IMG/VR virus record: IMGVR_UViG_3300024981_000245 | Length of the DNA stretch: 64,000 bases | Direction: 5' to 3' (one strand) | Source of the DNA: a virus | In this document: in pieces, positions 1-64,000 of the stretch | Layout: each line of letters begins with the position of its first letter | How positions within the stretch are numbered: the first letter of the stretch is position 1 | Translations under genes and position numbers: made by a program | The notes under the pieces: model-generated | Database searches by the model: none | Seen by the model: the letters and a program-made list of their open reading frames with translations, nothing else | What the model was told of the DNA's origin: nothing

Positions 1-1532
1 TTGTAGACCTCTTCCCAGAAGAGCTTGCTGATCTCAGTCACCGGCTTCGTCGCGCGGGACTTGCCGACCTTCGAGCCGCCGACAACGACACCGTAGAAGT
101 TCAGGATGATGTCGGCACCGTCAACCATCGGGATGATCGCTCGGTGTGAGAAGCACAGGCTGAGGATCACCCAGCGGTTCAGGCGGTAGATCTGCTCCGA
201 GATCACGTCACGGTTTGCCTTGCGCATGACATCCATGAACTCGTCGCCCCACCAGCTCAGATTGACGACACGCGCCGCCTCCGCATCGGTCAGCAGCTTG
301 ATGCTGCGCGTCGGGAGAAGGTCGGGAACGGCTTGGACGGGAGCAGCGGGCTCCACATCGGCGAGGTACGCGCCCTCTTCGAGCACGGGGCTTCCTGCCA
401 CCTCGAGAGCGAGCTTCCACACCGCGTCGAGCGCCTCGCCGTCCGACTGCGTTGAGCGGATCCCGTTCGCGTGCTTGGCCGCCGGCGAATGCCAGGCGAG
501 CGTAGCCGCCTCAAGCGCAGTCAGCGAGGAATCGTAGGCGAGCGTCATGATGCGCCCGAGGCGGTCACGCAGCGCGGGCGCCGTAGTGACGGCAGGCAAC
601 GTCGTCCAGATGTCGATGAAGCCCGGCGTCGTCACACGGGTTGCGATCGAGACCTGATCCTGGGCGAGGATGTCGATGGGTTTGTCGGGGAAGTCTCCGA
701 ACTTGCGGATCGCTCCAGCCAGGCCCGCGTCCCAGTCGTCGCGGTAGACGGGGGTGTCGTACTCGCCGCGAAGCCACTCGCGCTTCAGGATCTCCAGAGC
801 CTCAACCGCCCCCGTTTCGCCATTCGCCGCGAGCGCGACAATCGACGCCTGGAACGAGATCAACTCGCTGTGCCCGAAGTCGCTATCGCGCGGGATGGAG
901 TTGACCACATCTGCCATCGACCACGACGGCGAGCCTTCCGGCGCGCGTTGTAACCATTCACCCACCGTGCCCGAATAGGGGCTTTCAGTGGGCTCGGCCG
1001 CCGGCGTCAGTAGCCATGCGGGCGGCTCGCCGAATGCATCGCGAGTTGCCGGAATCTCGTTGCCCCACCAGATGAAGTAGGAGGATCCACCCCGGCGGTC
1101 GACATCCTCGAGCTTGAGCCCATCGGGGGTTACGTGCCCCTTCGTTCCCGACAGGCGAACATCGCTAGGTGCCGCGTAGACATAGTGGTCACCGCCACGA
1201 TTGGTCTGATAGTGCGCGGTTTCGGGCAGGTCGTCCAGACCGTTCTCAATGAGCGTGTTCCAGCCGTCGTGCCCATCGCCCATATCAATGTCTGCTGTCA
1301 CCAAGCCAGAGCGGCCCGCATTGACGCCCACGAGCGCATCAGGCCAGCGCGACCACCACTGCTCGATCTGTCGCGCATCCGTTGTCGCTTCGAGGTGGCC
1401 TGAGCGCGTGTACGGCGTCTTCATCTCGAAGATGCGACCATCGGCACGCTCGGGCTTTTCCCGGACAGGGAAGACAGCGACGCCGATAGCCGCAAGGGCC
1501 TTGGCTTTCATCTTCGGCGTCAAGCCTTTCAC
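1..1532 (-). CDS. 5' part of primase-polymerase/helicase (full copy 58703-61219)
   Basis: Identical to 59688-61219. Confidence 0.9.
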   Translation of the reverse strand, partial: MKGLTPKMKAKALAAIGVAVFPVREKPERADGRIFEMKTPYTRSGHLEATTDARQIEQWWSRWPDALVGVNAGRSGLVTADIDMGDGHDGWNTLIENGLDDLPETAHYQTNRGGDHYVYAAPSDVRLSGTKGHVTPDGLKLEDVDRRGGSSYFIWWGNEIPATRDAFGEPPAWLLTPAAEPTESPYSGTVGEWLQRAPEGSPSWSMADVVNSIPRDSDFGHSELISFQASIVALAANGETGAVEALEILKREWLRGEYDTPVYRDDWDAGLAGAIRKFGDFPDKPIDILAQDQVSIATRVTTPGFIDIWTTLPAVTTAPALRDRLGRIMTLAYDSSLTALEAATLAWHSPAAKHANGIRSTQSDGEALDAVWKLALEVAGSPVLEEGAYLADVEPAAPVQAVPDLLPTRSIKLLTDAEAARVVNLSWWGDEFMDVMRKANRDVISEQIYRLNRWVILSLCFSHRAIIPMVDGADIILNFYGVVVGGSKVGKSRATKPVTEISKLFWEEVY

Positions 1533-1541
1533 CCTTTCCGA

Positions 1542-1553
1542 TTAGTGGACTGA
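1542..1553. promoter_or_regulatory. Operator-like motif, variant TTAGTGGACTGA
   Basis: 11/12 match, directly upstream of the prim-pol SD. Confidence 0.7.
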
Positions 1554-1562
1554 TTGGATTTG

Positions 1563-1635
1563 CTGGCTAGGCAGGACTCGAACCTGCGACCTTGGAGTTA
1601 ACGGCCCCCCGCTCTGCCATCTGAGCTACTAGCCA
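1563..1635 (-). tRNA. tRNA-Asn(GTT) (duplicate at 61250-61322)
   Basis: Hand-folded cloverleaf: acceptor TGGCTAG/CTAGCCA, D stem GCTC/GAGC, anticodon GTT, T arm GCAGG-TTCGAGT-CCTGC, discriminator G; no encoded CCA; G27-A43 mismatch. Confidence 0.9.
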
Positions 1636-1669
1636 TTGTGCGCGTTGACCAGTCGCGCCCCTGGTCGGG

Positions 1670-2290
1670 TCAGAAGCCCTTGCCGGCGCCGACGGCCGCC
1701 TGCTGGAGGCGGAGCTGCGCGATCGCCACGGGATCAGCCCCGTCCACGACGGTGGCGATCTTGGCGTCGTCCAGGCCGAGAGCGATGAGCTGTGCGGCCT
1801 GTGCCTTCTGCGCATCGTTCAGCGCGGCGGGGAAGGCGTCGGGAGCCTTGGCCTCTGCGCCGCCGCCGAGCAGGGCGTCGACGGGCGAGCCCTTGACGAT
1901 CTCGTACTTGAAGAGCTTCGGCGCGAAGCCCTTCTGCGGCTTGGGTCCGTCACCGATGTACGTCGCCGTGAAGGTGTCGCCGACCGCCGGCGCGCCCTTG
2001 GCGAGACGGCTTGCCTCGCGCAGTGCCTTGATCTTCTCGCCCCACGCGTTGATGTAGATAGCGCGCACGCCATCGTCATCCTCGTCGAGGCGCTCGGTCG
2101 TCTGGATGTTGATGACGGCCTGCTTCTTCGGGTTGCCATCGTCCCAGAACTCGGGCTTGCCAGTGTCGAAGTTGGTCGCCTGACGGGTCTCCGCGCTCGT
2201 CACGATGCCCGTGTACGAGTCGCCGATCTTCTCGAACTTGGCCGTCTTGCCGCCGCCCGCGAGGAGGGCGTCGAGGGTGTCATTGCTCAT
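1670..2290 (-). CDS. ssb: Single-stranded DNA-binding protein (phage OB-fold type)
   Basis: KFEKIGDSYTG...FWDDGNPK pattern; next to exonuclease; start reassigned to ATG 2290. Confidence 0.7.
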   Translation of the reverse strand: MSNDTLDALLAGGGKTAKFEKIGDSYTGIVTSAETRQATNFDTGKPEFWDDGNPKKQAVINIQTTERLDEDDDGVRAIYINAWGEKIKALREASRLAKGAPAVGDTFTATYIGDGPKPQKGFAPKLFKYEIVKGSPVDALLGGGAEAKAPDAFPAALNDAQKAQAAQLIALGLDDAKIATVVDGADPVAIAQLRLQQAAVGAGKGF

Positions 2291-2331
2291 TTCTGATCTC
2301 CTTGATCTCTCGTTCTTCCTTGGTTCACCCT

Positions 2332-3054
2332 CTAGACGCCGAGCAGCGCTTCGAGGGAGTCTGTGTTCCCGGCCGTTTCGGACCAGTCGGGATACTTCTT
2401 GCAGTTGAAGCAATCGGGGTCACGCGGCAAGCCGCTGATCCAGTCGTCGCGCTCTTCGATTGTCGAGAAGGCGCGGATGTCGGCGACGATGCTCTCGGCG
2501 CGGTCAAGCGCTTCAAGCGCAATAAGGGGCTGGAAATCCTCTTCCCACCAGTAGCCCTGGCGAAGCGTCATGGCGTTGCGGGGCATGTACCAAACGGCAA
2601 CGCGATGCACCTCACGGCCAGCGCGGAGATGCCCCAATCCGTAGCTGTGCCCCTGGGTGCGGTACTGCGGGCTCGGGCCACGCTTAGCTTTGCGCAGGGT
2701 CGTGGCGCCGACGATCTTGAAATCGACCGATGTCCCGGTGGGGATGTGGAAGAGGTCTGCCGTTCCGGGAAGATCACGACCCGCAAGCTTGCCAACGGAA
2801 ACGCGAGTCTCCGTAAGCCAGTCGGGCAGGGGCTCGAAGACGCGCTCGAGCTGCGCGTGCATGGCGGTGCCAATGTACGGCAGCCACGCCGCCTCGGGCT
2901 GCTGTTCCCATCCAGCCAATTTCGCCGCGACACAATGCAGGCACGCAGATCCGATCTCTGAGGGACCTATGTGCTCCTGGAGGTTTCGCGGCTGCTGCAT
3001 CATGGCCTGCTCGACAATGTCGATGGCGAGATCGTAGACGGGATACTTGCTCAC
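2332..3054 (-). CDS. Cas4-like PD-(D/E)xK exonuclease
   Basis: IGPSEIGSACLHC, GTADL, VDFK, Q..SY, C-terminal CFNCKKY. Confidence 0.8.
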   Translation of the reverse strand: MSKYPVYDLAIDIVEQAMMQQPRNLQEHIGPSEIGSACLHCVAAKLAGWEQQPEAAWLPYIGTAMHAQLERVFEPLPDWLTETRVSVGKLAGRDLPGTADLFHIPTGTSVDFKIVGATTLRKAKRGPSPQYRTQGHSYGLGHLRAGREVHRVAVWYMPRNAMTLRQGYWWEEDFQPLIALEALDRAESIVADIRAFSTIEERDDWISGLPRDPDCFNCKKYPDWSETAGNTDSLEALLGV

Positions 3055-3287
3055 GGGTTCCGAGCCTCTCGGGCTCGTGCTCGGCGCAACTGCTCTGGTG
3101 TTGCATGGCCGCCCTTGATGCACCGCTCATCGAATGCGCGCTCTTCGTAGGCGGTGCGAACCATGTAGTCAATCTCTTCTGGAATGAAGCCGTGTGCAAG
3201 CATGCGAGCGCCAATGCCGAGGGCTCGCACCGCATCGTCAGGGCGTAGACCGAGCTGCTCGGCGACTTGTTCGAGTTTGACGGTCAT
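3051..3287 (-). CDS. Hypothetical protein
   Basis: Coupled ORF MTVKLEQ... Confidence 0.6.
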   Translation of the reverse strand: MTVKLEQVAEQLGLRPDDAVRALGIGARMLAHGFIPEEIDYMVRTAYEERAFDERCIKGGHATPEQLRRARAREARNP

Positions 3288-3463
3288 CCTGGCTGCTCTC
3301 CTGAGATGCAAAGCGGGTTGATGCAGTCCCACCACGAAAGCGTTGTGGTCGCCGGGACCATGAGGGCGCGGCACGCGGGGCAAAGAACGCCGTACTCGAG
3401 GGCCTCTTCGAGGAGGGTATCCCGGCCGATCGGCGCGATCGAGAGCGGAGCATTGATGGTCAT
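3284..3463 (-). CDS. Small zinc-finger protein (59 aa)
   Basis: Hand-translated MTINAPL...CPAC...CINPLC; coupled at both ends. Confidence 0.55.
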   Translation of the reverse strand: MTINAPLSIAPIGRDTLLEEALEYGVLCPACRALMVPATTTLSWWDCINPLCISGEQPG

Positions 3464-3744
3464 GGCTTCAGCTCCCCCTTCTCGTGATCCCAGTAGCAGC
3501 CGGGTTCGCGGTATTTGTTCAGCTCAGGGTCATCCGGCCATGTGCACAGCGGGCCCGGCTCGTGCTTGACAAGGTCCGGTCGGCAATCCTCGACCCAGTG
3601 CCGCTTGCCGTTGAACTCGTAGTCGTCATGCGTCAAGTCCTGCCCACAGAAGTGGCAGCGGTGATCGGCGTAGTTGCAGCGGTCACAGATCTCGTAGTAC
3701 GGCAGGCCGGAATCCGGCTCGATGTCGCCTGAACGGATGGGCAT
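3460..3744 (-). CDS. Cys/His-rich hypothetical protein
   Basis: CDRC, CHFC motifs. Confidence 0.6.
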   Translation of the reverse strand: MPIRSGDIEPDSGLPYYEICDRCNYADHRCHFCGQDLTHDDYEFNGKRHWVEDCRPDLVKHEPGPLCTWPDDPELNKYREPGCYWDHEKGELKP

Positions 3745-4082
3745 CAAGACACCTTCACGCTCGGGCTTGTCTCGACTTCATACTTCTTCAGCTCAATCGG
3801 CGAGAAGTGCTCCCGAACTGCGGGGACGTTGATGACCGGCTTGAAAAGATGAGGGTACTGCGTGACCGGAAAGCGCTCCTCGAGGCGCTTGGTGTCCAGG
3901 CGGCGCGACGTGGAGATGCTGACTGTCCAGTCGCCAGCCTCCGTCTTGCCCATTGGGGTGTTCTCGATGATCTGCGCGATGAGGGCTGCTTCCTCGGACT
4001 TGAGATCCTCGATGCGACCCCGGACGGTCGCGAGCCGTGCTGCGGCTTCTGCCCTGTTGAACGTTGTGGTGGCAGTGGTCAT
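3744..4082 (-). CDS. Hypothetical protein with coiled-coil N-terminus
   Basis: Strong SD, phage-like codon usage. Confidence 0.7.
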   Translation of the reverse strand: MTTATTTFNRAEAAARLATVRGRIEDLKSEEAALIAQIIENTPMGKTEAGDWTVSISTSRRLDTKRLEERFPVTQYPHLFKPVINVPAVREHFSPIELKKYEVETSPSVKVS

Positions 4083-4136
4083 TGCCTTCTCCTCTCCTTG
4101 GCTCCCTGGTTGGTGGTGGTTACCACCGTACCAGGA

Positions 4137-4148
4137 TTAGTGGACTAA
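4137..4148. promoter_or_regulatory. Operator TTAGTGGACTAA
   Basis: Exact; just upstream of a TACGGT -10 on the minus strand. Confidence 0.85.
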
Positions 4149-4324
4149 TTCTGTAGTTGGGGTGCGGTGCACGAAGCACCCCAAGATGTAGTGGTCGAAG
4201 ACGGGGACACCGCTGTCCCCTACGCCCTCCTTCTGCGCTTGTACCCCATCTGCGTGCTCCTCCTTACGATTAGTGGGCAGTTCTGACGCGTCTAACTCTA
4301 CGCATTCAGGCCACTTAGTGCAAG

Positions 4325-4336
4325 TTAGTCCACTAA
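4325..4336. promoter_or_regulatory. Operator TTAGTCCACTAA
   Basis: Exact, intergenic downstream of whiB. Confidence 0.85.
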
Positions 4337-4343
4337 TTTCTTC

Positions 4344-4631
4344 CTATGAATCATGCGGGCCCTGAGCCTGACGGCCCGCCACCCACACTCCCCCACCCCA
4401 CACTCCCCACTGCACGCGCCTCTTGCGGGCGTGCTCGGCGCACAGCAGAAGCAGCGGACACGGCTCACACAGCGCCGCAGCCGTCTCCGCATCAGGCAGC
4501 GGATAGTCGTAGTCGGCGTAGTACTTCGCCTTGTCGGCGCAGTACGGCTGCGGGAAGCGCTCCGGCTGCGAGTGAGCGAACTCCAGCGCCAGCTCGAAGT
4601 CTGTCTGTGCGGCCTTCTTACCCTTGCCCAT
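4344..4631 (-). CDS. whiB: WhiB-family transcription factor
   Basis: Four-Cys pattern C..CEPCPLLLLC and GVWGG motif. Confidence 0.9.
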   Translation of the reverse strand: MGKGKKAAQTDFELALEFAHSQPERFPQPYCADKAKYYADYDYPLPDAETAAALCEPCPLLLLCAEHARKRRVQWGVWGGGVWVAGRQAQGPHDS

Positions 4632-5138
4632 CTAGACCTTCTCCTTCTTCGGGTGAAACTGCCTGTGCAGCTCGAGCAACTCGGGGCTTCGGCGAATGGC
4701 GCTCCATGTGCGCTTCCACTCGAGCACGGCGTCTGCTGGCCGGTGAGCGTTGACGTCGAAGCGCTCGCGCAGATGGATGCCGCTACGCCCAATGTCCTCA
4801 GCGATGAAGGAGATCGGCATCCCCTCCTCAACCAGGGCGTAAATGCGCTCCAGCTCTTGCGGCGTGTACGGCTTCGCAACACGCGTGCGCATGTTCTCGA
4901 AAGCGCGGTCGACGGTCTTCTCGTTGACGCCAAGGTGCTCCGCAACTTGCTTGCGCGTCATCCCGCCGGCCACCAGCGAAAGAACATGGCGATCGCGAAT
5001 AGCCCGGCGGATGCTGGCAGCGTGGTTGCCGCCCGGAGGGAAGCGAATACCTCTTGCCTTCAGCTCAGCGGCGATATCCGCCTCGGCGAGACCGCCATCG
5101 TAGAGCGCGAGGATCAGTTCTCGGACTTGAAGATCCAC
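4632..5138 (-). CDS. Helix-turn-helix DNA-binding protein
   Basis: GMTRKQVAEHLGVNEKTV plus a second HTH-like segment. Confidence 0.7.
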   Translation of the reverse strand: MDLQVRELILALYDGGLAEADIAAELKARGIRFPPGGNHAASIRRAIRDRHVLSLVAGGMTRKQVAEHLGVNEKTVDRAFENMRTRVAKPYTPQELERIYALVEEGMPISFIAEDIGRSGIHLRERFDVNAHRPADAVLEWKRTWSAIRRSPELLELHRQFHPKKEKV

Positions 5139-5341
5139 GTTGCCTCCTCTTCTTCAACCGGGGTGATCGGCGTACACAGCGAAGCCACCCAGGAGGCACG
5201 CTGCCCGTCTGTCGTCTCGATGATGACGGTCGGCGTATCGGCATATGCGATCACACGGCCAGTCATGAAGACACCGCTCCCCTGTGCGAAGCGAGCTTCA
5301 ACCGGCTGGGCATCTTGTACCCACTTCCTGTAGTCGGTCAC
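5114..5341 (-). CDS. Hypothetical protein
   Basis: Coupled ORF. Confidence 0.55.
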   Translation of the reverse strand: MTDYRKWVQDAQPVEARFAQGSGVFMTGRVIAYADTPTVIIETTDGQRASWVASLCTPITPVEEEEATWIFKSEN

Positions 5342-5940
5342 TTCTCTTGCTCCCGCCCTTCCGAATAGTGATCGGGGCAGAATGAGCCCTCGTGTTTGCT
5401 GGACGGATCACCGCACCCTCGGCAGTACCCCTCCAGACGGTCTGACCTGAGCGGAACGTAAGTGCCCGCTATGTCAGTGGTCATCAACCGTTCCGCCGCA
5501 CGCTGACCGTAGGCGACGAGGCAAGACGGCGCGCCACTGTTCGCAGCGGCGCGCGTGCCGTCAGCCTTATGGAAGTAGAGCCGCCCATGAAGGAACAGCA
5601 CGCCCGTGGCCTTCTCCCAGACTTGCTTGACGAACCCTGCCGTCTCGGTCCGTGCGAAGATCAGTGCAATGCCGTCTCCGTGTGTAGCGAGCTTGTCGAG
5701 CCAGGTCCACGCTGCGAAGCTGTACGGCGGATTGAGCCAGACATGCCCATCCCACTCGGCCGCGAGGCCGTCCTCGGGAAGCTCTATGTGGCGGCTCGCT
5801 GTCGGCCATGGGCGCGGTGACGGTGCAGCGCACGGATCGAGATCGAAAGGTCCAAGCTTCTCGATTAGATCCGGTGGCGTCAGCCACGTCGTCGTCTCCG
5901 CACGAGCGGATTGGTGAGATCCCATCGCCCTTCCGCTCAT
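5338..5940 (-). CDS. Phage DNA N6-adenine methyltransferase (Dam-type)
   Basis: WLTP, FDLDPCA and catalytic WLNPPY motifs. Confidence 0.85.
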   Translation of the reverse strand: MSGRAMGSHQSARAETTTWLTPPDLIEKLGPFDLDPCAAPSPRPWPTASRHIELPEDGLAAEWDGHVWLNPPYSFAAWTWLDKLATHGDGIALIFARTETAGFVKQVWEKATGVLFLHGRLYFHKADGTRAAANSGAPSCLVAYGQRAAERLMTTDIAGTYVPLRSDRLEGYCRGCGDPSSKHEGSFCPDHYSEGREQEK

Positions 5941-6116
5941 CACTCGCTCCTGCCTTTTGTGTGGTTGGTCATCATCCATGAGGCTCCGGCTTGGAACGCG
6001 CCACGGAGCATCGCACGAATCTCGGCACGAGTGAAGGTGAGCCCGAAGTCGTCGTCGGGACGGTCCGGGTAACGACGCTCCGACTCAGCCTTCGCCACGG
6101 TGAACGGGTCAGGCAT
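5940..6116 (-). CDS. Hypothetical protein
   Basis: Coupled ORF MPDPFTV... Confidence 0.55.
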   Translation of the reverse strand: MPDPFTVAKAESERRYPDRPDDDFGLTFTRAEIRAMLRGAFQAGASWMMTNHTKGRSE

Positions 6117-6489
6117 CAGCAGCCTCCCGGTTCGCGAGTTCGAGCAGCACCTCGGCGTGGCACGGCCGGTCGAGGGGGCAGAAGCACATGAGGTTCTTCC
6201 CGCGCAGTCGGGCAATCTCGGCGCGGGTCGGGATGAACGGACAGTTCGGCTCCGACACCCATGTGCGGCCCTCAACTGCGTCCCGGTACAGCTCGACGGC
6301 ATGTGCGCGATCCCGGACGATCACGCTCTGGCGCTTCGAGTGGTCGACAATTACGTTCGTCGCATCGTTCACGATTGCGCGGTCGCCGATACGGAATGGG
6401 TTGCCGTAGCGGCTAGGCCGCGCGACGCTCACGGTGTTCTCCGGTTTCCGCCAACCCCTCGTACGGCGTTGCTGGATGCGTTCAGGCAT
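6109..6489 (-). CDS. DUF4326-like protein
   Basis: RIQ.RRT.GWRKP, RPSRYGNPF, LRGKNLMCFCP...CHAEVL. Confidence 0.8.
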   Translation of the reverse strand: MPERIQQRRTRGWRKPENTVSVARPSRYGNPFRIGDRAIVNDATNVIVDHSKRQSVIVRDRAHAVELYRDAVEGRTWVSEPNCPFIPTRAEIARLRGKNLMCFCPLDRPCHAEVLLELANREAADA

Positions 6490-6727
6490 TGTTGTTCTCC
6501 TGCTCCTTGCGGTACGGGTTGTCGGCATGCGCGGCCCGCTTCATCTCGCCGCCGAGCACCGCCTCGAGATGGTCGACGCAGGCCGCCCATGCGCGTTCAG
6601 CGACCAGACGGTCATGCTCAGCCATCCAACGATCGAAGATCTCGCCCCTTTCACTCTGAGCGCTGTCGATGAACATGCACAAGTACATGCGCCGGATGTC
6701 CTCTGTCGTCGGTTCGTGGTAGCTCAC
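6482..6727 (-). CDS. Hypothetical protein
   Basis: FDRWMAEHDR...AW motif common in actinophages. Confidence 0.6.
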   Translation of the reverse strand: MSYHEPTTEDIRRMYLCMFIDSAQSERGEIFDRWMAEHDRLVAERAWAACVDHLEAVLGGEMKRAAHADNPYRKEQENNNA

Positions 6728-7368
6728 GCTTCTCCCTCCCGTACCTGACGAGCACGCTCACGAAGCCAGCGGCGGACTGAGTACGTTGAGGTGTGCCCAC
6801 TCGACTCTGTCCCGAGGGCCTCACGGGCCTCGTGCGCCAGCGACTCGATCAGTGCCGCGTCATGGTTGCGCACCCACTCCCGGTAGAACGCCTGCGTGGC
6901 CTCGTCGCCGTCCACGTCCGCGAGATACACGGTCAACATGGCAAGACGCGCCTGACCGACATGGACGAGCTTCAACCGTTCGACTTCAGCAGCGAGGGCG
7001 TCGCGTTCCCGCTCGAGGTCAGCAACCTCAGACTTGCGCCCCCGCACGTGTTCCTCCGCGACCTCCAGCCGGGCCAGGAGAGCGAGCACGGTCGGCGGAT
7101 CGAACGTGGCGATGTGGGTGGCGTCGGCGGGGTCGAAGACATCGCCTCCGTGGTCGTCCCACGTCAGGCACTTGCTTGGGGTTGTCACGCTCGCCTGTGG
7201 AACCTGCGTCCCGTCTTTGTCCCAAATGACTCCCTCGACCGCATTCCACGGTCCCGGCGTTGCGGCTTCTGCGATTCCCCGCAGTACGGACAGATCAAGA
7301 TCAACCACGTCGCGCTCCCTCCATGCCTCGTGCATCTCATTGGTCGTAGGCGTGCAGTCAGAAGTCAT
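6724..7368 (-). CDS. Ead/Ea22-like protein
   Basis: AEAATPGPW...ATHIATFDPPTVLALL. Confidence 0.6.
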   Translation of the reverse strand: MTSDCTPTTNEMHEAWRERDVVDLDLSVLRGIAEAATPGPWNAVEGVIWDKDGTQVPQASVTTPSKCLTWDDHGGDVFDPADATHIATFDPPTVLALLARLEVAEEHVRGRKSEVADLERERDALAAEVERLKLVHVGQARLAMLTVYLADVDGDEATQAFYREWVRNHDAALIESLAHEAREALGTESSGHTSTYSVRRWLRERARQVREGEA

Positions 7369-8131
7369 CGTCAGCCTCCATGTAGGGGTTGAGTGGCGTC
7401 TCCAGGGCGCCGTCCAAGTAGCCGAATCGCTCGCTGGCGTCCCAGCCTTCTCGCCACGCCTGCGCCTTCACCTCACGGAGAGCGTCAGCGGGGGCGGCCG
7501 ACAGAGCCTTCATGACTGGCTCCTTGTGGTGGCTGTAGCCCGTCACTTGCCCGGCTATCTGCGCCTTCTCGATCACGGCGGCGAGATTGTCGCGTTCCCG
7601 CTCAGCCTCGGCAACCCGGGCATCAGCGATATCGGCTTCCTGCTCCATCTCGCGGCGATACTCCGACACCAGGTGAAGGGTGATGCCGACCGGATCGGTG
7701 ATTGGGGGTTGATCCCGGACCAGGACCGTGAGCGGTCCGAAGTAGTCGCGAGCGGTCCGCGCCCCATCGGTGTCCTCACCGATAGCTGCGACCACGCGGA
7801 AGAGACCTTCCTCCGCTGCGGCGAGGCGTTCCTGGAGTTCATCGCGCTCGGCGACGACGGAGTTGTACGAGTCGCGGCGCATCCACTCGACCCGCCCCGC
7901 CCGATGTGCGCCACCGTGCCCGTGCGGCAGCTCGCATTTCGGCGGCATCGGCGCGCACTCGCCCTCAGGGACGGGCAGCGTCATGCCCTCGTCCCAGCAT
8001 GACCCCTGCTCGTCGCGTTCCTTCACGAGCGCTTCGATAGCGTCAGCGAGCGCGTTGATCAGCGGCCCCTTGCTCACCCCGTGGCGCGGCCACACCCGAG
8101 CATCCGCGATCAGATCCGCGTAATTGTTCAT
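7358..8131 (-). CDS. Hypothetical coiled-coil protein
   Basis: Strong SD, 257 aa. Confidence 0.7.
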   Translation of the reverse strand: MNNYADLIADARVWPRHGVSKGPLINALADAIEALVKERDEQGSCWDEGMTLPVPEGECAPMPPKCELPHGHGGAHRAGRVEWMRRDSYNSVVAERDELQERLAAAEEGLFRVVAAIGEDTDGARTARDYFGPLTVLVRDQPPITDPVGITLHLVSEYRREMEQEADIADARVAEAERERDNLAAVIEKAQIAGQVTGYSHHKEPVMKALSAAPADALREVKAQAWREGWDASERFGYLDGALETPLNPYMEADDDF

Positions 8132-8161
8132 GACTCTCCCTCCTTCTTGAATCGTATCCGT

Positions 8162-8173
8162 TTAGTCCACTAA
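8162..8173. promoter_or_regulatory. Operator TTAGTCCACTAA
   Basis: Exact, intergenic upstream of 8131. Confidence 0.85.
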
Positions 8174-8183
8174 TCCGCTACCA

Positions 8184-9719
8184 TCACGCCGCACGAAGAA
8201 CGTGCGATCCGATAGAGCGGTGCAACGCGTACGCCTTTGCGACCAGGGCGCTCAGGATCTCCGTGTCCAGGGATCCGCGCATCATCAAGCGCACATGCTG
8301 GAAGTCGCCGTACTCCTTCGTCATACCATTTCGGAACACGCGCCCGAGGGCTTGCTCCTCGAGCTTCGGGTCGCCGTCCGGCAGGCTCAGCCACACGATC
8401 TTCGACGAACGCAACTGCATGAAGTCCAGGCCCGTGCCACCAGCCTGAACGGTGAGCACGATGTACTTCACCTCGCCGCTCAGGTAGGCCTGCTTGATTC
8501 GGTCAGCCTCCTTCGCGCTCATCCCGCCCACCCACGCCTCGCAGCGGTAGCCGGCGGCCGTCATGCGCTCGGCGGTCAGCTTCGCGAACTTGCGGCTGTC
8601 CGTCATCAGGATCACCGGCTGCCCGCCCCAGGCATCCAGAATCCCGCGCAGTGCACTCAGCTTCGCGCTCGGCGCGTCGACGGCGAAATCGACATCACCC
8701 TTCTCATTCAGTGACAGAGCGGCAAGGGCAACCTGGCGAAGGCGCACACGCAGCACCGCGGGAATGTCGGCGACGAGCGGCTCACGCTCCCCCGACCAGC
8801 CGTCCACCCAGGACAGCAGCTCCGCTTTCAGCTCGGCGTACTGGCGCGCCTGCTCAGGCGTCGGGTCGACCAGCACCTCGATCGCCTTCGGGGCCTGCTC
8901 GGCATTCTCGCCACGCATGTACAGCGGAAGGCTCCGAGCGAATGCACCGGGCTCGCGCTCGATGTGATTCATCATCGCTTTACCGCCCACGTAGACGGGC
9001 TTGCCTTGACCGTTGAGCTTCGGAGTCTTCACGAAGAACTGCTCGAGCCATGTCCAGTACGCAGGCACCAGATCTGGCCACAGCCAGCGCGGCGTTGCCC
9101 AGCCGTGCTCGGCGAAGTCGTTGCCCGACCATGTTGCGCTCAGTGCGATCTTCCAGTCGGACTTGATCTGAAGGATGGACTTGCGCATCTCGCTGTTGCG
9201 GTTCGCTGTCCCGTGACTCTCATCGTGGATGATCGCGTCCAGCGGGCCGTGCTTCTCGCTCATCTTGCGGAAGATTCCCAGGCGCACCGTCTCACGCTGC
9301 ACCTTGTCGGTCGGCAAGCCCGTCTTCTTGTCGATGGCCATGAGCGGGTTGCCCTGGCTGTCCTGCTTGTCGCGGTATTCGACGTCCTGGCGGTGCAGCC
9401 AGTTCATCGTCGCAGCGTAGTGGCCGGGCTTGCCGGCGAGGAAGTCCTCGAACGCTGATTTTCCATCCTTCGTGGTCTTCATCATGCGCAGATTGATCTT
9501 GCCGTCAGACTGCGCAGCAAGGCGCTCGTGCCACTGGCTGAAGGTCTTGTCGATGATGATGTAGAGCACGCGCTCCCATCCCGCCCGGTGCACCACCTCT
9601 GAGGTGATAAGCGTTTTTCCAAACCCGGTCTGCGACCCGATCAGGGCCGCATGCGTGGGTTCGGCGAGGATGCGCAGGATGGCGTGCTCCTGCTCGGGGC
9701 GGGGTGTGAGCTTCGTCAT
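8184..9719 (-). CDS. Superfamily 2 (SNF2/DEAD-like) DNA helicase
   Basis: QTGFGKT, IIHDESH, LSATWSG, QAGGTGLD, QALGRVFR; true start ATG 9719. Confidence 0.88.
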   Translation of the reverse strand: MTKLTPRPEQEHAILRILAEPTHAALIGSQTGFGKTLITSEVVHRAGWERVLYIIIDKTFSQWHERLAAQSDGKINLRMMKTTKDGKSAFEDFLAGKPGHYAATMNWLHRQDVEYRDKQDSQGNPLMAIDKKTGLPTDKVQRETVRLGIFRKMSEKHGPLDAIIHDESHGTANRNSEMRKSILQIKSDWKIALSATWSGNDFAEHGWATPRWLWPDLVPAYWTWLEQFFVKTPKLNGQGKPVYVGGKAMMNHIEREPGAFARSLPLYMRGENAEQAPKAIEVLVDPTPEQARQYAELKAELLSWVDGWSGEREPLVADIPAVLRVRLRQVALAALSLNEKGDVDFAVDAPSAKLSALRGILDAWGGQPVILMTDSRKFAKLTAERMTAAGYRCEAWVGGMSAKEADRIKQAYLSGEVKYIVLTVQAGGTGLDFMQLRSSKIVWLSLPDGDPKLEEQALGRVFRNGMTKEYGDFQHVRLMMRGSLDTEILSALVAKAYALHRSIGSHVLRAA

Positions 9720-10291
9720 GCGGCCTTCTTTGTCTCCACGTATTCCAGCGCCCGCTTCTCCCAGACGCCATCCTTCGCCAGGACCACCTTGACCACCGGC
9801 TGCATCCAGGCCTCGTCGCCACCCACCGGGAGCAGCTTGGCGCCGGAGACTGTGAAGTCCCAGGCGCCTGCCTCGGCGGAGCCTGTGATCTGCTGGTACT
9901 CGGCCATGTCCTCGTCCGTCAGGCTCACGGTAAGAACGTCGCCGTTCAGCGTGAAGCGGGAGTCCGTTCCATCGGGAGTGTTCGCGATGGTCGGCGTGAC
10001 CGGCGCATCTTCGAGGTAGGCGAGCCCGTCCTCGATGGCGCTCTTCACGGTGGCCACCGCCGACGTGCGCATGCCGATGCCTGCCTCGGAGGATCCGCCG
10101 ATGCGGCGCAGCGGAACCTTGAGCGTCGCCGCCTTCGCTGCGGCCTTGTTGCGCTCGATCTCGAACGTGCGCAGGTACTCGGCCTTCGCGCGGCGCGCGC
10201 GCTCGTCCGCCTCGGGGATCGCCTGCAAGAGGCGTGTCTGAGCCGCGGTGACGTGATCGAGTGCGATCTGCTGTTCTTCGTTGAGGTTCAT
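9716..10291 (-). CDS. Hypothetical protein
   Basis: SD plus ATG 10291. Confidence 0.7.
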   Translation of the reverse strand: MNLNEEQQIALDHVTAAQTRLLQAIPEADERARRAKAEYLRTFEIERNKAAAKAATLKVPLRRIGGSSEAGIGMRTSAVATVKSAIEDGLAYLEDAPVTPTIANTPDGTDSRFTLNGDVLTVSLTDEDMAEYQQITGSAEAGAWDFTVSGAKLLPVGGDEAWMQPVVKVVLAKDGVWEKRALEYVETKKAA

Positions 10292-10431
10292 ACCTTCTCT
10301 CCTTCTTGCTCTCGTTCGGCTGCGCCGTGAGCCTTGGCATAGTGATCTGCCCACATGATGGACGCCGCGACGCCGTTCCACTGGTAGAAGCCATGACCAC
10401 AGTCGGGGCAGTAGACGACAGTGATGCTCAC
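10288..10431 (-). CDS. Small CxxC protein (47 aa)
   Basis: Hand-translated; coupled at both ends. Confidence 0.5.
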   Translation of the reverse strand: MSITVVYCPDCGHGFYQWNGVAASIMWADHYAKAHGAAEREQEGEKV

Positions 10432-10862
10432 GACAGATCACCCGAACCGTGTTCCGACGCAGTGAACGCCTCCGCCGCTTCCCACACCTGCTCAGACGGG
10501 ATTCCGCGAGCGTCGAGGTAGTCGAACATCAGCTCGTGCAGCAGACCGCCGTCCTCGGTGAAGTGCCAGAGTCGGCGTGCGACGTCGTTCGCCTGCTCGC
10601 GCGACACCTCCTGGATCGCGACGAGCGCTGCCGTGACCTGCGCCTCAGCGATCATCGCTGTCATGGCGTCGAGGTAGCGGCGCATCGCGTCCTGGTACTC
10701 CGGATCGTCCTTCGACATCCGGAAGACGCGCGCTGAGAGCGGTCGCGTCTCAGCGGACCACCCCATCGCGAGGCGCGCACCGTGCACGATCAGCGCATCG
10801 GCCGTCGCATCCTCCTCACGCTCCGGCCACGCCGTCAGCTTCAGCAGATCGTCCTTCTCCAT
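10428..10862 (-). CDS. Hypothetical protein
   Basis: ORF with SD. Confidence 0.7.
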   Translation of the reverse strand: MEKDDLLKLTAWPEREEDATADALIVHGARLAMGWSAETRPLSARVFRMSKDDPEYQDAMRRYLDAMTAMIAEAQVTAALVAIQEVSREQANDVARRLWHFTEDGGLLHELMFDYLDARGIPSEQVWEAAEAFTASEHGSGDLS

Positions 10863-10893
10863 CACAGGCTCCTACCGTTCGTGTTGTTCTCGG

Positions 10894-11223
10894 TCATCGC
10901 TGGATGATCGTGATCGGGAAAGCGTTCGGAGTCTCGGATGTGACGCCGCTCCACGACATCCACCAGCCGTCCTGGTCGCCGTCGCCGCGGTCGATGTGCA
11001 CGGCCCAGAGGTGCTGCACGTCGCTCTCTTGGTGCTTCTCCGCCTCTCCGCCGACGCACAGCACGTCGTACTCGTGCACTGTCTTGGTGAACGCTGCGGG
11101 GTCTTGGTGGCCGTGCGCCATGATCAGGGCGTCCTCTGACTCCACGAAGGGGAAGACGCGATCGGCATCCCATCGCATGTCGAAGTCGGAAGCGGTGAGC
11201 GGGGGCAGCGTCTTGGTGGTCAT
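10894..11223 (-). CDS. Hypothetical protein
   Basis: SD GGAGG. Confidence 0.7.
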   Translation of the reverse strand: MTTKTLPPLTASDFDMRWDADRVFPFVESEDALIMAHGHQDPAAFTKTVHEYDVLCVGGEAEKHQESDVQHLWAVHIDRGDGDQDGWWMSWSGVTSETPNAFPITIIQR

Positions 11224-11263
11224 GATTCCTCCTGGGTACGGTTCGTGTGGTTGGGTGTCTGGT

Positions 11264-11545
11264 TCATGCCGCCACCGCCATGCCGGCGAGGCGGTCGTAG
11301 AGGGTGTCCTCGGAGTCGATCTCCAGCAGATCCAGCACGCCGAAAGGGCGGTGCATCAGGTCGTGCCAGGCGGCCTCTGATGCGCGGATGGATTCAGCCG
11401 GCGCGAAGAAGCCGGACAGCTCTGCCTCGTGCTCGACGGCGCCTTGCAGCGCCTGGTCGATCTGGGCATCCGTGCGGAAGATACCCACCCCAAAGAGGTC
11501 ATCGTGGATCTCGTCGATGATGTACTGCGGATTGATGGTGCTCAC
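11264..11545 (-). CDS. Hypothetical protein
   Basis: Coupled ORF. Confidence 0.65.
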   Translation of the reverse strand: MSTINPQYIIDEIHDDLFGVGIFRTDAQIDQALQGAVEHEAELSGFFAPAESIRASEAAWHDLMHRPFGVLDLLEIDSEDTLYDRLAGMAVAA

Positions 11546-11841
11546 TTCCCCACCTCCGCGCTCGTGCCGATTGCATCAGCTAGCATGCGCAACAGCTCCG
11601 CGACGTGGACGGCGTACTCCGGCGACTCGGACTCGAACGCACGGGCGATCAGCGCCGCCTGGAGGCTGGACTCGAGCTTGCCGCCCCAGGAGCGGAACTC
11701 CTGCGTCATGCCGATCAGGAAGTCGGTCTGATCCGTGGAGCTGGCTCCGCCGAACGTGCGGCCCAGGTCGTTCCAGTCGATCTCGATGGACACGACCGCC
11801 TGGCCGATGGGCGTTTCGGCGGTCTGAGTGATGGTTGTCAT
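11542..11841 (-). CDS. Hypothetical protein
   Basis: Coupled ORF. Confidence 0.65.
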   Translation of the reverse strand: MTTITQTAETPIGQAVVSIEIDWNDLGRTFGGASSTDQTDFLIGMTQEFRSWGGKLESSLQAALIARAFESESPEYAVHVAELLRMLADAIGTSAEVGK

Positions 11842-12035
11842 GCGATAGCTCCTTCGATTGTCAGTTCCAGGTAGCCGAACTCAAGTCCGGCACAGATGAG
11901 GTGGTCGTACATCTTGACGAGGTGCGCGGGGGCGTCGGGGCTGATGTACAGATCCCCGCCCGCTGTCTCCTGTGTATAGGGCTCCAGCGCCGCCTCGTAG
12001 CGGGTGAGAGCGTCGTTCCAGTCGGACTTTTTCAC
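11838..12035 (-). CDS. Hypothetical protein
   Basis: GTG start, coupled. Confidence 0.55.
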   Translation of the reverse strand: MKKSDWNDALTRYEAALEPYTQETAGGDLYISPDAPAHLVKMYDHLICAGLEFGYLELTIEGAIA

Positions 12036-12226
12036 TCGTCCCCCTTCATCCAGAGGAAGAGGCAGAGCGTTGTCACCGTCGTACCCCACGCGATGCCGAG
12101 AATCGTGTTCACGATGTAGCTCGCGTAGTTGAAAGCCAGCATGACGTTGATGATGATCGGGGCGCCGGCGAGGATCAGGACGATGAACAGGGCCAGCGCC
12201 AGATAGCGGACTAATTGAGCGGTCAT
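12032..12226 (-). CDS. Small two-TM membrane protein
   Basis: Two hydrophobic stretches. Confidence 0.65.
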   Translation of the reverse strand: MTAQLVRYLALALFIVLILAGAPIIINVMLAFNYASYIVNTILGIAWGTTVTTLCLFLWMKGDE

Positions 12227-12519
12227 CGCTCACCCACCAAGTCGCGCAACGCTTCAGCGAGACACTCCGCCGTCTCGTGGGGTCCATTCAGCTCATCACG
12301 GTCGTACTGGGCGAGAAGTTCGCGCGCTCCGGCCTCCAGCTCTGCGCGCTGCGCCCGGTCGGCTTCGATGGCAGCGTGCATCAGGTCGAAAATGTCCGCA
12401 GCCGTGTATTCGTCGCGCACATCCAGAACGCGCGACATAGTTGCGTGCGCAGACGCCCCGGCCTCGGGGCCGTAGGTAGCCTGCACGACTTCCGCCGCGA
12501 TCTGCTCGGGCGTCTTCAT
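12223..12519 (-). CDS. Hypothetical protein
   Basis: MKTPEQIAAEVV... Confidence 0.6.
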   Translation of the reverse strand: MKTPEQIAAEVVQATYGPEAGASAHATMSRVLDVRDEYTAADIFDLMHAAIEADRAQRAELEAGARELLAQYDRDELNGPHETAECLAEALRDLVGER

Positions 12520-12527
12520 CTGAGCGG

Positions 12528-12818
12528 TCAATTCATTGCCTCCATTTCCAGGGCGTGCATGATCTGAGAAGGCGCCGGCGTCTGGCTGGCGTGCAACTCG
12601 GGGTTGTGCAGGAGAACCGCCGCCCAGAGCGGGCGTCCATTCTTCGTGACCGCCTCGCGGGCGGCATTGTAGTAGCGGGCGGTGATCGGCCCGTGAAACG
12701 CGCACACGGCCTTGTAGACGTTCGCGCGGTCAGCGTCCGTGAACGCGGGGTGAGCGGCAATCGCGGCGTGCGTGCGTTCGAGAGCGGCATAGGCGAGGGT
12801 GGGGGCCGGCATCGTCAT
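12528..12818 (-). CDS. Hypothetical protein
   Basis: Coupled ORF. Confidence 0.65.
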   Translation of the reverse strand: MTMPAPTLAYAALERTHAAIAAHPAFTDADRANVYKAVCAFHGPITARYYNAAREAVTKNGRPLWAAVLLHNPELHASQTPAPSQIMHALEMEAMN

Positions 12819-13180
12819 GCGTTCACCCGCCGCCGTTGCTCTTCGTCCCGCTCGGCTTGCACGAGATCTTCGAGCACATCCCGCGCGGTGCGATCGGCAC
12901 CGATGCCGAGGATGCTGACCCGGTACAGCTCCGTTTCTGCGTCACTCATGAAGTCCCACTCTGAGCGCAGGTGCTGATACAGATCGAAAGCATCGGCCGC
13001 GCTGAGGGCGTACGGGTTGACGAGTCCGGCCTCGCCCATCCAGTCCCACAACTCACCCAGGAGGTCGAGAAGCGCGCCGGGCTTGTCGGCGTAGGTCTGC
13101 GGGTTCTTGGCTGCGTCCTCCCATGCTGAGTACAGATCAGCGGGGATGTCGGTCTGATGGAACCACTTCGGTGCGCTCAC
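12815..13180 (-). CDS. Hypothetical protein
   Basis: GTG start, coupled. Confidence 0.6.
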   Translation of the reverse strand: MSAPKWFHQTDIPADLYSAWEDAAKNPQTYADKPGALLDLLGELWDWMGEAGLVNPYALSAADAFDLYQHLRSEWDFMSDAETELYRVSILGIGADRTARDVLEDLVQAERDEEQRRRVNA

Positions 13181-13431
13181 TTGACACGCTCCATCCACGT
13201 GATGCGAACGCCGTGTGCGCCGCACGTTTCGCATACCAGATAGCAGGATCGCCGGTGCGCCTGAAAGTCGGCGTTCGCCGTCCAACGGGCGTGCTCGTCG
13301 CACATGAGCTTGATGCACGGGCACGTTGCGTGTACCTCGTAATCGGCGCGCATCTCGCAGTCGGGAGCGTCACACACGGGCGGCCCGGGGGTGAAGTCCA
13401 GGGCGTCAAGGACGGGGGATGCGAGGGTCAT
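13177..13431 (-). CDS. Cys-rich zinc-binding hypothetical protein
   Basis: CDAPDC, CPC..MCDEH, CETC. Confidence 0.6.
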   Translation of the reverse strand: MTLASPVLDALDFTPGPPVCDAPDCEMRADYEVHATCPCIKLMCDEHARWTANADFQAHRRSCYLVCETCGAHGVRITWMERVK

Positions 13432-14015
13432 GCGTAGTCCTCGATCCGCTGAGAGTAGCCGGGGCGCGGGTCGAAATCCACAGCTTCGCCGTGGAAACGG
13501 ATACCCGTGCGAAGCTTCGTGCCTGACCAGACGTAGGGCATCGGGTCCAGCGGCAGCGTGATCGCCACGCTGCGCGGGCGTCCATCCTTGCGCGTGCTCA
13601 TCGCCCCGGCTCCCATCCGCCCCGGCTCCCATCCGCTGCGGCGGGCATCGTGCTCGCACGAGTCGCACATGCTGACCGGCTGCGCGAGCTTGGGCCAGTG
13701 ATTCATCTCGTCCTCTTCGACGTACTCTCCGCACACCGGGCAACGCACCTTCCCGAGGCGGTCGAAGTAGACCCAGGCGTCCTCGCCGTCGATGGTTGCA
13801 ACCTCGTAGTCCAGGTCGTCGTTATCCGGCGAGGGTCCGTCCGCGTCCGCTTCGGTGCCGTTGTCGCACATCCACTGGTCGAAGTCGGGCGTCGGGTAGC
13901 CGTTGTCATCGAAGTAGGTCGGGTCGCTCAGCATCTCCTCGGGAACGTCTGCCGTCCATGTCGAGTGGATGCGGATATTGCGGCTGCGGGTCATCTCGAC
14001 CTTGACGGCGCTCAT
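13428..14015 (-). CDS. Acidic hypothetical protein with zinc ribbon
   Basis: CPVCG...CDSC. Confidence 0.65.
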   Translation of the reverse strand: MSAVKVEMTRSRNIRIHSTWTADVPEEMLSDPTYFDDNGYPTPDFDQWMCDNGTEADADGPSPDNDDLDYEVATIDGEDAWVYFDRLGKVRCPVCGEYVEEDEMNHWPKLAQPVSMCDSCEHDARRSGWEPGRMGAGAMSTRKDGRPRSVAITLPLDPMPYVWSGTKLRTGIRFHGEAVDFDPRPGYSQRIEDYA

Positions 14016-14293
14016 GCTCGCCCCTCCTTAACGGCCCAGCGGCGCAGCTGCGCGCGGCTGGCGGGCGCCGTATTGACAGCCTCGCCAAACGGCGGCCTAC
14101 GGTGGCTGAAGCCTCCCGTAACGACACTGACGGCGTGAAGGATCTCAACGCTCGCATCTGCGTCGCCAGGGATCAGGGTGCGCAGCGGGTCGGATGCTTC
14201 GCCGGCGTTGATCTTCGGAAGAAGCTCAACGGAACGAATCGCGGCGGCGCGCAGGGCGTCGGGGAGCGTGCGGGCTTCGCTGTGCGTGTTCAC
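14012..14293 (-). CDS. Hypothetical protein
   Basis: GTG start, coupled. Confidence 0.55.
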   Translation of the reverse strand: MNTHSEARTLPDALRAAAIRSVELLPKINAGEASDPLRTLIPGDADASVEILHAVSVVTGGFSHRRPPFGEAVNTAPASRAQLRRWAVKEGRA

Positions 14294-14706
14294 AGTTCGC
14301 CTCCCACTTGGAAAGCGGCGCGGCGGGCGAAGTCGAGCGCGGTCTCTGCGTCCAGCTGGGGCGTGTAGTCCTCCGAGAGGATCCATTGCTCGGCGATGCG
14401 CTCGGTAAGCGCGCCCTCGTCCGGTCGCCACACCTTCACGACGTAGAGAACGTCAATAGAGCCGTCGGAATGCTCGTTCTCCATGCGCTCGGCCCAGTAG
14501 ACGGCGGAGCTAAACGGCGCCTCCCACGGCATCCCTACGAGGCGCGAATGAAACGACTCCATCTCACGGCGGCCGAACTGGTGACCAGAGAAGCCGGCGC
14601 GCTCCTCGGCGGCGCTCAGGCTGTCGATGAGGCACTGCCACTGGGTTGCACGGCGGGCCTGTGCGAGCGTGCGCAGCTCGGCGGGGTTGCGGCGAGTGGT
14701 GTTCAT
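14290..14706 (-). CDS. Hypothetical protein
   Basis: ATG 14706, coupled. Confidence 0.6.
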   Translation of the reverse strand: MNTTRRNPAELRTLAQARRATQWQCLIDSLSAAEERAGFSGHQFGRREMESFHSRLVGMPWEAPFSSAVYWAERMENEHSDGSIDVLYVVKVWRPDEGALTERIAEQWILSEDYTPQLDAETALDFARRAAFQVGGEL

Positions 14707-14825
14707 CGCGCACGCCCCGATGCGCTCACGCGGACAGATCCGAGCTTGACGGCGCGAGCCTGACGGGTGGCAATGGTCCTTGCCTTGCCGGCGGTGCCGG
14801 CCTTTCGAGTTGTGTAGCGAGCCAC
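14703..14825 (-). CDS. 40-aa highly basic peptide
   Basis: GGAGG SD plus GTG; MARYTTRKAGTAGKARTIATRQARAVKLGSVRVSASGRAR; coupled to the next gene. Confidence 0.6.
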   Translation of the reverse strand: MARYTTRKAGTAGKARTIATRQARAVKLGSVRVSASGRAR

Positions 14826-14831
14826 GGCGGC

Positions 14832-15546
14832 CTCCTGGGTTGTGGGTGTGGTGGTTGAAGTTGTGGACGGTTATGCGGCGCGCTTCACGGGCTGCGCGAG
14901 GATCACGAGCCGATCCCCCACGGTGCCGAGCACGGGGCCGGGGAACCGGGAGTGTGCGGGCGCGGGAGTGAGCTGGAATCGCATAGGGAGATCCTTCGCC
15001 TTCGCGACGCGGGCGAGCGGCGCGGCGGACTTGGCGAGCTTGGCCAGCATGGCGGCACCGAGCGAGAACGGCTCGGCGTCGATCGTCGCGTCGGAGACCT
15101 CGGGAATGAGCCGGTCGACGGGCGGGAAGTTGCCCGTGAGGGCCACGAAGGTGCGCGACTCGACCGCGACGCCGCCGCGCGTTAGGGTGACCGTGTTGTC
15201 GGTGATCGTGAGCGTTTCTTCCACGTAGCGGACCGGCTTGAGCTTGCTCGCCCATGCGGCCACGTCGGCGGGGATGACCACGGACCAGTCAGGCTCAGCC
15301 GGGCCGCTCTCGCCGTGGCGCTCGACCGACTCGGCATAGGTGGTGTGCTCGAAGCGGGCGACGCTGTACCGGTCGGTGGCCGTGAGGTAGCGGTGGCCCA
15401 CCCGGACGCCTGTGATGATGGTCATCACCTTGTCGGCGGATGCGTGGACGGTGACCGCGGCGAAGCCGGCGACAAGCTCAGGCGTGAGGGGAAGAGTGAC
15501 GGACATGTGATGTCTCCTGGTGTTGTGGGTGTGGTTGAAGTTGTGG
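14832..15546. repeat. ~35-bp direct repeat (14832-14866 and 15514-15546) containing the SD, flanking the clamp-like gene
   Basis: ctcctgg(g/tg)ttgtgggtgtgg(tgg)ttgaagttgtgg. Confidence 0.85.
14871..15506 (-). CDS. DNA polymerase III beta-clamp-like protein (short, 211 aa)
   Basis: LTATDRYSVA and GNFPPVDRLIP resemble DnaN ATDRYRL and G.FP...LIP motifs. Confidence 0.6.
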   Translation of the reverse strand: MSVTLPLTPELVAGFAAVTVHASADKVMTIITGVRVGHRYLTATDRYSVARFEHTTYAESVERHGESGPAEPDWSVVIPADVAAWASKLKPVRYVEETLTITDNTVTLTRGGVAVESRTFVALTGNFPPVDRLIPEVSDATIDAEPFSLGAAMLAKLAKSAAPLARVAKAKDLPMRFQLTPAPAHSRFPGPVLGTVGDRLVILAQPVKRAA

Positions 15547-15554
15547 CGTCCCGT

Positions 15555-15599
15555 TTAGTGGACTAATCCGATTCTAGCGAAGGTGATTGCCGGTGTCTA
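15555..15599 (-). promoter_or_regulatory. Leftward sigma-A-type promoter with operator at the start site
   Basis: -35 TAGACA (15594-15599), 17 nt, -10 TAGAAT (15571-15576), exact operator 15555-15566; variant TTATTGGACTAA at 15604-15615. Confidence 0.8.
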
Positions 15600-15619
15600 C
15601 AGATTATTGGACTAAATCT

Positions 15620-16060
15620 GTTGGATTCAGGAAACTCTCAGGAATGAGTTTGAGGGTGGTCTACGAATCGGGGCCACTCTACACATTCGGACCGCGTTTC
15701 CGAGTATGCAATTGTTTTGTGCCTGTCGAGGGCGAAAAAGTTGTGAAAGTAGACCCCCGCGTGATAATCGGGTAAGCACAAAGCTGATTTGTGTTTGGAC
15801 CATATGTGTTGTTGTCTGGGAGTTTGCTGAGAGCGCGAGGCCTTGAAAACACTGGAGTCTTGTTTTTGAAGCTTAAGAGACCATAAGTAAGAATGTGATT
15901 CATATATATATGGTAATAGGATAAGTACGTTCTAAAATGGAGTGTCAAAAACTTCTCGAAATGTGGGTTTCAACCCATCGTTGAGCCGCTTGGATTCGGT
16001 CGTCGGCTGGTTGACGTCGATGGTTCGATGTGTTAAGGTTCGCGATTCACGCTAGCCGGT
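15620..16060. other. AT-rich non-coding island (candidate replication origin)
   Basis: 39/120 G+C counted over 15841-15960; palindrome CATATATATATG at 15901-15912; no credible ORF. Confidence 0.55.
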
Positions 16061-16156
16061 GATCGTTAGTTTTGAACGCTTCACCTGTTCCGCCTCGCGA
16101 CGATGCCGCGGCACGACGCACGCGCGTGATAGTGCACAAGTCTTGCTTTGTCAACT

Positions 16157-16171
16157 TTTGCCCACTAAAAT
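16157..16171 (+). promoter_or_regulatory. Operator variant TTTGCCCACTAA fused to -10 TAAAAT; leaderless promoter
   Basis: -10 is 6 nt before ATG 16178. Confidence 0.65.
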
Positions 16172-16177
16172 CAGAGC

Positions 16178-16399
16178 ATGGAACCTACTCGTAAGCGCGC
16201 AGCCAATCGACTCTCTTACCTCGCCAGTCAGGCCGAGCCCACACTGGATCGGCTCAGAGAAAGGATTGACGATCTGAGCGCCTTGACGCCGATGCCGCTG
16301 CACTCGGTCGCCCGGCTGCGTGCAGCTGTCGATGAGCTTTCCGAAGCCTTGACGGCCTTGCCGCCCGCATCGGTGCTTGCCGGTGCGAAGGTCGCTTAG
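16178..16399 (+). CDS. Hypothetical protein (leaderless)
   Basis: ORF with promoter. Confidence 0.6.
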   Translation: MEPTRKRAANRLSYLASQAEPTLDRLRERIDDLSALTPMPLHSVARLRAAVDELSEALTALPPASVLAGAKVA

Positions 16400-16623
16400 T
16401 GCGAAGCCGCCACCGTCAGAACGATCGCCGCCCACCCGGCCAGCATCCCCGCGACGCCGATTGCCGCGAGCGTTGCAGCTCGAGCCAGGGCGCGAAGGGC
16501 GAGAAATGCTCGCGTGCGGCCCTGTGAGCGCGCGTGCCGCGCTATCTCGGCGTCGGAGTATGCGAGCCAGGCTTGCAGTGTGCGGGCCGCTGTAGCGTCG
16601 CCGGCGAGAGTGTCGGGATGCAT
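16396..16623 (-). CDS. Small membrane protein
   Basis: C-terminal hydrophobic helix. Confidence 0.5.
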   Translation of the reverse strand: MHPDTLAGDATAARTLQAWLAYSDAEIARHARSQGRTRAFLALRALARAATLAAIGVAGMLAGWAAIVLTVAASH

Positions 16624-16625
16624 GG

Positions 16626-16904
16626 TTACTCGCAGTCGCACGTGAGGCCGGCGGCATCAACGGCAGCCGCGATGTCTTCGGACTCGACACCCCAGCGCCA
16701 AGCCATGAGGCGGTGTGCCTCGTCATAGGCGATCTCAGCGTCACAGAAACCGCTGTAGCGGTTGGCGCTAGTCTCGGCGATGGTGGCGCCGTCTTCATCG
16801 AACGCGATCCCGTAGGACTCAGCAGTGGAGGTGCCGCGCGTGATGAAGACGCGAGCGTCGATCTGTCCGATGCGGGACGGGATTGCGAGTTGGATAGTTA
16901 CCAT
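16626..16904 (-). CDS. Hypothetical protein
   Basis: SD GGGAG. Confidence 0.65.
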   Translation of the reverse strand: MVTIQLAIPSRIGQIDARVFITRGTSTAESYGIAFDEDGATIAETSANRYSGFCDAEIAYDEAHRLMAWRWGVESEDIAAAVDAAGLTCDCE

Positions 16905-16916
16905 GATGGTGTCTCC

Positions 16917-17042
16917 CTAGTTGCGTGCCGACATGGCGGCGATGATGGATGCGGCGTGCGAGTAGCCAACCGGGCGGTCCCAGTCAAGGTGTGCGCCCGC
17001 GTTCGGGCGGGGCGGCATGAGCGGCGGCAGTGTGGCGCTCAT
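16917..17042 (-). CDS. Small hypothetical protein
   Basis: 41 aa; weak support. Confidence 0.4.
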   Translation of the reverse strand: MSATLPPLMPPRPNAGAHLDWDRPVGYSHAASIIAAMSARN

Positions 17043-17143
17043 GGCGGGTAGACCCTGGAGGCGAGCGTCAGGCATTAACGGCCCCGTGATACTGGATCGC
17101 GGCGCTAAGGATCTTGGCACCATTCCAGTCGATCTCGGTAACA

Positions 17144-17326
17144 TTACGGGCGCACACTCCCCGGGGCGAACAAGTCCAGTAGAACGCGAGCGTTAGTGCT
17201 CAATCGTTCCGGGTATGTCGTGCAGTTCGAGCAGACCCCCCCGTGGTAGGTGTCCCCATCCCACAGCCCTACAGCGTGGGAGGATGCCATGCCCACGGCG
17301 CTGTGACAGTTGATGCACTTTTCCAT
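17144..17326 (-). CDS. Small zinc-finger protein
   Basis: CINC...CSNC; SD AAGG. Confidence 0.5.
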   Translation of the reverse strand: MEKCINCHSAVGMASSHAVGLWDGDTYHGGVCSNCTTYPERLSTNARVLLDLFAPGSVRP

Positions 17327-17366
17327 TGTTCTAACCTTTCGTCGGGTGTACCACTGAGGGCGAGCG

Positions 17367-17699
17367 TCAGGAGGCGCTCGGGGCAGTGAACGTGCGCACG
17401 ACATACGGCGAGCGCTCATCCGCGGCATAGCGCCGGCTAGCGTCGGCATCGGCCATGCTTTCGCGGCTGTAGGTGGCGATAGCCTGGTCCAGGCTGTAAC
17501 GTCCATCCCCGCGCCACGGGACAATGGCGAACGTAACGCGCACCTCGTGCAGCTCCCCGTGACACTTGGGGCAAGCCACGAGGCCATGCCAGCGCCGCGT
17601 GTCCGACTTGACGAGGTAGCGCGGCCCGTGCGGGCATGTACCCGCGTAAACGTGACGATATGCGATGCCATACTGCGCGCCATGCTTGATATCTGCCAT
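17367..17699 (-). CDS. Hypothetical protein with CxxC
   Basis: SD AAGGGA; CPKC. Confidence 0.65.
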   Translation of the reverse strand: MADIKHGAQYGIAYRHVYAGTCPHGPRYLVKSDTRRWHGLVACPKCHGELHEVRVTFAIVPWRGDGRYSLDQAIATYSRESMADADASRRYAADERSPYVVRTFTAPSAS

Positions 17700-17726
17700 T
17701 ATCGTATTCCCTTGTTTCTGGGTTGA

Positions 17727-17738
17727 TTAGCGCGCTAA
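17727..17738. promoter_or_regulatory. Fully palindromic operator variant TTAGCGCGCTAA
   Basis: TTAG-N4-CTAA upstream of 17699. Confidence 0.6.
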
Positions 17739-17810
17739 TCGGCGCGCAGTGCCCTAGCGCGCCATGACGCGCGGTGCCCGCCTATGCGGGCCGCTAGGGC
17801 AGTGAAACCG

Positions 17811-17855
17811 CTACGGTGTCAGGGTGAACGGGATAGCGAGGATGAGGTTGAGCAT
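17811..17855 (-). CDS. Possible 14-aa hydrophobic micropeptide MLNLILAIPFTLTP
   Basis: TGATG coupling to the upstream gene. Confidence 0.3.
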   Translation of the reverse strand: MLNLILAIPFTLTP

Positions 17856-18013
17856 CAGCGGCGCTCCCCGTGCTGCGGGCAATCAACGTTCGGCCCGTCA
17901 CTGATACCAGCGATTACCGGCGTGCAGATGCACTTGCACTTGCACTGGGGGCAGGGCTCCCATCCCACGACGATATGGATCATGCCGAGCCCGTGGCAAA
18001 GTGCGCACGTCAC
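17855..18013 (-). CDS. 52-aa Cys-rich zinc-finger protein
   Basis: CALCHGLG...CPQCKCKCIC...CPQH; coupled at both ends. Confidence 0.5.
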   Translation of the reverse strand: MTCALCHGLGMIHIVVGWEPCPQCKCKCICTPVIAGISDGPNVDCPQHGERR

Positions 18014-18270
18014 AGCGTCACCGGCTCATAAGCGTGGGCGGAAGACTCGCCGGCCTGGCAGTAGGCGCAGTCGTCGGGATGCTCCAGGGCTTCGATGGCT
18101 TCCAGCCATGCGGGGAATGTGCGGGCAACGATACGCCCCCGGATGGTGCCACGCTGCGCGCCGGCGAGCTTGTCGAATGAGCCGATGCGCTCACCCGTGG
18201 CAACATCGACGGCGATGACGTCATGGGGCCGCTCGATGACTTCAACAGTGCGGAGGGTTTCGGTTTTCAT
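18010..18270 (-). CDS. Hypothetical protein (leaderless)
   Basis: -10 TAGAAT 6 nt before ATG. Confidence 0.7.
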   Translation of the reverse strand: MKTETLRTVEVIERPHDVIAVDVATGERIGSFDKLAGAQRGTIRGRIVARTFPAWLEAIEALEHPDDCAYCQAGESSAHAYEPVTL

Positions 18271-18276
18271 GTTCCG

Positions 18277-18322
18277 ATTCTACCCGATTAGTGGACTAAA
18301 TGCGTAGAGATTAGTGGACTAA
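18277..18322 (-). promoter_or_regulatory. Leftward promoter with two tandem exact operators (18288-18299, 18311-18322)
   Basis: Seen directly; operators are 23 bp apart. Confidence 0.85.
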
Positions 18323-18504
18323 ATGTGTAACGGATAGGTAACGGTGGGACGCGTACAGGGAGGGGCGTGGGCTGCGTGGCCGGCGCCCAACGCGGGGTGG
18401 TTTGAGGTGGCGGGGAAAGGTTCAGGATTTTAGGTGTTACCGGGACGTGGCATGGGGGCGCGGGCAGGACCCGTACATTTTTTACTCTGGCCAGGGATTT
18501 TCAT

Positions 18505-18675
18505 GGGGCTACAACCCACAAATCACCACATTTTTCACCCACCCAGCCAGCGCCCAGGGGCTACAACCCACGCCAGCAGAGCCGCAAACATCCCCACCAG
18601 CACCGCGAGGTCGAAGGGCCCGCTCCCCCGCGATTTTTCTTCAGCCCCGCACGCATCACCGGGGGCTATCACCCA
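18505..18675. repeat. GGGGCTACAACCCAC direct repeats (18505, 18557; degenerate third copy at 18662)
   Basis: Seen directly in a non-coding, strand-skewed region. Confidence 0.75.
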
Positions 18676-19076
18676 TCGCTGCACAGCGCGATGACGTCGC
18701 TCGTTGCCAACTGGAGGCGAGCCATCGCCGCATCAGCCTTCGCACTCGAGCCACCGGCCGCGATGCCCGCCATGTCCCGCGCGATGATCTGGAGCCCGTC
18801 GACCATCCGCGTCACACCATCGCGCAGCTCGGGGTTCACGAGCGCGTCGCGCTTGGTCCGCAAGTCGGCATTCATCTCATTCAACCGATCGCTCATCACC
18901 GTAGCCGCCTCGACGCTGTTGAGCGTCACGGCGTCCAAGCTCGTGGCGATCTTGCCCGCAGCGTCGTTGATCGTGCGGCACTCCTCGGCCAGCGTCGGCG
19001 TGCTGCTGGCGCACCCGGAAAGCGCCAGGGCGCCCACGATCGCGAGGGCAGGCAGAAGGGAGCGAGGTGTGGCCAT
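18669..19076 (-). CDS. Lipoprotein (leaderless)
   Basis: Signal peptide with lipobox LSGC; -10 TAGCAT 7 nt before ATG 19076. Confidence 0.75.
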   Translation of the reverse strand: MATPRSLLPALAIVGALALSGCASSTPTLAEECRTINDAAGKIATSLDAVTLNSVEAATVMSDRLNEMNADLRTKRDALVNPELRDGVTRMVDGLQIIARDMAGIAAGGSSAKADAAMARLQLATSDVIALCSDG

Positions 19077-19246
19077 GGCCCCGATGCTAGCGCTCCCCCA
19101 CTCGTAGAAACACCCTCGACCACCCGTAGACTGAAAGGGCGGCGGAGATCCTCCTTTCCTCCCACGCAACGGGTAGTGGTCCCAGGGGCCCCCTGTGAGC
19201 CTCGCTCCAGGGGGCCTTCCACATGATTAAGGTCGCTCTGATACAA

Positions 19247-19306
19247 TTAGTGGGCTAAATCCCACATAGCGTGGTACGCTGATCTCGGGCCGATTTAGTC
19301 CACTAA
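19247..19306 (+). promoter_or_regulatory. Rightward promoter bracketed by two operators (19247-19258 TTAGTGGGCTAA; 19295-19306 exact)
   Basis: Extended -10 TGG-TACGCT at 19275-19280 lies between them. Confidence 0.8.
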
Positions 19307-19349
19307 TCTCGCGGAACACCACGCCGCGGGCGACAGAAGGAGGAAGAGC

Positions 19350-19967
19350 ATGGGCTATTGGAGAGACCGAGCCGAGTCGCTCGGCGAGTCGCTAACGATG
19401 GAGCATGAGTACAGTCGCGGCCTGCTCAAGGCGATCGACCAGGCAAGCAGGCGCCATGAAGCGGAGCTGGCAGCGCAGGCGGAGAGCCTCAAGGCCGGCT
19501 TCATCGAGGAGACGCGCCGCTCCAACGCCGCCACCGCCGAGCGCACGCGCCAGGAGACGCTGGAGACCGTTCTGAAGGCACTGGATTTGCCGGGCTACCG
19601 CGCGAATGGTGGCATGTTCCACCCATTCGATGCTTCCAAGACGCGTATCAACTACCCCACCGACCGCTTCTGGGCAGACCTCACGACTACTCTCGAGGTT
19701 CGTGCCGAACGCAAGGCGGCCGACGAGCGCGCCGCCACAGAGGCGAAGATCGCGGACCTCGGCAAGCAGGCCGGCATTAAACCCGAAGAGAGCACGGACT
19801 TCGGGAAGTACGTCGCGCACCTCCTCAGCGATCCCAATGGGCCGAGCGTGGTTAGCTTGCTCCTGGATGAGTCAATCAGTAAATCCTACGGCGAGGCGCA
19901 GCTACTCGGAGATCCTCGAGTAGAGCAGGGCAAGTCTCCCAAGCCCAAGAAGGGCGGCAAGAAGTGA
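19350..19967 (+). CDS. Hypothetical protein
   Basis: SD AAGGAGG. Confidence 0.75.
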   Translation: MGYWRDRAESLGESLTMEHEYSRGLLKAIDQASRRHEAELAAQAESLKAGFIEETRRSNAATAERTRQETLETVLKALDLPGYRANGGMFHPFDASKTRINYPTDRFWADLTTTLEVRAERKAADERAATEAKIADLGKQAGIKPEESTDFGKYVAHLLSDPNGPSVVSLLLDESISKSYGEAQLLGDPRVEQGKSPKPKKGGKK

Positions 19968-20149
19968 CCACCGTCGCCATCATCGCCGCCTGGGTGTACA
20001 TCGCCCTCACTGTCATCGTCCTGCTCGCTTTGCCGTTTTCGATCGGCAAGCCCCGTGAACCCCGCACCGCCGGCGACTATGTCGCAACTTTCATCATCAG
20101 CTTGGCCCTCATTGGCATCCTCGTGATCCTCATGGGAGGCCAGCGATGA
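19964..20149 (+). CDS. Small two-TM membrane protein
   Basis: Hydrophobic, coupled. Confidence 0.7.
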   Translation: MTTVAIIAAWVYIALTVIVLLALPFSIGKPREPRTAGDYVATFIISLALIGILVILMGGQR

Positions 20150-20373
20150 GCAAGATCTACACCAACGGCCAGCACGGATCCCACGACTTCGACGAGCGCG
20201 ACCCATCCAGCGTCCTCCAGGCTCTCCTCTCCGAGGCCGAGGACCGCGTGAAGACCAAGCAGCGCGCCTTCGAGAACGCGGAGAACGCCGTCATCGCAGC
20301 TCAGATCGAGCTACAGGCGGCCATCGCCATCCGTGACCGCTACGACGTTGCACTTCTGGCGGGGAGCAAGTGA
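20146..20373 (+). CDS. Hypothetical protein
   Basis: Coupled ORF. Confidence 0.65.
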   Translation: MSKIYTNGQHGSHDFDERDPSSVLQALLSEAEDRVKTKQRAFENAENAVIAAQIELQAAIAIRDRYDVALLAGSK

Positions 20374-20726
20374 CTCGGCCGACCGCATCCGTGACGCTGG
20401 AGGGCCCCGAGAACCTCATCCGACACATCGAGAAGCTCCAGGAAGTCATCACGAAGCGCAACGAGCAGATCGCGCGCCAGCAGGCAGAGATCCAGCGCCT
20501 CGAAGACGGCGAGCCGAGCCAGGAGGGTCTGAAGGAGGCATACCGCAAGGGCTACAAGGCCGCATGGAAGGAGGCCCAGGACGCATTGTATGGCGTTCAG
20601 CAGGGCATCAACTCCTTTACGCGCGATCGCTACCAGGCGGTTCTCAACGTCGACGCTTCGCAGCGGCTCGACGAGGAGATTCGGCCCGACAAGGATCCCA
20701 ACGGCGGGACGAGGGAGGTCCGATGA
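20370..20726 (+). CDS. Coiled-coil hypothetical protein
   Basis: Coupled ORF. Confidence 0.65.
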   Translation: MTRPTASVTLEGPENLIRHIEKLQEVITKRNEQIARQQAEIQRLEDGEPSQEGLKEAYRKGYKAAWKEAQDALYGVQQGINSFTRDRYQAVLNVDASQRLDEEIRPDKDPNGGTREVR

Positions 20727-20974
20727 CTCCCCACGATGTCTACGGCGACAACGGCGAGATCATCGCCGAAGTGGACGAGCCCGAAACGGGCCCCCTGGAT
20801 CACGTCTCCGCGCTTGCTCGCCGCGTCGGTGAGCGCCTGCGCGCGGAATGGCCTGGTCCCCGCACCACGGCGCACGGCGAGTTCCACATCTACCCGGCCG
20901 TGCGCCCCGGCGGCGGCACTGACCTGCTCATCCAGATGGCGGAGCGGATCATCGCAGAGGAGGAGGCCAAGTGA
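20723..20974 (+). CDS. Hypothetical protein
   Basis: SD GGAGG, coupled. Confidence 0.6.
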   Translation: MTPHDVYGDNGEIIAEVDEPETGPLDHVSALARRVGERLRAEWPGPRTTAHGEFHIYPAVRPGGGTDLLIQMAERIIAEEEAK

Positions 20975-21063
20975 TCTACGTCATCCTCTTTGCGCTGGTC
21001 GCCGGTGCGCTCCTCGCCATCTACAACGGGCCAACCAAGCCGAAAGGACCGAGATCATCATGA
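20971..21063 (+). CDS. 30-aa membrane peptide
   Basis: Hand-translated MIYVILFALVAGALLAIY...; coupled at both ends. Confidence 0.5.
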   Translation: MIYVILFALVAGALLAIYNGPTKPKGPRSS

Positions 21064-21374
21064 CAAAGCCATGGATGGGAGTGACCCCGCCGCCGCACGG
21101 CCAGGGCTACTATCCCTGGGAAGGTTGGCCTGCGGCTTACCAGCCAATCACGGTCGGAAACCCCGATGTTATCCGCGGTCGCGTGGTGGAGCCCGATGTC
21201 TTCAACGTCCCGCAGAACTTCGGCCAGAAGTTAATCCGGGACGAACTGGATCGCCTCCAGAATCTCATCACCGAAGCTGTTGAACATAGTGCGACCGAGC
21301 ATCTCATCGAGGCGCTGCGAGCCAAGGGCTACACCGTGACGCCGCCCACCACTACCGAAGGAACCGAATTATGA
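21060..21374 (+). CDS. Hypothetical protein
   Basis: Coupled ORF. Confidence 0.6.
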   Translation: MTKPWMGVTPPPHGQGYYPWEGWPAAYQPITVGNPDVIRGRVVEPDVFNVPQNFGQKLIRDELDRLQNLITEAVEHSATEHLIEALRAKGYTVTPPTTTEGTEL

Positions 21375-21613
21375 CCGACATCAAGCTAAGCGTACGCAAG
21401 ACCGTGAAGGTGAACATCGACGCCACTCACGAGAGCGAGGACGGCTACAAGATCAAGGCGCGCAGCATGGCTAGGGGCATCAAGCTCGAGATCAAGAGCC
21501 CCACGTCCTACTACGCGGACACCATCACCATTCCGGAAGGCCTTATCGAACCGCTCGGTGATGTTTTCGACGCTGTTCGTAAGGCTCGCGCCGAACAGGA
21601 GGCGGATCAGTGA
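21371..21613 (+). CDS. Hypothetical protein
   Basis: Coupled ORF. Confidence 0.65.
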   Translation: MTDIKLSVRKTVKVNIDATHESEDGYKIKARSMARGIKLEIKSPTSYYADTITIPEGLIEPLGDVFDAVRKARAEQEADQ

Positions 21614-22110
21614 CCGCCATTACTGAAGAGAAGATCGACGCACTCCGGGCACTCCAGAAGCAGATCGGCGATGCGAACGGAGCGAAGGGGTTCCACGAAG
21701 AGGGACAGGAAGTCCGCGGCATGCTTCCGGTTTTCATTTCGACAGCTGGGAAATGGGGCACGCTTTCGACCTTCATGTCGAAGCTCTTCCGATTGCATCC
21801 GGCTATCGAGCGCAACTACTGGACGTCCCGCCTTGCGCTCATCACGACTGAAGTCGCCGAGGCCATCGAAGAACTTCGGCACGGTCGATCCGTCGACGAG
21901 ACGCACTACCCCTCGGCGCCGCTCGGCGGGAATGCCATCCATGAGACGGGCGCGCCCGCCAAGCCCGAAGGTGTCCCCTCCGAGCTTGCCGACATCGTGA
22001 TCCGCGCGTTCGATTTCGCGTATGAGGCGAACATCGATCTGGCATCCATGATCAACGAGAAGCTCGCATACAACGCAACGCGTGCGCACAAGCACGGGAA
22101 GGAGTTCTGA
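21610..22110 (+). CDS. MazG-like nucleotide pyrophosphohydrolase
   Basis: LALITTEVAEAIEELR...PEGVPSELADIVIR. Confidence 0.8.
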   Translation: MTAITEEKIDALRALQKQIGDANGAKGFHEEGQEVRGMLPVFISTAGKWGTLSTFMSKLFRLHPAIERNYWTSRLALITTEVAEAIEELRHGRSVDETHYPSAPLGGNAIHETGAPAKPEGVPSELADIVIRAFDFAYEANIDLASMINEKLAYNATRAHKHGKEF

Positions 22111-22340
22111 TGACCAACATCGACCTGGACGCCGTCGACACGGATGTCATGCTCACCTTCTCCCCCGACCCGAGCCGCGAGGGGTACGCCGTCATCGAGT
22201 ACGACGACGAGCACGGGGACACCCGCCTCGGCTCCTTCAAGATCCGCGACCTGCTGATCATCCTGCATGCCACCGCCGACTCCAGCTACCAGCCCGAGCA
22301 GACGCGCTCGAAGCCGCCGATCTGGATGAGGGAGAACTGA
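22110..22340 (+). CDS. Hypothetical protein
   Basis: Coupled ORF. Confidence 0.6.
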   Translation: MTNIDLDAVDTDVMLTFSPDPSREGYAVIEYDDEHGDTRLGSFKIRDLLIILHATADSSYQPEQTRSKPPIWMREN

Positions 22341-22342
22341 TC

Positions 22343-22537
22343 GTGTACACGAACATGACCCTCAAGGACGGGGAGCGCGTCCCGTTCGCCAGCTACCGCT
22401 GCAAGGCGACGGCGAAGGAGGTGCGCAAGATCGGCGACTCGACGTACACGCACCGTTGCCGACTGCACATCGACCACGATGGCGAGCACTCCTGCATCTG
22501 CGGGCGCCACTGGGAGCCCCTGAAGGCGGCATCGTGA
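22343..22537 (+). CDS. Small Cys/His protein
   Basis: C...HRCRLHIDHDGEHSCICG. Confidence 0.55.
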   Translation: MYTNMTLKDGERVPFASYRCKATAKEVRKIGDSTYTHRCRLHIDHDGEHSCICGRHWEPLKAAS

Positions 22538-22740
22538 GCGCCGACGTCCGCGCCCTCATCCAGGCGCACCGCGACATGATCCGCGGCCACGAGGAGATCA
22601 TCGCCCGCCTCGAGGCGCTGGACGCCCCAAAGGCTGAGCAGGCGGCCCCCGTTCACATCGCGGAGCCCCACCCATATCGAGGCCGCGTGCTGCGCGAGCC
22701 GGATACCGATGCGCCGATCCTGGCGCAGGAAGGCAACTGA
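22534..22740 (+). CDS. Hypothetical protein
   Basis: Coupled ORF. Confidence 0.55.
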   Translation: MSADVRALIQAHRDMIRGHEEIIARLEALDAPKAEQAAPVHIAEPHPYRGRVLREPDTDAPILAQEGN

Positions 22741-22742
22741 CC

Positions 22743-22940
22743 ATGCGCAAGATCCAAGCCACCGGCTTCGAGCACGTTCACGCTGAGGACAGGCCGACGC
22801 TCTTCGTCAGCCACGGCCGCGGCAACAGTGGCCAGCCCGAGGTGCATCTGCACTTCTTCGACAGCGCGCTCGAGCAGGAAGTCCAGGGATGGTTTCCGGT
22901 CTCCGAGCTGCTCGCGGCGATCAAGGAGGGCGGCGAGTGA
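22743..22940 (+). CDS. Hypothetical protein
   Basis: SD, coupled. Confidence 0.6.
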   Translation: MRKIQATGFEHVHAEDRPTLFVSHGRGNSGQPEVHLHFFDSALEQEVQGWFPVSELLAAIKEGGE

Positions 22941-23227
22941 GCCTGGAAGCCACCGTGTATACGAAGACCGGCACCTATTGCGGTCAGTGCGTCACCACAA
23001 TCCGCGCGCTGGAGAAGGCTGAAATCCCCTTTGAGGAAGTACCCGGTATCGACCTGCCGGAGAATGCCAATCTGCTCCAGATGTTCAAAGACCGCGGGCT
23101 CACCTCCGCGCCGATCGTCTTCGTGAAGATCTGGGACACCGACAAGTCGTACGACATGTACGCCTGGGCGGGATTCCGCCCGGACAAGATCGCCTGGCTT
23201 AGTGGACTAATCAAGGAGGCAGCGTGA
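22937..23227 (+). CDS. nrdH: NrdH-like glutaredoxin
   Basis: TVYTK...YCGQC, SAPIV, WAGFRPDKI. Confidence 0.85.
   Translation: MSLEATVYTKTGTYCGQCVTTIRALEKAEIPFEEVPGIDLPENANLLQMFKDRGLTSAPIVFVKIWDTDKSYDMYAWAGFRPDKIAWLSGLIKEAA
23199..23210. promoter_or_regulatory. Exact operator embedded in the nrdH 3' end
   Basis: Encodes L-S-G-L; just before the next SD. Confidence 0.75.
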
Positions 23228-23442
23228 GCGCGCTCACCGAGTATCAGGGGCTCACGGTCGGCCAGCACGTCACGGTCGGCGAGTTCAACCCGCGGAAGGT
23301 CTCCTGGCAGATCGTCTCATTCCAGCGCGCGACCGAGTCGCTCGTTTACGCGAGCATCGTGTCTGGCCTCGCCGGCCGCCACCAACTCGTGCCCGCAAAC
23401 CGTCTATGCGCGTGGGCACCTGAAATCAAGGAGAAGAAGTGA
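23224..23442 (+). CDS. Hypothetical protein
   Basis: Coupled ORF. Confidence 0.6.
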   Translation: MSALTEYQGLTVGQHVTVGEFNPRKVSWQIVSFQRATESLVYASIVSGLAGRHQLVPANRLCAWAPEIKEKK

Positions 23443-23594
23443 CCGAGAAGTCAGCACCGGTCGGCGTAGTCAAGATGGATGACCGCGGCCGGATCAACAT
23501 CAAGAAGCACCTCATCGGCGAAGCCCCGCTGTCCTGGGTGGTCTACCGCTCCCCCGACGGTCAGCATCTCACACTCGAGGCGGTGACCCAGTGA
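23439..23594 (+). CDS. AbrB/MraZ-like small protein (tentative)
   Basis: VVKMDDRGRINI resembles the swapped-hairpin D.rGRi motif. Confidence 0.4.
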   Translation: MTEKSAPVGVVKMDDRGRINIKKHLIGEAPLSWVVYRSPDGQHLTLEAVTQ

Positions 23595-23740
23595 GCCTAG
23601 CGCGCGGCGCGTTCATGCTCTACGACGGCCTTCTGCGCGTCGAGGTCGTTCGGGAGCTGGGCGACGGCATGGCGATCGTGAAGATTGGCGCTGACAGTCG
23701 CGTCGTCGACGTGAACCGGTTGACGGAGGTGGAGGGGTGA
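23591..23740 (+). CDS. Small hypothetical protein
   Basis: Coupled ORF. Confidence 0.5.
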   Translation: MSLARGAFMLYDGLLRVEVVRELGDGMAIVKIGADSRVVDVNRLTEVEG

Positions 23741-23982
23741 ATGACGAAAGTGTCAACCACCCCTCCCACTACACGTCTGATCCCAGTGGTATCGAGTGCA
23801 TCCAGATCACTCGGCATCGCAACTTCAATGTCGGCAACGCCATCAAATACCTCTGGAGAGCTGGCCTGAAGGTAGAGGGAGACCGCACGCTCGTCGAGAA
23901 GCAGTGCGAAGACCTGGAGAAGGCGATCTGGTACATCCAAGACGAGGTCGCCCGCCTCCGCTCCTCCTCACTCCAGCACTAG
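23737..23982 (+). CDS. DUF3310 (SaV-like) protein
   Basis: VNHPSHYT, GIECI, FNVGNAIKYLWRAGLK. Confidence 0.85.
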   Translation: MNDESVNHPSHYTSDPSGIECIQITRHRNFNVGNAIKYLWRAGLKVEGDRTLVEKQCEDLEKAIWYIQDEVARLRSSSLQH

Positions 23983-24150
23983 CCCAGATTCCAGGAGCAC
24001 CGCCCCCAGGGCCCTCTCTACGGCCCGGATGAAGATGCCCCTGTCGAAGGCGAAGCAGTGGTCTCCGGCTTCCAGAACGATGAAGTCGGGGCCACTGCTC
24101 AGCTCTACGCAGCGACCGCCGTCGAACTCCCTGATTGTGGTGGTGCTCAT
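23968..24150 (-). CDS. 60-aa protein under a LexA box (candidate antirepressor)
   Basis: SD GGGGAG; own promoter with SOS box. Confidence 0.7.
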   Translation of the reverse strand: MSTTTIREFDGGRCVELSSGPDFIVLEAGDHCFAFDRGIFIRAVERALGAVLLESGLVLE

Positions 24151-24167
24151 TTCTTCTCCCCAGAGTA

Positions 24168-24183
24168 TCGAACATCTGTTCGA
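24168..24183. promoter_or_regulatory. LexA (SOS) box TCGAACATCTGTTCGA
   Basis: Perfect match to actinobacterial TCGAAC-N4-GTTCGA; 3 nt downstream of the -10. Confidence 0.88.
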
Positions 24184-24186
24184 CAG

Positions 24187-24215
24187 AATCTATGCCACGT
24201 CACCGACATTGCCAA
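24187..24215 (-). promoter_or_regulatory. Sigma-A-type promoter of the 60-aa gene
   Basis: -35 TTGGCA (24210-24215), 17 nt, -10 TAGATT (24187-24192). Confidence 0.75.
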
Positions 24216-24348
24216 CCCTGTGACTGTTCGCAGCCGATGCGTACCAGGCGAAGCTAGATGGAGCCGACCCCACGGTCAAGCGGGGGCCACGGAACGACCA
24301 CAGCAGATATGTATCGCTAGCCTCTCTAGCCCTTCGAGGCAGGACGTG

Positions 24349-24372
24349 TACACTACACATTCAGTCCACTAA
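24349..24372 (+). promoter_or_regulatory. Promoter of the DGQHR gene with operator variant at the start site
   Basis: -10 TACACT (24349-24354); TCAGTCCACTAA (24361-24372). Confidence 0.7.
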
Positions 24373-24391
24373 TTCGTTCCAGGGAGCAAAA

Positions 24392-25795
24392 ATGGCCCAG
24401 ACCAAGGCCGCACCACGCCAAGCCGCCCCCACTGGCTACAGCACCGACACCCAGTTCTTCGCGTCTCGCTACCGCCAGGGTGGTCGAACCGTCTACTCGG
24501 TGGCCCTCACGCCCGACCAGATCATCAACAACATCCCGCGACCGAACCCCGAGCAGGCAAACCCCGGCAACCGCGCGATCCGGCCGGCGCACGCACAGGG
24601 CTTTGCGGACTACTACCTCCAGCATGACAACTGGATCATCCCCGGGCTCATCCTGCGCGCCCCGGACATCTTCGACTTCACCTCGGATCAGTCGGTCGTC
24701 ACCGGAGACATTGACTTCGGGATGCTCTCCTACCCCAACCGCAAACGCCTCGAAATCCAGATCCTCGATGGCCAGCACCGTATCCTCGGCTTCCACCTCG
24801 CGATTGAGAAGGTCGGCGAGTTGCTCGCCAAGGCGAAGGACCACCGAGCCCGGGCGCTGAAGACCGACCACAAGAACTCGCGTCTCGTGAAGGACGCCGA
24901 GGCCGAGGTAGAACGCCTCGAGCGCAAACTCGACCGCTTCCACCAGGAGCGCGTTTCTGTCGAGATCCAGGTCATCGACGACATCGCCTCATTCCGCCAG
25001 GCATTCTTCGACATTGCAGACAACGCGCTCGGTATCTCGGCATCCGTCAAGGCGCGCTTCGATAAGCGCAAGGTCGTCAACCGCGCCTTCGCGATCGTCG
25101 CTGAGCACCCCCTGCTCGTCGGCCGCGTCGACCCCGAGAACGACCGCCTCGGGCGCACGGGGCCGTACCTGCTGTCCGCACGCCATGTCGTTGAGATCAT
25201 TCGCGTCTCCAATGTAGGTATCGAAGGTCGTATCGGCGTCAAGCAGGAGAAGACGCTGAACGAGATCGAGGTGGCGAAGAAGGCTATGGCGTTCTTCGAT
25301 GCCGCTCTCAAGGCCTTCCCGCAGCTTCAGGCGATACAGGATGGCACGCTGACGCCGGATCGCCTGCGCCAGATCTCCATGCTCGGCTCGCCCCTGTTCC
25401 TGCGCATCCTCGCCGGCGCATACTACGAGTTGCGCGACCCGGTAAAGCATGCCTGGAGCGACGCGCAGGTCATCGAGTACTTTGAGGCAATCGGAAAGCA
25501 CCTCGCCGTCCCGCTGCACGCCAACACGATCTGGTTGAAGCACACGCCCGAGGACACCTTCAATGTGGGCGGATACGGCCCCAACGGTCGGCGCCAAGAC
25601 ATCATGAACCTCTCGCACGCGATGTGGGATTGGGCCCTGGATCACGCCGACTTCGTCTGGGCCGATCCCGAGCCTGCGCCGAAGCCCGAGCCGACCAAGG
25701 ATGAGCTGGAGATCGACTACAGCGACCTCGGCGACGAGGCCCTGGCTGAGCGCCTGAAGGCAGAAGACCTCGCATCGGGGATCAGCAAGAAGTAG
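24392..25795 (+). CDS. Orphan DndB/DGQHR-family (ParB-like fold) protein
   Basis: ILDGQHR, N-terminal GNR, RQAFFDI...S.SVKARFD. Confidence 0.85.
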   Translation: MAQTKAAPRQAAPTGYSTDTQFFASRYRQGGRTVYSVALTPDQIINNIPRPNPEQANPGNRAIRPAHAQGFADYYLQHDNWIIPGLILRAPDIFDFTSDQSVVTGDIDFGMLSYPNRKRLEIQILDGQHRILGFHLAIEKVGELLAKAKDHRARALKTDHKNSRLVKDAEAEVERLERKLDRFHQERVSVEIQVIDDIASFRQAFFDIADNALGISASVKARFDKRKVVNRAFAIVAEHPLLVGRVDPENDRLGRTGPYLLSARHVVEIIRVSNVGIEGRIGVKQEKTLNEIEVAKKAMAFFDAALKAFPQLQAIQDGTLTPDRLRQISMLGSPLFLRILAGAYYELRDPVKHAWSDAQVIEYFEAIGKHLAVPLHANTIWLKHTPEDTFNVGGYGPNGRRQDIMNLSHAMWDWALDHADFVWADPEPAPKPEPTKDELEIDYSDLGDEALAERLKAEDLASGISKK

Positions 25796-25810
25796 GGGAC
25801 ACGAATGGAA

Positions 25811-25845
25811 AGAACCCCGCCCGGAGCGATCACGGGCGGGGTTCT
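25811..25845. terminator. Intrinsic terminator after the DGQHR gene
   Basis: AGAACCCCGCCCG/CGGGCGGGGTTCT stem with T-rich tail. Confidence 0.8.
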
Positions 25846-25895
25846 TCTCGTGCAGACTCGGCTTACCTCCGCCAGTTTAGATCACAGAATCAGGA

Positions 25896-25918
25896 TTAGT
25901 CCACTAATCGGCTAGAAT
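25896..25918 (+). promoter_or_regulatory. Operator plus -10 TAGAAT; leaderless terS promoter
   Basis: Exact operator 25896-25907; -10 is 6 nt before ATG. Confidence 0.85.
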
Positions 25919-25924
25919 CGATCC

Positions 25925-26431
25925 ATGTCCGAGGATATGGAACTGAGCGAGTTCGATGAGAAGATCCTCGGGATGGCTGACTACATGAGCCCCGAGCAAA
26001 TCAGCAAGAAGCTCGGTGGCGCCGTTTCCGCAGCCAAGATCCGCCTCCAGCTTCAGCGCCTGCTCGAAGACGTCGACTGGATCACCGAGGCGCAGCGCGA
26101 GAACCTCCTCTTCCGCCGCATGCACATGATTCTCGCCAAGCTCGAGAGAATCCCCGGCTCTCAATGGGATCTCGACAACCTGAAGGTGCAGCTCGCGACC
26201 CTGAAGGAACTGGGCAACCGCTTCGACAAGCGCCGGCAGGCCAACGAGGTCGACCTCGAGCGCTACGACCGGAATGTCGCTCTTGAGATGGCCCGCGTCT
26301 ACGACATCGCCCTGTCCTATGTGAAGGGTGCCCTCCGTTCCGAGGTCGACGCCGAAAGATGGGATGAGGTCGCCCGAGCAGCGCTCGAGCATGCTCAGGG
26401 TGAGCTGATGAAGAAGGCGATCGAGGCCTAA
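25925..26431 (+). CDS. terS: Probable terminase small subunit
   Basis: N-terminal HTH-like helical protein upstream of terL. Confidence 0.55.
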   Translation: MSEDMELSEFDEKILGMADYMSPEQISKKLGGAVSAAKIRLQLQRLLEDVDWITEAQRENLLFRRMHMILAKLERIPGSQWDLDNLKVQLATLKELGNRFDKRRQANEVDLERYDRNVALEMARVYDIALSYVKGALRSEVDAERWDEVARAALEHAQGELMKKAIEA

Positions 26432-26452
26432 ATTAACTTGGCATGTGCAGCA

Positions 26453-26467
26453 TTAGTGGACTAAAAT
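26453..26467 (+). promoter_or_regulatory. Operator fused to -10 TAAAAT; leaderless promoter
   Basis: Exact operator 26453-26464; 7 nt to ATG 26475. Confidence 0.85.
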
Positions 26468-26474
26468 ACCTGTT

Positions 26475-27191
26475 ATGACAGTCTGTGGGTTTGCTGGCTG
26501 CGGTCTTCCCGTAACGTACCGCGGATACTGTCGCACGCATTACGGGCAGTGGAGAGCCGGCGAGCAACTGCGCCCATTTACCCCTCGCGTGCGGAGCGCG
26601 ACACTACGCCTCTGTTCGGTGGATGGCTGCTCTCGGCGCCATCAGGCCAAGGGCTATTGCGACGCTCACTACCAGCAGCTCAGGGCCGGGAAGCCGATTG
26701 GCCCGATACGCAGGTATGGCGAGCTGGGCAAGCCATGCCCGGCGAAAGAGTGCGGTCGTCCAATAGCCGTTGGCGGTCTCTGCTGGACCCACTACGAGCA
26801 GGCGAGGACGGGTAAAAAGCTGACGGAGATTGCTCGGCGGGAGAAACAGTCTGGCAAGTGCCTAGTTCCCACATGCGACAAGCCGGCGAAATCGAGAAGC
26901 GTATGCGGGAACCATACAAGGCTTAGGACCAACTTCAACCTCACCGACGATCAGATAGTCTCCATCTTCTCTGATCCACATTGCGAGATTTGCGGAACTA
27001 GGAATCCAGGCAAGAGATACTTCCATATGGACCATGACCATTCCTGCTGTCCGGTAGCCGGTATGTCGTGCGGAAAGTGCGTGCGCGGCCTTCTCTGCGG
27101 AGCTTGTAACCGCGGCCTGGGCTCTTTGTCAGACGATATCGAGAAGCTGCAATCAGCGATCGAATACCTGGAGAAGTACCGTGCTGCTTAG
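26475..27191 (+). CDS. Endonuclease VII-family HNH endonuclease with four N-terminal Zn repeats
   Basis: CEICG...HMDHDH...VRGLLCGACNRGLG; four C-x4-C...C..H repeats. Confidence 0.88.
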   Translation: MTVCGFAGCGLPVTYRGYCRTHYGQWRAGEQLRPFTPRVRSATLRLCSVDGCSRRHQAKGYCDAHYQQLRAGKPIGPIRRYGELGKPCPAKECGRPIAVGGLCWTHYEQARTGKKLTEIARREKQSGKCLVPTCDKPAKSRSVCGNHTRLRTNFNLTDDQIVSIFSDPHCEICGTRNPGKRYFHMDHDHSCCPVAGMSCGKCVRGLLCGACNRGLGSLSDDIEKLQSAIEYLEKYRAA

Positions 27192-28893
27192 TCCCCGGGT
27201 CTTCGACATGGCGATGGACGAGATCGCCGCGCGCTCCCGCAAGCGCATCTATCAGCACGACTATCTCGCCTGGGCGAGTGACATTCTGGGCCGTCGCTAC
27301 TACGAGAAGATGGCCGAGATCATGGTCGAGTGCGCAACACCGTCGACCAGCAAGATCCGTAACGCGATCAAGAGTGCAAACGGCTGTGGCAAGTCCTTCA
27401 CTGTCTCCGATCTCGTTACGTGGTGGGTTACCGCCTTCCCGCCGGAGGAATCGCTTGCCCTTGTCTCGGCCAACGGTAGGCAGCAGATCCAGACTGTCAT
27501 TTTCAAATACCTCAAGGATGCTTGGGGTTATATGGCAACCGAGCACAAGGCTGGGCGTCAGGGAGCGCCGACTGGATGGATCTCAGAGACGCTCGAGTGG
27601 AACTACATGAAGCCGGATGGCTCGGGTAAAGAGGCCTTGGTCATCGGCAAGCGCCCAGCAGATCAAGACATCGTCTCGAGCTTCCAGGGAACACGTAAGC
27701 GCCGCACCTTCGTGGGTCTCGATGAGATGGGCGGTCTCCCTGACGACCTACTCACGGCCGCTGAGGCCGTCGCCACGGGGCGCGATTCACGCATTGTCGG
27801 CATTGGAAACCCCGACCGCCGCGGGACCATGTTCTTCAACCTCTTTACCACTGACCAGGGCGCCGACTGGAATCTCCACACTATCTCCGCCTACGACCTG
27901 CCAACAATGACCGGTGAACACGTCTACGACGATCCCGATATCGAGGCGAAAATGCTCGATGGGCTCCAGAGTCGGCTCTGGATTGCTCACAAAGAGCGCG
28001 CTTGGATGTCTGGCGGAGAGATTGTTCCAGATGAGATGTTCCCCGCCGATCCGCAGTTCAATCGTCGCATCGGCGGGACGCCGAACGGCCGCTTCAAGGC
28101 AAAGGTGCTCGGCGAGTTCCCCGGCGATGCCGACAACACTTTCTTCAGCGAAGATCACATCAACAAGGCGATCGCGACGGAGATTGAGCCAAATGAAACC
28201 CTGCGCCCCGTTCTTGGATGTGATATCGCGACGACGGGCGAGGACGAGTCCGTCGTCTACGTGAATCGCGGCGGGCATCTTCGCCTCTTCGACAAGACCA
28301 TCTCCTACATGGATGGCAGGGAGCAGCGCGAGACTTCCGGCGTCTGGAGCAAGGAGGACACCCTCACCGCAGCCCGGCGCATCCACGCGATCGCGAAGTA
28401 CACCAACGCTAGCGAAGTTCGCATCGATGGTAATGCTGTCGGCTCTGGCGTGGCGACTGACCTCATGCGACTGGAGGAGTTCGCTGACAAGGACTACGAG
28501 GTCGTCCGCGTCGTCGGCTCATACTCGTCGAGTGACATCGCGCGCTGGAGGATCTGGCGTGACGAGATCCACGACTACTTCGCGGACCAGATGCGCGACG
28601 GTCTCCTGGACATCGATCCCGAGGACACCCAGCTCCGTGACGAGCTGATGCTCATCACGTACACGCTCGTGAGCGGCGCCATCAAGATCGACAAGAAGAG
28701 CGACATGAAGACAGTGCTCGGCGGCTCCCCCGACCGAGCCGACGCCGCCATGTACGCAGTCATCGACACGGACGCCATGCTTGAGCGCGAGCGCAGCGGC
28801 ATCCCAGACGGCGCGAAGGTCGCCGGCGACCCCAGCGACTTCATCGAGGAGATCGATGAGGCGCTCTATGACGACGGAATGCCGGACTGGTAG
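27181..28893 (+). CDS. terL: Terminase large subunit
   Basis: Walker A SANGCGKS, Walker B LDEMGG, IGNP, nuclease LGCDIA...SPDRADA. Confidence 0.95.
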   Translation: MLLSPRVFDMAMDEIAARSRKRIYQHDYLAWASDILGRRYYEKMAEIMVECATPSTSKIRNAIKSANGCGKSFTVSDLVTWWVTAFPPEESLALVSANGRQQIQTVIFKYLKDAWGYMATEHKAGRQGAPTGWISETLEWNYMKPDGSGKEALVIGKRPADQDIVSSFQGTRKRRTFVGLDEMGGLPDDLLTAAEAVATGRDSRIVGIGNPDRRGTMFFNLFTTDQGADWNLHTISAYDLPTMTGEHVYDDPDIEAKMLDGLQSRLWIAHKERAWMSGGEIVPDEMFPADPQFNRRIGGTPNGRFKAKVLGEFPGDADNTFFSEDHINKAIATEIEPNETLRPVLGCDIATTGEDESVVYVNRGGHLRLFDKTISYMDGREQRETSGVWSKEDTLTAARRIHAIAKYTNASEVRIDGNAVGSGVATDLMRLEEFADKDYEVVRVVGSYSSSDIARWRIWRDEIHDYFADQMRDGLLDIDPEDTQLRDELMLITYTLVSGAIKIDKKSDMKTVLGGSPDRADAAMYAVIDTDAMLERERSGIPDGAKVAGDPSDFIEEIDEALYDDGMPDW

Positions 28894-28900
28894 ACCGGGA

Positions 28901-28925
28901 TTAGCCCACTAATTCACCCTAAAAT
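28901..28925 (+). promoter_or_regulatory. Operator TTAGCCCACTAA plus -10 TAAAAT; leaderless portal promoter
   Basis: 7 nt to ATG 28933. Confidence 0.8.
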
Positions 28926-28932
28926 GGTGGGT

Positions 28933-30486
28933 ATGGACACCGTCGAACTGTCGCCCGATGCCGCTCTGAGCCGGGCGCAGGCGGTCATTGAGGTGATCCA
29001 CGAGAACGGCGAGTTGCGCGAGGCAATGTCCGCAGCGATGCGGGCACTGAAGGTCGAAGACGAGAACTGGACCAGCGCTTTCAGTGGCGACGGTTATGAG
29101 GGGCCGAGTCTGGAAGACATCCAGCGCGGTGCCGAGGAGATCCGCATGGCGATGGTCAAGTCGCCGATCATCGACCGGGGGGCGCAACTGCGCCACTCAT
29201 ACACATGGTCGAAGGGCGTCAAGCTTCCGAAGACGAAGCCTGCCGACTATGGCAACCGACGCGGCCCGAAGAGTCGTCTTGACAGAGCGCATGAAGCATT
29301 CCTGGATGACATCAACCAGCGCAACATCTTCAGCGACGTGGCTCACGAGGAGATGGAGCGCGCGCTCTACTCCGACGGTAACTTCTTCCTCCTCGGAGAC
29401 ATCGCATCTCGAACGCTCCGTCGTGTGCCGCTGAAGGAGATTGCCGGCTTCATCTCTAACCCCGACCACAACGACGAGGTATGGGCGTGGAAGCGGACGT
29501 GGAACTCGGTAGATGCCGATGGCAACAGCGCGACCAAGAGTGCCTGGTACTTCACCACCGACTGCCCCACCCCGCGAAAGAACCGACCGAAGAAGATCCG
29601 AGGCGTAGACGTCGACGAGTCGAAGGAGTTCCTGGTGCACTCCGTGAACCGCCAGGTTGGCTGGCCGCTCGGCATCCCCGACGCCATCGCGATCATCGCG
29701 TGGGCAAAGCTGTACAGCGAGTTCATGAAGTACGGCTACATCATGAACCGCGCCCTCGCCTCGATCGCCTTCAAGAGCGACCCGAAGACGAAGACGCAGG
29801 GCGAGAAGCAGGCGCTCCGCCTCGCGAGCGCAACGGGTGCAGGCCAGACCGCCATCGGCGCCAACGTCACTCCCCTCAACTCGGCCGGCAAGGGCTACGA
29901 CTTCGACGCGGGGCGCCCGATCGCGGCCATGGTAGCGACCGGCGTCCAGGTATCGATCGTGCACCTCTTGTCGGACCCGGGCGCCGCCGGATCCAGCTAC
30001 TCAGCCGCGGAGAGCCTCGATCTGCCGACGCGACGCGCTATTGCTGCGCGGCAAAAGTCTTGGTCGCTCTTCCTCGAGCGCGTGCTCCGCTGGATTGGCA
30101 TCGATGAGCCTGTTGTCACGTTCCCGCCGCTCGTCGACCCCGACTTCTACCGAGAGATGCAGTCCATCATCCTCGGCTGGAACTCCGGCACACTGCACGT
30201 CTCCGAGGTGCGCATGCGCCTGATTGAACTGCTCGATATCGTCACGGACGAAACCGATGCCCCCGAGGGTGTCATGCTTCCTAACAACGAGAAGTCGTGG
30301 CGGCGCGGCGATATCGATCCCAAGGATGGTCCCGCCGGTTCGACTTCATCCACGGCGTCCCCCGATCAAGGGCGTGGCAATGGCGCCGGCAACGCGCCGA
30401 CGGCGCATAGCCTCTCGATGTCGGGGTTCAACGATCCGCAAATCAGCGAGAAGTTGGAACAGATCCTCGAACTGCTGAACCGATGA
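28933..30486 (+). CDS. Portal protein
   Basis: Position after terL, ~517 aa, DGNFF and GWPLGIPD motifs. Confidence 0.85.
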   Translation: MDTVELSPDAALSRAQAVIEVIHENGELREAMSAAMRALKVEDENWTSAFSGDGYEGPSLEDIQRGAEEIRMAMVKSPIIDRGAQLRHSYTWSKGVKLPKTKPADYGNRRGPKSRLDRAHEAFLDDINQRNIFSDVAHEEMERALYSDGNFFLLGDIASRTLRRVPLKEIAGFISNPDHNDEVWAWKRTWNSVDADGNSATKSAWYFTTDCPTPRKNRPKKIRGVDVDESKEFLVHSVNRQVGWPLGIPDAIAIIAWAKLYSEFMKYGYIMNRALASIAFKSDPKTKTQGEKQALRLASATGAGQTAIGANVTPLNSAGKGYDFDAGRPIAAMVATGVQVSIVHLLSDPGAAGSSYSAAESLDLPTRRAIAARQKSWSLFLERVLRWIGIDEPVVTFPPLVDPDFYREMQSIILGWNSGTLHVSEVRMRLIELLDIVTDETDAPEGVMLPNNEKSWRRGDIDPKDGPAGSTSSTASPDQGRGNGAGNAPTAHSLSMSGFNDPQISEKLEQILELLNR

Positions 30487-30490
30487 TCAC

Positions 30491-30534
30491 TCGTTTTAGT
30501 GGACTAATTCGCCCCTACCATTGAAAGTATGACG
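30491..30534 (+). promoter_or_regulatory. Operator plus -10 TACCAT leaderless promoter; 42/44 identical to 37621-37664
   Basis: Direct comparison. Confidence 0.88.
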
Positions 30535-31455
30535 AAGCGCCTGCTCCACGAGTCCGGCGGTGCGCTGTCCGCTTCTGAGGGCAAGTGGTCGGCGACTCTC
30601 ATCACCCCAGGGACTGGATCCAGTGGGGTGTATGCCGCTGAGATGCTCGCCGAGTATGCCCCCCGCGCCTTCAAGAAGGGCATGAAGCTCTGGTGGGGTC
30701 ACCCTAAGGACGATGAAGGCCCTGGCGCACGTGATGCCCGCGACCAGTGGGGCGTCCTTGACGAGGATGCCTCCGTGAACGCCGCCGGTGAGGTTGAGGG
30801 AAAGATCCGCCTCCTCCCCCACTGGAAGGACGTCGTTGAGTCGCTCGGTGACCAAGCCTCTCTGTCCATCTATGCGATGGGTGAATCAGACAAGGACGGG
30901 AATATCACCGCGCTTCTTGAGAGCGAGGTGAACAGCGTCGACATCGTCGCATACCCCGGTCGAGCTGGATCCGGGCTGAAAGCAAAGCTTGAGGCCGCGC
31001 GTGCGGCCTCTGAAACACCTGGCGTCACCTCGGCGTCTCAGGAGAAAGAAGACGGAATGGACAAGGTTCTGGAGGCCCTCGCTGGCTTCGAGACTCGTTT
31101 CAACGCCTTCGTGAACGAGTCCAAGGTCGCCACGGCCGCGGAGGCTCAGGCCAAGGTTGACGCCGAGGCACTCGCCAACGCGGGCAAGACGGCCGTCGAG
31201 AAGTTCCGCGCTTCGATGAAGCTTATCGAAGCGGCAGAACTGCTCGAGCCGATCGCGGAGTCGCTCGCAGAGCGCGCCGCCGACGGTGAGGACATCACGG
31301 AGGCATCGATCGCCAAGGCCAAGGAGCAGTCGGAGCGGATGCTTGAGTCCGCCAAGACCCAGCTCGGCGGCTTCCACGAGGAGGCGGCAGACCGCTTCCG
31401 AGTTCACGAGACCGGCAGCGACGCTGACTTCAGCATCGCAGGATGGGGTGCCTGA
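30529..31455 (+). CDS. Capsid maturation protease / scaffold fusion
   Basis: WWGHP, SLSIYAMG, SVDIVAYPGRAG; coiled-coil C-terminus. Confidence 0.8.
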   Translation: MTKRLLHESGGALSASEGKWSATLITPGTGSSGVYAAEMLAEYAPRAFKKGMKLWWGHPKDDEGPGARDARDQWGVLDEDASVNAAGEVEGKIRLLPHWKDVVESLGDQASLSIYAMGESDKDGNITALLESEVNSVDIVAYPGRAGSGLKAKLEAARAASETPGVTSASQEKEDGMDKVLEALAGFETRFNAFVNESKVATAAEAQAKVDAEALANAGKTAVEKFRASMKLIEAAELLEPIAESLAERAADGEDITEASIAKAKEQSERMLESAKTQLGGFHEEAADRFRVHETGSDADFSIAGWGA

Positions 31456-31874
31456 TGGCCAAGAACGCGGTTTTCCCGTACAGCGAGCTGCTGACCGAGA
31501 TCTGGCCCGTGCCGAACACCACGGCGCCCGGAACTCCCCTGCTCAGCACGACCAATCAGCCCGGCGTCGCACTCGTCGGCGCCAACGGCTACGTCCAGTC
31601 GCAGGCCGTCGGCCCGTACACGATCTCTGGCATCCCCTCGGGCGGCCAGAGCCTGAAGGACGGCACCGTCTCGGTGGCAACTGATGGCACCTGGGAGTTC
31701 ACCGTCGCCGGTGCTTCCAACTCGATCGTGCAGAACACCCTGGTGTACATCACCTCGGCCGGCGCCGTCACCCTGACCGCGACGGGCAACACGCCCTTCG
31801 GCAAGGTCAACTACCCGCGGGATTACGTCTACAAGACCGGAATCCTGCCCGTCAAGATCGGAGTGTTCGTCTGA
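31455..31874 (+). CDS. Head decoration protein
   Basis: MAKNAVF..., between scaffold and capsid. Confidence 0.7.
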   Translation: MAKNAVFPYSELLTEIWPVPNTTAPGTPLLSTTNQPGVALVGANGYVQSQAVGPYTISGIPSGGQSLKDGTVSVATDGTWEFTVAGASNSIVQNTLVYITSAGAVTLTATGNTPFGKVNYPRDYVYKTGILPVKIGVFV

Positions 31875-32965
31875 TGACCGAGTACAAGGACAAGTTCACT
31901 CTCGACGGGAAGCTGACCCCGCAGCGTGGAGTGACCAAGGCCAAGGTCGCCGAGGCCAAGACCCTCATGCAGCGCGCTCTCGCCGGTGACTATGTCGCCG
32001 ACGCGGAACTGCGACGCAAGGTCACCGCCGAGGCATACTCCTCGAGCGACCTGGCGCCCGCTGTGGCGTACCTCGTCTCGCTCCAGGTGATCCCGCAGCT
32101 CGACAAGCCGGAGTACAGCGTTTCGGACCTGGCCTCGACGCGAGTCGTGCCGGACTTCCGCCCCGCGGTGCTTTACTCGCTGTACGGCGATTTGACCGGC
32201 CCGGGCCTGGACGCCAACGGCGCCCCGGTTCACGTCCCCGAGGGTACGAACTACCCGACGGTGACGGTCGCCGGCGTCGAGTCGTTCTACTCGAAGCTCC
32301 AGAAGCGCGGTGTGCGGTTCGACTTCACCTGGGAGGCCCAGGTGAACGACACGGTCGGCTTCTTCTCCGACCTGCCGCGAGAGATCGCCACCCTCGCCCA
32401 CGAGGCCGAGTACACCGAGGTTCTGGACGCCATCCTCTCCTCGACGATCGGACTCGCTGGCGGCACGCTGCCCAACGGCACTGTCGTGCCCGCTAACTCG
32501 AAGATCACGCCGGATGCCCTGTGGCAGGCGAAGATCGAGCTGGCGAACCGCACGATCAACGGCCGCAAGGTCGGCTCGCTGTCGGGCTACAACGTGCTCG
32601 TGCCCGTCGGTACGCGCGACTTCATCATGTACCTGCTCAACCAGCAGATGATCTCGTTCGACAAGAACTCGATCCGCTACACGGGTGACTCGTACTACCA
32701 GGGCGCACTCGGCAACATCACCATCGTCGAGTCGCCTCGCGTGACCGGCACCAACTGGGTCATGCTCCCGAAGCCAGGCGCCACCCGCCGCCCGTCGATC
32801 GAGCTGCTCAAGCTGCGCGGCTACGAGACCGCGGAGCTGCGAGTGCGCCAGGAGGGTGGCGATGCCTCCTTCGACACCGACACGAAGGCTTTCCGCCTGC
32901 GTCACGTCGTCGGTGGTGCGAACTGGGACGAGAAGTACGTCGTCAAGTCCACCGGCGCTGCGTAA
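31874..32965 (+). CDS. Major capsid protein
   Basis: 363 aa, strongly biased codons, followed by a terminator. Confidence 0.85.
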   Translation: MTEYKDKFTLDGKLTPQRGVTKAKVAEAKTLMQRALAGDYVADAELRRKVTAEAYSSSDLAPAVAYLVSLQVIPQLDKPEYSVSDLASTRVVPDFRPAVLYSLYGDLTGPGLDANGAPVHVPEGTNYPTVTVAGVESFYSKLQKRGVRFDFTWEAQVNDTVGFFSDLPREIATLAHEAEYTEVLDAILSSTIGLAGGTLPNGTVVPANSKITPDALWQAKIELANRTINGRKVGSLSGYNVLVPVGTRDFIMYLLNQQMISFDKNSIRYTGDSYYQGALGNITIVESPRVTGTNWVMLPKPGATRRPSIELLKLRGYETAELRVRQEGGDASFDTDTKAFRLRHVVGGANWDEKYVVKSTGAA

Positions 32966-32977
32966 ACAACGCGCCAC

Positions 32978-33008
32978 AGAGGGCCGTCCCCACAAGGGGC
33001 GGCCCTCT
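32978..33008. terminator. Hairpin after the capsid gene
   Basis: AGAGGGCCG..CCC/GGG..CGGCCCTCT. Confidence 0.7.
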
Positions 33009-33032
33009 CGCCGTTCCCGCTGGCCGCAAGGA

Positions 33033-33047
33033 TTAGTCCACTAAACT
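33033..33047 (+). promoter_or_regulatory. Operator fused to -10 TAAACT; leaderless promoter
   Basis: Exact operator 33033-33044; 6 nt to ATG. Confidence 0.85.
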
Positions 33048-33053
33048 GAGGTC

Positions 33054-33563
33054 ATGGCCAACGCAGGAGTCTTCCCCCCGGACGTCACGTCGAACGTCGG
33101 ACTTCTGCGCATTCTGATCAACGACACCGCTGGCGTCCCCCTGAGCCCGCCGGTGTCCGGTCAGGCCGACTACCCGCTCTGGTCCGACAACTCGCTCCTG
33201 GGGGCGCTCATCGTCGCTGGTGACGTTGTTTACCGCGCTGCCGGCGACCTCTACTCGGCGCTCGCGGCCGAGTACGCGCAGGATGAAGAGTCGATCAAGA
33301 CCGACGACCTCGCAGTTGACCGTAAGGGGAAGGCTGCCACCTTCCTGAAGATCGCGCAGTCCTTTTACGCGCGAGCGGACTCCGATGCCGCGACTACGGA
33401 CAGCGACTACTTCGACCTCGCGCCGATGGGCACGAGCGCCTATTCGCAGGCCGTGGAAGCGGGCGTGTGGCCCGAGCTGTGGTGCGAACAGCCCTGGGCA
33501 CCGCTGGAACCCTACGAGCCCGTCACGCCTCCCCCGCCGGCGCCCAGCGGGTACGGCTACTAA
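33054..33563 (+). CDS. Head-to-tail adaptor
   Basis: VGLLRILINDT..., IKTDDL.VD; position. Confidence 0.7.
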   Translation: MANAGVFPPDVTSNVGLLRILINDTAGVPLSPPVSGQADYPLWSDNSLLGALIVAGDVVYRAAGDLYSALAAEYAQDEESIKTDDLAVDRKGKAATFLKIAQSFYARADSDAATTDSDYFDLAPMGTSAYSQAVEAGVWPELWCEQPWAPLEPYEPVTPPPPAPSGYGY

Positions 33564-33856
33564 TGACCGCACGCGCAGAGATCGTGGGACTCAAGGGCGA
33601 TAACCTTCGCTTCGATTGCCCCGGATGTCGCGAGCCGCACATCGTCGTGGTGCCACCGCACCCGAATGCTTGGGACTGGAATGGCGATGTCCAGAGTCCG
33701 ACTCTGAGCCCGTCTATTCTTGTTCAGGGCGGTGAGAACGATGTCAGATGCCACTCTTTTGTTCGCGGTGGAGTGATCGAGTTCTTGCTGGATTGCAGTC
33801 ATGATCTTGCAGGCCAATCCGTCCAGTTGCCAGGCGCCGGAGCATACGGCTACTGA
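33563..33856 (+). CDS. DUF6527-like Cys/His protein
   Basis: CPGC...H, WNGD..SPTLSPSILV, CHSFV..G.IEFL.DCSH.LAGQ. Confidence 0.7.
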   Translation: MTARAEIVGLKGDNLRFDCPGCREPHIVVVPPHPNAWDWNGDVQSPTLSPSILVQGGENDVRCHSFVRGGVIEFLLDCSHDLAGQSVQLPGAGAYGY

Positions 33857-33883
33857 GTCGTTTCGCTACACGGCTGCTACACG

Positions 33884-33911
33884 GAAGGCTCCCGGTTGCT
33901 CGGGAGCCTTC
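33884..33911. terminator. Hairpin beside attP
   Basis: GAAGGCTCCCG/CGGGAGCCTTC perfect 11-bp stem. Confidence 0.75.
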
Positions 33912-33945
33912 TTGCCGATGGCCGAAGATCCGCGTGATTCCGGGC

Positions 33946-34012
33946 TGGTAGCGGGAGCGGGGCTTGAACCCGCGACCTCACGATTATGAGTCGTGCGCTC
34001 TCACCAACTGAG
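33946..34012 (-). pseudogene. 5'-truncated tRNA with CAT anticodon (Met/Ile2 type), attP common core
   Basis: CTCAGTTGGTGAGAGC...CTCATAA...GGTTCAAG...CCA; 5' acceptor strand absent. Confidence 0.85.
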
Positions 34013-34143
34013 AAAAGGGGGCAAACTGGCTTGTTGCGAACTGTGCGCGAGGTCGCATGTTGCGCGTCTTTTCGCGGTTTTGGCGTTCGAGCGGGGTGCG
34101 GTTAGTGGCATCTTGTGGAGGGGTGCGGCTACACATTCGCTAC

Positions 34144-35148
34144 TCACTCGAGCGCCTTGAGCACGTCGCCGAAGTCCAGATCTCCGTGGTGCGCGTAGCG
34201 CTCGGTGACCGCGATCGATGAGTGGCCCAGGAGCAGCGAGACCTTTGAGATGGCCATCCCCGACTGGAGCAACCAGGAGGCGTAGGAGTGGCGAAGGTCG
34301 TGCACTCGACCACCGGTGTCGAGCGGCGCCCAGACGGTCTTTCGCCACAGTGAGAGCTGCACGGGGAAGATTCGGTCCCGAGCGTTCTCGGCGAATGGAT
34401 CCAGTCGCTCCGCCACCCACGCGGGGACGGGAACGTCCCGGATGGCTCGAGACTTCGGGTACGGGCGCATCTGCTTCGTGCGCGTGTCCCACACCTCCGC
34501 TACTCGAATGATCCGACGTACAGGGTTGTAACGGTGTGGCATAAGCCCCACGGCCTCCCCCCACCGCAGGCCAGTGCCAGCGAGCAGGGAGATGAGCGCC
34601 TTGTCCCGCTCAGCTTCGGTGTTGTCGACGAAGCGGTCGACCTGAGCGCGGGTGAAGTACCGAACGATGTCCTTCTCGCCATTCGGCAGCTTAAGCCGGT
34701 AGGCGGGGTTAGTGGACAGAATCTCCGCATCCACGGCCGCCGACAGGGAGGCGGCGAAGATGCTGACGATTCGGTAGACGCTCGACTCCGAGAGACCCGA
34801 CGCGCCAAGCTCGGCGGCCCATGCCTTCACTTCGTAGCGAGTGATGTTGGCGAGCGGCACCTTCTCCCACTTCTTGCGGATGTGGTTGTTGACCTGTGAC
34901 ATGTCCCGGCGCAGTGTCCCCGGGGCCACATTGCGCTTCGGCCACCACTCGTCGAGCCAGTCTCCCCACGCGCGGCCGCCCGCCTTCGGGTCGCGCCATC
35001 CCGGCTTGTTCGCCGCCTCCTCGGCATCGATCGCCTTCGCAAGCGCCTGTTCCCAGTACGGGTAGGTTCCTGCTGAGCGAGTCTTGCCGTCGGGCCCGCG
35101 GTAGAGCCCGCGGTACTTGCCGCTGGGCGACTTCTGATACCAAGCCAT
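34144..35148 (-). CDS. int: Tyrosine integrase (leaderless)
   Basis: TGLRWGE, HDLRHSYASW, LLGHS...TERY; adjacent attP; -10 TACTCT 6 nt before ATG. Confidence 0.95.
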   Translation of the reverse strand: MAWYQKSPSGKYRGLYRGPDGKTRSAGTYPYWEQALAKAIDAEEAANKPGWRDPKAGGRAWGDWLDEWWPKRNVAPGTLRRDMSQVNNHIRKKWEKVPLANITRYEVKAWAAELGASGLSESSVYRIVSIFAASLSAAVDAEILSTNPAYRLKLPNGEKDIVRYFTRAQVDRFVDNTEAERDKALISLLAGTGLRWGEAVGLMPHRYNPVRRIIRVAEVWDTRTKQMRPYPKSRAIRDVPVPAWVAERLDPFAENARDRIFPVQLSLWRKTVWAPLDTGGRVHDLRHSYASWLLQSGMAISKVSLLLGHSSIAVTERYAHHGDLDFGDVLKALE

Positions 35149-35182
35149 TGCGAAAGAGTAGCAAACTGGGCATCTGTCGGCG

Positions 35183-35203
35183 TATAGTGAATTAGTCCAC
35201 TAA
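35183..35203 (+). promoter_or_regulatory. xis promoter: -10 TATAGT with exact operator at the start site
   Basis: Operator 35192-35203. Confidence 0.8.
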
Positions 35204-35219
35204 TCCAGGAGGAGGAACT

Positions 35220-35408
35220 GTGATCTTGAAGATGTCGGAGATGGAGAGAAGGTCCGGCCTTTCGCGGTACACGCTCATGCGTGCGCTGAAAGCTGGCAAG
35301 CTCCACGGCATGCACACCGGCGTCAACGGCACATGGCGTGTCCGTGAGGAGTGCTTCGAGAACTGGCTCGAGGGCGAGCGGTGCGCCCATCAGGCGGTGG
35401 CGGCATGA
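35220..35408 (+). CDS. xis: Excisionase (MerR-like HTH)
   Basis: 62 aa, divergent from int, GLSRYTL...GKLHG...WRV. Confidence 0.75.
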   Translation: MILKMSEMERRSGLSRYTLMRALKAGKLHGMHTGVNGTWRVREECFENWLEGERCAHQAVAA

Positions 35409-35644
35409 GCAAGACGACCGCTCAACTGACCGATCCATGTCCCCACTGCGGCGGAGACGCGTTCGAGCACTGCCTGGCGACCCCAAGTTGCACGGGACCC
35501 CAGCCGAGTGGACCGCCGCGCGGGTGGCATCCGTTCGGGACTCACGCAGGCGTTCCAGGGCTGATGGAGTTCTCCGAGGCGCTGGACGATGCCGGCATGC
35601 CGATGTGGGAACGATTGGCACTCCGAGCGGGGGCCTCGGAGTGA
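35405..35644 (+). CDS. Hypothetical protein with CxxC
   Basis: Coupled; CPHC. Confidence 0.55.
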   Translation: MSKTTAQLTDPCPHCGGDAFEHCLATPSCTGPQPSGPPRGWHPFGTHAGVPGLMEFSEALDDAGMPMWERLALRAGASE

Positions 35645-36039
35645 GCGCTCTGAGCCCGCGTCAGATGTTCCTGCTCGATGAGGCGTGCAAGCCGATCGCG
35701 GAAGCGTTCGAGCCGCCGTACCTCGTCGGAACAGCCGTCACCCGCCAGGAGTACCGCGATGTCGACGTGCGGCTAATCCTCGCCGACGAGCGCTACGGGC
35801 GTCTGCGCAAGGCGGTCGGCAAGCGTGGCCTCGCGCTCCTGGGGCTCGCGATCGGTGAGTACCTCGCGGCCCGGACCGGGCTGCCGATCGACTTCCAGAT
35901 CCAGCAGCAGACAGCCGCGAACCATCACCACCCGGGCGGTATGCGGAACCCGCTGGGTCTGCGTCACCTCGGCAACTACGGCGGCGATGCGCCACTTCTC
36001 AAGGTGACCAGTTCGGAAGGACGGGAGCAAGGTGCCTAG
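35641..36039 (+). CDS. Minimal nucleotidyltransferase (pol-beta superfamily)
   Basis: YLVGTA....YRDVDVRLIL, G[ST]-x-DxD motif, IDFQIQ. Confidence 0.7.
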   Translation: MSALSPRQMFLLDEACKPIAEAFEPPYLVGTAVTRQEYRDVDVRLILADERYGRLRKAVGKRGLALLGLAIGEYLAARTGLPIDFQIQQQTAANHHHPGGMRNPLGLRHLGNYGGDAPLLKVTSSEGREQGA

Positions 36040-36271
36040 GATCCGCACCACTCGCCAGGCGCGCGCGCTCCGCCCGATCGCTGCTGAGCGTGCGCGGCAG
36101 TCGCACTTCCACGCGGGAGATCGTGCCCTCCACCGCGGCATAACGTGGGGCGAGGTTGACATCCTTCTGATCGTGCCACGCAAGCCTTACAACAGTGCGA
36201 TCTTCCGCGGGCGCAGCGCAGCGTTCATCGGCAGCCTGGCTGACGTCCACCCCGTAGCCCCCATCGATTAG
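36032..36271 (+). CDS. Hypothetical protein
   Basis: Coupled ORF. Confidence 0.5.
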   Translation: MPRIRTTRQARALRPIAAERARQSHFHAGDRALHRGITWGEVDILLIVPRKPYNSAIFRGRSAAFIGSLADVHPVAPID

Positions 36272-36282
36272 CCCACTAAACT
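36268..36282 (+). promoter_or_regulatory. Operator TTAGCCCACTAA fused to -10 TAAACT; leaderless promoter
   Basis: 6 nt to ATG 36289. Confidence 0.82.
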
Positions 36283-36288
36283 GGCATC

Positions 36289-36729
36289 ATGCCCATGAAG
36301 CCTATCCAAAAGGACTGGGCGGCCTCGATCTTCCAGGTCGCCCAGGAGTTCATGGACGGCGAGCTGTGCGTCATCAAGCCGGGGACGCCCGGAACCTACG
36401 ACCCGGTGACAGATGAAGTCACGGGCGGAACGCCGGATCAGGTGATCATTGACTGGCGAGCCGCTCGCGCACAGCACATCCGCATGCCGCTCGAGACTAA
36501 CGACAGCAACGGCTGGACGGCGCGCCGGCGCTTCCGCTTCCAGATGGAGTTGCGCGAGAATGACCCCGCTATCACGCAGGGTCTCGTCGTGCGCTACCGC
36601 GGCGGCAAGGATCCCGCGCTTTCCGCGCTCAGCTATCAGGTCATCTCCGCCGTCAACTCCTCGCACGCCCCGCTTCGCACCATCGAGACGATGACCGAGC
36701 AGAAGCCCGTCACCGAGGATGCACCGTGA
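36289..36729 (+). CDS. Head closure / head-to-tail stopper
   Basis: PGTYDPVTDEV motif; position. Confidence 0.65.
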   Translation: MPMKPIQKDWAASIFQVAQEFMDGELCVIKPGTPGTYDPVTDEVTGGTPDQVIIDWRAARAQHIRMPLETNDSNGWTARRRFRFQMELRENDPAITQGLVVRYRGGKDPALSALSYQVISAVNSSHAPLRTIETMTEQKPVTEDAP

Positions 36730-37160
36730 TCGGTATCCAGTGGCAGGGCTTCGACATCAAGGATCTCGAGCACGAGATCCACGCCATCATCGACCAGATC
36801 GAAGTCGACGCACGCCAGGTTCTCGACGACATTGCGCGTGAAGTGGTCGACGAGATGTACTCGATCCTCATCGCCGCGCGCACGGCAACCGGTGACCTCC
36901 GCGAAGCCGCTGGTCAGGGTATCGCAGGCCGTGTCGACACCGGCTCTATGGCTCGGGACATCAAGGCCGCCTTGGAATCCGACATCGATGGCGCCGTGGT
37001 ACTCACCTGGGGCTGGGTGAATAACGTTGAACCGTATTATCTGGCGCAGGAGTACGGAACCACCAAGATCCGCGCGATGTCCGCTCTCCAGCAGTCCTAC
37101 GTCAAGGGGCGCGAGCGCCTCCGTGAGCGTCTGCAAGCGATGGGTCTGGAGGTTCACTGA
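36726..37160 (+). CDS. Neck / tail completion protein (HK97 gp10-like)
   Basis: RVDTGSM...YYLAQEYGT..IRAM. Confidence 0.7.
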   Translation: MIGIQWQGFDIKDLEHEIHAIIDQIEVDARQVLDDIAREVVDEMYSILIAARTATGDLREAAGQGIAGRVDTGSMARDIKAALESDIDGAVVLTWGWVNNVEPYYLAQEYGTTKIRAMSALQQSYVKGRERLRERLQAMGLEVH

Positions 37161-37609
37161 TGGCTGCGAACGGACTCGCAGAACGGCGCGCAACGCTGGC
37201 GCGCGTGAAGACGCTGGTCGGTGGTCGCGTGTGGGAGTCGGCTCTGCCCGATGACCAGACAGTCCCCATCGGCCCGGACGGCAAGGTCAAGCCGTACATC
37301 GTCCTCGACTTCGGCGCCCCGGTGCGCGTGATGAGCGATCGCATGCTTGCTAACCCCGAGAAGGGCCAGCCCCACACACTCCCCCTCAACGCCGCGTGTA
37401 TCGCGGGTGATGCCGACTCTGCTGCGGCTGTTGCGGCAGCCCTGTTCGACCTGCTCGTCGACTGGGCACCCAGCGCAACTGCCGACCCGTTCGAGGCCAA
37501 GGGGGGCTACGGAACGAATCGCCCCGCGACGGGCAAGACCCCATCGCAGTTCATCGCCGGGATTTTTCTTGAATCCACAGTTAACGTCGACTGGGTAGCA
37601 CCCGCTTAA
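37160..37609 (+). CDS. Tail terminator
   Basis: Position; KPYIVLDFG. Confidence 0.65.
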   Translation: MAANGLAERRATLARVKTLVGGRVWESALPDDQTVPIGPDGKVKPYIVLDFGAPVRVMSDRMLANPEKGQPHTLPLNAACIAGDADSAAAVAAALFDLLVDWAPSATADPFEAKGGYGTNRPATGKTPSQFIAGIFLESTVNVDWVAPA

Positions 37610-37620
37610 GCCTTCCCGCT

Positions 37621-37664
37621 TCGTTTTAGTGGACTAATTCGCCTCTACCATTGAAGGTATGACG
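37621..37664 (+). promoter_or_regulatory. Operator plus -10 TACCAT leaderless promoter (second copy)
   Basis: Exact operator 37626-37637; 7 nt to ATG. Confidence 0.88.
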
Positions 37665-37856
37665 GACCTGAAGAGCTATCGCCACAAGCGAACTGGCCTG
37701 CTTCAGCAGTTGAGCCCCCGCGTCGCCGACTTCGTTCCCGAACTCGAGGAAGTCGCGCCTGACGCGAAGCCCCTCGCCTACACGCCCATCCCCAAGGAGG
37801 CCGTCGCGCAGGTCGCCTCCCAGACCCGCAAGGCCGCGAAGGCTGAGGAGAAGTAG
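37659..37856 (+). CDS. Small structural-module protein
   Basis: Leaderless ORF before the tail-tube genes. Confidence 0.65.
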   Translation: MTDLKSYRHKRTGLLQQLSPRVADFVPELEEVAPDAKPLAYTPIPKEAVAQVASQTRKAAKAEEK

Positions 37857-37858
37857 AC

Positions 37859-38440
37859 ATGGTCGACAAAATCATCAACGAAACCGACACGGTGGTTTTG
37901 ATCGGCGCCTACGAGGTGCTCGGCTCTCCCAAGGCGGTTCTGCCCACGGGCCTCGTCGACTGGGATGCGCTGACCGCGGCGAACATCAACTACTACGCCG
38001 CCGTCACCACGCCCGCTCACGCCAACGCAGGCGCCGGCGGCAACGTGACGTGCGCGATCGCTGCGGACAGCTTTACGCTGAACATGACGGACTCTACCGA
38101 AGAGGAAGACAAGACTCTCTGCGACCCGGGTAACTCCGTCGATCTCGGCGAGCTGAACTTCGACGCTGAGATCTCTGGGTACCGCGACGCGAACCCCGCG
38201 GCCACCGACAGTGTCTTCAACCTCTGGAAGAACCTGACGTTCAAGGCGGATGTTCCCTACATCATCGTCCACCGCGTCGGCTATGACTCCTCGACTGCCT
38301 TCGCCGTGGGCCAGGAGATCTACACGTACTACGTGCACACCGATCACCCGCAGAACGTTCACGCGGACGGCAAGAAGCAGAAGATCATGCAGTCCTTCAT
38401 CAAGAAGGCCGCGCTCGGCCCCCGTAACCTGGCCGCGTAA
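37859..38440 (+). CDS. Major tail (tube) protein 1
   Basis: VTCAI...EDKTLCD...G..NFDAEI; biased codons. Confidence 0.75.
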   Translation: MVDKIINETDTVVLIGAYEVLGSPKAVLPTGLVDWDALTAANINYYAAVTTPAHANAGAGGNVTCAIAADSFTLNMTDSTEEEDKTLCDPGNSVDLGELNFDAEISGYRDANPAATDSVFNLWKNLTFKADVPYIIVHRVGYDSSTAFAVGQEIYTYYVHTDHPQNVHADGKKQKIMQSFIKKAALGPRNLAA

Positions 38441-38451
38441 GGAGCTAGACG

Positions 38452-39201
38452 ATGCCCGCTACGAAAATCTCGTCCAATAAGAACACTGGACTCTTCATCG
38501 GAGTGAAGTCCGCTGTCGCTGACGTCTACAAGCCCACGAAGGCCGAACTCGACACGCTGACCAATGCCTCCGACGACACCAAGTGGGACGGCTACGACTT
38601 CAAGATCGACTCGTCCGACACCGACGAGGACCGCGTTCTCACCGACTCGTCGACGACCTCGACGCGCGGCTACGAGAACTTCGGCGGTAGCATCTCGTTC
38701 TTCCCGCCATTGCCGACGGACCTCACGTCCAAGGCACGCGTCGTTCGCCAGCTCGTGAGCACACCGCACACTGAGCTGGTCCTCGCCCAGCGCGACGGCT
38801 ACCCCGCCTCTACTGCGTGGGCCGCCGGCCAGGTGTTCAACGACTACCACGTCATCACCGACGCCAACAACGAGCAGCGCGGCAACAAGAACCGCTACTA
38901 CTCGATCAACTTCCGCCAAAAGGGCGGCGTCGGCGTCAACCGCATCGTCCCTTCTGCCGTTGCGACGGCCGTGACGATCGCCGGCGGATCCACGGTCACC
39001 GTCGGCGCGTCGATTCAGCTCAAGGCTACCTACGAAGGCAACGACATCACCGTCGGCGCCAACTGGGTCTCGAGCGACGAGACTAAGGCTGTCGTAACGC
39101 CGCACGGCCGCGTGATCGGCATCGCGGCGGGACCGGTGAACATCAGCGCCACCTACCCCGGCTCCGCCGCGGGCACGCCCAAGTCCATCACTGTCAGCTA
39201 A
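38452..39201 (+). CDS. Major tail (tube) protein 2 with C-terminal Ig-like domain
   Basis: PT.AEL, DEDRVLTD...GYENFGGSI; WVSSDETKAVV Ig motif. Confidence 0.75.
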   Translation: MPATKISSNKNTGLFIGVKSAVADVYKPTKAELDTLTNASDDTKWDGYDFKIDSSDTDEDRVLTDSSTTSTRGYENFGGSISFFPPLPTDLTSKARVVRQLVSTPHTELVLAQRDGYPASTAWAAGQVFNDYHVITDANNEQRGNKNRYYSINFRQKGGVGVNRIVPSAVATAVTIAGGSTVTVGASIQLKATYEGNDITVGANWVSSDETKAVVTPHGRVIGIAAGPVNISATYPGSAAGTPKSITVS

Positions 39202-39212
39202 GGGGTTTCAGG

Positions 39213-39560
39213 ATGCCGACACTTAACCTGCCGGCTCGCGGCGAAATCCCCTGGGACGGCAAGATCAATGCCGCTCTTGAAACCCTGAGCGACGCCGTCG
39301 ACGCGGCTATCCCTTCCACGCAGAAGGGTGCTGCGTCCGGCGTTGCCCCGCTGGATTCAGACTCCAGGGTGCCGGATGCGAACCTGCCGACGCGACTGGG
39401 GGCTGCTGAACTATCCGCCGCCTTTGTGGCAGTGCGCACCTCGGATGGTCACACCCTCCCGCCGTCCACGATCGTCGTGATCACGCTCGATAGGACGCTC
39501 GCGCAGGTGACCGCCGTACCCGCCGCCGAAATCGCTGACATCACGTTCGAGGAGGTCTGA
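39213..39560 (+). CDS. Minor tail / fibre-like protein
   Basis: KGAASGVAPLDSDSRVPDANLP fibre motif. Confidence 0.5.
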   Translation: MPTLNLPARGEIPWDGKINAALETLSDAVDAAIPSTQKGAASGVAPLDSDSRVPDANLPTRLGAAELSAAFVAVRTSDGHTLPPSTIVVITLDRTLAQVTAVPAAEIADITFEEV

Positions 39561-39563
39561 GCA

Positions 39564-41054
39564 ATGGGCTACATGACTGACTACCGCGGGTCCGGCTATC
39601 GTCTCGACGAGTTCATCCCTGAGCGCGATATGGGTGGTGTGCTCGCGCACTTCGACCCCGACGATGTTCCCGGGTCGAACGGAGCGAGCATCTCAACATG
39701 GGCGGCTCGCTGGGGCGGAGTCACCTTCAATCTCACCCCGGCGGCAAAGCCTACGGTCCTCGCAGCCGCGATCACCGATGCTGAGGGTCGGCCTCACAAG
39801 ATGGTGCGCTGCGCGACGTCCTCCTACCTGCGCAACGTCACGTCGATCAACGACACGGCTCCGTCCGGCGGGCATCCTCAGCCGCTGAGTTTCGTCTTCG
39901 TCATCCGGATCACGGCGTCCGCGGCGACGGCTTCCAACCATCTGGTTTTCGGCGCGTCTGGAGCGAACCTCCAACTCGCGCAGCAGGGCCAGGCCCTCTA
40001 CGTCAACGCCGGAACGGCGGGGAACGTCCAGGGGCCGGAACTCACCGACGGAGCCGTGCACGTCGTGGTCGCGACGATGACGACTGCTGGATGGCGGATC
40101 TACGTCGACGGCTATCTCGTCGGATCGACGTCGGGAACTCAGCAACAGGGCAGCGGCGTGCTCGGAAACCTCTTCATCGGCTCGGGCCTCGGAGTTGCTC
40201 TGCCCGCCGGAGTCACATTCGACTACGGCGACCTCATCGTTTCGACCTCGCCCATCACGCCGGCTCGAGTCGCCGCCGTCACGGCAGCGCTCGCGAAGAA
40301 GTGGGGGATTGCAACCACTGGGGCGCAACGCAACGGCGTCGACTTCGTGGATACCGTTGACTCGGCGGGCCAGCCCGTCCGTTACTGGATGCCTCCCGGA
40401 ACCGGGGCTGCTCCACTCCTCATCTGGTCGCACCCGTACACGCAGACGGAGCAGATCGCACATGGCGTCAATGTCTACCCGTGGGTGCACGCGGCTGTGC
40501 AGGAGGGGTGGATGGTCGCGGCATCTCGCATGCACGACGCGAACTGGGGTAACGACCAGGCGCAGACAGATATCGCGAATCTGCACACGCTGATCAACGG
40601 GATCCGTCCTGTCTCCAAGACGCTGCTCGTCGGTGGCTCCATGGGTGGTCTGGCGTCGATGATCGCGGCAGCCCGTGGCACCGTCCCGAACATCGCGGGT
40701 GTCGCAGTGAGTGACGCGGTGCTGGACCTCGTCTGGGCTTACACCGGCAACTCCGGAGGCTATACGTCCGCGATCAACGCTGCGTACGGCATCTCTGCCG
40801 TCGGCGGCATTCCGGCGGCGAACGATCCGATGCAGATCTCGGCATCAGCATTCGGTGGTCGGCGCTACCGCTTCTACGCGTCGAGTTCTGACGCGAGTGT
40901 CGCGAAGTCGGCCAACGTCGATGCGTTCCGGACGAAGATCGGATCGGTTGCCGCCGAAGCGGGGCTGGTGACGCACAACACGAGCGGGCATCTGAATGCG
41001 GGAGCCTTCCCTCCCGCAGATCTTGTCGCGTTCGCGAAGCGGTGCGGACTCTAG
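39564..41054 (+). CDS. LamG/ConA-like lectin domain plus alpha/beta-hydrolase (esterase)
   Basis: HVVVATM...IYVDG; GGSMGG nucleophile elbow; C-terminal D and H. Confidence 0.7.
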   Translation: MGYMTDYRGSGYRLDEFIPERDMGGVLAHFDPDDVPGSNGASISTWAARWGGVTFNLTPAAKPTVLAAAITDAEGRPHKMVRCATSSYLRNVTSINDTAPSGGHPQPLSFVFVIRITASAATASNHLVFGASGANLQLAQQGQALYVNAGTAGNVQGPELTDGAVHVVVATMTTAGWRIYVDGYLVGSTSGTQQQGSGVLGNLFIGSGLGVALPAGVTFDYGDLIVSTSPITPARVAAVTAALAKKWGIATTGAQRNGVDFVDTVDSAGQPVRYWMPPGTGAAPLLIWSHPYTQTEQIAHGVNVYPWVHAAVQEGWMVAASRMHDANWGNDQAQTDIANLHTLINGIRPVSKTLLVGGSMGGLASMIAAARGTVPNIAGVAVSDAVLDLVWAYTGNSGGYTSAINAAYGISAVGGIPAANDPMQISASAFGGRRYRFYASSSDASVAKSANVDAFRTKIGSVAAEAGLVTHNTSGHLNAGAFPPADLVAFAKRCGL

Positions 41055-42334
41055 CTACCGGCCATCGTCGGCACCATCGTCGTTGATGCGGCGATGCTCG
41101 CGCTCTCCAGTTTCCGAAGGCTGGACAGGGAGAGCGCGAGCATCGGCCATGCCACCCAGGAGATGTAGGAGAACGAGTAGAAGTTGGTGGGAGACTCAAG
41201 CCAGCCGAGAACAACGAAAGTAACGGGCCAGGGCGTCAGCGCCCAATATCCAAGACGGCCCAGTCGCCAGGAGTGGCGGAGCATGACGAGCCACAGGACG
41301 ACGAGGGCAGCTAGCCCGACGCCTCCCGCCAGTAGCAAGGTGTTCACGGCCATATTGTGACCGTGGTAAGCGAGCGCGCCAAAGTTGGATTGGCTTTCGG
41401 ATATTCGGTAGTAGACGTCAACGCCGAAGCCGAGGATCGGACTTCCGTGCGCGAACTCAAGGGACCGCGACCAGATGTATCCGCGCCCGGAATAGGCAGC
41501 AGGATCGTTGTTGAGAAGCACGATGAGGAACGTGATTGGAACCACAGCAACGTAGATGCCAATCAGAAGGACTCTGGCGAGGAAGTCGGCGCGATGCGTC
41601 AACACGTACCAGATTCCGGCGACCAGGAGTCCGAGAATTCCAGCTGTGAGGCCGGTACGTGATCCGGTCCAGAGCAGTCCGAAGAGGACGATGACCACGC
41701 TGATTGCGCGTGACCTCGGCTTCTCCAGGAGAAGTACCGTGGGGAGTCCGAGAGCTAGTGTCTGTCCGAGATTGTTCGGGTGGTAGGTCGGCCCGACAAG
41801 GAGAGTGTCGCCGATAAACGCCTTGGCATCCGGTACGCCGGCTTGGCTCATCAAGGCGACTGACGGCAGAAGAATGCCCATGGCTATCGAGACGACAGCA
41901 ATGACGACGGTGAGGCGTCCGATAAGTCGGATGAGCCGAATCGGATCGTCGTAGCTTGCGATCAGGACGCCGATCAGTGCGTAGATGATCACCGCTACGC
42001 CGACGGTGTGGGACGCAATGTAGCTCGACACTGTAACGGCAGCGCAGGGAGCTAGATAGAGCCAGAGCCACCGGGGGAACCTCAACGTCCTTCGAAGCGC
42101 ATCATGAACAAACGCGGCCGCCGTGGTGACCACGACGAGTGCTTGCAGGATGGCTTGCGAGGTTGCGCTGAGAGAGGTCTGAGCGAAGGTCTCGCCGAGC
42201 TGCGCTACTGGCCTGCTACCGAGGGTGACCTGAAGCAAAGACGGGATGAACGCGTAGCCGAAGGCGAAGATGATCGCCGCTCCCGCGATACTGCGGTATG
42301 CCGCGCGGGGCTTAGACCTCGTCATCACGTGCAC
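41051..42334 (-). CDS. O-antigen ligase / Wzy-like polysaccharide polymerase
   Basis: About 10-12 TM helices; HPNNLG, TGSRTG, YSGR.YIW, PILGFG, HGHN. Confidence 0.85.
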   Translation of the reverse strand: MHVMTRSKPRAAYRSIAGAAIIFAFGYAFIPSLLQVTLGSRPVAQLGETFAQTSLSATSQAILQALVVVTTAAAFVHDALRRTLRFPRWLWLYLAPCAAVTVSSYIASHTVGVAVIIYALIGVLIASYDDPIRLIRLIGRLTVVIAVVSIAMGILLPSVALMSQAGVPDAKAFIGDTLLVGPTYHPNNLGQTLALGLPTVLLLEKPRSRAISVVIVLFGLLWTGSRTGLTAGILGLLVAGIWYVLTHRADFLARVLLIGIYVAVVPITFLIVLLNNDPAAYSGRGYIWSRSLEFAHGSPILGFGVDVYYRISESQSNFGALAYHGHNMAVNTLLLAGGVGLAALVVLWLVMLRHSWRLGRLGYWALTPWPVTFVVLGWLESPTNFYSFSYISWVAWPMLALSLSSLRKLESASIAASTTMVPTMAGS

Positions 42335-42518
42335 TCTTGTTCGTTCTGAACTGAGAGAGACGCTCTACCAACGCCGCTCCGATCGCAACCAGAACGAATA
42401 CGAGCATGGCGCACATCGCGACTGTCGTGATGACCGTTCCGGGGCCTGCAAGGAGCGTCACTAAGATCGCAGCAGCCACGACGACCAGCGAGGCTCGCAT
42501 CAGAGTGTCCGGCTGCAT
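42312..42518 (-). CDS. Small two-TM membrane protein
   Basis: Hydrophobic 68 aa. Confidence 0.5.
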   Translation of the reverse strand: MQPDTLMRASLVVVAAAILVTLLAGPGTVITTVAMCAMLVFVLVAIGAALVERLSQFRTNKSARDDEV

Positions 42519-42626
42519 AGACGAATCATGTCATGCGCACGTTGCGTGCGTGTGACGGGGCCCCTTGAGCGCTGGGCGATCGCGGTGACTTCCACGGGGT
42601 GCGCCAGCTAAACGCTGTAGTCGCGG

Positions 42627-43367
42627 TCAGATCCCGAGAGCCTGAATGGCGCTGACCAGGCGGGTTGCGAGGTAGTCGTAGCCCGCCTGGTTCGGGTGGT
42701 ACTTGTCGTCTTGGAGAAGGCCGTCTGCGGCCATCGTGCTCATCCACGACTCGCCAAGGGGGTCAATCGTCATCGCCCCAAGATCACGTGCGGATTCAAG
42801 GATGATGGTGTTCATCTCTTCGACGTCGCTGGTCACGTCCGGGTACGGCCAGTAGATCCCGACGACGACGACCTTGGCGTCCGGTGCCGCGGTCTTCGCA
42901 TTCCCGATCGTCTCTCGCACGGCTGCGCGGAATGCCCCGGGATTCTGCGGGTAGAGCTTCACGTCGTTGAGTCCGCCGGAGATCATCACCACGGAACTCT
43001 TCGCTGGCACACCGCTCGAGCGGCCCGGATATGGCGCCCTGGCGCCGCCTCCACCGTCAGCAAGGTAGCCGGTTCCCGATTGACCCATCGCGAACATCTG
43101 CCAGTTCATGGCCTTCGAGACCTGCGCCGGAATCGTGTTCGCGGTTGCGCCATAGCCTTCGATGTACGAGTCCCCAAGGAACGCAGCGCGAGGAAGCTGC
43201 GTTTGGGTCGGCATGGGTTTGGGCGTGAAATCAGCGACGTTGGGCGCGGCCGGGCCGGATCGAAGAGCGGCCACCGTCAACGCGATCGCGAGGATCGCGA
43301 GAACTGCGACACCAGCGATCGACCAAGGCAGCGCTGGACTGCGCTTCGAGCGACGTCGTTTCCCCAT
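42627..43367 (-). CDS. Membrane-anchored SGNH/GDSL hydrolase (leaderless)
   Basis: FLGDSY, GTGY, GGLND, DKYHPNQAGY; N-terminal TM; -10 TAACCT 6 nt before ATG. Confidence 0.88.
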   Translation of the reverse strand: MGKRRRSKRSPALPWSIAGVAVLAILAIALTVAALRSGPAAPNVADFTPKPMPTQTQLPRAAFLGDSYIEGYGATANTIPAQVSKAMNWQMFAMGQSGTGYLADGGGGARAPYPGRSSGVPAKSSVVMISGGLNDVKLYPQNPGAFRAAVRETIGNAKTAAPDAKVVVVGIYWPYPDVTSDVEEMNTIILESARDLGAMTIDPLGESWMSTMAADGLLQDDKYHPNQAGYDYLATRLVSAIQALGI

Positions 43368-43434
43368 GCCGCCAGGTTAGCGGGTCCATACTGTCGCTCG
43401 AACCTGACCACTGCTCCATCGATAGTTCAGCATC

Positions 43435-43485
43435 ACGACACAGCCCCCGGCTGGCCCTCACGGGCCGGTCGGGGGCTTTCGTCGT
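43435..43485. terminator. Long GC-rich hairpin
   Basis: AGCCCCC...GGCCC-TCAC-GGGCC...GGGGGCT-TTC. Confidence 0.6.
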
Positions 43486-43601
43486 GCGCGAACACCGGCC
43501 GCTGTGTCCGAGGGGCGTCGTAGGCTGGGAGGCTCCCAAAGACGGGAGCGGCCCGAACCGGTGTTGGAGCACCGGCCGGGCCTTGGCAACATCCAGGATG
43601 A

Positions 43602-44522
43602 GTGGAGATCGCCGTGAGCGACACTACCGCGCCAACGCGCACCCAACCCAGCCCCCTCGCCGAGATCGCCCGCACAGGGTTTCTCGACCGGTACACCGCC
43701 GGCACCCGCCGCCTCTACGAACTCGACCTGCGGCTGTTCTTCGCATGGTGCGCGGAGCAGCAGCTCGACCCGCTCGACGCACGCCGACCGCACCTCGAAG
43801 CATTCGGCCGCCACCTGACCATTGAGCGGGGCAACAGTCCCCGCTCGGCGTGCCGGCGCTTGCAGACGATCCGATCCTTCTACCGTCTCGCCGTCGTCGA
43901 CGAACTCATCGACCGTGACCCGACGATGCTTATGCGCATGCCCAGGTGGCACGTCGACCGGTCCACCATCGCCTACCTCACCCCAGCGCAAGTCGGGCAA
44001 CTGCTCCATGCGGCAGAGACCATGTCGCCGGCGCACCACGCGCTGATCGCGTTGATGGCGATGCTCGGCCTCCGAGTGTCCGAAGCGTGCGCCGTGCAGA
44101 TCGAAGACCTCACCGAAGATACGCTCGGCTACGTCGTCCTCACCGCGACCCGCAAGGGCGGGAAGACGTCACGGATGCCGATACCCGTCCCACTGCTCCG
44201 CATCCTCCGCCGCGCGATCGGTGACCGCACGACCGGGCCGGTGATCCTCACCCGTACGGGCCGCCAGCAGAACCGCCGCGGCGCGTACGACTGGTTCAAA
44301 CGCGCCGCCACGCGCGCAGGACTCCCCGACAACGTGCACCCGCACACGCTCCGCCATGCCGCGATCAGCGCGCTCGTCAACGCCGGCGTACCCATGCATG
44401 AGGCGCAAGAGTTCGCCGACCACTCCGACATCCGCACCACCGCGCACTACTACCACCGACCCCTCACCCTCGACCAGCACGGAGCGCACGTCACCGCGAG
44501 ACTCTTCGCCGCCGCAGCCTAG
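43602..44522 (+). CDS. Second tyrosine recombinase (XerC/D-like)
   Basis: SAM-like N-terminus; LGLRVSE, RKGGK, HTLRH, ADHSDIRTTAHY: all catalytic residues present. Confidence 0.92.
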   Translation: MEIAVSDTTAPTRTQPSPLAEIARTGFLDRYTAGTRRLYELDLRLFFAWCAEQQLDPLDARRPHLEAFGRHLTIERGNSPRSACRRLQTIRSFYRLAVVDELIDRDPTMLMRMPRWHVDRSTIAYLTPAQVGQLLHAAETMSPAHHALIALMAMLGLRVSEACAVQIEDLTEDTLGYVVLTATRKGGKTSRMPIPVPLLRILRRAIGDRTTGPVILTRTGRQQNRRGAYDWFKRAATRAGLPDNVHPHTLRHAAISALVNAGVPMHEAQEFADHSDIRTTAHYYHRPLTLDQHGAHVTARLFAAAA

Positions 44523-44580
44523 GGAGGCACCCGGATCGAGTTGCGCCGCACTCCTGATGGGCCGCCGCACGTTTGCAGAT

Positions 44581-44595
44581 TTAGTCCACTAAACT
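44581..44595 (+). promoter_or_regulatory. Exact operator fused to -10 TAAACT
   Basis: Upstream of the tail chaperone. Confidence 0.85.
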
Positions 44596-44628
44596 GGATC
44601 CTGACCACTTAAAGAAGGAGGCTCCGCC

Positions 44629-45345
44629 GTGGGCAAGAAGAACGACCAGATCGAGATCGAAGAGATCGTTGATGAAGCGCGTAGCAACATGAACCTGCGC
44701 GAACGCCTGCTTGGTATCACTCGCCGAGAGAAGACGATCAATGTCTACACGGACGAGGAGACGGGCGAAGCGCTCGGCGGCGCTGAGGATCTGCTGATCC
44801 CGGGGACCACCTTCAAGTCCGGCGACAAGCGTCGCTGGGGAGTTCTCGGAGAGCTGGATCTCCTGAACGAGCGCGCTGAGCGGCTCGCCATGCAGATCGA
44901 GAACGGCGAGATCACCGAGGATGACGCCGCGCCCGAGATCGAGAAGATCGAAGCGCGCATGCCCGAGCTTCGCACCGAGGCGAGGAAGCTTCTCGCCAAG
45001 CTCAACAAGACGTCATTCGCGTTCACGCTGCGCGCGGTCCCCGAACTGATCATCAAGGATGCGCGCCGGCAGGCGAAGCACAACCTCGAGATCAAGGGAA
45101 AGGTGCCCGAAGGGCGCCTGGATGAGTTCAACGAGGAGCTGTACAACGTCCTCATCGCGTCGGCCGTCACTTCCTGGGTCGACAACGAGACGGGAAGCAC
45201 GCACCACTCGCTGAGCGTCGAGGACACCCGCACGTTCCGAGAGCTTCTCCCCCGCAGCGAGTTCCCGAAGCTCGTCGAAGCGTTCGATGAGCTGTCGGCG
45301 CAGGCGCACATTGCGCGCTCGGCCACCGACGACGTGGATTTTTGA
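44629..45345 (+). CDS. Tail assembly chaperone (short form)
   Basis: Position before tape measure; ends in a slippery site. Confidence 0.8.
   Translation: MGKKNDQIEIEEIVDEARSNMNLRERLLGITRREKTINVYTDEETGEALGGAEDLLIPGTTFKSGDKRRWGVLGELDLLNERAERLAMQIENGEITEDDAAPEIEKIEARMPELRTEARKLLAKLNKTSFAFTLRAVPELIIKDARRQAKHNLEIKGKVPEGRLDEFNEELYNVLIASAVTSWVDNETGSTHHSLSVEDTRTFRELLPRSEFPKLVEAFDELSAQAHIARSATDDVDF
45336..45342 (+). other. Probable -1 frameshift site G GAT TTT
   Basis: -1 frame continues into ORF 45342-45779, which lacks an SD. Confidence 0.7.
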
Positions 45346-45779
45346 CGTCGTACCTTTGGTCGAATGCCGGGTCGGTTTTTGTCGAGGCCATCGAGGCAGC
45401 GATCCGGGCAGGGGTACGCCCAACAACGATGATCCTCGGCGAGGACAATCGCAAGCCCTACTCGCAGATGGATGTGCTCATTTCGCTCGCCTACGAGCGC
45501 TATAAGAACGAGACGTGCCCCGAGCACGGCGGACCCATCTGGCTATGTCGGAACGCTGATCCCACCCTCCAGGTCAAAGTCGTCGATACGCCGGCGTGCT
45601 ACGCGACCCAGGAGGTGCGGCTCTATGAGGAAAAGCACAAGGATGACGACGAGAAGGTCTCAGTTAAGGCTGAGTTCTACTCACGCATCGACCTGCCGTT
45701 GCATAAGTACCGTGACCGTTACTACGCCGATCTGATGGCCCCCGATGAGGAAGACGAGCCCGCGGACGCCGCAGATTAG
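45342..45779 (+). CDS. Tail assembly chaperone C-terminal extension (frameshift product)
   Basis: -1 frame relative to 44629. Confidence 0.75.
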   Translation: MTSYLWSNAGSVFVEAIEAAIRAGVRPTTMILGEDNRKPYSQMDVLISLAYERYKNETCPEHGGPIWLCRNADPTLQVKVVDTPACYATQEVRLYEEKHKDDDEKVSVKAEFYSRIDLPLHKYRDRYYADLMAPDEEDEPADAAD

Positions 45780-45790
45780 TCCACTAAACT
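45776..45790 (+). promoter_or_regulatory. Exact operator fused to -10 TAAACT (tape measure promoter)
   Basis: Operator 45776-45787 contains the chaperone stop codon. Confidence 0.85.
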
Positions 45791-45824
45791 GATAGGACGA
45801 ACGGCATAGACGGAGACGGGCGCA

Positions 45825-48800
45825 ATGGCTGAACTCGATGCGGTAGCCCGCCTCAGGTTCATCGCCGACGGCGCCAAGCAAGTCGAAGACGCGATCGCGC
45901 GCGTGCGCGATGAGGGGATCGCTCTCGACAAGAGCTTCGACCGGCTCGAGCGCGACATGTCGCGCCTGTCGTCGACAGCGTCCAAGCTCTCCACGGATGT
46001 CGGCTCAGCGGGCTCCGCCGCCCGCCAGTCCTCGCAAGACGCCACTCGTGCGGCTACGGGGTGGGACGCGTACTCCAAGAGCCTCCTCGCCGCCCAGAAG
46101 GCGCAGCGCGACGCTTCGCAGCGCTCGGTGATGAGCCAGTTCGGTGCCAGCGCGATTCCCGCGAAGTCCGCCGAGAACATGACGATCGGCGAGCGGCGGG
46201 CCACGCTTGCCGCCTATGAAGCGCAGACCGTTTCGGTCATCGGCAAGCTTCGCCAGATGGAGGCGGCCGAGCAGGCGGTGAACAAGGCTGTCGCTGAGCG
46301 CTACGCCGCGGCGAAAAGCCAGTCTGCACGCAGTTCGATCTCCTCCGGTGTCAGCGGGTTCTTCGACAACGCGGGCAACGTGTCCAACATCACGGGTGCA
46401 CAGAAGTGGCTCGCCGATTACGACGCGCAGGTCAACGCCCTCGCCTCGAAGTCCTCCCCCAGGCTCCGCTATGCCCTCTACGACGTAGCGTCCACTGCTG
46501 GCGTGCTGTCGACGGCGATCACGTCCGCTGGCGCGGCAGTCGGAGTGCTCGCCGCTCAGCAGGAGTCGGCGTTCACCAATGTGCAGCGCACGCTCGACGG
46601 CGGAACGACCGAGTCCGTCGCACGCCTGCGCAAGGAACTCGTCGGGCTCACACGTGAGATCCCCCAGTCGTTCGCCAACATCGCAGAGATCGCGACCCTG
46701 GGTAACCAGCTCGGCATCCAGGCGCAGGACATCGGCCGGTTCACGGAGACGGTCGCGAAGTTCTCCGCCGTTACCGGCATCTCCGCTGAGGCCAGTGCCC
46801 AGGCATTCGGCTCGCTCGGTCAGATCCTCGGCGTCGGCGCCAGCCAGTACGAGAACCTCGGCTCCTCGATCGCGTATGTCGCGCGTACGAGCGTGGCCAC
46901 TGATGCCGAGATCCTCTCGCTCACCAGGGAGATCGGCCAGCAGGCAACGTCCGCAGGCTTCGCCGCCGATCAGGTTGTCGGCCTTGCGGGCGCGCTCGCG
47001 TCGCTGCGAGTGCCGCCTGAGCGTGCGCGCGGCGCCCTGACCACCTACTTCCAGACGCTCAACCAGCTCGTGGCAGAAGGCGGCGACAAGCTCGACCTGT
47101 TCGCCTCCCTCGTCGGCCGCACGTCACAACAGCTCACTGCCGATGTCGTCGGCGGTCGTGGCGCGCAGGTCTTCAAGGATTTTGCGGTATCACTCAGCCA
47201 GCTCAACACGGTCGACGCCACGCGTGCTCTCGATGAGCTGGGGCTTTCGCAGCTTCGCGTAGCTGACACCTTCACCCGCGTCGCCGCCAACCTCGAGGTC
47301 TACGATCAGGCCCTTGCGGGCGCCTCGCAGTCCTTCCGCGATGGTAAGGAACTCGGACGCCAGTATGCGATGGTCGTGGATGACATCGCGAGCCGCTGGC
47401 AGATCTTCATCAACGCCGTCCAGGAGGCGGGAGCCGCCGTCGGCGCTGTCCTCGGCCCAGCGATCGTCACTGTGCTCGATCTCCTGGCCAAGGTTGCCCA
47501 GGGCTTCGCGTCCTTCGTCAACACCCCACTCGGCCAGGGTCTTGTCACTCTGTCCGCAACCATCGGTGGCATCACTGCTGCCCTGGCGGGCATCGTCACG
47601 GTCAGCGCTCTCGCTGTCGGGTCTCTCGCAGCCGTTAGGACGGCCGCCGTCGAGCTGGGCATCGTCTCCGCCGGAACGACAACGGGACTGAGCGGCCTGG
47701 TCGGAGCGCTCCTCGGACTCCAGACCGCAACCGGCGGTGCAGCGATCGCGTTCAAGGTGCTCAAGGGTGCCATGATCGCCACGGGCATCGGCGCTGTGGT
47801 CGTTCTGCTCGGCACGCTCATCCAGATGGCTGGCGGTGTCGGCCCCGCGATCATCGATGTCGTCAACTTCCTCGAGCTGATGTACAACTCGGTCGGCAAG
47901 TTCGCGACCCCGTTCCGCAACCTCTTCGGCGTCATCGGTGGGCTCGCCGCCATGTTCGACCGCTTCTCGGGCAGCGCGCTCACCGCCGCACAGATCGTCG
48001 ATCTCGTCGGAAAGGTCATCTACAACTCCATTGTCCAGACCGGTCAGGATGTCGTCGGTGCCGCCCAGGGATTCGTCAACTGGGGTCGCGCCGTCATATC
48101 GGTGGTCACCGCCGTTGCCCGCCAGCTCCTCGGCCCCCTGTCCGGCATCGTGGGCATGTTCCAGCAGGCTGGGCAGCTCATCGGGGCAATCCTCAAGCCC
48201 ATCGGCGACGCGCTCAGCGTCTTTGGATCGGGTTTCACCGACGGGCTCGCAGCCTTCGACGGCGCGGTCGGATCCGGGTTCGACCAGATTCGTAACTTCG
48301 CCGCCAGCCTGCCGAGCACCGATGACGCTCTTTCCTCGCTCGGCGACACGGCGGCCCTGACTGCTGACAACCTCAATGGCGGAACGGGGAGCCTCGGCGA
48401 CGCTGCGGATGGCGCGGCGGCGAAGGTGCGTACGCTCACCGACTACGCGAACGACCTCAGCGGCGTCATGTCGCGCGCGTTCGATCTGCGCTTCGGCAAC
48501 CAGCAGGCCCTCGACACCATTACGGGCTCCTGGTCCAAGATCGCGTCGACAATCGCCGACGCTCGCGAGGAGATGGCTGGCTACGTCACCGACTTGCAGG
48601 GCATGGCTGCCGACCGCGCGATCAAGCAGTACTGGCTCTCGGTCGCCGAGAACTACGGCGATGCCCTGCGCGCGCAGCAACTGCGCGCGGACCTGGCAGA
48701 CCTGGACAAGAAGCAGGCCGACACCCAGAAGAAGCTTGCAACCGCGCAGGACAAGACCACGAAGACCCTCGACGGCAACAGTGACGCAGCGATCGCCAAC

Positions 48801-49601
48801 CGCGCAGAGATCCTCGGCCTGGTCACCAACTACCAGGACTACATCAAGACGCTCGCTGAGAACGGCATGGAGCAGGCGGACCTTCAGGCGACGGCTGCGC
48901 GACTGAAGCAGGAGTTCATCCAGCAGGCCGTCCAGATGGGCTACAACCGCACAGAAGTCGACCGCTACGCAGCGGCCTTCGACAGCCTCGGAACCATCAT
49001 CCGCAACGTTCCGCGCAACATCACCGTCACCGCAAACACCGACCCCGCGTACCAGGCCCTCAACGAGTTTCTCGCCAAGGCGAATGAGGCAACGGCCAGC
49101 GCGACGATCGGCGGCATCGGCGGCGGGTTCGACGCGGGCTACGCGGCCGGCAAGACGGTCGGCGAGGGCGTCAAGCGCGGTGTCGGCGACTACTTCAACG
49201 ACAACCCGCTTGCATTCCGCATCCTTACCCAGGGCCAGCCTGTCTACAACGTGCCCGGCACTAACCTGAAACTGTTCAAGTCGGGTGGATACACGGGTAA
49301 CCTGCCGGAGAACCAGGCTGCGGGCATCACGCACGGTCGTGAGTACGTCATGTCGGCGCCAGCCGTTCGCAACGCCGGTGGCCCGAACGCGATGAACACG
49401 ATCCACAACCTGCTGAAGTCGGGCAAGGGCTTCATGCCGAGCGGACTCGCCGCCGTCGGGGGGATGGTCGAGCTGTCCCCCGTCGACCGGGCGCTGCTCG
49501 CTGAGATCGCCGACCGTGTCGGGCTGACGATCTCGAACCAGACATTGCAGGCGACCGTGAATGGCGCCAACGGCGCTGCGGTCTCAAGGAGGGCCGGCTG
49601 A
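45825..49601 (+). CDS. Tape measure protein
   Basis: 1258 aa, Ala/Gly-rich; FKSGGYTG...AGITHGREYV near the C-terminus. Confidence 0.95.
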   Translation: MAELDAVARLRFIADGAKQVEDAIARVRDEGIALDKSFDRLERDMSRLSSTASKLSTDVGSAGSAARQSSQDATRAATGWDAYSKSLLAAQKAQRDASQRSVMSQFGASAIPAKSAENMTIGERRATLAAYEAQTVSVIGKLRQMEAAEQAVNKAVAERYAAAKSQSARSSISSGVSGFFDNAGNVSNITGAQKWLADYDAQVNALASKSSPRLRYALYDVASTAGVLSTAITSAGAAVGVLAAQQESAFTNVQRTLDGGTTESVARLRKELVGLTREIPQSFANIAEIATLGNQLGIQAQDIGRFTETVAKFSAVTGISAEASAQAFGSLGQILGVGASQYENLGSSIAYVARTSVATDAEILSLTREIGQQATSAGFAADQVVGLAGALASLRVPPERARGALTTYFQTLNQLVAEGGDKLDLFASLVGRTSQQLTADVVGGRGAQVFKDFAVSLSQLNTVDATRALDELGLSQLRVADTFTRVAANLEVYDQALAGASQSFRDGKELGRQYAMVVDDIASRWQIFINAVQEAGAAVGAVLGPAIVTVLDLLAKVAQGFASFVNTPLGQGLVTLSATIGGITAALAGIVTVSALAVGSLAAVRTAAVELGIVSAGTTTGLSGLVGALLGLQTATGGAAIAFKVLKGAMIATGIGAVVVLLGTLIQMAGGVGPAIIDVVNFLELMYNSVGKFATPFRNLFGVIGGLAAMFDRFSGSALTAAQIVDLVGKVIYNSIVQTGQDVVGAAQGFVNWGRAVISVVTAVARQLLGPLSGIVGMFQQAGQLIGAILKPIGDALSVFGSGFTDGLAAFDGAVGSGFDQIRNFAASLPSTDDALSSLGDTAALTADNLNGGTGSLGDAADGAAAKVRTLTDYANDLSGVMSRAFDLRFGNQQALDTITGSWSKIASTIADAREEMAGYVTDLQGMAADRAIKQYWLSVAENYGDALRAQQLRADLADLDKKQADTQKKLATAQDKTTKTLDGNSDAAIANRAEILGLVTNYQDYIKTLAENGMEQADLQATAARLKQEFIQQAVQMGYNRTEVDRYAAAFDSLGTIIRNVPRNITVTANTDPAYQALNEFLAKANEATASATIGGIGGGFDAGYAAGKTVGEGVKRGVGDYFNDNPLAFRILTQGQPVYNVPGTNLKLFKSGGYTGNLPENQAAGITHGREYVMSAPAVRNAGGPNAMNTIHNLLKSGKGFMPSGLAAVGGMVELSPVDRALLAEIADRVGLTISNQTLQATVNGANGAAVSRRAG

Positions 49602-50548
49602 TGCGGTACATGTACTTCGGCACCAAGCGCAAGATGCGCTGGGTGAAGACAGACGCTCCCGGGCGCGACCAGTCAACCAACGGCTACAGCGACCGCCTCG
49701 ACTACCTCAACGGTGGCGTCGCCACTCGCCGCTCGACCAGTGGGCACCAGGAGTACTCGCTGACGTGGAACGTGATGACACGCGAAGAAGCTCGCGCGAT
49801 CACCGACTATGCGCACGGCATCTACGGCGACGGGTACATCTACTTCGTCGACCCGGCAGCGGCCGACCAGAACATCCTTAACCCGGCATGGTCGGCACCC
49901 GGCATCGGCGCAAAGGATGGCGTCCCGCTGGCCGGGCTGGTGCGACCGAAGAGGATCAACAACCCGGACCTGTCGTGGGACTACCCCGTCAACATGGCTC
50001 GCTACGACCTGACGTCGACGGATCCGCGTCGAACCTTCTACATCCCGATGCCTCCAGACTCCGCCGTGATTATCGGAGCGCACGGCGATGCGGCATCGAC
50101 GCTGGGCATCCAGGTTCAGCCGATGGTCGCTGGCGTCAACGTCGGGCCGCCGGAAGTCATGTCCATCGCGGGTGTGAACACGGACCAGCGCTTCACGCAC
50201 ATCTTCGTCCCCGGCGCTGATCAGGGTGGACTCGAAATCAGCGTCGAGCCGGGGACAGGGTTCGCCACGCTGGCTGGCATCATGGCTCAGGTCGTGCCGA
50301 TCGGGCTGATCCCAAGCCCAGCTCCCGGGCCCGGATATGGCCTGGACGGTTACGGCGTTGGCCCGTACGGCGGGATCATTCCCGGTCCCGCGATCCCGCT
50401 CTTCCTGAATGGCGGCTTCATCCTCGGTCAGGGCACAAGTGGATGCTCCTTCGACGGCATCCCCCGCGCAACGCCCTACCGCCTTGCCGCGCGAACTGAG
50501 CGCGTCGGTCTGACCGTGAAGCTCATCGAAGAGGAGGACTACGCATGA
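49601..50548 (+). CDS. Minor tail protein (distal-tail position)
   Basis: Follows tape measure. Confidence 0.75.
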   Translation: MRYMYFGTKRKMRWVKTDAPGRDQSTNGYSDRLDYLNGGVATRRSTSGHQEYSLTWNVMTREEARAITDYAHGIYGDGYIYFVDPAAADQNILNPAWSAPGIGAKDGVPLAGLVRPKRINNPDLSWDYPVNMARYDLTSTDPRRTFYIPMPPDSAVIIGAHGDAASTLGIQVQPMVAGVNVGPPEVMSIAGVNTDQRFTHIFVPGADQGGLEISVEPGTGFATLAGIMAQVVPIGLIPSPAPGPGYGLDGYGVGPYGGIIPGPAIPLFLNGGFILGQGTSGCSFDGIPRATPYRLAARTERVGLTVKLIEEEDYA

Positions 50549-52128
50549 GCGGCACGGGCGTCGATGTCACGATCGGTGGGCTTCCCGTCTGGAATACGGG
50601 CGCGTACTCGATCACCGAGGACTCCACCCCGACCGCACCAGATGATTCCAGCGGCGGCTACGGACAGATCCAGCTCCCCATCCGGGACAAGGCCGGTGTC
50701 AAGAGCCTCAGCGGCAAAGCGCTCACTCTGGAGGACGGGTCGCAGGGCAAGACGAGCGGCATCGTTCGCGGGCTCAGCGGTGACGGGCTTACCGCCCAGA
50801 TCACCGCGGACTCGCGACTCGGGCTGACCGCCGTCAAGCGCCAGGCTCAACCCTTCGTCGGACTCCTCGGCAATGCGATCCGCTACTACCTCGGACTGTG
50901 CGGGGTGACGAGTGGCATCGTTGTTGACTCTTCGCTCGAGCCCGTCGCGGTGAAGCTCCCCGGATGGAATGCGGTCGTCTACGACCAGCTCAAGAAGCTT
51001 GCGACCGCACGCAAGTTCGAGGTGTCACTGACCTCAAGCAACATCGTCTTCCGCCCCCTGCGCACCCGGACGGCTGAGAACTACCGCGATGCGAAGTCCT
51101 CGTGGGCGCTCGACGAGTCGAACCTAGCTCAGTCCGTAGAGGGCTACTTCTACGACTACGCCTCTGGAACGCAGCTCGCGTACCCGCCCGGCGGGTGGAG
51201 CGAGGACGTCACCGTCTACACCCTGAACGCGGGTGAGACGACCGTAATCAACCTCGACATCGATGCTTCACTTTCCTCGGTAGAGCAGCCGACGTGCGTT
51301 GCGTTCGTGGGCCGCAACGATTCTGGATCCAGCGTCTACGCGGTTGCTGGCAATGACGGGCTACCGATCCAGCCCGCGCAATGGCTTGCCGGTGGCGGAT
51401 CCGTCAAGGTGGAAATCGGAGACGACACCAAGAGCCTCAAGGTCACGATCACCGCCTCCTCCGAGACGCAGTACGCGCCTTACCGCATCGCCGTCTCGGC
51501 TGGTACCAGCGACTACTACTCTTCGCTGCGCATCCGCGGTACCGGCGTGTTCTTCAACAAGCAGAAGATGACCTTGCCCGCATGCCTGGACGCCGACCGG
51601 GCGCCGCAGGAGATCGGCGCCACCGTCGATAACGAGTTCTTCGAGACGCGGGACCAGCTTTATCACGCCCTCCTGCGATCTGCGGCTCGCTACTCCAGCG
51701 CGCGGCACACGATCAGCGTGCAGTCCAAGGGCATCAACCGCAGTGGCGAATCCGGCTCCTACGTCTACCCCACGATCGGCGAACTCAAGGCCCTGTACCC
51801 CGGCGCCACGATCGGCAGTATCCGCCTTCAGCCTGGCCTTGGCGGGACTATCGCACAGTGGAATGAGACGCTCCGCGACCTTGTCGACGGCGACTTCGTA
51901 AACCAGGCATTCGGCAACGTCGCCGGGGCGCGAGTGGTCAGCGACGACTGCGTGCTGCGCATCCGCTCATCGACCCTGGCGCCTGGATCCCTCACCTACA
52001 CCGCAGAACGTGACATCACGATCAAGGACGTCTTCCGCAGCGGTGAGACTATCGGGCAGTGGAATGCACGCTGGGCTGGTAAGACGATCCGAGACGTGAA
52101 GCTGACCCCACTTAGCGGACTAAACTAG
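50545..52128 (+). CDS. Minor tail protein (baseplate hub position)
   Basis: 527 aa, position. Confidence 0.75.
   Translation: MSGTGVDVTIGGLPVWNTGAYSITEDSTPTAPDDSSGGYGQIQLPIRDKAGVKSLSGKALTLEDGSQGKTSGIVRGLSGDGLTAQITADSRLGLTAVKRQAQPFVGLLGNAIRYYLGLCGVTSGIVVDSSLEPVAVKLPGWNAVVYDQLKKLATARKFEVSLTSSNIVFRPLRTRTAENYRDAKSSWALDESNLAQSVEGYFYDYASGTQLAYPPGGWSEDVTVYTLNAGETTVINLDIDASLSSVEQPTCVAFVGRNDSGSSVYAVAGNDGLPIQPAQWLAGGGSVKVEIGDDTKSLKVTITASSETQYAPYRIAVSAGTSDYYSSLRIRGTGVFFNKQKMTLPACLDADRAPQEIGATVDNEFFETRDQLYHALLRSAARYSSARHTISVQSKGINRSGESGSYVYPTIGELKALYPGATIGSIRLQPGLGGTIAQWNETLRDLVDGDFVNQAFGNVAGARVVSDDCVLRIRSSTLAPGSLTYTAERDITIKDVFRSGETIGQWNARWAGKTIRDVKLTPLSGLN
52112..52126 (+). promoter_or_regulatory. Operator TTAGCGGACTAA fused to -10 TAAACT inside a gene end; leaderless
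   Basis: 6 nt to ATG 52133. Confidence 0.8.
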
Positions 52129-52132
52129 GCTC

Positions 52133-52804
52133 ATGCCGAGGATCCCAGATGCCGCCCTCGGTGGGCCCGCAGATCAGCCGTGGAAGCGTTATGTCGACGG
52201 AGGGCTGGAGTCGCTCGAGCTTGCACTAAACCGGCTAGCGTCTGATTCAAGCGCATCGGGCAAGGGTCTGGCTGCCACCGCCGACGGGCTCGCGCGTCAG
52301 ATCTCTGTCCTTGCGCAGCAGACCGCCGATCTTGTTGGTCGAGCTTCCTACCAGAAATCATCTACGGATACGATCTCCTGGTCGAGCAGCGTGACAGGTT
52401 CGAGTCCTTTTGGCCCCGAGCTAACCGTTACGCTCAATGAGTCACGCGTTATTTCTGTGAGCTTCTTTACGAGCGCTGATGCCAGTGCCAGCACCGTTGG
52501 CGCTGGCACGATGAACCTATGGGGATCTACGGGCGTTGCCATCGACGGAGTCGCAGTGAGCGAAGATCTGGGGGCGCGGGGCTACATTCTCGTCTCCGCG
52601 GCTTCAAATGCTGGCGCTTCCGCCAACAACAGGTTCATCATTCCCATCACCGCGCGATTCCTAGTGGTCCTACCGGCAGGAGCGCACACCCTCCGGGGCC
52701 TCGTTTACGGACGCACATCAACGTACTCTGGCACCGGATCCGGATTCGGTTCGATTGATCTCAGAGAGCCAGCTCTGTTTGCAGACGTGCTCCAACTCGC
52801 ATAG
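52133..52804 (+). CDS. Minor tail protein
   Basis: Ser/Gly-rich beta domain. Confidence 0.65.
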   Translation: MPRIPDAALGGPADQPWKRYVDGGLESLELALNRLASDSSASGKGLAATADGLARQISVLAQQTADLVGRASYQKSSTDTISWSSSVTGSSPFGPELTVTLNESRVISVSFFTSADASASTVGAGTMNLWGSTGVAIDGVAVSEDLGARGYILVSAASNAGASANNRFIIPITARFLVVLPAGAHTLRGLVYGRTSTYSGTGSGFGSIDLREPALFADVLQLA

Positions 52805-52823
52805 CCGCATCCATGACTCGGGA

Positions 52824-52848
52824 TTAGTGGACTAATCGCGAATAAACT
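52824..52848 (+). promoter_or_regulatory. Exact operator plus -10 TAAACT; leaderless
   Basis: 6 nt to ATG 52855. Confidence 0.85.
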
Positions 52849-52854
52849 GGAGGC

Positions 52855-53436
52855 ATGCCTACCCCGCTGTATGGACTCCCGCTTTACGGAGACGACGATA
52901 CGGCGGAGCTGGATGTACTCCTCAACGGCCAGTCGACGGCAATCGAGACGGCGCTCTCTACCCAGTTCGTTGACCGAAATGGCATGTCGGTACCCAACTT
53001 CGCCTCCCTCCCCACAGGCGGGAATTGGCAGGGTCGGCTTCTCACGACCCGCGACATGGGCTTCGTGTATGTCTGGGCTGGATCCTGGCTTCAGGTTGGT
53101 GGGGGTTCTTGGCTTACGGCCTCAACCAGCATCTCGGCCGGGTCTGGGGCGATCAATTCTGGGAACGCCGCGCACAAATACAAGTACGTCGAGGGCGCGG
53201 TCGTTGACTCTGTCACGGTGACCATCTCCAATGCTGGAACAGGTGGCGGCGGCCTATCTGTGGAAATGCCATTCACCGTAGCGGGAACCTGGATGGGGGT
53301 GGGCCGCAGCGAGATTGATGGGTCTCAGTTGCAAGTTCGCGTTCAGGGATCGTCCGCAACAGTTTTCAAATACAACAACAACACCCCCATCGCAAATGGA
53401 ACGCTCTTCTTCACTGTAACGTGCGGACTGAGCTGA
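52855..53436 (+). CDS. Minor tail / fibre protein
   Basis: MPTPLYGLP N-terminus; fibre-like GRL...D.G.VYVW. Confidence 0.65.
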   Translation: MPTPLYGLPLYGDDDTAELDVLLNGQSTAIETALSTQFVDRNGMSVPNFASLPTGGNWQGRLLTTRDMGFVYVWAGSWLQVGGGSWLTASTSISAGSGAINSGNAAHKYKYVEGAVVDSVTVTISNAGTGGGGLSVEMPFTVAGTWMGVGRSEIDGSQLQVRVQGSSATVFKYNNNTPIANGTLFFTVTCGLS

Positions 53437-54176
53437 TGGGTATCGCTGAGGCATACGACCCCGATACCCGGTGGGGTCGCGCGTTCGGTGTGGTGGACCG
53501 GGAGAACTACTCCCCGCCGCTTTATCAGCATCGCGGGCAGGACATCCGCAAGCTCGAGCCTGGCGGCCGGTACTCCGTCGCCACAGACGTTCTCTCCCTG
53601 TCTGTCGGCGTGGTGTCGCATCAGTTCACGGCGAGAGCGACGGGCCGTGAGGTCGTGGTCGACACTGGACGTGGTCGTGGGCGCTACGAGATCCACTGTC
53701 ACAGCGCCTACTTTCCTGGCGTTGGTACGCGGCTCGACGCGGGCAGCACGGTCACCCGCAACGCGACCGCCGGGGAGAGCCCAGGGACCGGCTGGGACGC
53801 CCCACACGATCACTTCGTGATCTCCGACTACCCGGACGCCGCGCACACACCGTCACGGCCCGTCTATGATCCACGACCTTTCATCCTGTCGGCCCTCGCG
53901 GGCGCGGCCGGGGACACGGCAAGACCTTTCACTCCCGAGGAGGACGACATGTACGAGCAGTCAGATCGTGACCGCGACAACGCTATGGCCGCGAAGGTGG
54001 ATGAGATCCGAACGATTCTCTACAACGCGGGCCTCGGCGAAATCCGGGAGAACGCGGCGGCGGCCAAGGAAGGCCGTGACCGGATAACTGAGGTCCGCGA
54101 CATCCTCTACAACGCGGGCCTCGGTGAGATCCGGGAGAATGTTGCGGCGCTCGCCAAGAGAAGCACAGGCGCATGA
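53436..54176 (+). CDS. Endolysin, M23-family peptidase
   Basis: HRGQD and PHDHF zinc motifs; 29-aa tandem repeat at the C-terminus. Confidence 0.75.
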   Translation: MGIAEAYDPDTRWGRAFGVVDRENYSPPLYQHRGQDIRKLEPGGRYSVATDVLSLSVGVVSHQFTARATGREVVVDTGRGRGRYEIHCHSAYFPGVGTRLDAGSTVTRNATAGESPGTGWDAPHDHFVISDYPDAAHTPSRPVYDPRPFILSALAGAAGDTARPFTPEEDDMYEQSDRDRDNAMAAKVDEIRTILYNAGLGEIRENAAAAKEGRDRITEVRDILYNAGLGEIRENVAALAKRSTGA

Positions 54177-54631
54177 TTCGCCGCCTCTGGGCGGCATCCA
54201 TCTGGCATCCAGACGCAATCCCGCTCGATGAATGGAAGTACCGCAACCTCAAGCGCGTACTGCTGCCGATCGTCGACGTGTTCCTGATCTGGTGTGGCAT
54301 CTGGGCGGGTATCCAGGGGATCCCTGCAATCGACGTCTTCTTCGTTGACTGGGTGAGCGACTCCTTCTCGTACCTCTTCGCCGCCGCCGCCGTCCTTGCT
54401 CTCATCGGGGTGGCATTCCCCCGCCTGTGGTGGGTCGAAGCTGGCGCAAATATCGTCCTCAGCGGACTTCTCGCTTCATACCTCGGAGCGCTCATGCTGC
54501 TCACTCTTCCCTCCATCGGCTCTCGCGGCTTTGTATCTGGGCTCGCCGGCGTCGCTCTGGGTGTCGTCATCTGGCGCCTTTCCCTGCTCGGCGGCGAATG
54601 GGCGGAGCGGCGCAGTGAAGGAGATGAGTAA
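54173..54631 (+). CDS. Multi-TM membrane protein (holin-like)
   Basis: About 4 TM helices, follows the lysin. Confidence 0.65.
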   Translation: MIRRLWAASIWHPDAIPLDEWKYRNLKRVLLPIVDVFLIWCGIWAGIQGIPAIDVFFVDWVSDSFSYLFAAAAVLALIGVAFPRLWWVEAGANIVLSGLLASYLGALMLLTLPSIGSRGFVSGLAGVALGVVIWRLSLLGGEWAERRSEGDE

Positions 54632-54963
54632 TGGAGCCGTGGGGCTCAATCATCGTCGGCGGACTCGGCCTCACCGGAGTCATTACATCATCCGCCCTGC
54701 TCTTCTTGCGTGGCCGCGGTGATTCCAAGCAGAAGCTCAACGAGTACATCGACCAGCGCGTCGAGGCTCAGTTGAAGGGCGCGCTTACCGAGCTGGATGG
54801 CGCCAAGACCAAGCTCGGTGCTGCAGCTCGCGTACTGCTTGCGATCTCCCGCCAGACGCCCGCGGGATTCTACCCCCGCCTCAGCCCTGAAGACGTCGCA
54901 ATCCTCGAAGACACGCTCCCGCCGCAGTGGGTGGGAGAGCCGGGCTCTGTGAGCCCCGATTGA
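54631..54963 (+). CDS. Single-TM membrane protein of the lysis region
   Basis: N-terminal TM plus coiled coil. Confidence 0.6.
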   Translation: MEPWGSIIVGGLGLTGVITSSALLFLRGRGDSKQKLNEYIDQRVEAQLKGALTELDGAKTKLGAAARVLLAISRQTPAGFYPRLSPEDVAILEDTLPPQWVGEPGSVSPD

Positions 54964-55007
54964 GTGCCCCCGGGCCTCAACATCACGACCACTACTAAGG
55001 AGATCCG

Positions 55008-56285
55008 ATGCCGAACTCTCGCTCACCCCTTCGCGATGATCCCGCGTTCATCGAGGACTGTCTGAACCTTCGCAAATCCGTCGTGATGGAGAAGTGGGGA
55101 GTCTCCTCGGGCCTTGTCGTCAACGTGAAGCGAGACAATGGCGGCAAGCTCGATATGGCACGGACGAAGGGGGCGCTGCCGGAAGCCGGCGAGTCCGATC
55201 AGATCTCCGATGGGCCGGATGGACGTCGATTCGACTTTGTCCGAAACCGGCCTGTCACACTTGAGGATGCGCGCCGCCTCATCCGCTCGAGCGGCGACGA
55301 CCCCGACCTTTACCACATCTCGATCCGCACGATCGCCTATGGCGGCGACAAATCATCCAACAAGATTTCAGCCTGGCCTAAGCAGGGTCTTGCGCTAGCC
55401 GAGGCTGCGCCTCTCTCTCACCTCTATGCCGAAGCCGCGAAGATGCGGGAGCAGAGCCGCAAGACGGCCGCCCCGGTCGACCCCAGCCGCGCGACAATTG
55501 TCGCGGTCGCTGATCTCCAACTTGGCAAGGTTGGGCGCCGTGGCGGCACGCCGGAGACACTCGCTCGCATTGAGAGCAAGCTCGAGAAGCTGGCAATCGA
55601 CTTCGCTGAGCGCGCGCCCTCGCACATCCTGATCGCGGACCTTGGAGATGGGATCGAGGGTTTCGAGTCGGGCGGCAATCCCATGTTCACCAACGACCTG
55701 AGCTTGCCCGACCAGATCGATGCCTACTCGACCGAGATCTTCAAGTTTGTCCGCCTCGCGAGCGCCTTCGCACCTTCGATCTCCGTCGCCGTCGTCCCCT
55801 CCAACCACTCGGCGTGGAGGCGCGCCAAGCAGACGCTCGGTCGACCCAGCGACGACTTCGGCATCCTCGTGCACAAGCAGGTCAAAAAAGTCGCCGACGC
55901 AGCTGGGATCAACGCATCGTGGCACTCTCCGATCGACTTCGACGAATCCGTGCGCGTTGATGTGCTCGGTGTCCCGATTGGGCTCGTGCATGGCAATCAG
56001 TTCGGTCCCGGACAGGCGGTCTCTTGGTGGGAGAAGCAGGCTTTTGGTTCACAGGCCATCACTCACTGCGATGTTCTCCTGCATGGGCACTACCACTGCT
56101 TCTCGGCGAATACCGCAGGCACAAACCCAGCGACAGGACGCGAACGCATCGGGATCGGCGCGCCGACGCTGGATAACGGATCGGACTGGTTCCGCCAGGT
56201 TTCCGGACGCGACTCTGAGCCGGGACTTCTCATCTTCGATGTCACACCAGATGGCTTCGATCTCGGATCGCTGAAGATCCTGTGA
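55008..56285 (+). CDS. Calcineurin-like metallophosphoesterase
   Basis: ADLQLG, DLGDGIEG, SNH, VHG, HGHYH. Confidence 0.85.
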   Translation: MPNSRSPLRDDPAFIEDCLNLRKSVVMEKWGVSSGLVVNVKRDNGGKLDMARTKGALPEAGESDQISDGPDGRRFDFVRNRPVTLEDARRLIRSSGDDPDLYHISIRTIAYGGDKSSNKISAWPKQGLALAEAAPLSHLYAEAAKMREQSRKTAAPVDPSRATIVAVADLQLGKVGRRGGTPETLARIESKLEKLAIDFAERAPSHILIADLGDGIEGFESGGNPMFTNDLSLPDQIDAYSTEIFKFVRLASAFAPSISVAVVPSNHSAWRRAKQTLGRPSDDFGILVHKQVKKVADAAGINASWHSPIDFDESVRVDVLGVPIGLVHGNQFGPGQAVSWWEKQAFGSQAITHCDVLLHGHYHCFSANTAGTNPATGRERIGIGAPTLDNGSDWFRQVSGRDSEPGLLIFDVTPDGFDLGSLKIL

Positions 56286-56398
56286 AACTCACACTCGGCA
56301 TCGCCATCGGCGCCCTGATCGGTGCGTACCTGGCGCGCAGTCAGTATGTCGCGCTCGCATTCCGCCTACTGACCGAGCCCGTAGCCCCACGCATTTAG
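56282..56398 (+). CDS. 38-aa hydrophobic peptide
   Basis: Hand-translated MKLTLGIAIGALIGAYLA...; coupled. Confidence 0.45.
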   Translation: MKLTLGIAIGALIGAYLARSQYVALAFRLLTEPVAPRI

Positions 56399-56409
56399 CG
56401 GACTAAAAT
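56395..56409 (+). promoter_or_regulatory. Operator TTAGCGGACTAA fused to -10 TAAAAT (holin promoter)
   Basis: Seen directly. Confidence 0.8.
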
Positions 56410-56433
56410 GGGGTGGAGTCGAAAGGATTACCC

Positions 56434-56640
56434 ATGGAAGACGAGATCATCCCCGCGGGCTGGCGCAAACCGCTGTACCGCATCTACGCACTTCTCGGAC
56501 TCGCACTCGGTGCCACGCAGGTCGGGTTCGCGTCGGCGGATGCGGGACAGCCCATCTGGCTGACCGTCTCGCTCGCCGTCTTCGCGTTCGTCGGAACCGG
56601 CTTCGGTTTCGTGGCGCAGCGGAACACGCCGAGCGTCTAG
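56434..56640 (+). CDS. Holin (two TM)
   Basis: IPAGWRKPLYRIYALLG...; typical of actinophage holins. Confidence 0.75.
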   Translation: MEDEIIPAGWRKPLYRIYALLGLALGATQVGFASADAGQPIWLTVSLAVFAFVGTGFGFVAQRNTPSV

Positions 56641-56686
56641 CCCCGTCAGATCCAGGCGAAGGGATGGTGTAGAGCTATCTCGAAGT

Positions 56687-56729
56687 GAGCCCCGGTCGCT
56701 TATGTCTTCGGACTATAAGCCCGGGGCTC
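56687..56729. terminator. Long hairpin with cUUCGg loop at convergent gene ends
   Basis: GAGCCCCGG..GCTTAT-GTC-TTCG-GAC-T-ATAAGC-CCGGGGCTC. Confidence 0.75.
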
Positions 56730-56907
56730 ATGGGCTTTCCGCTGTGAAGCCGATCGGCCACGCGCGCTCATGGCTCGATGCCGACTCGACGACGGCTGAC
56801 TGCTCGGCATCCTCGGGAAGCTCATGCCGATGTTCCTGGCGCCACTGTTGCAGGCGCCGATGGCTCAGCGTCACGAAGAGCGCATTGCAACTACAGCGTT
56901 CGATCAC
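56728..56907 (-). CDS. Small hypothetical protein
   Basis: GTG start, coupled. Confidence 0.5.
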   Translation of the reverse strand: MIERCSCNALFVTLSHRRLQQWRQEHRHELPEDAEQSAVVESASSHERAWPIGFTAESP

Positions 56908-57341
56908 TGCTCCTCCTTCCTGTCCGGCCAGTACCTCTTGATCGTTGGAACATGGCGCCTGACCTTCATCAGCGCCAGCGCGTGCCTCGCGCTGTCTGTC
57001 GCGTGCGGCATCCCGCGAAACGACAGACCCGCGCGCTTCATGAAGACGTCGTCTGCGTGCACCTTCATTGTGTTTGGCTGGCCGATCCAGTGCGGCCAAA
57101 TCACAGACAGCGCGCCCTCGATCCGCAGGGGTGTCACGTCGGGCTTCACCGTGCGGCCGTCCAGGCGGAAAGTCTCCGCAACGACTTCCTCCGGGTGCAT
57201 ACCGGCAGACCAGGCGATGAAGCCGTCGAGGCCACCAGAGATCTGACCCTTGTGGATCAGGGTGAGCGGTGTGATGGCCGTGTACTCCCAGAGCGAGTAA
57301 CCGGTAGTGCCACCCGGATCGAGCGCGAGAAGGGTGGTCAT
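56904..57341 (-). CDS. ruvC: RuvC-like Holliday junction resolvase
   Basis: LLALDPGGTTG, VVAE, HATDSARHAL. Confidence 0.75.
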   Translation of the reverse strand: MTTLLALDPGGTTGYSLWEYTAITPLTLIHKGQISGGLDGFIAWSAGMHPEEVVAETFRLDGRTVKPDVTPLRIEGALSVIWPHWIGQPNTMKVHADDVFMKRAGLSFRGMPHATDSARHALALMKVRRHVPTIKRYWPDRKEEQ

Positions 57342-57979
57342 CCGATCCACTCCCCCCTCTGTTCCGCGACCTTCGCCGCTTTGGCCAACTTCTGTTTCTG
57401 ATCTGCGGGCAGCGGCGCAAAGTCCAGCAGCCATTCCTTGAGCCCGAGCGGGGGCGCGATGCCCTCCTCGATCTCGATTTGATTCGGCTCACGTCCCTTC
57501 GTGAACCCAACGCGGATCTCGCGGCCATCCAGCGGGTCGTAGGTTTCCGCGATCTGGAAGCCGTTCTTGTCATTCCAGGTTGCGAACATCGCCAGGCCGA
57601 TGCGCCCATTCGCATCTCTCTTCACGGCACCGATAGCCGTCACCTCAAGGAAGTAGTCCGGGTAACGGATGGCGCCTGCCTGGTATTGAACCTTGGCGCC
57701 CTCGTCTGATGAGGATGCGTAGCGAACCGGCGGCATATGTACAACGCGCTTCTGTGCGCGCACATCCCACTTGTTCGCAAGCAAACGCTTCACGACCTGC
57801 GCTGGCGTGCTCCGACCCGGGAGCTTCGCGAGCTGCTCGGCGCTCAACTCGTATGCAGGCTCAACGATCTCCGGCTGCTCGATGTCCGCCTCGGCTACCG
57901 GCTCCAGTGACGCACGCTGGGCCTGTTGGTAGTCGTGGAAATAGGTTCGCCAGTCGCGCCCATCCGGGTGCACACTCAT
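57338..57979 (-). CDS. Hypothetical protein
   Basis: Coupled ORF. Confidence 0.7.
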   Translation of the reverse strand: MSVHPDGRDWRTYFHDYQQAQRASLEPVAEADIEQPEIVEPAYELSAEQLAKLPGRSTPAQVVKRLLANKWDVRAQKRVVHMPPVRYASSSDEGAKVQYQAGAIRYPDYFLEVTAIGAVKRDANGRIGLAMFATWNDKNGFQIAETYDPLDGREIRVGFTKGREPNQIEIEEGIAPPLGLKEWLLDFAPLPADQKQKLAKAAKVAEQRGEWIG

Positions 57980-58326
57980 TGGAAACCAACCTTGGGCGTA
58001 TATTCCTCAACGCCTACGAATGTCACATCGCAGCCCAGCCATTGGCCCAGCAGGTCGGCTTCGCTGTGCGTCTTGCCGCCTGCCAGCCAGAACTCGAGAG
58101 CCTTACCCACGCGAGCGGGATCATCCGCACCATCCGGCCGCACGTAGACGTAGTCAGTGAGGTAGTCCGGGTGCTCGCCCATCGCCAGAACGGGCGCCGG
58201 CGAGCCCTGTACGGCGTCCTGCGGCACGACGATCTGATCCGTGGCCAACTGCGCCTTCGCCTCGCGCAGGACGGCCACGCGCTCTTCGGAGGCCGATGGG
58301 TAGACGGGTAGTGGTCGGTACGTCAT
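57976..58326 (-). CDS. Hypothetical protein
   Basis: ATG 58326, coupled. Confidence 0.65.
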   Translation of the reverse strand: MTYRPLPVYPSASEERVAVLREAKAQLATDQIVVPQDAVQGSPAPVLAMGEHPDYLTDYVYVRPDGADDPARVGKALEFWLAGGKTHSEADLLGQWLGCDVTFVGVEEYTPKVGFQ

Positions 58327-58706
58327 GCCGCCTCCTCCTTTGGCTTGCGAGCTGCCCATCTCTTTAGCGTCGTCTCGGGAACATTCGTGAGCCTCGAGGC
58401 AACCGTGGCGGTTGTTCCACCTTCGAGGATCCTGCGCGCAGCGTCCGGTGCCATCTCGCCGCGAGCCCTCGCCTGCGACAAGGCCATCAGATCGGGCAGC
58501 GTCTCTGGGTTGAGCCTGCCGCCGGTGCGGTCGGTCTTCTTCGAGTTCTCGGCCGCTTTCCACCACTGCACGCCGGTGATCGCCGAGATCTGCCTGGCGG
58601 ATAACACGCCCCACTCTGCCAGCGCGATAGCCGCATCGAGGCGGCCCTGCTCGTCCAAGTACTCTCGGCGCTCCCATGTATAGTGCGCCTGCTCGAGTGC
58701 GGTCAT
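58323..58706 (-). CDS. Helix-turn-helix protein
   Basis: LSARQISAITGV and ASRLTNVPETTLKRW. Confidence 0.65.
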   Translation of the reverse strand: MTALEQAHYTWERREYLDEQGRLDAAIALAEWGVLSARQISAITGVQWWKAAENSKKTDRTGGRLNPETLPDLMALSQARARGEMAPDAARRILEGGTTATVASRLTNVPETTLKRWAARKPKEEAA

Positions 58707-61219
58707 TGCCTTCCTCCCCTGATCAACGAAACAACTTGTTGGCCCTGCTGCGACCTGAGATCGAGCAACTCCGCCCTTCCCTGCGCGGTCAGCTCGTCGA
58801 GAATCTGCTTGACGTCTCTCGACCTACCGGCATACTCCGGGTTGCGGTGGATCTCCGTGAGCGGCATCCGTCCACCGTTCTTCTCGATGAGCCTGACGAG
58901 CCTGTTCGCCCGGCGGGCCATCGGCGACTCATCGGTGGCTTCAACGAGCGTCACGATGTTCGAGGCCCATTCCTCTGCCTGTTCCAGCGCGAGGAGATAG
59001 TCATCCATTTGGATGCACCTTCTGTTGTTGGTGATCGCGACAAGCGCAGCGCACTTCAGGATCGTCTCCTGGAGGCGGCCGAATGTCGGATCCAGGCGGT
59101 CCTCGTAAGGGCCGGATGCGGCGATGCGCTCGAGAGTCTCGAGAGTCTCGACGTGCCGATCAGCTACCTCATCGGTCATGTCGATCCAGGCGAACTTCTC
59201 GCCGGGCTCCACATCCAGCGTCGTGCGCAGGGTGGCATTGAATCGGGCCACCCACTGTTGATACCAGGCGGCCAAATCGACTGCGGAGGCGTCGGCGCCC
59301 TTGCGTTTGATGTTCGGGCGCTTCTGCTCACGTGTGAGCTGCTTGCGCTCACCGAATGCCCATACGAAGCGGTTGATGAAGCCCGTCTCCCAGTCCTTCG
59401 GATCGATCGCATCCGTGATCTGGTGCTGGATCCCCGAGAGGATCGCGTTCAACCTGGCCTGGGCGTGCTTGCCGGAGTTGTCCTTCGTCGCGCGCAGTGT
59501 GGCTTTCACGTCGCCGAGGTAGACGTCGGTGATGAACTGAGACATTCCGGCGAACGGGCCCTTGATATCCTTCCAGGCCAGGAGGATCGCATCCGCCTCG
59601 TCCGGGTGGAAGTAGGTGGGCAGGCCGTCGAGCGCGATGAGGGCGTCGGTGAGGCCAGCCTTCGTGGCGTCGCCACCGATGTCGGGGTTGTAGACCTCTT
59701 CCCAGAAGAGCTTGCTGATCTCAGTCACCGGCTTCGTCGCGCGGGACTTGCCGACCTTCGAGCCGCCGACAACGACACCGTAGAAGTTCAGGATGATGTC
59801 GGCACCGTCAACCATCGGGATGATCGCTCGGTGTGAGAAGCACAGGCTGAGGATCACCCAGCGGTTCAGGCGGTAGATCTGCTCCGAGATCACGTCACGG
59901 TTTGCCTTGCGCATGACATCCATGAACTCGTCGCCCCACCAGCTCAGATTGACGACACGCGCCGCCTCCGCATCGGTCAGCAGCTTGATGCTGCGCGTCG
60001 GGAGAAGGTCGGGAACGGCTTGGACGGGAGCAGCGGGCTCCACATCGGCGAGGTACGCGCCCTCTTCGAGCACGGGGCTTCCTGCCACCTCGAGAGCGAG
60101 CTTCCACACCGCGTCGAGCGCCTCGCCGTCCGACTGCGTTGAGCGGATCCCGTTCGCGTGCTTGGCCGCCGGCGAATGCCAGGCGAGCGTAGCCGCCTCA
60201 AGCGCAGTCAGCGAGGAATCGTAGGCGAGCGTCATGATGCGCCCGAGGCGGTCACGCAGCGCGGGCGCCGTAGTGACGGCAGGCAACGTCGTCCAGATGT
60301 CGATGAAGCCCGGCGTCGTCACACGGGTTGCGATCGAGACCTGATCCTGGGCGAGGATGTCGATGGGTTTGTCGGGGAAGTCTCCGAACTTGCGGATCGC
60401 TCCAGCCAGGCCCGCGTCCCAGTCGTCGCGGTAGACGGGGGTGTCGTACTCGCCGCGAAGCCACTCGCGCTTCAGGATCTCCAGAGCCTCAACCGCCCCC
60501 GTTTCGCCATTCGCCGCGAGCGCGACAATCGACGCCTGGAACGAGATCAACTCGCTGTGCCCGAAGTCGCTATCGCGCGGGATGGAGTTGACCACATCTG
60601 CCATCGACCACGACGGCGAGCCTTCCGGCGCGCGTTGTAACCATTCACCCACCGTGCCCGAATAGGGGCTTTCAGTGGGCTCGGCCGCCGGCGTCAGTAG
60701 CCATGCGGGCGGCTCGCCGAATGCATCGCGAGTTGCCGGAATCTCGTTGCCCCACCAGATGAAGTAGGAGGATCCACCCCGGCGGTCGACATCCTCGAGC
60801 TTGAGCCCATCGGGGGTTACGTGCCCCTTCGTTCCCGACAGGCGAACATCGCTAGGTGCCGCGTAGACATAGTGGTCACCGCCACGATTGGTCTGATAGT
60901 GCGCGGTTTCGGGCAGGTCGTCCAGACCGTTCTCAATGAGCGTGTTCCAGCCGTCGTGCCCATCGCCCATATCAATGTCTGCTGTCACCAAGCCAGAGCG
61001 GCCCGCATTGACGCCCACGAGCGCATCAGGCCAGCGCGACCACCACTGCTCGATCTGTCGCGCATCCGTTGTCGCTTCGAGGTGGCCTGAGCGCGTGTAC
61101 GGCGTCTTCATCTCGAAGATGCGACCATCGGCACGCTCGGGCTTTTCCCGGACAGGGAAGACAGCGACGCCGATAGCCGCAAGGGCCTTGGCTTTCATCT
61201 TCGGCGTCAAGCCTTTCAC
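58703..61219 (-). CDS. Bifunctional primase-polymerase fused to an ATPase/helicase domain
   Basis: IEQWWSRWPDALVG...DID, T..GG.HYVY, DRRG..SY; Walker A GGSKVGKS. Confidence 0.88.
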   Translation of the reverse strand: MKGLTPKMKAKALAAIGVAVFPVREKPERADGRIFEMKTPYTRSGHLEATTDARQIEQWWSRWPDALVGVNAGRSGLVTADIDMGDGHDGWNTLIENGLDDLPETAHYQTNRGGDHYVYAAPSDVRLSGTKGHVTPDGLKLEDVDRRGGSSYFIWWGNEIPATRDAFGEPPAWLLTPAAEPTESPYSGTVGEWLQRAPEGSPSWSMADVVNSIPRDSDFGHSELISFQASIVALAANGETGAVEALEILKREWLRGEYDTPVYRDDWDAGLAGAIRKFGDFPDKPIDILAQDQVSIATRVTTPGFIDIWTTLPAVTTAPALRDRLGRIMTLAYDSSLTALEAATLAWHSPAAKHANGIRSTQSDGEALDAVWKLALEVAGSPVLEEGAYLADVEPAAPVQAVPDLLPTRSIKLLTDAEAARVVNLSWWGDEFMDVMRKANRDVISEQIYRLNRWVILSLCFSHRAIIPMVDGADIILNFYGVVVGGSKVGKSRATKPVTEISKLFWEEVYNPDIGGDATKAGLTDALIALDGLPTYFHPDEADAILLAWKDIKGPFAGMSQFITDVYLGDVKATLRATKDNSGKHAQARLNAILSGIQHQITDAIDPKDWETGFINRFVWAFGERKQLTREQKRPNIKRKGADASAVDLAAWYQQWVARFNATLRTTLDVEPGEKFAWIDMTDEVADRHVETLETLERIAASGPYEDRLDPTFGRLQETILKCAALVAITNNRRCIQMDDYLLALEQAEEWASNIVTLVEATDESPMARRANRLVRLIEKNGGRMPLTEIHRNPEYAGRSRDVKQILDELTAQGRAELLDLRSQQGQQVVSLIRGGRQ

Positions 61220-64000
61220 CCTTTCCGATTAGTGGACTGATTGGATTTGCTGGCTAGGCAGGACTCGAACCTGCGACCTTGGAGTTAACGGCCCCCCGCT
61301 CTGCCATCTGAGCTACTAGCCATTGTGCGCGTTGACCAGTCGCGCCCCTGGTCGGGTCAGAAGCCCTTGCCGGCGCCGACGGCCGCCTGCTGGAGGCGGA
61401 GCTGCGCGATCGCCACGGGATCAGCCCCGTCCACGACGGTGGCGATCTTGGCGTCGTCCAGGCCGAGAGCGATGAGCTGTGCGGCCTGTGCCTTCTGCGC
61501 ATCGTTCAGCGCGGCGGGGAAGGCGTCGGGAGCCTTGGCCTCTGCGCCGCCGCCGAGCAGGGCGTCGACGGGCGAGCCCTTGACGATCTCGTACTTGAAG
61601 AGCTTCGGCGCGAAGCCCTTCTGCGGCTTGGGTCCGTCACCGATGTACGTCGCCGTGAAGGTGTCGCCGACCGCCGGCGCGCCCTTGGCGAGACGGCTTG
61701 CCTCGCGCAGTGCCTTGATCTTCTCGCCCCACGCGTTGATGTAGATAGCGCGCACGCCATCGTCATCCTCGTCGAGGCGCTCGGTCGTCTGGATGTTGAT
61801 GACGGCCTGCTTCTTCGGGTTGCCATCGTCCCAGAACTCGGGCTTGCCAGTGTCGAAGTTGGTCGCCTGACGGGTCTCCGCGCTCGTCACGATGCCCGTG
61901 TACGAGTCGCCGATCTTCTCGAACTTGGCCGTCTTGCCGCCGCCCGCGAGGAGGGCGTCGAGGGTGTCATTGCTCATTTCTGATCTCCTTGATCTCTCGT
62001 TCTTCCTTGGTTCACCCTCTAGACGCCGAGCAGCGCTTCGAGGGAGTCTGTGTTCCCGGCCGTTTCGGACCAGTCGGGATACTTCTTGCAGTTGAAGCAA
62101 TCGGGGTCACGCGGCAAGCCGCTGATCCAGTCGTCGCGCTCTTCGATTGTCGAGAAGGCGCGGATGTCGGCGACGATGCTCTCGGCGCGGTCAAGCGCTT
62201 CAAGCGCAATAAGGGGCTGGAAATCCTCTTCCCACCAGTAGCCCTGGCGAAGCGTCATGGCGTTGCGGGGCATGTACCAAACGGCAACGCGATGCACCTC
62301 ACGGCCAGCGCGGAGATGCCCCAATCCGTAGCTGTGCCCCTGGGTGCGGTACTGCGGGCTCGGGCCACGCTTAGCTTTGCGCAGGGTCGTGGCGCCGACG
62401 ATCTTGAAATCGACCGATGTCCCGGTGGGGATGTGGAAGAGGTCTGCCGTTCCGGGAAGATCACGACCCGCAAGCTTGCCAACGGAAACGCGAGTCTCCG
62501 TAAGCCAGTCGGGCAGGGGCTCGAAGACGCGCTCGAGCTGCGCGTGCATGGCGGTGCCAATGTACGGCAGCCACGCCGCCTCGGGCTGCTGTTCCCATCC
62601 AGCCAATTTCGCCGCGACACAATGCAGGCACGCAGATCCGATCTCTGAGGGACCTATGTGCTCCTGGAGGTTTCGCGGCTGCTGCATCATGGCCTGCTCG
62701 ACAATGTCGATGGCGAGATCGTAGACGGGATACTTGCTCACGGGTTCCGAGCCTCTCGGGCTCGTGCTCGGCGCAACTGCTCTGGTGTTGCATGGCCGCC
62801 CTTGATGCACCGCTCATCGAATGCGCGCTCTTCGTAGGCGGTGCGAACCATGTAGTCAATCTCTTCTGGAATGAAGCCGTGTGCAAGCATGCGAGCGCCA
62901 ATGCCGAGGGCTCGCACCGCATCGTCAGGGCGTAGACCGAGCTGCTCGGCGACTTGTTCGAGTTTGACGGTCATCCTGGCTGCTCTCCTGAGATGCAAAG
63001 CGGGTTGATGCAGTCCCACCACGAAAGCGTTGTGGTCGCCGGGACCATGAGGGCGCGGCACGCGGGGCAAAGAACGCCGTACTCGAGGGCCTCTTCGAGG
63101 AGGGTATCCCGGCCGATCGGCGCGATCGAGAGCGGAGCATTGATGGTCATGGCTTCAGCTCCCCCTTCTCGTGATCCCAGTAGCAGCCGGGTTCGCGGTA
63201 TTTGTTCAGCTCAGGGTCATCCGGCCATGTGCACAGCGGGCCCGGCTCGTGCTTGACAAGGTCCGGTCGGCAATCCTCGACCCAGTGCCGCTTGCCGTTG
63301 AACTCGTAGTCGTCATGCGTCAAGTCCTGCCCACAGAAGTGGCAGCGGTGATCGGCGTAGTTGCAGCGGTCACAGATCTCGTAGTACGGCAGGCCGGAAT
63401 CCGGCTCGATGTCGCCTGAACGGATGGGCATCAAGACACCTTCACGCTCGGGCTTGTCTCGACTTCATACTTCTTCAGCTCAATCGGCGAGAAGTGCTCC
63501 CGAACTGCGGGGACGTTGATGACCGGCTTGAAAAGATGAGGGTACTGCGTGACCGGAAAGCGCTCCTCGAGGCGCTTGGTGTCCAGGCGGCGCGACGTGG
63601 AGATGCTGACTGTCCAGTCGCCAGCCTCCGTCTTGCCCATTGGGGTGTTCTCGATGATCTGCGCGATGAGGGCTGCTTCCTCGGACTTGAGATCCTCGAT
63701 GCGACCCCGGACGGTCGCGAGCCGTGCTGCGGCTTCTGCCCTGTTGAACGTTGTGGTGGCAGTGGTCATTGCCTTCTCCTCTCCTTGGCTCCCTGGTTGG
63801 TGGTGGTTACCACCGTACCAGGATTAGTGGACTAATTCTGTAGTTGGGGTGCGGTGCACGAAGCACCCCAAGATGTAGTGGTCGAAGACGGGGACACCGC
63901 TGTCCCCTACGCCCTCCTTCTGCGCTTGTACCCCATCTGCGTGCTCCTCCTTACGATTAGTGGGCAGTTCTGACGCGTCTAACTCTACGCATTCAGGCCA
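59688..64000. repeat. Exact repeat of window bases 1-4313 (wrap-around of a 59,687-bp circular contig)
   Basis: ttgtagacc... at 59688 matches base 1; all ORFs recur at +59687; window ends at the equivalent of 4313. Confidence 0.98.

Follow-up and report, generated by a model that had tools for sequence, protein, structure and literature searches.

A palindromic word repeated at promoters across a temperate phage genome is the probable operator of a phage-encoded lysogeny repressor

The window, that is, the whole 64,000-nt stretch of DNA that was analysed, corresponds to 1.07 reads of a circular phage genome of 59,687 bp, with positions 1-4313 identical to 59688-64000. The phage is a temperate, previously unsampled virus of about 60 kb whose hosts are Microbacterium-type bacteria. 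The genes of a temperate lifestyle, int and xis, are present together with a tRNA fragment in attP, and an integrated copy of the same phage was found in a metagenome contig in which host genes continue past this fragment. Genes were called by a codon-bias heuristic, and promoters, start sites and leaderless status were assigned from the spacing of TANNNT hexamers only. Landmarks of the genome are the following:

18669-19076, minus strand: lipoprotein gene between both early promoters, with a motif-free leaderless promoter, TAGCAT-N7-ATG
23968-24150, minus strand: 60-aa gene, conserved in relatives, with its promoter under the LexA box
24168-24183, no strand: exact actinobacterial LexA box, TCGAAC-N4-GTTCGA, 3 nt past TTGGCA-17-TAGATT
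24392-25795, plus strand: gene of a 467-aa DndB/DGQHR protein (predicted ParB fold), separately transcribed
33957-34013, minus strand: tRNA fragment within attP
42627-43367, minus strand: SGNH/GDSL hydrolase gene with a motif-free leaderless promoter, TAACCT-N6-ATG

A 12-bp palindrome, TTAGT-SS-ACTAA, made of 5-bp arms and a 2-bp centre, recurs throughout this genome. Its degenerate form, TTAGYGGRCTAA, is found in 22 unique copies against 0 expected, and near variants bring the total to 26 sites; additional copies at 61229 and 63824 repeat those at 1542 and 4137 because the window wraps the circular genome. The 17 exact copies reported in an earlier note on this DNA (TTAGTGGACTAA or TTAGTCCACTAA) lie where it had placed them, and so do its six TTAG-N4-CTAA sites, five of which also match TTAGYGGRCTAA, while 17727 (TTAGCGCGCTAA) matches the looser form only. 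Its five near matches differ from the word by one mismatch (1542, 15604, 24361) or two (12203, 16157). That the repetition goes beyond chance, as had been claimed, was borne out by scans of shuffled sequence, in which 0.00 exact copies and 0.04 TTAG-N4-CTAA sites were expected, and 0.65 hits with up to two mismatches, compared with 48 strand-wise hits observed. Placement is not random either, with 24 of the 26 sites mostly intergenic in a genome of which 10.3% is intergenic DNA. The assertion that the motif occurs in nearly every promoter amounts to 10 of 12 promoters of the leaderless type (a hand-read portal start would make an eleventh) and to 20 of the roughly 33 intergenic gaps of at least 35 bp; some gaps are free of the motif. 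The sites, which are given without strand except where a promoter is listed, and their surroundings are:

1542-1553: variant TCAGTCCACTAA with 1 mismatch, flanked by tRNA-Asn and the primase-polymerase gene, without clear -10
4137-4148: past a hairpin, with TACGGT 6 nt downstream; heads leadered gene 3744-4082 (minus strand)
4325-4336: directly past the WhiB-like gene, followed by degenerate half-sites
8162-8173: TACGAT 5 nt downstream; heads gene 7358-8131 (minus strand)
15555-15566: 4 nt past -10 TAGAAT, over the predicted start of clamp-like gene 14871-15506 (minus strand)
15604-15615: variant, 1 mismatch, 4 nt before -35 TAGACA of the clamp-like gene promoter; its centre is 49 bp from that of 15555
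16157-16168: degenerate, 2 mismatches, fused to TAAAAT-N6-ATG of unconserved rightward ORF 16178-16399 (73 aa)
17727-17738: variant TTAGCGCGCTAA, upstream of gene 17367-17699 (minus strand)
18288-18322: double site (18288-18299 and 18311-18322) at the leftward early promoter, arranged as site-N5-TAGAAT-N6-ATG; leaderless gene 18010-18270 (minus strand)
19218-19306, plus strand: rightward early promoter TCCACA-18-TACAAT, its -10 fused to site 19247-19258; second site 19295-19306 before gene 19350-19967
23199-23210: abuts the ribosome-binding site of gene 23224-23442, within the rightward early operon
24361-24372: weakened site TCAGTCCACTAA, right after -10 TACACT of the DndB-like gene
25896-25907: site-N5-TAGAAT-N6-ATG; small-terminase-like gene 25925-26431
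26453-26464: in the spacer of TTGGCA-18-TAAAAT and fused to its -10; leaderless endonuclease VII-domain gene 26475-27191
28901-28912: site-N7-TAAAAT-N7-ATG; portal-position gene
30496-30507: site-N8-TACCAT-N7-ATG; gene 30529-31455
33033-33044: fused to -10 TAAACT, then N6-ATG; gene 33054-33563
35192-35203: between divergent int and xis; covers the predicted start of xis, which follows TATAGT, with the ATG of leaderless int about 43 nt downstream
36268-36279: fused to TAAACT-N6-ATG; gene 36289-36729
37626-37637: site-N8-TACCAT-N7-ATG; gene 37659-37856
44581-44592: fused to TAAACT; leadered gene 44629-45345
45776-45787: fused to TAAACT; leadered tape-measure gene 45825-49601
52112-52123: TTAGCGGACTAA, fused to TAAACT-N6-ATG; gene 52133-52804
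52824-52835: site-N7-TAAACT-N6-ATG; gene 52855-53436
56395-56406: TTAGCGGACTAA, fused to TAAAAT, before small membrane-protein gene 56434-56640

The three placements relative to the -10 hexamer that had been proposed are real. At seven sites TAAACT or TAAAAT takes its TAA from the end of the motif, at about eight it lies 4-8 nt before TANNNT, and at 15555, 19247/19295, 24361 and 35192 it comes right after the -10. Relative to leaderless ATGs, motif centres fall between about -35 and about +14, and distances to the -10 or the ATG take values of 9, 10, 17, 19, 20 and 21 nt, in addition to the sites downstream of the -10. Neither a sigma element nor a classical activator fits such variable positions relative to the predicted -10 and start site. 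Where sites are paired, their centres are separated by 23 bp (leftward early promoter) or by 48-49 bp (two other promoters). The asymmetric central GG/CC shows no bias in orientation with respect to local transcription (15 to 10), as expected for a symmetric dimer. Only two leaderless promoters are motif-free, those of the lipoprotein and SGNH hydrolase genes, both opposite-strand accessory genes; the hydrolase gene belongs to an opposite-strand surface-glycan cassette, and the lipoprotein gene is likely expressed in the lysogen. Site 23199, without a -10 and unchanged in position in three relatives, is roadblock-like, and together with 1542, also conserved and without a recognisable -10 alongside, it may act as a roadblock.

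The distribution of the word does not suggest a host regulon. Of 301 Microbacterium genomes, 298 are devoid of it, and the sole genome with multiple copies contains a related prophage in which at least nine occupy 50 kb; likewise, in a Frigoribacterium genome the four exact copies of its own variant (4/4) are all inside a prophage. Relatives L005-L008, L106 and G211, whose proteins are 45-68% identical, keep the word at equivalent promoters. Others carry variants of 11-13 bp, namely TTAGCTAGCTAA, TTAAGC-S-GCTTAA, TTAAGCGCTTAA and the 11-bp TTAGYSACTAA; in L107 the late promoters are without the motif. The variants have co-evolved among related phages and prophages at the same kinds of promoters.

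Taken together, these observations make it probable that the palindrome serves as operator for a dimeric repressor, encoded by the phage, through which lysogeny is maintained. The earlier note had argued for a repressor and not an activator, and every in-silico test run (placement, motif-free promoters, host absence, co-evolution, orientation) supports its reading. About 25 operator copies would be built into, or lie beside, the core elements of many small transcription units. Both early promoters are among these, as are xis, the replication blocks and a dozen separate promoters for packaging, head, tail and lysis genes, of which many are leaderless. Repressor bound in the lysogen would mask a -10, spacer or start site, and at the few promoterless sites it would block elongation, so that the lytic programme would be shut promoter by promoter while accessory genes with motif-free promoters stay on. 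Induction would probably proceed via a LexA-controlled small protein rather than by self-cleavage of the repressor. The control logic, one repressor for the whole virus, is a known one, here in a new phage lineage.

As to the binding protein, scans of about 50 proteins with Pfam and PHROGs turned up no repressor of the CI/Cro or L5 gp71 type. Nor does the interval between the divergent early promoters hold a lambdoid-type repressor (XRE-type HTH, alone or joined to an S24 peptidase domain). Apart from the lipoprotein gene, this interval has about 350 bp with no credible ORF, and unrelated genes occupy it in relatives. The leading candidate, which we put forward tentatively, is the conserved DndB/ParB-fold gene beside the LexA-boxed small gene. 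Its product matches Pfam DndB (1.2e-22), and its structural model (pLDDT 93.6) suggests an N-terminal domain of ParB/Srx fold, with weak best matches to SspE (Z 6.7) and the ParB-like PadC (Z 6.2). No HTH family match was obtained, and the structural matches are confined to residues ~28-214, the C-terminal helical part having been searched only within the whole. The genes dndCDE (and dndA/iscS) are absent from the phage and from every relative's locus examined, the DndB-like gene is always immediately upstream of the terminase genes, and the half-degenerate site at its promoter is kept in all relatives. No clear covariation with motif class was seen for any candidate DNA-binding protein, the DndB-like one included. 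The neighbouring LexA box is the only exact one in the genome, and boxes with one mismatch lie at the equivalent place in L005, L007, G211 and G001/L105. The 60-aa protein encoded under it, without a family match in Pfam or PHROGs, is a candidate SOS-induced antirepressor.

All recognisable small DNA-binding proteins are within early operons, and because the candidate regulators sit there, a lytic-cycle role is possible for them. Instead of a lysogeny operator, the word could be a lytic-cycle timing site at which an early phage protein, Cro-like or shutoff, closes early promoters or delays or coordinates late ones, the proposed binders being a 168-aa protein with three HTHs, a 127-aa HTH protein after the primase-polymerase and an AbrB-like 51-aa protein. 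The presence of sites at both early and late promoters suits this proposal, as do the recognition-helix residues of the 127-aa protein, common to G211 and L104, which have the same motif, and not to G001 and G002. However, L102 combines the same core motif with different helices in this protein, G002 has the network without an orthologue of the three-HTH protein beside WhiB, and the AbrB-like DNA-contact region is the same across motif classes. Moreover, one factor repressing early and late promoters in lytic growth would block virion production, and the motif-free accessory genes better match lysogenic silencing. We consider a timing site unlikely. Slightly less credible is a positive promoter element through which a phage activator, or a sigma-like or WhiB-associated factor, recruits host RNA polymerase to promoters with a poor -35. 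A convincing -35 is indeed missing at most promoters, the motif is often in the spacer or on the -35 side, and among the phage gene products are a WhiB-like protein and one whose HTHs resemble sigma region 4. Yet the distance to the -10 or ATG is not constant, no known activator geometry accommodates a site that is fused with the -10 or covers the start site, leaderless promoters without the motif exist, and G211 has the same motif and no detectable WhiB orthologue.

Binding by a host transcription factor, which would join the phage promoters to a host regulon, appears very improbable. The arms TTAG...CTAA resemble several bacterial operators and the exact LexA box indicates that the phage uses a host regulator elsewhere, but the near-absence of the word from Microbacterium genomes and the restriction of the Frigoribacterium variant to a prophage speak against it, and G211 and G001 share a host genus yet differ in variant and length. 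The least probable reading is that the sites have a non-transcriptional role, as loading or centromere-like sites for the ParB-fold DndB-like protein in genome organisation, packaging or defence evasion, their location at promoters being incidental. It would agree with the fixed position of this gene before the terminase genes and with the binding of dispersed palindromes by ParB-family proteins (PMC11790492). Against it, the register with -10 hexamers and start codons is exact and kept across diverged relatives, packaging sites scattered over more than 20 places would do harm, and a phage that integrates does not need a partition system.

The repressor-operator network that we favour has parallels in several known systems. 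In cluster A mycobacteriophages, an L5 gp71-type repressor acts on an operator and about 25-30 stoperators, asymmetric 13-mers in a single orientation with respect to transcription that stop elongation, and the motif co-evolves among relatives (PMC6550527). Similarly, the present word occurs about two dozen times in both arms of the genome, for the most part within short gaps between genes, and co-evolves; unlike stoperators, it is a 12-bp palindrome without orientation bias, mostly merged with -10 or start sites. The description of the sites in the earlier note, stoperator-like but promoter-embedded, is supported, except that 23199 and 1542, the few promoterless sites that could be roadblocks, are closer to stoperators than it assumed. 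The C1 repressor of phage P1, a plasmid prophage of enterobacteria, controls many operons from operators scattered genome-wide and overlapping promoters; these are asymmetric 17-mers, and the late genes depend on an activator rather than on operators of their own. The present phage shares the scattered promoter-overlapping operators for many separate operons and differs in having palindromic sites and individual late-gene operators, with no sequence or protein relationship. In the actinobacterial temperate phage phiC31 of Streptomyces, the large, atypical repressor c acts on 17-bp palindromic repeats at many early-region sites, covering early functions only, whereas here late virion genes also have operators.

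On the IncP plasmid RK2, KorA and KorB recognise the palindromes OA (GTTTAGCTAAAC) and OB (TTTAGCGGCTAAA), respectively (PMC11790492). As in our phage, these are short palindromes with TTAG...CTAA arms, whose position varies among the many promoters that carry them on a single replicon; KorB belongs to the ParB family, and the model of the candidate binder shows a ParB-like fold. The variant at the DndB promoter of G001, TTTAGCGGCTAAT, agrees with 12 of the 13 bases of OB, a likeness that may be coincidence. Unlike that system, ours is a phage and not a plasmid, and the DndB-like model is without a KorB-type HTH domain; another phage protein gave a weak KORA Pfam match, below the cutoff (E 0.002). 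Finally, Salmonella DndB binds palindromes overlapping its own promoter, TACG-N10-CGTA, and represses dndBCDE at this one promoter only (PMC4507180). The candidate binder belongs to the same Pfam family, and in contrast to the Salmonella protein it would, in a phage without dndCDE, putatively bind about 25 sites.

An earlier note had listed copies of a 12-bp palindrome, TTAG(T/C)GG(A/G)CTAA (here the operator word), held that such repetition was not chance, and proposed a single dimeric repressor. All of its site coordinates proved correct on rescan, and the window has 23 copies of TTAGYGGRCTAA (22 unique), against none in shuffled sequence. The looser pattern TTAG-N4-CTAA gives an extra site at 17727, and further copies carry one mismatch (1542, 15604, 24361) or two (12203, 16157, 34709). 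Intergenic DNA makes up 10.3% of the genome and contains 24 of the 26 good sites, which occupy 20 of the approximately 33 intergenic gaps of at least 35 bp. A or T almost always flanks the word on both sides, suggesting that the footprint is nearer 14 bp.

The genome itself was delimited by an exact terminal repeat. Bases 1-4313 are identical to 59688-64000, indicating that the genome in the window is circular and 59,687 bp long, with a G+C content of 63%; features beyond 59,687 duplicate earlier ones, among them two motif copies (61229 and 63824) and a tRNA (61249). The phage is a temperate siphophage, encoding a major capsid protein, a tape measure, a primase-polymerase, a helicase, a tyrosine integrase with an HTH_17 excisionase, a second recombinase, a Wzy-like and SGNH cassette, a WhiB-like protein and a tRNA-Asn. 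Its attP is marked by a tRNA fragment, and a metagenome contig holds the identical phage integrated, with host genes beyond gene 33054-33563. According to our gene calls, made by a codon-bias heuristic, leftward genes occupy the arc that starts near 18.3 kb, crosses position 1 and ends at 56.9 kb, and rightward genes the arc from 19.35 kb to 56.6 kb, with a few opposite-strand inserts. No nucleotide relative was found among 50,697 deposited phage records, and the capsid is about 30% identical to capsids of Microbacterium and Arthrobacter phages. The host group is taken to be the Microbacteriaceae, because homologues of the DndB-like protein of this phage are mostly found in Microbacterium and other Microbacteriaceae. 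Several other regions were recorded along the genome:

1562-1635, minus strand: tRNA-Asn(GTT) inside the leftward replication operon, directly upstream of an operator variant
5338-5925, minus strand: protein with an NPPY-type motif, recognized by eye, as is characteristic of N6-adenine DNA methyltransferases
15620-16150: roughly 550 bp lacking a credible ORF, lower in G+C than the remaining genome, between two operator-bearing promoters, with a TATATATAT run near 15903
18323-18668: about 350 bp with no credible ORF, from the leftward early promoter to the lipoprotein gene, with GGGGCTACAACCCAC twice as direct copies (18506 and 18558)
18460-18485, within the preceding region: terminator-like hairpin with a T run
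41051-44522: opposite-strand cassette of Wzy-like, small membrane and SGNH proteins, plus the second tyrosine recombinase

The region 15620-16150, which had no match in Rfam, may serve as a replication origin or as a noncoding RNA region. In 18323-18668, downstream of the operator pair at the leftward early promoter, a word ATAGGT(A/C)ACGGT is kept in the related loci L005, L009, and L010. The segment 41051-44522 is without counterpart in any of the three full relatives and looks like an acquired accessory module without an operator.

Sites were read along local transcription and scored against TANNNT hexamers and start codons, which separated four placement groups relative to the -10 element.

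Placement of proposed operator sites relative to the -10 hexamer
Group A, final TAA of the word begins a -10 TAAACT: 33033, 36268, 44581, 45776, 52112
Group A, final TAA of the word begins a -10 TAAAAT: 26453, 56395
Group B, word ends 4-8 nt upstream of the -10: 18288, 25896, 8162, 4137, 28901, 52824, 30496, 37626
Group C, word on the -10 or immediately past it, covering the start: 15555 (4 nt past TAGAAT in a TAGACA-17-TAGAAT promoter), 19247 (fused to the TACAAT of TCCACA-18-TACAAT), 24361 (after TACACT), 35192 (after TATAGT)
Group D, no -10 beside the site: a few, among them 23199 and 1542 (ahead of the primase-polymerase gene)

From base composition, chance would give about 0.2 ACT continuations of the kind seen in group A. 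The site at 23199 adjoins a ribosome-binding site within the rightward early operon, an arrangement that is the same in loci L006, L007, and L008. Sites come in pairs on or around the main early promoters, 23 bp apart at the leftward early promoter and 48-49 bp apart at the rightward early promoter and at the clamp-gene promoter. The asymmetric GG/CC centre shows no preferred orientation (15 to 10).

Many of these promoters appear to be of the leaderless type. An automatic scan detected 12 genes that start 6-7 nt past a TANNNT (about 2.4 expected by chance) and have no Shine-Dalgarno sequence, and that therefore look leaderless; the portal gene would be the thirteenth if its ATG is at 28933, as in the public gene call. 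Promoters and leaderless starts are inferred here, and none of the RNA runs searched for this phage holds it. The word lies within 45 nt in 10 of the 12 leaderless-type promoters, the motif-free exceptions being those of a lipoprotein gene (18669-19076) and of an SGNH hydrolase gene (42627-43367). Encoded on the opposite strand to the lytic genes around them, these two have the look of accessory genes; lysogenic silencing would predict just such a division, with the word at lytic promoters and none at accessory ones. The late genes are organized as about a dozen small, mostly leaderless-type units with their own operators, not as one operon. We also observed one leaderless-type ORF of the following kind:

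16178-16399, plus strand: 73-aa rightward ORF within the leftward arm, with a TTGCTT-17-TAAAAT-N6-ATG promoter overlapped by a two-mismatch operator, conserved in no relative

What kind of site the word represents was judged mainly from its register. A sigma element or an activator site keeps a fixed register, whereas a steric repressor need only overlap the polymerase footprint. Relative to the inferred start, the word is centred anywhere between about -35 and about +14, and this lack of a fixed register argues for a steric repressor rather than for a sigma element or an activator. With late units each carrying their own operator, one protein could silence the virus promoter by promoter. An RNA hairpin was rejected, as the stem would have only 4 bp, as was a methylase target, for which 12 bp is too long; a packaging site was rejected too, the sites being in register with -10 hexamers. 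The exact 12-mers had no match in the literature searched.

A host regulon was likewise rejected, by scans of 301 Microbacterium genomes and one Frigoribacterium genome. In the pattern scan TTAGTSSACTAA was absent from 298 of the 301 and single-copy in two, and it reached at least nine copies within 50 kb in G211, the 4.6-Mb chromosome of a cultured Microbacterium strain, where that region is a syntenic prophage of the same architecture, with proteins 45-60% identical and about 21 sites; the strain is thus a natural lysogen. In Frigoribacterium, the prophage G002 carries an 11-bp TTAGYSACTAA at about 16 sites, and all exact copies of this variant in the genome (4/4) are inside the prophage.

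Apart from three full prophages, motif classes in relatives were assigned from pieces of 13-21 kb. Loci L005-L008, L106, and L102 keep the word of this phage or its core, while a 13-bp TTAAGC-S-GCTTAA is found in another Microbacterium prophage, G001, and in L105, which is nearly identical to it; other operator variants are TTAAGCGCTTAA in L108 and TTAGCTAGCTAA in L009. Different variants within one host genus, together with the same word at about 50% protein identity, fit a co-evolving phage repressor-operator pair. Late promoters in L107 (13779, 15400) and L009 (13749-21206) read CCTAGACTCCGCG(C)CATG, with a -10 TAGACT, are leaderless-type and near-identical to each other; most have no upstream operator, so that the network seems reduced in that sub-clade. 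More relatives were sought in several ways: IMG/VR searches by TerL and by motif doublet returned nothing, a metagenome scan by primase-polymerase gave two loci, and a genome search at family level yielded just the two prophages already known. The alignment of the 127-aa HTH protein was too divergent as a scan query, and for the distant DndB-bearing prophages (L011-L057) coding-bias palindromes swamped the de novo motif search.

No CI/Cro- or gp71-like protein was recognised among the roughly 50 phage proteins scanned with Pfam or PHROGs, and the genes in the slot between both early promoters are unrelated from one relative to the next. Four DNA-binding candidates are common to the same-word phages:

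24392-25795, plus strand: DndB-like protein (DndB/DGQHR, ParB fold)
4632-5138, minus strand: 168-aa protein with three HTHs, next to WhiB
58323-58706: 127-aa HTH protein, after the primase-polymerase
23439-23594: 51-aa AbrB-like protein

None of the four covaries convincingly with motif class. The helices of the 127-aa protein match in this phage, L104, and G211, yet L102 has the same core motif and different helices. Neither the 168-aa nor the AbrB-like protein covaries with motif class, and no orthologue of the former was found beside WhiB in G002. Two further candidates, the 73-aa ORF at 16178 and a 78-aa HTH gene in the immunity gap of G211, are not conserved. As a separate observation, at 4344-5138 (minus strand) the WhiB-like protein (Pfam 6.7e-8) follows the 168-aa protein, which has a weak KORA match (E 0.002, below cutoff); L102 and G001 both keep the pair, and G211 has the HTH gene alone, behind a one-mismatch operator.

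In favour of the DndB-like protein, its gene is conserved in every relative, is apparently transcribed on its own, and is divergent from a small gene with a LexA box:

23968-24150, minus strand: 60-aa gene with an exact LexA box, the sole one in the genome, over its start

In all relatives examined except L009 and L107, a half-degenerate version of the phage's own operator lies beside the -10 of the DndB-like promoter, as would be seen if a repressor expressed in the lysogen regulated itself negatively. Also in its favour, DndB of Salmonella binds a palindrome and represses its own transcription (PMC4507180). Counting against a repressor role, the AlphaFold model, although confident (pLDDT 93.6), contains no HTH and matches only ParB-like N-terminal domains, weakly (SspE, Z 6.7; PadC, Z 6.2), and the gene always adjoins the terminase genes, just upstream of them. 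Homologues number in the hundreds in Microbacteriaceae prophages and contigs of about 60 kb, with none among the 50,697 deposited phage genomes. Covariation, examined over nine and then thirteen sequences whose motif class had been assigned, pointed to no more than three scattered positions (123, 378, and 398), and no specificity positions emerged; with a tree of plain vertical descent, this neither supports nor excludes the DndB-like protein, and we regard its being the operator-binding repressor as possible, though rather doubtful.

One-mismatch LexA boxes are found at the same place in L005, L007, G211, and G001/L105, and the LexA-boxed gene would fit an SOS-controlled antirepressor that induces the phage; induction by this route would imply a non-cleavable repressor. 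We tentatively propose, while thinking it on balance improbable, that the master repressor is not an HTH protein of the CI type but the DndB-like protein, KorB-like and autoregulated. It would bind about 25 palindromes as the phage counterpart of plasmid KorB, control itself through an operator that is deliberately weak and lies at its own start site, and be turned off by the divergently encoded, LexA-controlled 60-aa antirepressor. If true, a ParB-fold binder would represent a new class of phage repressor, and the DndB family would gain a role as whole-genome silencer of a virus.

In summary, these results define a regulatory grammar for an unsampled lineage of temperate phages of Microbacteriaceae, of about 60 kb. 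The word serves as a marker of such prophages in genomes and as a predictor of the prophage genes left on in lysogens, and the natural operator variants of 11, 12, and 13 bp are a ready-made series for the evolution of immunity specificities. A single repressor word scattered over a phage genome is known from P1 C1 and phiC31, and likewise from the stoperators of cluster A phages. In cluster A, repressor and operator are a co-evolving pair (PMC6550527). The operators of this lineage also resemble KorB OB, TTTAGCGGCTAAA, and KorA OA, GTTTAGCTAAAC (PMC11790492), a likeness that is a lead and not evidence. Judged from sequence, what appears particular here is a short palindrome physically merged with putative -10 elements, the coverage of about a dozen separate predicted virion-gene promoters as well, and a graded series of 11-13 bp variants in relatives together with no recognisable repressor.

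Follow-up and report, generated by a model that had tools for sequence, protein, structure and literature searches.

How are the virion genes of a temperate phage kept silent and then switched on late if, as the initial annotation of this genome proposed, they are read from many separate leaderless promoters instead of one late operon? The window, i.e. the whole 64,000-nucleotide stretch analysed (IMG/VR record IMGVR_UViG_3300024981_000245), represents the complete genome, 59,687 bp in length, of a temperate Microbacterium phage for which megablast found no close cultured relative.

Leaderless starts and the associated palindrome

All 11 TANNNT hexamers originally listed were recovered, lying exactly 6 nt (16178, 18270 on the minus strand, 25925, 33054, 36289, 52133 and 52855) or 7 nt (26475, 28933, 30529 and 37659) 5' of the ATG. 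The best Shine-Dalgarno match spans 0-4 nt ahead of these starts and 5-7 nt in half of the other genes, in agreement with the general lack of an upstream Shine-Dalgarno noted earlier, and the claimed pairing with an operator also holds, each start adjoining a copy of TTAG-N4-CTAA, of which the one at 16157 is imperfect (Table 1). Hexamer and operator are not independent at five of these 11 positions, where the TAA that opens the -10 belongs to the operator itself. The perfect palindrome is present in 23 copies in the phage versus none in 30 Markov simulations, and no TTAG/CTAA palindrome with another spacer length was found in the phage; the copies are mostly promoter-linked, those at 1542, 12203 and 23199 being without an evident promoter. 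The hexamer occurs at 14 of the 99 called starts versus 1.2% of ATGs overall (p about 2e-11), with five of the 14 set by hand, because of which the comparative test given below is the stronger one. Leaderless-type starts absent from the earlier list are found at 19076, 35148 (integrase) and 43367 (GDSL), all on the minus strand.

Not all of the 11 starts belong to virion genes as had been supposed: those at 16178 and 18270 precede small early-region orphans and that at 26475 an inserted HNH/endo VII gene. The relocation of the portal start to 28933 is supported by the same geometry in relatives and by a separate gene prediction, which gives 517 aa. The operator-linked -10s with leaders reported for the tail chaperone, tape measure and holin are likewise present, but the holin identity of the 68-aa two-helix gene at 56434 finds no support from Pfam or PHROGs. 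The terS gene is named only by position and homology to relatives, and no family match was found for the 223-aa tail-region gene.

Table 1. Predicted late promoters and other regulatory features of the phage, in coordinates of the window
Feature	Coordinates	Strand	Details
P-terS, leaderless	25896..25927	+	operator 25896-25907, 5-bp gap, -10 TAGAAT 25913-25918, ATG 25925
P-HNH/terL	26438..26477	+	-35 TTGGCA, operator 26453-26464 overlaps -10 TAAAAT 26462-26467, ATG 26475
P-portal	28901..28935	+	operator 28901-28912, 7-bp gap, -10 TAAAAT 28920-28925, ATG 28933 (revised start)
P-protease (protease, decoration, major capsid)	30496..30531	+	operator 30496-30507, 8-bp gap, -10 TACCAT 30516-30521, ATG 30529
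P-adaptor	33033..33056	+	operator overlaps -10 TAAACT 33042-33047, ATG 33054
P-DUF6093 (head-closure block)	36268..36291	+	operator overlaps -10 TAAACT 36277-36282, ATG 36289
P-preMTP (65-aa gene, two major tail genes, following)	37626..37661	+	operator, 8-bp gap, -10 TACCAT 37646-37651, ATG 37659
Tail assembly chaperone promoter, leadered	44581..44631	+	operator overlaps -10 TAAACT 44590-44595, SD, GTG 44629
Tape measure and minor tail genes promoter, leadered	45776..45827	+	operator overlaps -10 TAAACT 45785-45790
223-aa tail-region gene promoter, leaderless	52112..52135	+	operator overlaps -10 TAAACT 52121-52126, ATG 52133
Promoter of 193-aa gene, endolysin, following; leaderless	52824..52857	+	operator, 7-bp gap, -10 TAAACT 52843-52848, ATG 52855
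Putative holin promoter, leadered	56395..56436	+	operator overlaps -10 TAAAAT 56404-56409
73-aa orphan, leaderless start, early region	16157..16180	+	imperfect operator; not virion gene
86-aa early-region orphan, leaderless ATG 18270	18268..18322	-	tandem operators 18288, 18311; not virion gene
attP, integrase and Xis	33945..35408	.	attP = tRNA-CAT fragment, shared core ends 34012
Integrase	34144-35148	-	within attP module
Xis	35220-35408	+	operator 35192 over Xis promoter
Strong hairpin between dndB and terS	25807..25851	+	-32 kcal/mol
Strong hairpin after major capsid gene	32970..33014	+	-31 kcal/mol; no U-tract
Strong hairpin where late and early transcription converge	56687..56731	.	-29.5 kcal/mol
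DndB/DGQHR (ParB-fold) gene	24361..25795 (gene 24392-25795)	+	imperfect operator over own promoter; candidate immunity repressor
60-aa gene and promoter, divergent from dndB	23968..24215	-	Sigma-A promoter TTGGCA-17-TAGATT; candidate SOS-controlled antirepressor
Twin helix-turn-helix protein, 3' of primase	58323..58706	-	candidate late activator
WhiB-family protein	4344..4631	-	PF02467 E 7e-8; alternative candidate for redirecting RNA polymerase

Organization of the late region

On the whole, 12 promoter-like sites, nine of them leaderless, serve about 28 late genes, in accordance with the proposal of many separate, mostly leaderless, host-sigma-type promoters. All 12 have an operator and none a phased repeat of the kind described below. 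The -10 sequence varies within the phage, and only P-HNH/terL, which is predicted to drive the inserted HNH/endo VII gene together with terL, has a -35; the promoter of the capsid block has neither a -35 nor a TGn. A CG at -36/-35 is seen in 9 of the 12 (raw p 8e-7), a signal that is weaker in the other operator-type phages (7/21 at -36, 13/21 at -36 or -35).

A consensus terminator scan of the phage performed at chance level, and hairpin energies were therefore used instead; strong hairpins were seen at only four of the junctions tested. That at 25807..25851 is predicted to insulate terS from dndB transcription, and at that in 32970..33014 four nested head transcripts are likely to end together. 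Given the few hairpins, the ratio of promoters to genes, and the absence of own promoters for terL and the capsid gene, the late transcripts are probably nested polycistrons. The virion genes appear to have separate promoters, although their description as an alternative to operons was overstated. A lambda-type arrangement, with a single promoter ahead of all virion genes, was not found, and the position of attP splits the head genes from the tail genes in the prophage.

Conservation in relatives

A leaderless -10 (6-8 nt) precedes terS in 34/36, portal in 30/35 and protease in 34/34 family loci (present phage included), the adaptor in 14/31 orthologues, and terL, decoration, capsid and dndB in 0/35, 0/33, 0/34 and 0/35 family loci, respectively, these relatives being non-independent samples. 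The cultured phages Hortus1 and Musetta, which are lytic and repressor-less, and the cultured CMP1 show the same leaderless late layout, with no TTAG-N3/4-CTAA in their examined regions; in Hortus1 and Musetta the tail chaperone start, leadered in the present phage, is also leaderless, and in four Hortus1 genes the annotated start codon falls inside the -10. Cluster ED phages are described as lytic and devoid of repressor or integrase (PMC7302621). The literature covered, from which many journals are missing, gave no account of leaderless late genes for CMP1 or for cluster ED. The leaderless late layout is common to the whole phage family, including its culturable members.

What lies upstream of the -10 differs between lineages. 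A TTG at -35 is seen in none of 102 conserved late promoters, and an extended -10 (TG at -15/-14) in 0/17 operator-type versus 8/51 repeat-type promoters, being common in Hortus1. Phased CCTG repeats mark 24 promoters, mostly before virion genes, in five relatives of one lineage whose genomes are complete or nearly so; these repeats stand in the operator's place in an activator-like manner and are absent from the present phage. One relative lineage has an invariant -10, TAGACT (20/20). No regulator peculiar to the repeat lineage stood out when the genomes G001 and G002 were compared with the present phage.

Candidate regulators

As the earlier derepression scheme had assumed, the palindrome resembles a repressor operator in its behaviour: at many promoters, those of Xis and dndB among them, it lies across the -10 or the start site, which would make activation from these positions impossible. 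The likely repressor is the DndB/ParB-fold protein (PF14072, E 1e-22, 80.9 bits versus a cut-off of 29.1), in which the DGQHR motif is invariant in a 7-row alignment. Its gene is flanked by the 60-aa gene and terS, and neither dndCDE nor partition genes were recognised in the phage. In the structural model, the N-terminal domain resembles SspE (152 aligned, Z 6.5, rmsd 4.7) as well as PadC (100 aligned, Z 6.1, rmsd 3.3), no DNA-binding fold could be recognised in the C-terminal domain (best Z 5.3), and no HTH was found; Foldseek and PDB sequence searches returned nothing significant. In favour of this assignment, operator variants follow the dndB gene: a 3-bp-spacer variant is confined to one DndB clade (99/98), whose phages are scattered on the capsid tree, with one member, L115, having a 4-bp spacer. 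The promoter class likewise requires five changes on the DndB tree versus 8-11 on the structural-gene trees, which except for protease are quick FastTree builds. The twin-HTH tree fits equally well (four changes, 19 genomes), and hence this co-variation does not single out the binder.

A perfect LexA-type box (24168-24183) lies at the Sigma-A promoter of the 60-aa gene, and a LexA-like box is found in the interval separating the small gene from dndB in 13 of 20 relatives outside the repeat lineage versus 4% of control windows. A similar box at 54645 in G002 was discounted, as it is inside a reading frame. None of the phage proteins scanned was recognised as a sigma factor or an antiterminator, and the statement that no antiterminator is needed agrees with the lack of any obvious need for antitermination. 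The twin-HTH protein or the WhiB protein may be a late activator. The gene for the former is retained in 9/9 complete relatives, its second recognition helix is conserved in the repeat lineage only, and an Atlas search with it gave only leads below 0.9; the WhiB gene is present in 8/10 complete relatives. The present phage has no strong activator-like motif.

A model for late gene expression

From the observed motifs, their geometry and conservation, and the gene content, we infer transcription starts, protein-site pairing and timing as follows. We hold with slightly better than even confidence that the late region is read from 12 staggered, -35-independent host sigma-A promoters, for which derepression would be necessary but probably insufficient, with a phage factor likely to be required. 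A single repressor, for which the DndB/ParB-fold protein is the most likely candidate, would in the lysogen bind TTAG-N4-CTAA at early, late and excision promoters. At the late ones it would sit over the -10 or roughly a helical turn 5' of it, and it would shield the virion genes placed at both prophage ends. Induction would probably proceed via a LexA-controlled small antirepressor. Host sigma-A polymerase would then read the late region as nested transcripts sharing few 3' ends, with terS, terL, portal and the protease/decoration/capsid block covered by one, two, three and four promoters, respectively, and mRNA dose would thereby rise with copy number. Late timing and strength would likely depend on a phage factor, twin-HTH or WhiB, favouring -35-less promoters, given that an operator common to early and late promoters cannot by itself set late timing.

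A more elaborate version of this model is offered tentatively as a possibility. A DndB/DGQHR ParB-fold NTPase, rather than an HTH cI, would be the immunity repressor that directly silences each leaderless late promoter in a widespread Microbacteriaceae prophage family, with the LexA-controlled 60-aa antirepressor inducing it. The 30-40-bp late promoters would have been rewritten in each lineage, bearing either the operator or phased CCTG repeats that a twin-HTH activator reads, so as to suit whichever regulators are resident after structural-gene swaps.

The initial annotation favoured simple derepression without a late activator. Promoters with only a -10 can work unaided in Actinobacteria, and lateness could then arise from weak promoters, rising gene dose and titration of the repressor during replication. 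The operator at every late promoter, the gene-by-gene exchange of repeat for operator in operator-type phages, and the lack of a recognised sigma factor or antiterminator among the proteins scanned are consistent with this. However, the absence of a TTG -35 from all 102 late promoters, the replacement of the operator by CCTG repeats in one lineage and the persistence of the layout in lytic relatives without a repressor make it doubtful, as do the identical operators at early promoters, the dependence of the capsid block on so bare a promoter, the retention of the twin-HTH gene in all nine complete relatives, and the presence of WhiB and HTH candidates in the genome; we consider it rather unlikely.

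It is distinctly improbable that the palindrome binder is a dual regulator, repressing from the -10 or start site and activating from 7-9 bp upstream at portal, protease and preMTP. These three promoters have no -35, the gap between operator and protease -10 is 7-9 bp in 11/11 operator-type loci with a detected site, and the DndB C-terminal domain gives weak matches to the MerR family (Z 2.6-3.2); but these matches are at noise level, the orthologous portal and terS sites of L016 overlap the -10, and the spacer is also the best position for a repressing operator.

One or two long late operons, with internal hexamers that are weak or by-products of the operator CTAA half-site, would fit the five hexamers that begin inside an operator, the few terminators and the single late RNA start of mapped mycobacteriophages (PMC5712189, PMC11373665), but are highly improbable, as the hexamer is separate from the operator at six sites, recurs at an unchanged distance whichever of three unrelated contexts lies upstream and also where the operator is missing from the phage, and is never carried by coupled genes, and as attP splits the region.

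Comparison with known systems

The closest precedent is the Thermus temperate phage Lalka27a, next to which phiYS40 is placed. Lalka27a likewise has many late promoters (16 proposed), a TANNNT -10 some 6 nt ahead of the start, few terminators and RNAs that for the most part are leaderless (as predicted in the present phage), with antitermination not proposed (bioRxiv 10.64898/2026.04.20.719267). It differs in belonging to another phylum and in sharing a distinct late -10, TAGGGT, from which its authors infer a phage factor, whereas the present phage has a variable -10 and an immunity-type operator at each late promoter.

Among actinophages, cluster O mycobacteriophages (PMC4351075) and Microbacterium cluster EG (PMC7302621) have a genome-wide short palindrome in 10-34 copies and some predicted leaderless SigA promoters; their palindromes do not accompany a promoter at every virion block, the SigA promoters are predicted with a -35, and no binder is proposed in the passages considered. 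The operator-stoperator system of L5/D29 similarly relies on one repressor, whose roughly 24 sites are spread over the genome of a temperate actinophage, but these sites are asymmetric, oriented and mostly off promoters, features that the present palindrome lacks, and they are bound by an HTH repressor in phages with a single late RNA start (PMC5712189). The Streptomyces phage phiC31 is likewise a temperate actinophage, and several of its virion-gene junctions bear a palindrome, but it has no leaderless virion starts. It has multiple phage-activated promoters and repressor-bound inverted repeats; its repressor was rejected as a DndB homologue, having no match to the DndB profile.

ParB-fold NTP-binding repressors that act on palindromes include DndB of phosphorothioation operons, which is autoregulated (PMC4507180; PMC12704722), and the RK2 plasmid protein KorB (PMC13768133); the phage protein differs in its lack of recognised accompanying dndCDE or partition genes and of an HTH in the model, its palindrome binding being predicted. 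The KorB site TTTAGC(G/C)GCTAAA equals the L016 operator letter for letter, which may be a coincidence.

Actinophage promoters have been called poorly defined (PMC11373665). The present comparison names candidate regulators, including a repressor type with no matching record in the cultured-phage collection searched, entails start corrections for the portal gene here and four Hortus1 genes, and yields base-level predictions of late starts for the cultured Musetta, Hortus1 and CMP1, so that the timing and dosing of virion genes in Micrococcales phages become directly testable.

Leaderless starts and their conservation

The leaderless late-promoter architecture of this phage is real and family-wide. 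The initial annotation had placed a TANNNT hexamer 6-7 nt before the ATG at 11 sites; this is true of all 11, and the hexamer is found at 14 of 99 called starts, against 1.2% of all ATGs. At five of the 11 it begins within the CTAA of the operator palindrome, so that these prove little by themselves. The attribution of all 11 to virion genes fails for three, namely 16178 and 18270 (the latter on the minus strand), which are early-region orphans, and 26475, an HNH/endo VII gene. On the whole, the late region, of about 28 genes, has operator-linked -10s at 12 places, nine of them leaderless and three leadered.

We compared about 36 non-redundant loci, including this phage, from viral contigs, metagenomes and Microbacteriaceae genomes. 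In these mutually related loci the -10 lies 6-7 nt before the start of terS in 28/36, portal in 25/35, protease in 29/34 and adaptor in 11/31, or 34/36, 30/35, 34/34 and 14/31, respectively, at 6-8 nt, and it is found before none of terL (0/35), decoration (0/33), capsid (0/34) and dndB (0/35). Protein similarity among the loci is often no higher than 25-60% and their upstream sequences vary, so the fixed distance is under selection. The same geometry supports 28933 as the portal start, and an independent gene caller made the same choice. In one lineage (L027, L109, L112, L117, L118, L120 and L125) the -10 is always TAGACT, and a C-rich stretch, mostly of 8 nt, separates it from the start codon; this may represent a leader of 1-2 nt or an element for dedicated recognition.

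The capsid and terminase have distant kin in Microbacterium cluster ED/GB, Arthrobacter AQ and Clavibacter phages. Among cultured relatives, Hortus1 (L198) shows the leaderless layout at portal and protease with starts as annotated, and also at terS, adaptor, pre-tail gene and chaperone once four annotated starts are shifted 9 nt downstream. The GenBank start codons of its genes 30, 39, 43 and 46 fall inside the -10 hexamer, and comparison with Musetta N-termini supports real starts that are probably 9 nt downstream. Musetta has five leaderless-type starts, as does the lytic phage CMP1, with the CMP1 protease as a further case if an alternative start is used; WaterT and Amigo have one apiece and several leadered -10s. 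The regions examined of Hortus1, Musetta and CMP1 contain no TTAG-N3/4-CTAA.

The operator and its candidate regulators

The palindrome TTAG-N4-CTAA occurs in 23 perfect copies in this genome and in none of 30 simulated genomes; no perfect copy with another spacer length is present here. At late promoters it either overlaps the -10 or stops 5-9 bp (usually 7-8) upstream of it, a distance of roughly one helical turn. It also lies over early promoters, the Xis promoter and, imperfectly, the dndB promoter. Where it overlaps the -10 or start site, only repression is possible. Copies at 1542, 12203 and 23199, after tRNA-Asn or within early genes, have no evident promoter and may act as roadblocks.

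A DndB/DGQHR gene directly precedes terS in nearly all family loci, a count biased by the use of dndB as the query for most of them; 7/8 capsid-fetched loci extending to the terS region also carry it. DndB, a repressor known to autoregulate, has a ParB-like NTP-binding fold (PMC4507180, PMC12704722), and the N-domain of the modelled DndB-like protein resembles SspE and PadC with modest Z. An operator variant with a 3-bp spacer is restricted to one DndB clade, yet dispersed on the capsid tree. The protein is a candidate repressor that would bind the palindrome. Relative L016 combines head genes near those of this phage (terL 74%) with a DndB from another clade, and its operators, TTTAGC(G/C)GCTAAA, have the same letters as the RK2 KorB site. 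Numerous DndB-like homologues, from Actinomycetota and elsewhere (L029-L074, L130-L133), have no virion genes next to them.

A 60-aa gene divergent from dndB combines a perfect LexA-type box with a sigma-A promoter. Of the relatives outside the repeat lineage, 13/20 have a similar box at the equivalent place, compared with 4% of control windows, suggesting that the gene may encode an SOS-controlled antirepressor. A different 51-aa leaderless gene in relative L005 (G001:57643), with promoter TTGAAA-17-TATGTT and a perfect LexA box over the -10, is a second candidate.

Transcript structure, derepression and activation

The gaps between terL, portal and protease (about 40 bp) leave space for operator and -10 and scarcely more. 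Of the junctions that were folded, only those after dndB, the capsid gene and the putative holin, and the one before attP, have strong hairpins (-26 to -32 kcal/mol); hence, late transcription probably yields nested RNAs that share 3' ends. Four promoters would then serve the capsid gene, and one terS. Thus, of the proposed separate promoters replacing a single late operon, the many promoters stand, but probably not as isolated units.

Four findings argue against the accompanying proposal, that late expression is derepression alone. The operator, being shared by early and late promoters, cannot set their order. TTG at -35 is absent from all 102 conserved late promoters, and TGn is present in few; several early promoters of this phage do have one or the other. 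In 16 relatives, CCTG/GCTG direct repeats of 11-bp period abut the -10 in place of the operator at the majority of head promoters. A scan recovered 24 such promoters in the genomes of five of these, most of them preceding virion genes; this phage gave none, and seven other genomes gave a single weak match. The fixed phasing of the repeats (-38 to -13) appears activator-like. Late promoters are also retained in lytic relatives without a repressor, cluster ED phages being described as lytic and devoid of repressor and integrase (PMC7302621).

Candidates for a late activator are the twin-HTH protein encoded after primase, kept in 9/9 complete relatives and CMP1, with a second recognition helix conserved in the repeat lineage only, and WhiB (8/10 complete relatives). 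This phage itself shows a single additional signal, CG at -36/-35, which 9/12 late promoters carry and which is weaker in relatives. Because promoters with only a -10 can function without help in Actinobacteria, pure derepression is a possible, though less likely, reading for the operator-type lineage.

Promoter classes, assigned by eye and then checked by counts, require five changes on the DndB tree and four on the twin-HTH tree (19 genomes), against 8-11 on the portal, capsid, protease and terL trees. This suggests that promoters are rewritten to match resident regulators once structural genes have been exchanged; shared ancestry, too, gives low counts.

Genome and integration

The 63% GC genome is circular and whole at 59,687 bp, as 59688-64000 repeats 1-4313. 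Its integrase, excisionase-type HTH and tRNA fragment indicate that the phage is temperate. It is integrated in another contig, where host genes begin after position 34012 and the adjoining gene takes its name from Microbacterium sp. 69-7. With attP between them, head and tail genes lie at opposite prophage ends after integration. An operator at 35192 separates the divergent int and xis starts (35148-35203), as in several relatives.

Features of the genome outside the late promoters
Feature	Position	Strand	Remarks
tRNA-Asn(GTT)	1562-1635		directly 5' of primase gene
AT-rich non-coding stretch	15679-16100		flanked by early units that diverge; may be the replication origin or a genome end
51-aa AbrB/MazE-like protein	23439-23594		assigned by eye; conserved near dndB in many relatives
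tRNA fragment	33957-34013
Integrase	34144-35148	-	own leaderless-type start, TACTCT 6 nt before
Excisionase-type HTH (Xis)	from 35220
Cassette with O-antigen ligase-like (Wzy_C), small membrane protein and GDSL hydrolase genes	41051-44522	-	amid tail genes; interval includes the second tyrosine integrase, strand is that of the three genes named here; relative L012 has a similar set; may be a moron or a mobile element of its own
Second tyrosine integrase	43602-44522		part of the cassette

Comparison with known systems

The architecture is open to direct testing, with the mechanism first proposed for it only partly supported. Mapped mycobacteriophages differ in that late RNA begins at one site (PMC5712189, PMC11373665), and the genome-wide palindromes of clusters O and EG are without the coupling to promoters seen here (PMC4351075, PMC7302621). 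The closer likeness is to Thermus phage Lalka27a, for which 16 late promoters have been proposed, the RNAs are mostly leaderless, antitermination is not invoked and a phage factor is inferred (bioRxiv 10.64898/2026.04.20.719267); a strategy of many, mostly leaderless late promoters is thus already known.

Follow-up and report, generated by a model that had tools for sequence, protein, structure and literature searches.

To our knowledge, the coupling of prophage induction to DNA damage in Actinobacteria is poorly understood, because many of the repressors have no LexA-like self-cleavage domain. The actinobacterial LexA site is TCGAAC-N4-GTTCGA, and LexA-controlled antirepressors of temperate phages include Tum of coliphage 186 and AntC of N15. 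[quoted passage not shown] 2023, PMC10432266). PafBC-dependent (RecA-NDp) promoters are hybrids that combine a -26 element with a canonical -10 and have no -35, such that RNA polymerase needs activated PafBC to use them, a mode of activation termed 'sigma adaptation' (PMC8635444, PMC6789036); their in vivo consensus is tGTCgg(N10)tA(N3)T (PMC8635444), and mycobacterial recA provides a precedent for control of one gene by both LexA and PafBC (PMC5656591). DndB is described as a ParB-fold protein that binds promoters and represses dnd operons in an ATP-dependent manner (He et al. 2015, as cited in PMC12704722).

The phage locus described here is a candidate extension of the LexA-controlled antirepressor theme into a new host phylum, with a new protein family and PafBC input. 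As with the Gifsy, Tum, and AntC antirepressors, the core promoter of a small gene carries a host LexA operator, the phage is temperate and has no recognizable self-cleaving repressor, and the induction logic would be wired straight into the host damage response. In contrast to them, the protein has no sequence or significant fold similarity to these antirepressors, the host is actinobacterial, a PafBC -26 element is added, and the antirepressor activity is a proposal. The promoter resembles PafBC promoters such as recA P1 in that the 22-nt consensus is matched perfectly, with the right spacing to a TAnnnT -10 and with LexA control added (PMC8635444, PMC6789036, PMC5656591), but the gene that it serves belongs to a phage and not to host repair, and whereas recA uses two separate promoters, the LexA box here is within the PafBC-type promoter itself. 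With the TF-smORF modules the locus shares a sequence-orphan small protein (the logic being common and the sequence not, and repressor inactivation being proposed here); those modules are SOS independent and use a phage-encoded transcription factor, whereas the inputs here would be the host's two damage regulators, with no phage transcription factor implied. The divergently encoded 467-aa neighbor matches PF14072 and has the DGQHR motif, as do DndB and DptB, but it is encoded ahead of terS and terL, with no dndCDE genes among the open reading frames scanned.

The 64,000-nucleotide stretch of DNA that was analyzed (the window) comprises one complete genome of 59,687 bp that wraps around onto itself, with positions 1 to 4313 identical to 59688 to 64000 without a mismatch; it is not a prophage with host flanks, although the initial annotation had treated the locus in a prophage setting. 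The phage is temperate, as it codes for an integrase and an excisionase (Xis; Table 1) and has a relative (L021) that is integrated in a bacterial chromosome, namely that of Microbacterium sp. No. 7. It also carries leftward moron genes (Wzy-like and GDSL). The large terminase is closest to that of Clavibacter phage CN1A (∼50% identity), followed by those of Microbacterium and Arthrobacter phages, and we take the phage to be a temperate actinobacterial siphovirus. The 60-aa gene is the sole leftward gene between 19.3 and 34.1 kb, spurious overlapping frames aside, and is separated by a divergent intergenic region of 241 nt from the DndB/DGQHR gene, which is followed in order by terS, an HNH/EndoVII gene, terL, and the portal gene.

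Table 1. Positions of features at the 60-aa gene locus and of other phage genes discussed in the text
Feature	Position	Strand	Remarks
WhiB	4344-4631		Other regulator candidate
168-aa HTH protein	4632-5138		Other regulator candidate
DUF3310 gene	23737-23982	+	Last of the rightward early genes; convergent with the 60-aa gene
60-aa acidic protein, net charge -5	23968..24150	-	Shares 15 nt at its 3' end with the convergent DUF3310 gene
Shine-Dalgarno GGGGAG	24156..24161	-	5 nt ahead of the ATG
Invariant promoter/operator block	24162..24234	-	Phylogenetic footprint against the L011/L012 variant
Perfect match to the actinobacterial LexA (SOS) box, TCGAACATCTGTTCGA	24168..24183	.	Unique in the window
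Putative PafBC-type (RecA-NDp) hybrid promoter, TGTCGG-TGACGTGGCA-TAGATT	24187..24208	-	-26 element 24208-24203; -10 24192-24187
Sigma-70-like -35 hexamer TTGGCA	24210..24215	-	Spaced 17 nt from the -10, overlapping the region of the -26 element
One-mismatch operator copy, TTAGTGGACTGA	24361..24372	-	On the DndB promoter; copy nearest to the promoter of the 60-aa gene
DndB/DGQHR (ParB-fold) protein, 467 aa	24392..25795	+	PF14072; divergent partner of the 60-aa gene
GC-rich terminator-like hairpin	25810..25846	+	After the DndB gene; z = -2.9
Tyrosine integrase	34144-35148	-	Divergent from the excisionase gene
HTH_17 excisionase (Xis)	35220-35408	+	Profile match

The initial annotation had reported a perfect LexA box, TCGAACATCTGTTCGA, 3 nt past the -10 TAGATT of the leftward 60-aa open reading frame, and our reading of the sequence agrees throughout. 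On the minus strand, TTGGCA (24215-24210) is followed by 17 nt, TAGATT (24192-24187), CTG, the box TCGAACAGATGTTCGA (24183-24168), a further 17 nt that includes GGGGAG, and the ATG at 24150. Because the box starts only 3 nt past the -10, LexA bound there should cover the transcription start. The box had also been called the only full SOS box, and it is indeed the single perfect match in the window, where there is no second site with one mismatch or fewer. The perfect 16-mer is found in none of 100 shuffles; the GAAC-N4-GTTC core alone, which also occurs just once, at this box, is expected ∼0.85 times per window and could by itself be taken as a chance match. The SOS box consensus used is the general actinobacterial one, and it was checked against the recA promoter in the host of a relative.

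A promoter scan of positions 23500 to 24700 returned exactly the promoter that had been annotated (a 9/12 match), with its -35 TTGGCA, 17-nt spacing, and -10 TAGATT. These elements are thus present, but the TTGGCA is not conserved in the relatives, whereas an adjacent TGTCGG is. The sequence TGTCGGTGACGTGGCATAGATT at 24208-24187, on the sense strand upstream of the 60-aa gene, fits the consensus of PafBC-dependent promoters perfectly, and TGTCRG-N10-TANNNT has this one match across both strands of the 64-kb window, compared with 0.20 expected. Since it is TGTCGG and not the -35-like hexamer that is conserved in the upstream sequences of relatives, a PafBC-type promoter is the better description. 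The whole block appears to be under constraint: relative to a 95%-identical variant (L011/L012), there are no changes in 73 nt (24162-24234), compared with 26 in 107 nt (24235-24341), the spacer DNA adjoining the block having 24% substitutions. We found no published accounts of phage genes with a PafBC-type promoter, and a putative PafBC input on the promoter of a phage gene, alongside a LexA box, is what is new here.

The 60-aa gene is a real protein-coding gene under purifying selection. Its GC3 is 0.80 with a typical GC content at position 2, and comparison with the 95%-identical variant, present on other metagenomic contigs, shows eight synonymous and three nonsynonymous changes. A word-indexed search with the protein returned only itself and the 95% variant, but an exhaustive HMMER search over 1.8 billion representatives gave 27 further clusters of 56 to 94 aa, with E values down to 2e-13, and most of the homologues' starts have a purine-rich site just upstream. 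The alignment has the consensus KE.DGGR.VE...G.V..E.G..C.AFD...FLRA..R.LG, and an AlphaFold2 model built from it (mean pLDDT 88) predicts four beta-strands followed by one alpha-helix. The family is acidic (median net charge, -4). It was found in no source other than actinobacterial (Microbacterium-type) phages and prophages, and in every case a DndB/DGQHR gene is its divergent neighbor. Its members have no match in Pfam, PHROG, NCBIfam, or PDB sequences, tblastn of the small protein against ∼50,000 deposited phage genomes gave nothing, and Foldseek against AFDB clusters, PDB, and BFVD gave no significant match (E > 0.05); in these profile, tblastn, and fold searches, no homology to known antirepressors was detected, whether by sequence or by significant fold match. 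By these comparisons the 60-aa protein is the founding member of an unnamed phage family of ∼60-aa proteins.

DUF397 proteins (PF04149; associated with BldB and WhiJ) are thought to partner DNA-binding regulators, and they are of similar size to the 60-aa protein, with a similar beta-sheet-plus-helix layout. They differ in that there is no HMM match and the fold matches are not significant: none of 29 family members matches the DUF397 HMM even at E ≤ 1, and membership was rejected. What is left is a weak structural resemblance (atlas TM 0.60; AFDB rank 21, E = 0.37).

Recurrence of the promoter signals was examined across loci beyond the first homologues. The small-protein alignment is too diverse for such a search, and 42 further loci were collected by anchoring on the DndB-like alignment. 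An iterated profile places the small family in 40 of 57 loci, including every viral contig with enough upstream sequence, and the arrangement is constant among the diverged homologues and the 42 loci, with the small gene divergent from the DndB-like gene and with terS and terL next after the latter. Merging near-identical upstream regions left 27 lineages, which were compared with 454 control regions upstream of genes in the same loci, counting LexA boxes with no more than two mismatches within 170 nt of the start. Such a box is present in 15 of the 27 lineages and 19 of the 454 controls (4%; Fisher P = 2e-12), and the PafBC-type element in 19 lineages and 11 controls (2%; P = 2e-20) when relaxed, or 11 lineages and one control (P = 2e-14) when strict, all three P values overstating independence because the lineages share ancestry, even though the flanking DNA has diverged freely. 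One or both signals are found in 22/27 lineages and both in 12/27; five lineages have neither motif, and 12 are without a LexA box. When the upstream regions are placed side by side, nearly all carry TGTC(G/T)G, ten bases, and TAnnnT, with or without a LexA box.

The boxes of the relatives occupy a matching position in front of the homologues, and their mismatches are nonrandom, with the pattern TCG(A/T)AC-AnnT-GTTCGA: the GTTCGA half is almost invariant, the other half is TCG(A/T)AC, and the spacer is biased toward A..T. The spacer bias and the invariant GTTCGA half agree with an extended SOS consensus. Two positions of the box are seen within the family: it lies just past the -10 or overlaps it, or else, in four lineages, it directly adjoins the -26 element on its 5' side. 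LexA bound at either position would block the PafBC-polymerase complex. The box tracks the small gene and not the DndB gene, as none of 21 DndB loci without a first-pass match to the small family had one. Regulation of the DndB gene by the box was considered and rejected, both because no box is present at DndB loci that lack the small gene and because the box is ∼210 nt away from the start of DndB, where it sits on the 60-aa gene's core promoter. That box and promoter are matches by chance, or that the open reading frame is no gene, is effectively refuted, with next to no probability left to it: the expected frequency of the core motif speaks for it, but the perfect 16-mer is absent from all shuffles, and the footprint, the recurrence in diverged lineages, the confidently predicted fold of a protein family, and the 8:3 ratio of synonymous to nonsynonymous changes stand against it.

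The chromosomally integrated relative provides a host in which these signals can be compared with those of the bacterium itself. Microbacterium sp. No. 7, a cultured activated-sludge isolate, encodes lexA and recA, together with tandem WYL-domain genes consistent with pafBC. Its recA promoter carries a LexA-type box of the same variant as those of the relatives, TCGTAGAAGTGTTCGA, as well as TGTCGGAG-N8-TAACGT, and the prophage's relative of the small gene (AOA12_06120) has the box TCGTACAGATGTTCGA. All of the named hosts of related loci are Actinomycetota, the small gene being mainly in Microbacterium, Agromyces, and other Microbacteriaceae. We infer binding of LexA and PafBC at the promoter of the 60-aa gene (here P_small) from these sequences and assume, from the relatives, that the host of the window phage has both regulators. 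The proposal in the initial annotation that the 60-aa gene responds to DNA damage is thus strengthened by the boxes that recur in 15/27 lineages against 4% of controls, by the footprint, and by the PafBC element, and we regard the gene as very probably under DNA damage control.

The divergent neighbor is a clear match to PF14072 (E = 1.2e-22; 80.9 bits against a cutoff of 29.1) and falls marginally under the 58.85-bit cutoff of TIGR03187 (58.3 bits); the DGQHR motif is invariant in its alignment (A2). It has no homologue among ∼50,000 deposited phage genomes, and no dnd genes (dndCDE) are among the phage open reading frames scanned, its neighbors being terS, the HNH/EndoVII gene, and terL. DndB-like genes at 35 to 46% identity are present in other Actinomycetota in which the small gene is absent. 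Because a strong hairpin follows the gene, it is a transcription unit of its own, and downstream of the hairpin are an operator (25896-25907) and then the terS promoter. This 12-bp phage operator, TTAGYGGRCTAA, has 31 sites with one mismatch or fewer in the window, compared with 0.13 expected. These correspond to ∼27 different genomic sites, most of which are at gene starts, and the operator is absent from P_small. An element related to the operator copy at the DndB promoter is conserved in relatives. When the 7-kb flanks of the relatives were searched for operators of their own in the form of repeated 10-mers, nothing beyond coding noise emerged; a TTAG-N4-CTAA variant is seen only in L021/L053.

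Among ∼60 phage open reading frames scanned against Pfam, PHROG, and NCBIfam, no CI/XRE or S24-type repressor was recognized, and the candidate hits were restricted to Xis (HTH_17), the 168-aa HTH protein, WhiB, and two tyrosine recombinases. A lone rightward 73-aa open reading frame at 16178-16399 is predicted to be helical, and no HTH was found in it. Because the ∼27 operators mark other promoters and none is in P_small, this promoter seems to be left to the host damage regulators; numerous operators spread over the genome appear to keep the phage silent, with P_small excepted and doubly locked.

We propose that the 60-aa protein is a damage-induced antirepressor that triggers prophage induction. 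This is the best explanation of the locus, building on well-supported damage control, and by analogy with the systems described above we would give it an even chance of being correct. In a lysogen, host LexA would sit on the box covering the transcription start and keep P_small off, and the PafBC-type promoter core would act as a second lock, being used by RNA polymerase only with PafBC activated by single-stranded DNA. DNA damage would both remove LexA and activate PafBC, and the small acidic beta4-alpha protein would then be made, bind and inactivate a phage-encoded DNA-binding regulator that silences the prophage (antirepression), and so start induction. A tightly double-locked promoter and an acidic product are in keeping with a potent trigger that acts by binding another protein. 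The likeliest partner would be the divergently encoded DndB/DGQHR ParB-fold protein, its neighbor in every lineage, but this is the least certain step, and we put the DGQHR protein forward as the target only tentatively, on the strength of the strict synteny and the absence of another recognizable repressor.

The initial annotation had gone further, with the DGQHR/DndB-like protein as a noncleavable immunity repressor, acting in our terms on the genome-wide TTAGYGGRCTAA operators, and the 60-aa protein as its dedicated LexA-controlled antirepressor. Its observation that the DGQHR protein has no LexA-type self-cleavage domain is borne out, in that the Pfam scan shows no S24 domain, and no other repressor was recognized. 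The two genes are strictly divergent neighbors in all lineages, the DGQHR gene forms a monocistronic unit that is followed by a terminator and whose promoter bears a weakened copy of the operator, and DndB is a published ParB-fold transcriptional repressor (via PMC12704722). Nevertheless, nothing connects the DGQHR protein with the operators, the more distant DndB-like genes of other Actinomycetota (35-46% identity) are found where the small gene is missing, and the 168-aa HTH protein and WhiB are also candidates. The DGQHR gene is, moreover, always directly before terS and terL, where ParB-like proteins that serve in packaging or late functions are frequent; the position thus fits such a role as well, and we consider the exact model doubtful. 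It is rather unlikely that temperate phages of Microbacteriaceae-like Actinobacteria sense DNA damage through a new repressor/antirepressor pair in the full sense, with an orphan 60-aa protein gated by LexA and PafBC set against a ParB-fold DndB/DGQHR protein that silences the phage through the ∼27 12-bp operators. If true, such a pair would be unprecedented, and it would be the first phage use of PafBC promoters.

The position of the DndB-like gene also raises the question of whether the small protein, although damage induced, acts with or on the DndB-like protein outside immunity (for example, in licensing packaging or late transcription, or in modulating a ParB-fold NTPase clamp), with the prophage induced by another route. 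The pairing of the two genes is conserved at the boundary of the early and packaging regions, as is the promoter element ahead of DndB in relatives, and both are consistent with such a role. A late helper would, however, be expected under phage control and not that of host LexA and PafBC, and it would not be expected on the strand opposite to every lytic gene; we regard this role as unlikely.

Prophages are known to carry LexA-regulated accessory genes, and the 60-aa protein could likewise be directed at the host as an SOS effector (for example, one that modulates RecA, LexA, or PafBC or delays cell division) that aids the lysogen or the phage without triggering induction. Its promoter architecture is like that of host damage-regulon genes such as recA, and the small protein has no DNA-binding signature. 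Against this, the protein is without a transmembrane segment and resembles neither known division inhibitors nor DinI-like proteins, the family is seen in this phage group only, and a host target would leave the fixed adjacency to DndB in every lineage unexplained, making a host effector a distinctly improbable reading.

Under the antirepressor proposal, the locus is a concrete and conserved candidate for damage-coupled induction, comprising an unnamed small-protein family and a promoter that would read both arms of the actinobacterial damage response. If this is correct, PafBC, beyond LexA and RecA, becomes a determinant of prophage induction in Actinobacteria, with a bearing on wastewater and soil communities, in which such phages are present, and on the mobilization of prophages by DNA-damaging antibiotics. 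The cultured lysogen Microbacterium sp. No. 7, with its gene AOA12_06120, makes the idea directly testable. The phage itself was found only in DNA metagenomes, from wastewater, bioreactors, and sludge, of ∼14 studies.

The window carries many copies of a 12-bp element, TTAGYGGRCTAA, with 31 matches at one mismatch or fewer against the 0.13 expected, corresponding to about 27 sites, the majority of which lie directly upstream of gene starts (examples are listed in the table). The element is predicted to be a dispersed operator similar to the stoperators of phage L5. The centre of the element differs in two related loci, L021 and L053 (TTAG-CCGA/TCGG-CTAA). One copy with a single mismatch (1542 to 1553) is directly beside the phage-encoded tRNA-Asn gene.

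The promoter region of the DndB-like gene (24342 to 24391; …ACATT.AGTCCACT…) is kept at the equivalent place in three relatives (L013, L017, and L023), and this conservation spans relatives with 50 to 65% protein identity. In the flanks of some of these relatives no other operator copy was seen, even though the promoter region is conserved there. The DndB-like protein has no homologues at an E value of ≤1e-5 among about 50,000 deposited phage genomes; it is common in prophages and uncultured actinophage contigs.

The leftward 60-aa gene shares its last 15 nt (23968 to 23982) with the 3′ end of the convergent DUF3310 gene, no terminator separates the two, and damage-induced transcription of the small gene could thus read through into the early operon as antisense. 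The equivalent overlaps in relatives are 15 to 40 nt. A perfect LexA box, TCGAACACACGTTCGA, is present in the related phage L069 (2243 to 2258), ∼10 nt upstream of the likely GTG start of its rightward DUF3310 gene. The small gene of this phage has only a PafBC-type promoter, and the LexA input appears to have shifted to another gene. In Microbacterium sp. No. 7, the annotated ATG start of the small-gene relative AOA12_06120 (L021:4001-4198) falls within the LexA box; the family alignment, together with an AGGAGG site, points to a GTG or ATG about 25 to 35 nt downstream as the true start.

Inside the leftward replication arm, some 600 bp of AT-rich sequence (15570 to 16150) contains no credible open reading frame, is flanked by operator copies at 15555, 15604, and 16157, and could be an origin or regulatory region. 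The second recombinase gene is within the tail module, adjoining leftward Wzy-like and GDSL genes.

Coordinates of selected features in the window
Feature	Position	Strand	Remarks
TTAGYGGRCTAA sites, examples	4137, 8162, 15555, 18288, 18311, 19295, 23199, 25896		
TTAGYGGRCTAA sites, further examples	26453, 30496, 33033, 35192, 37626, 44581, 45776, 52824		
DndB-like gene	24392-25795	+	
tRNA-Asn (GTT), phage encoded	1562-1635 (= 61249-61322)		
Second tyrosine recombinase	43602-44522	+	XerD-like, E = 5e-34
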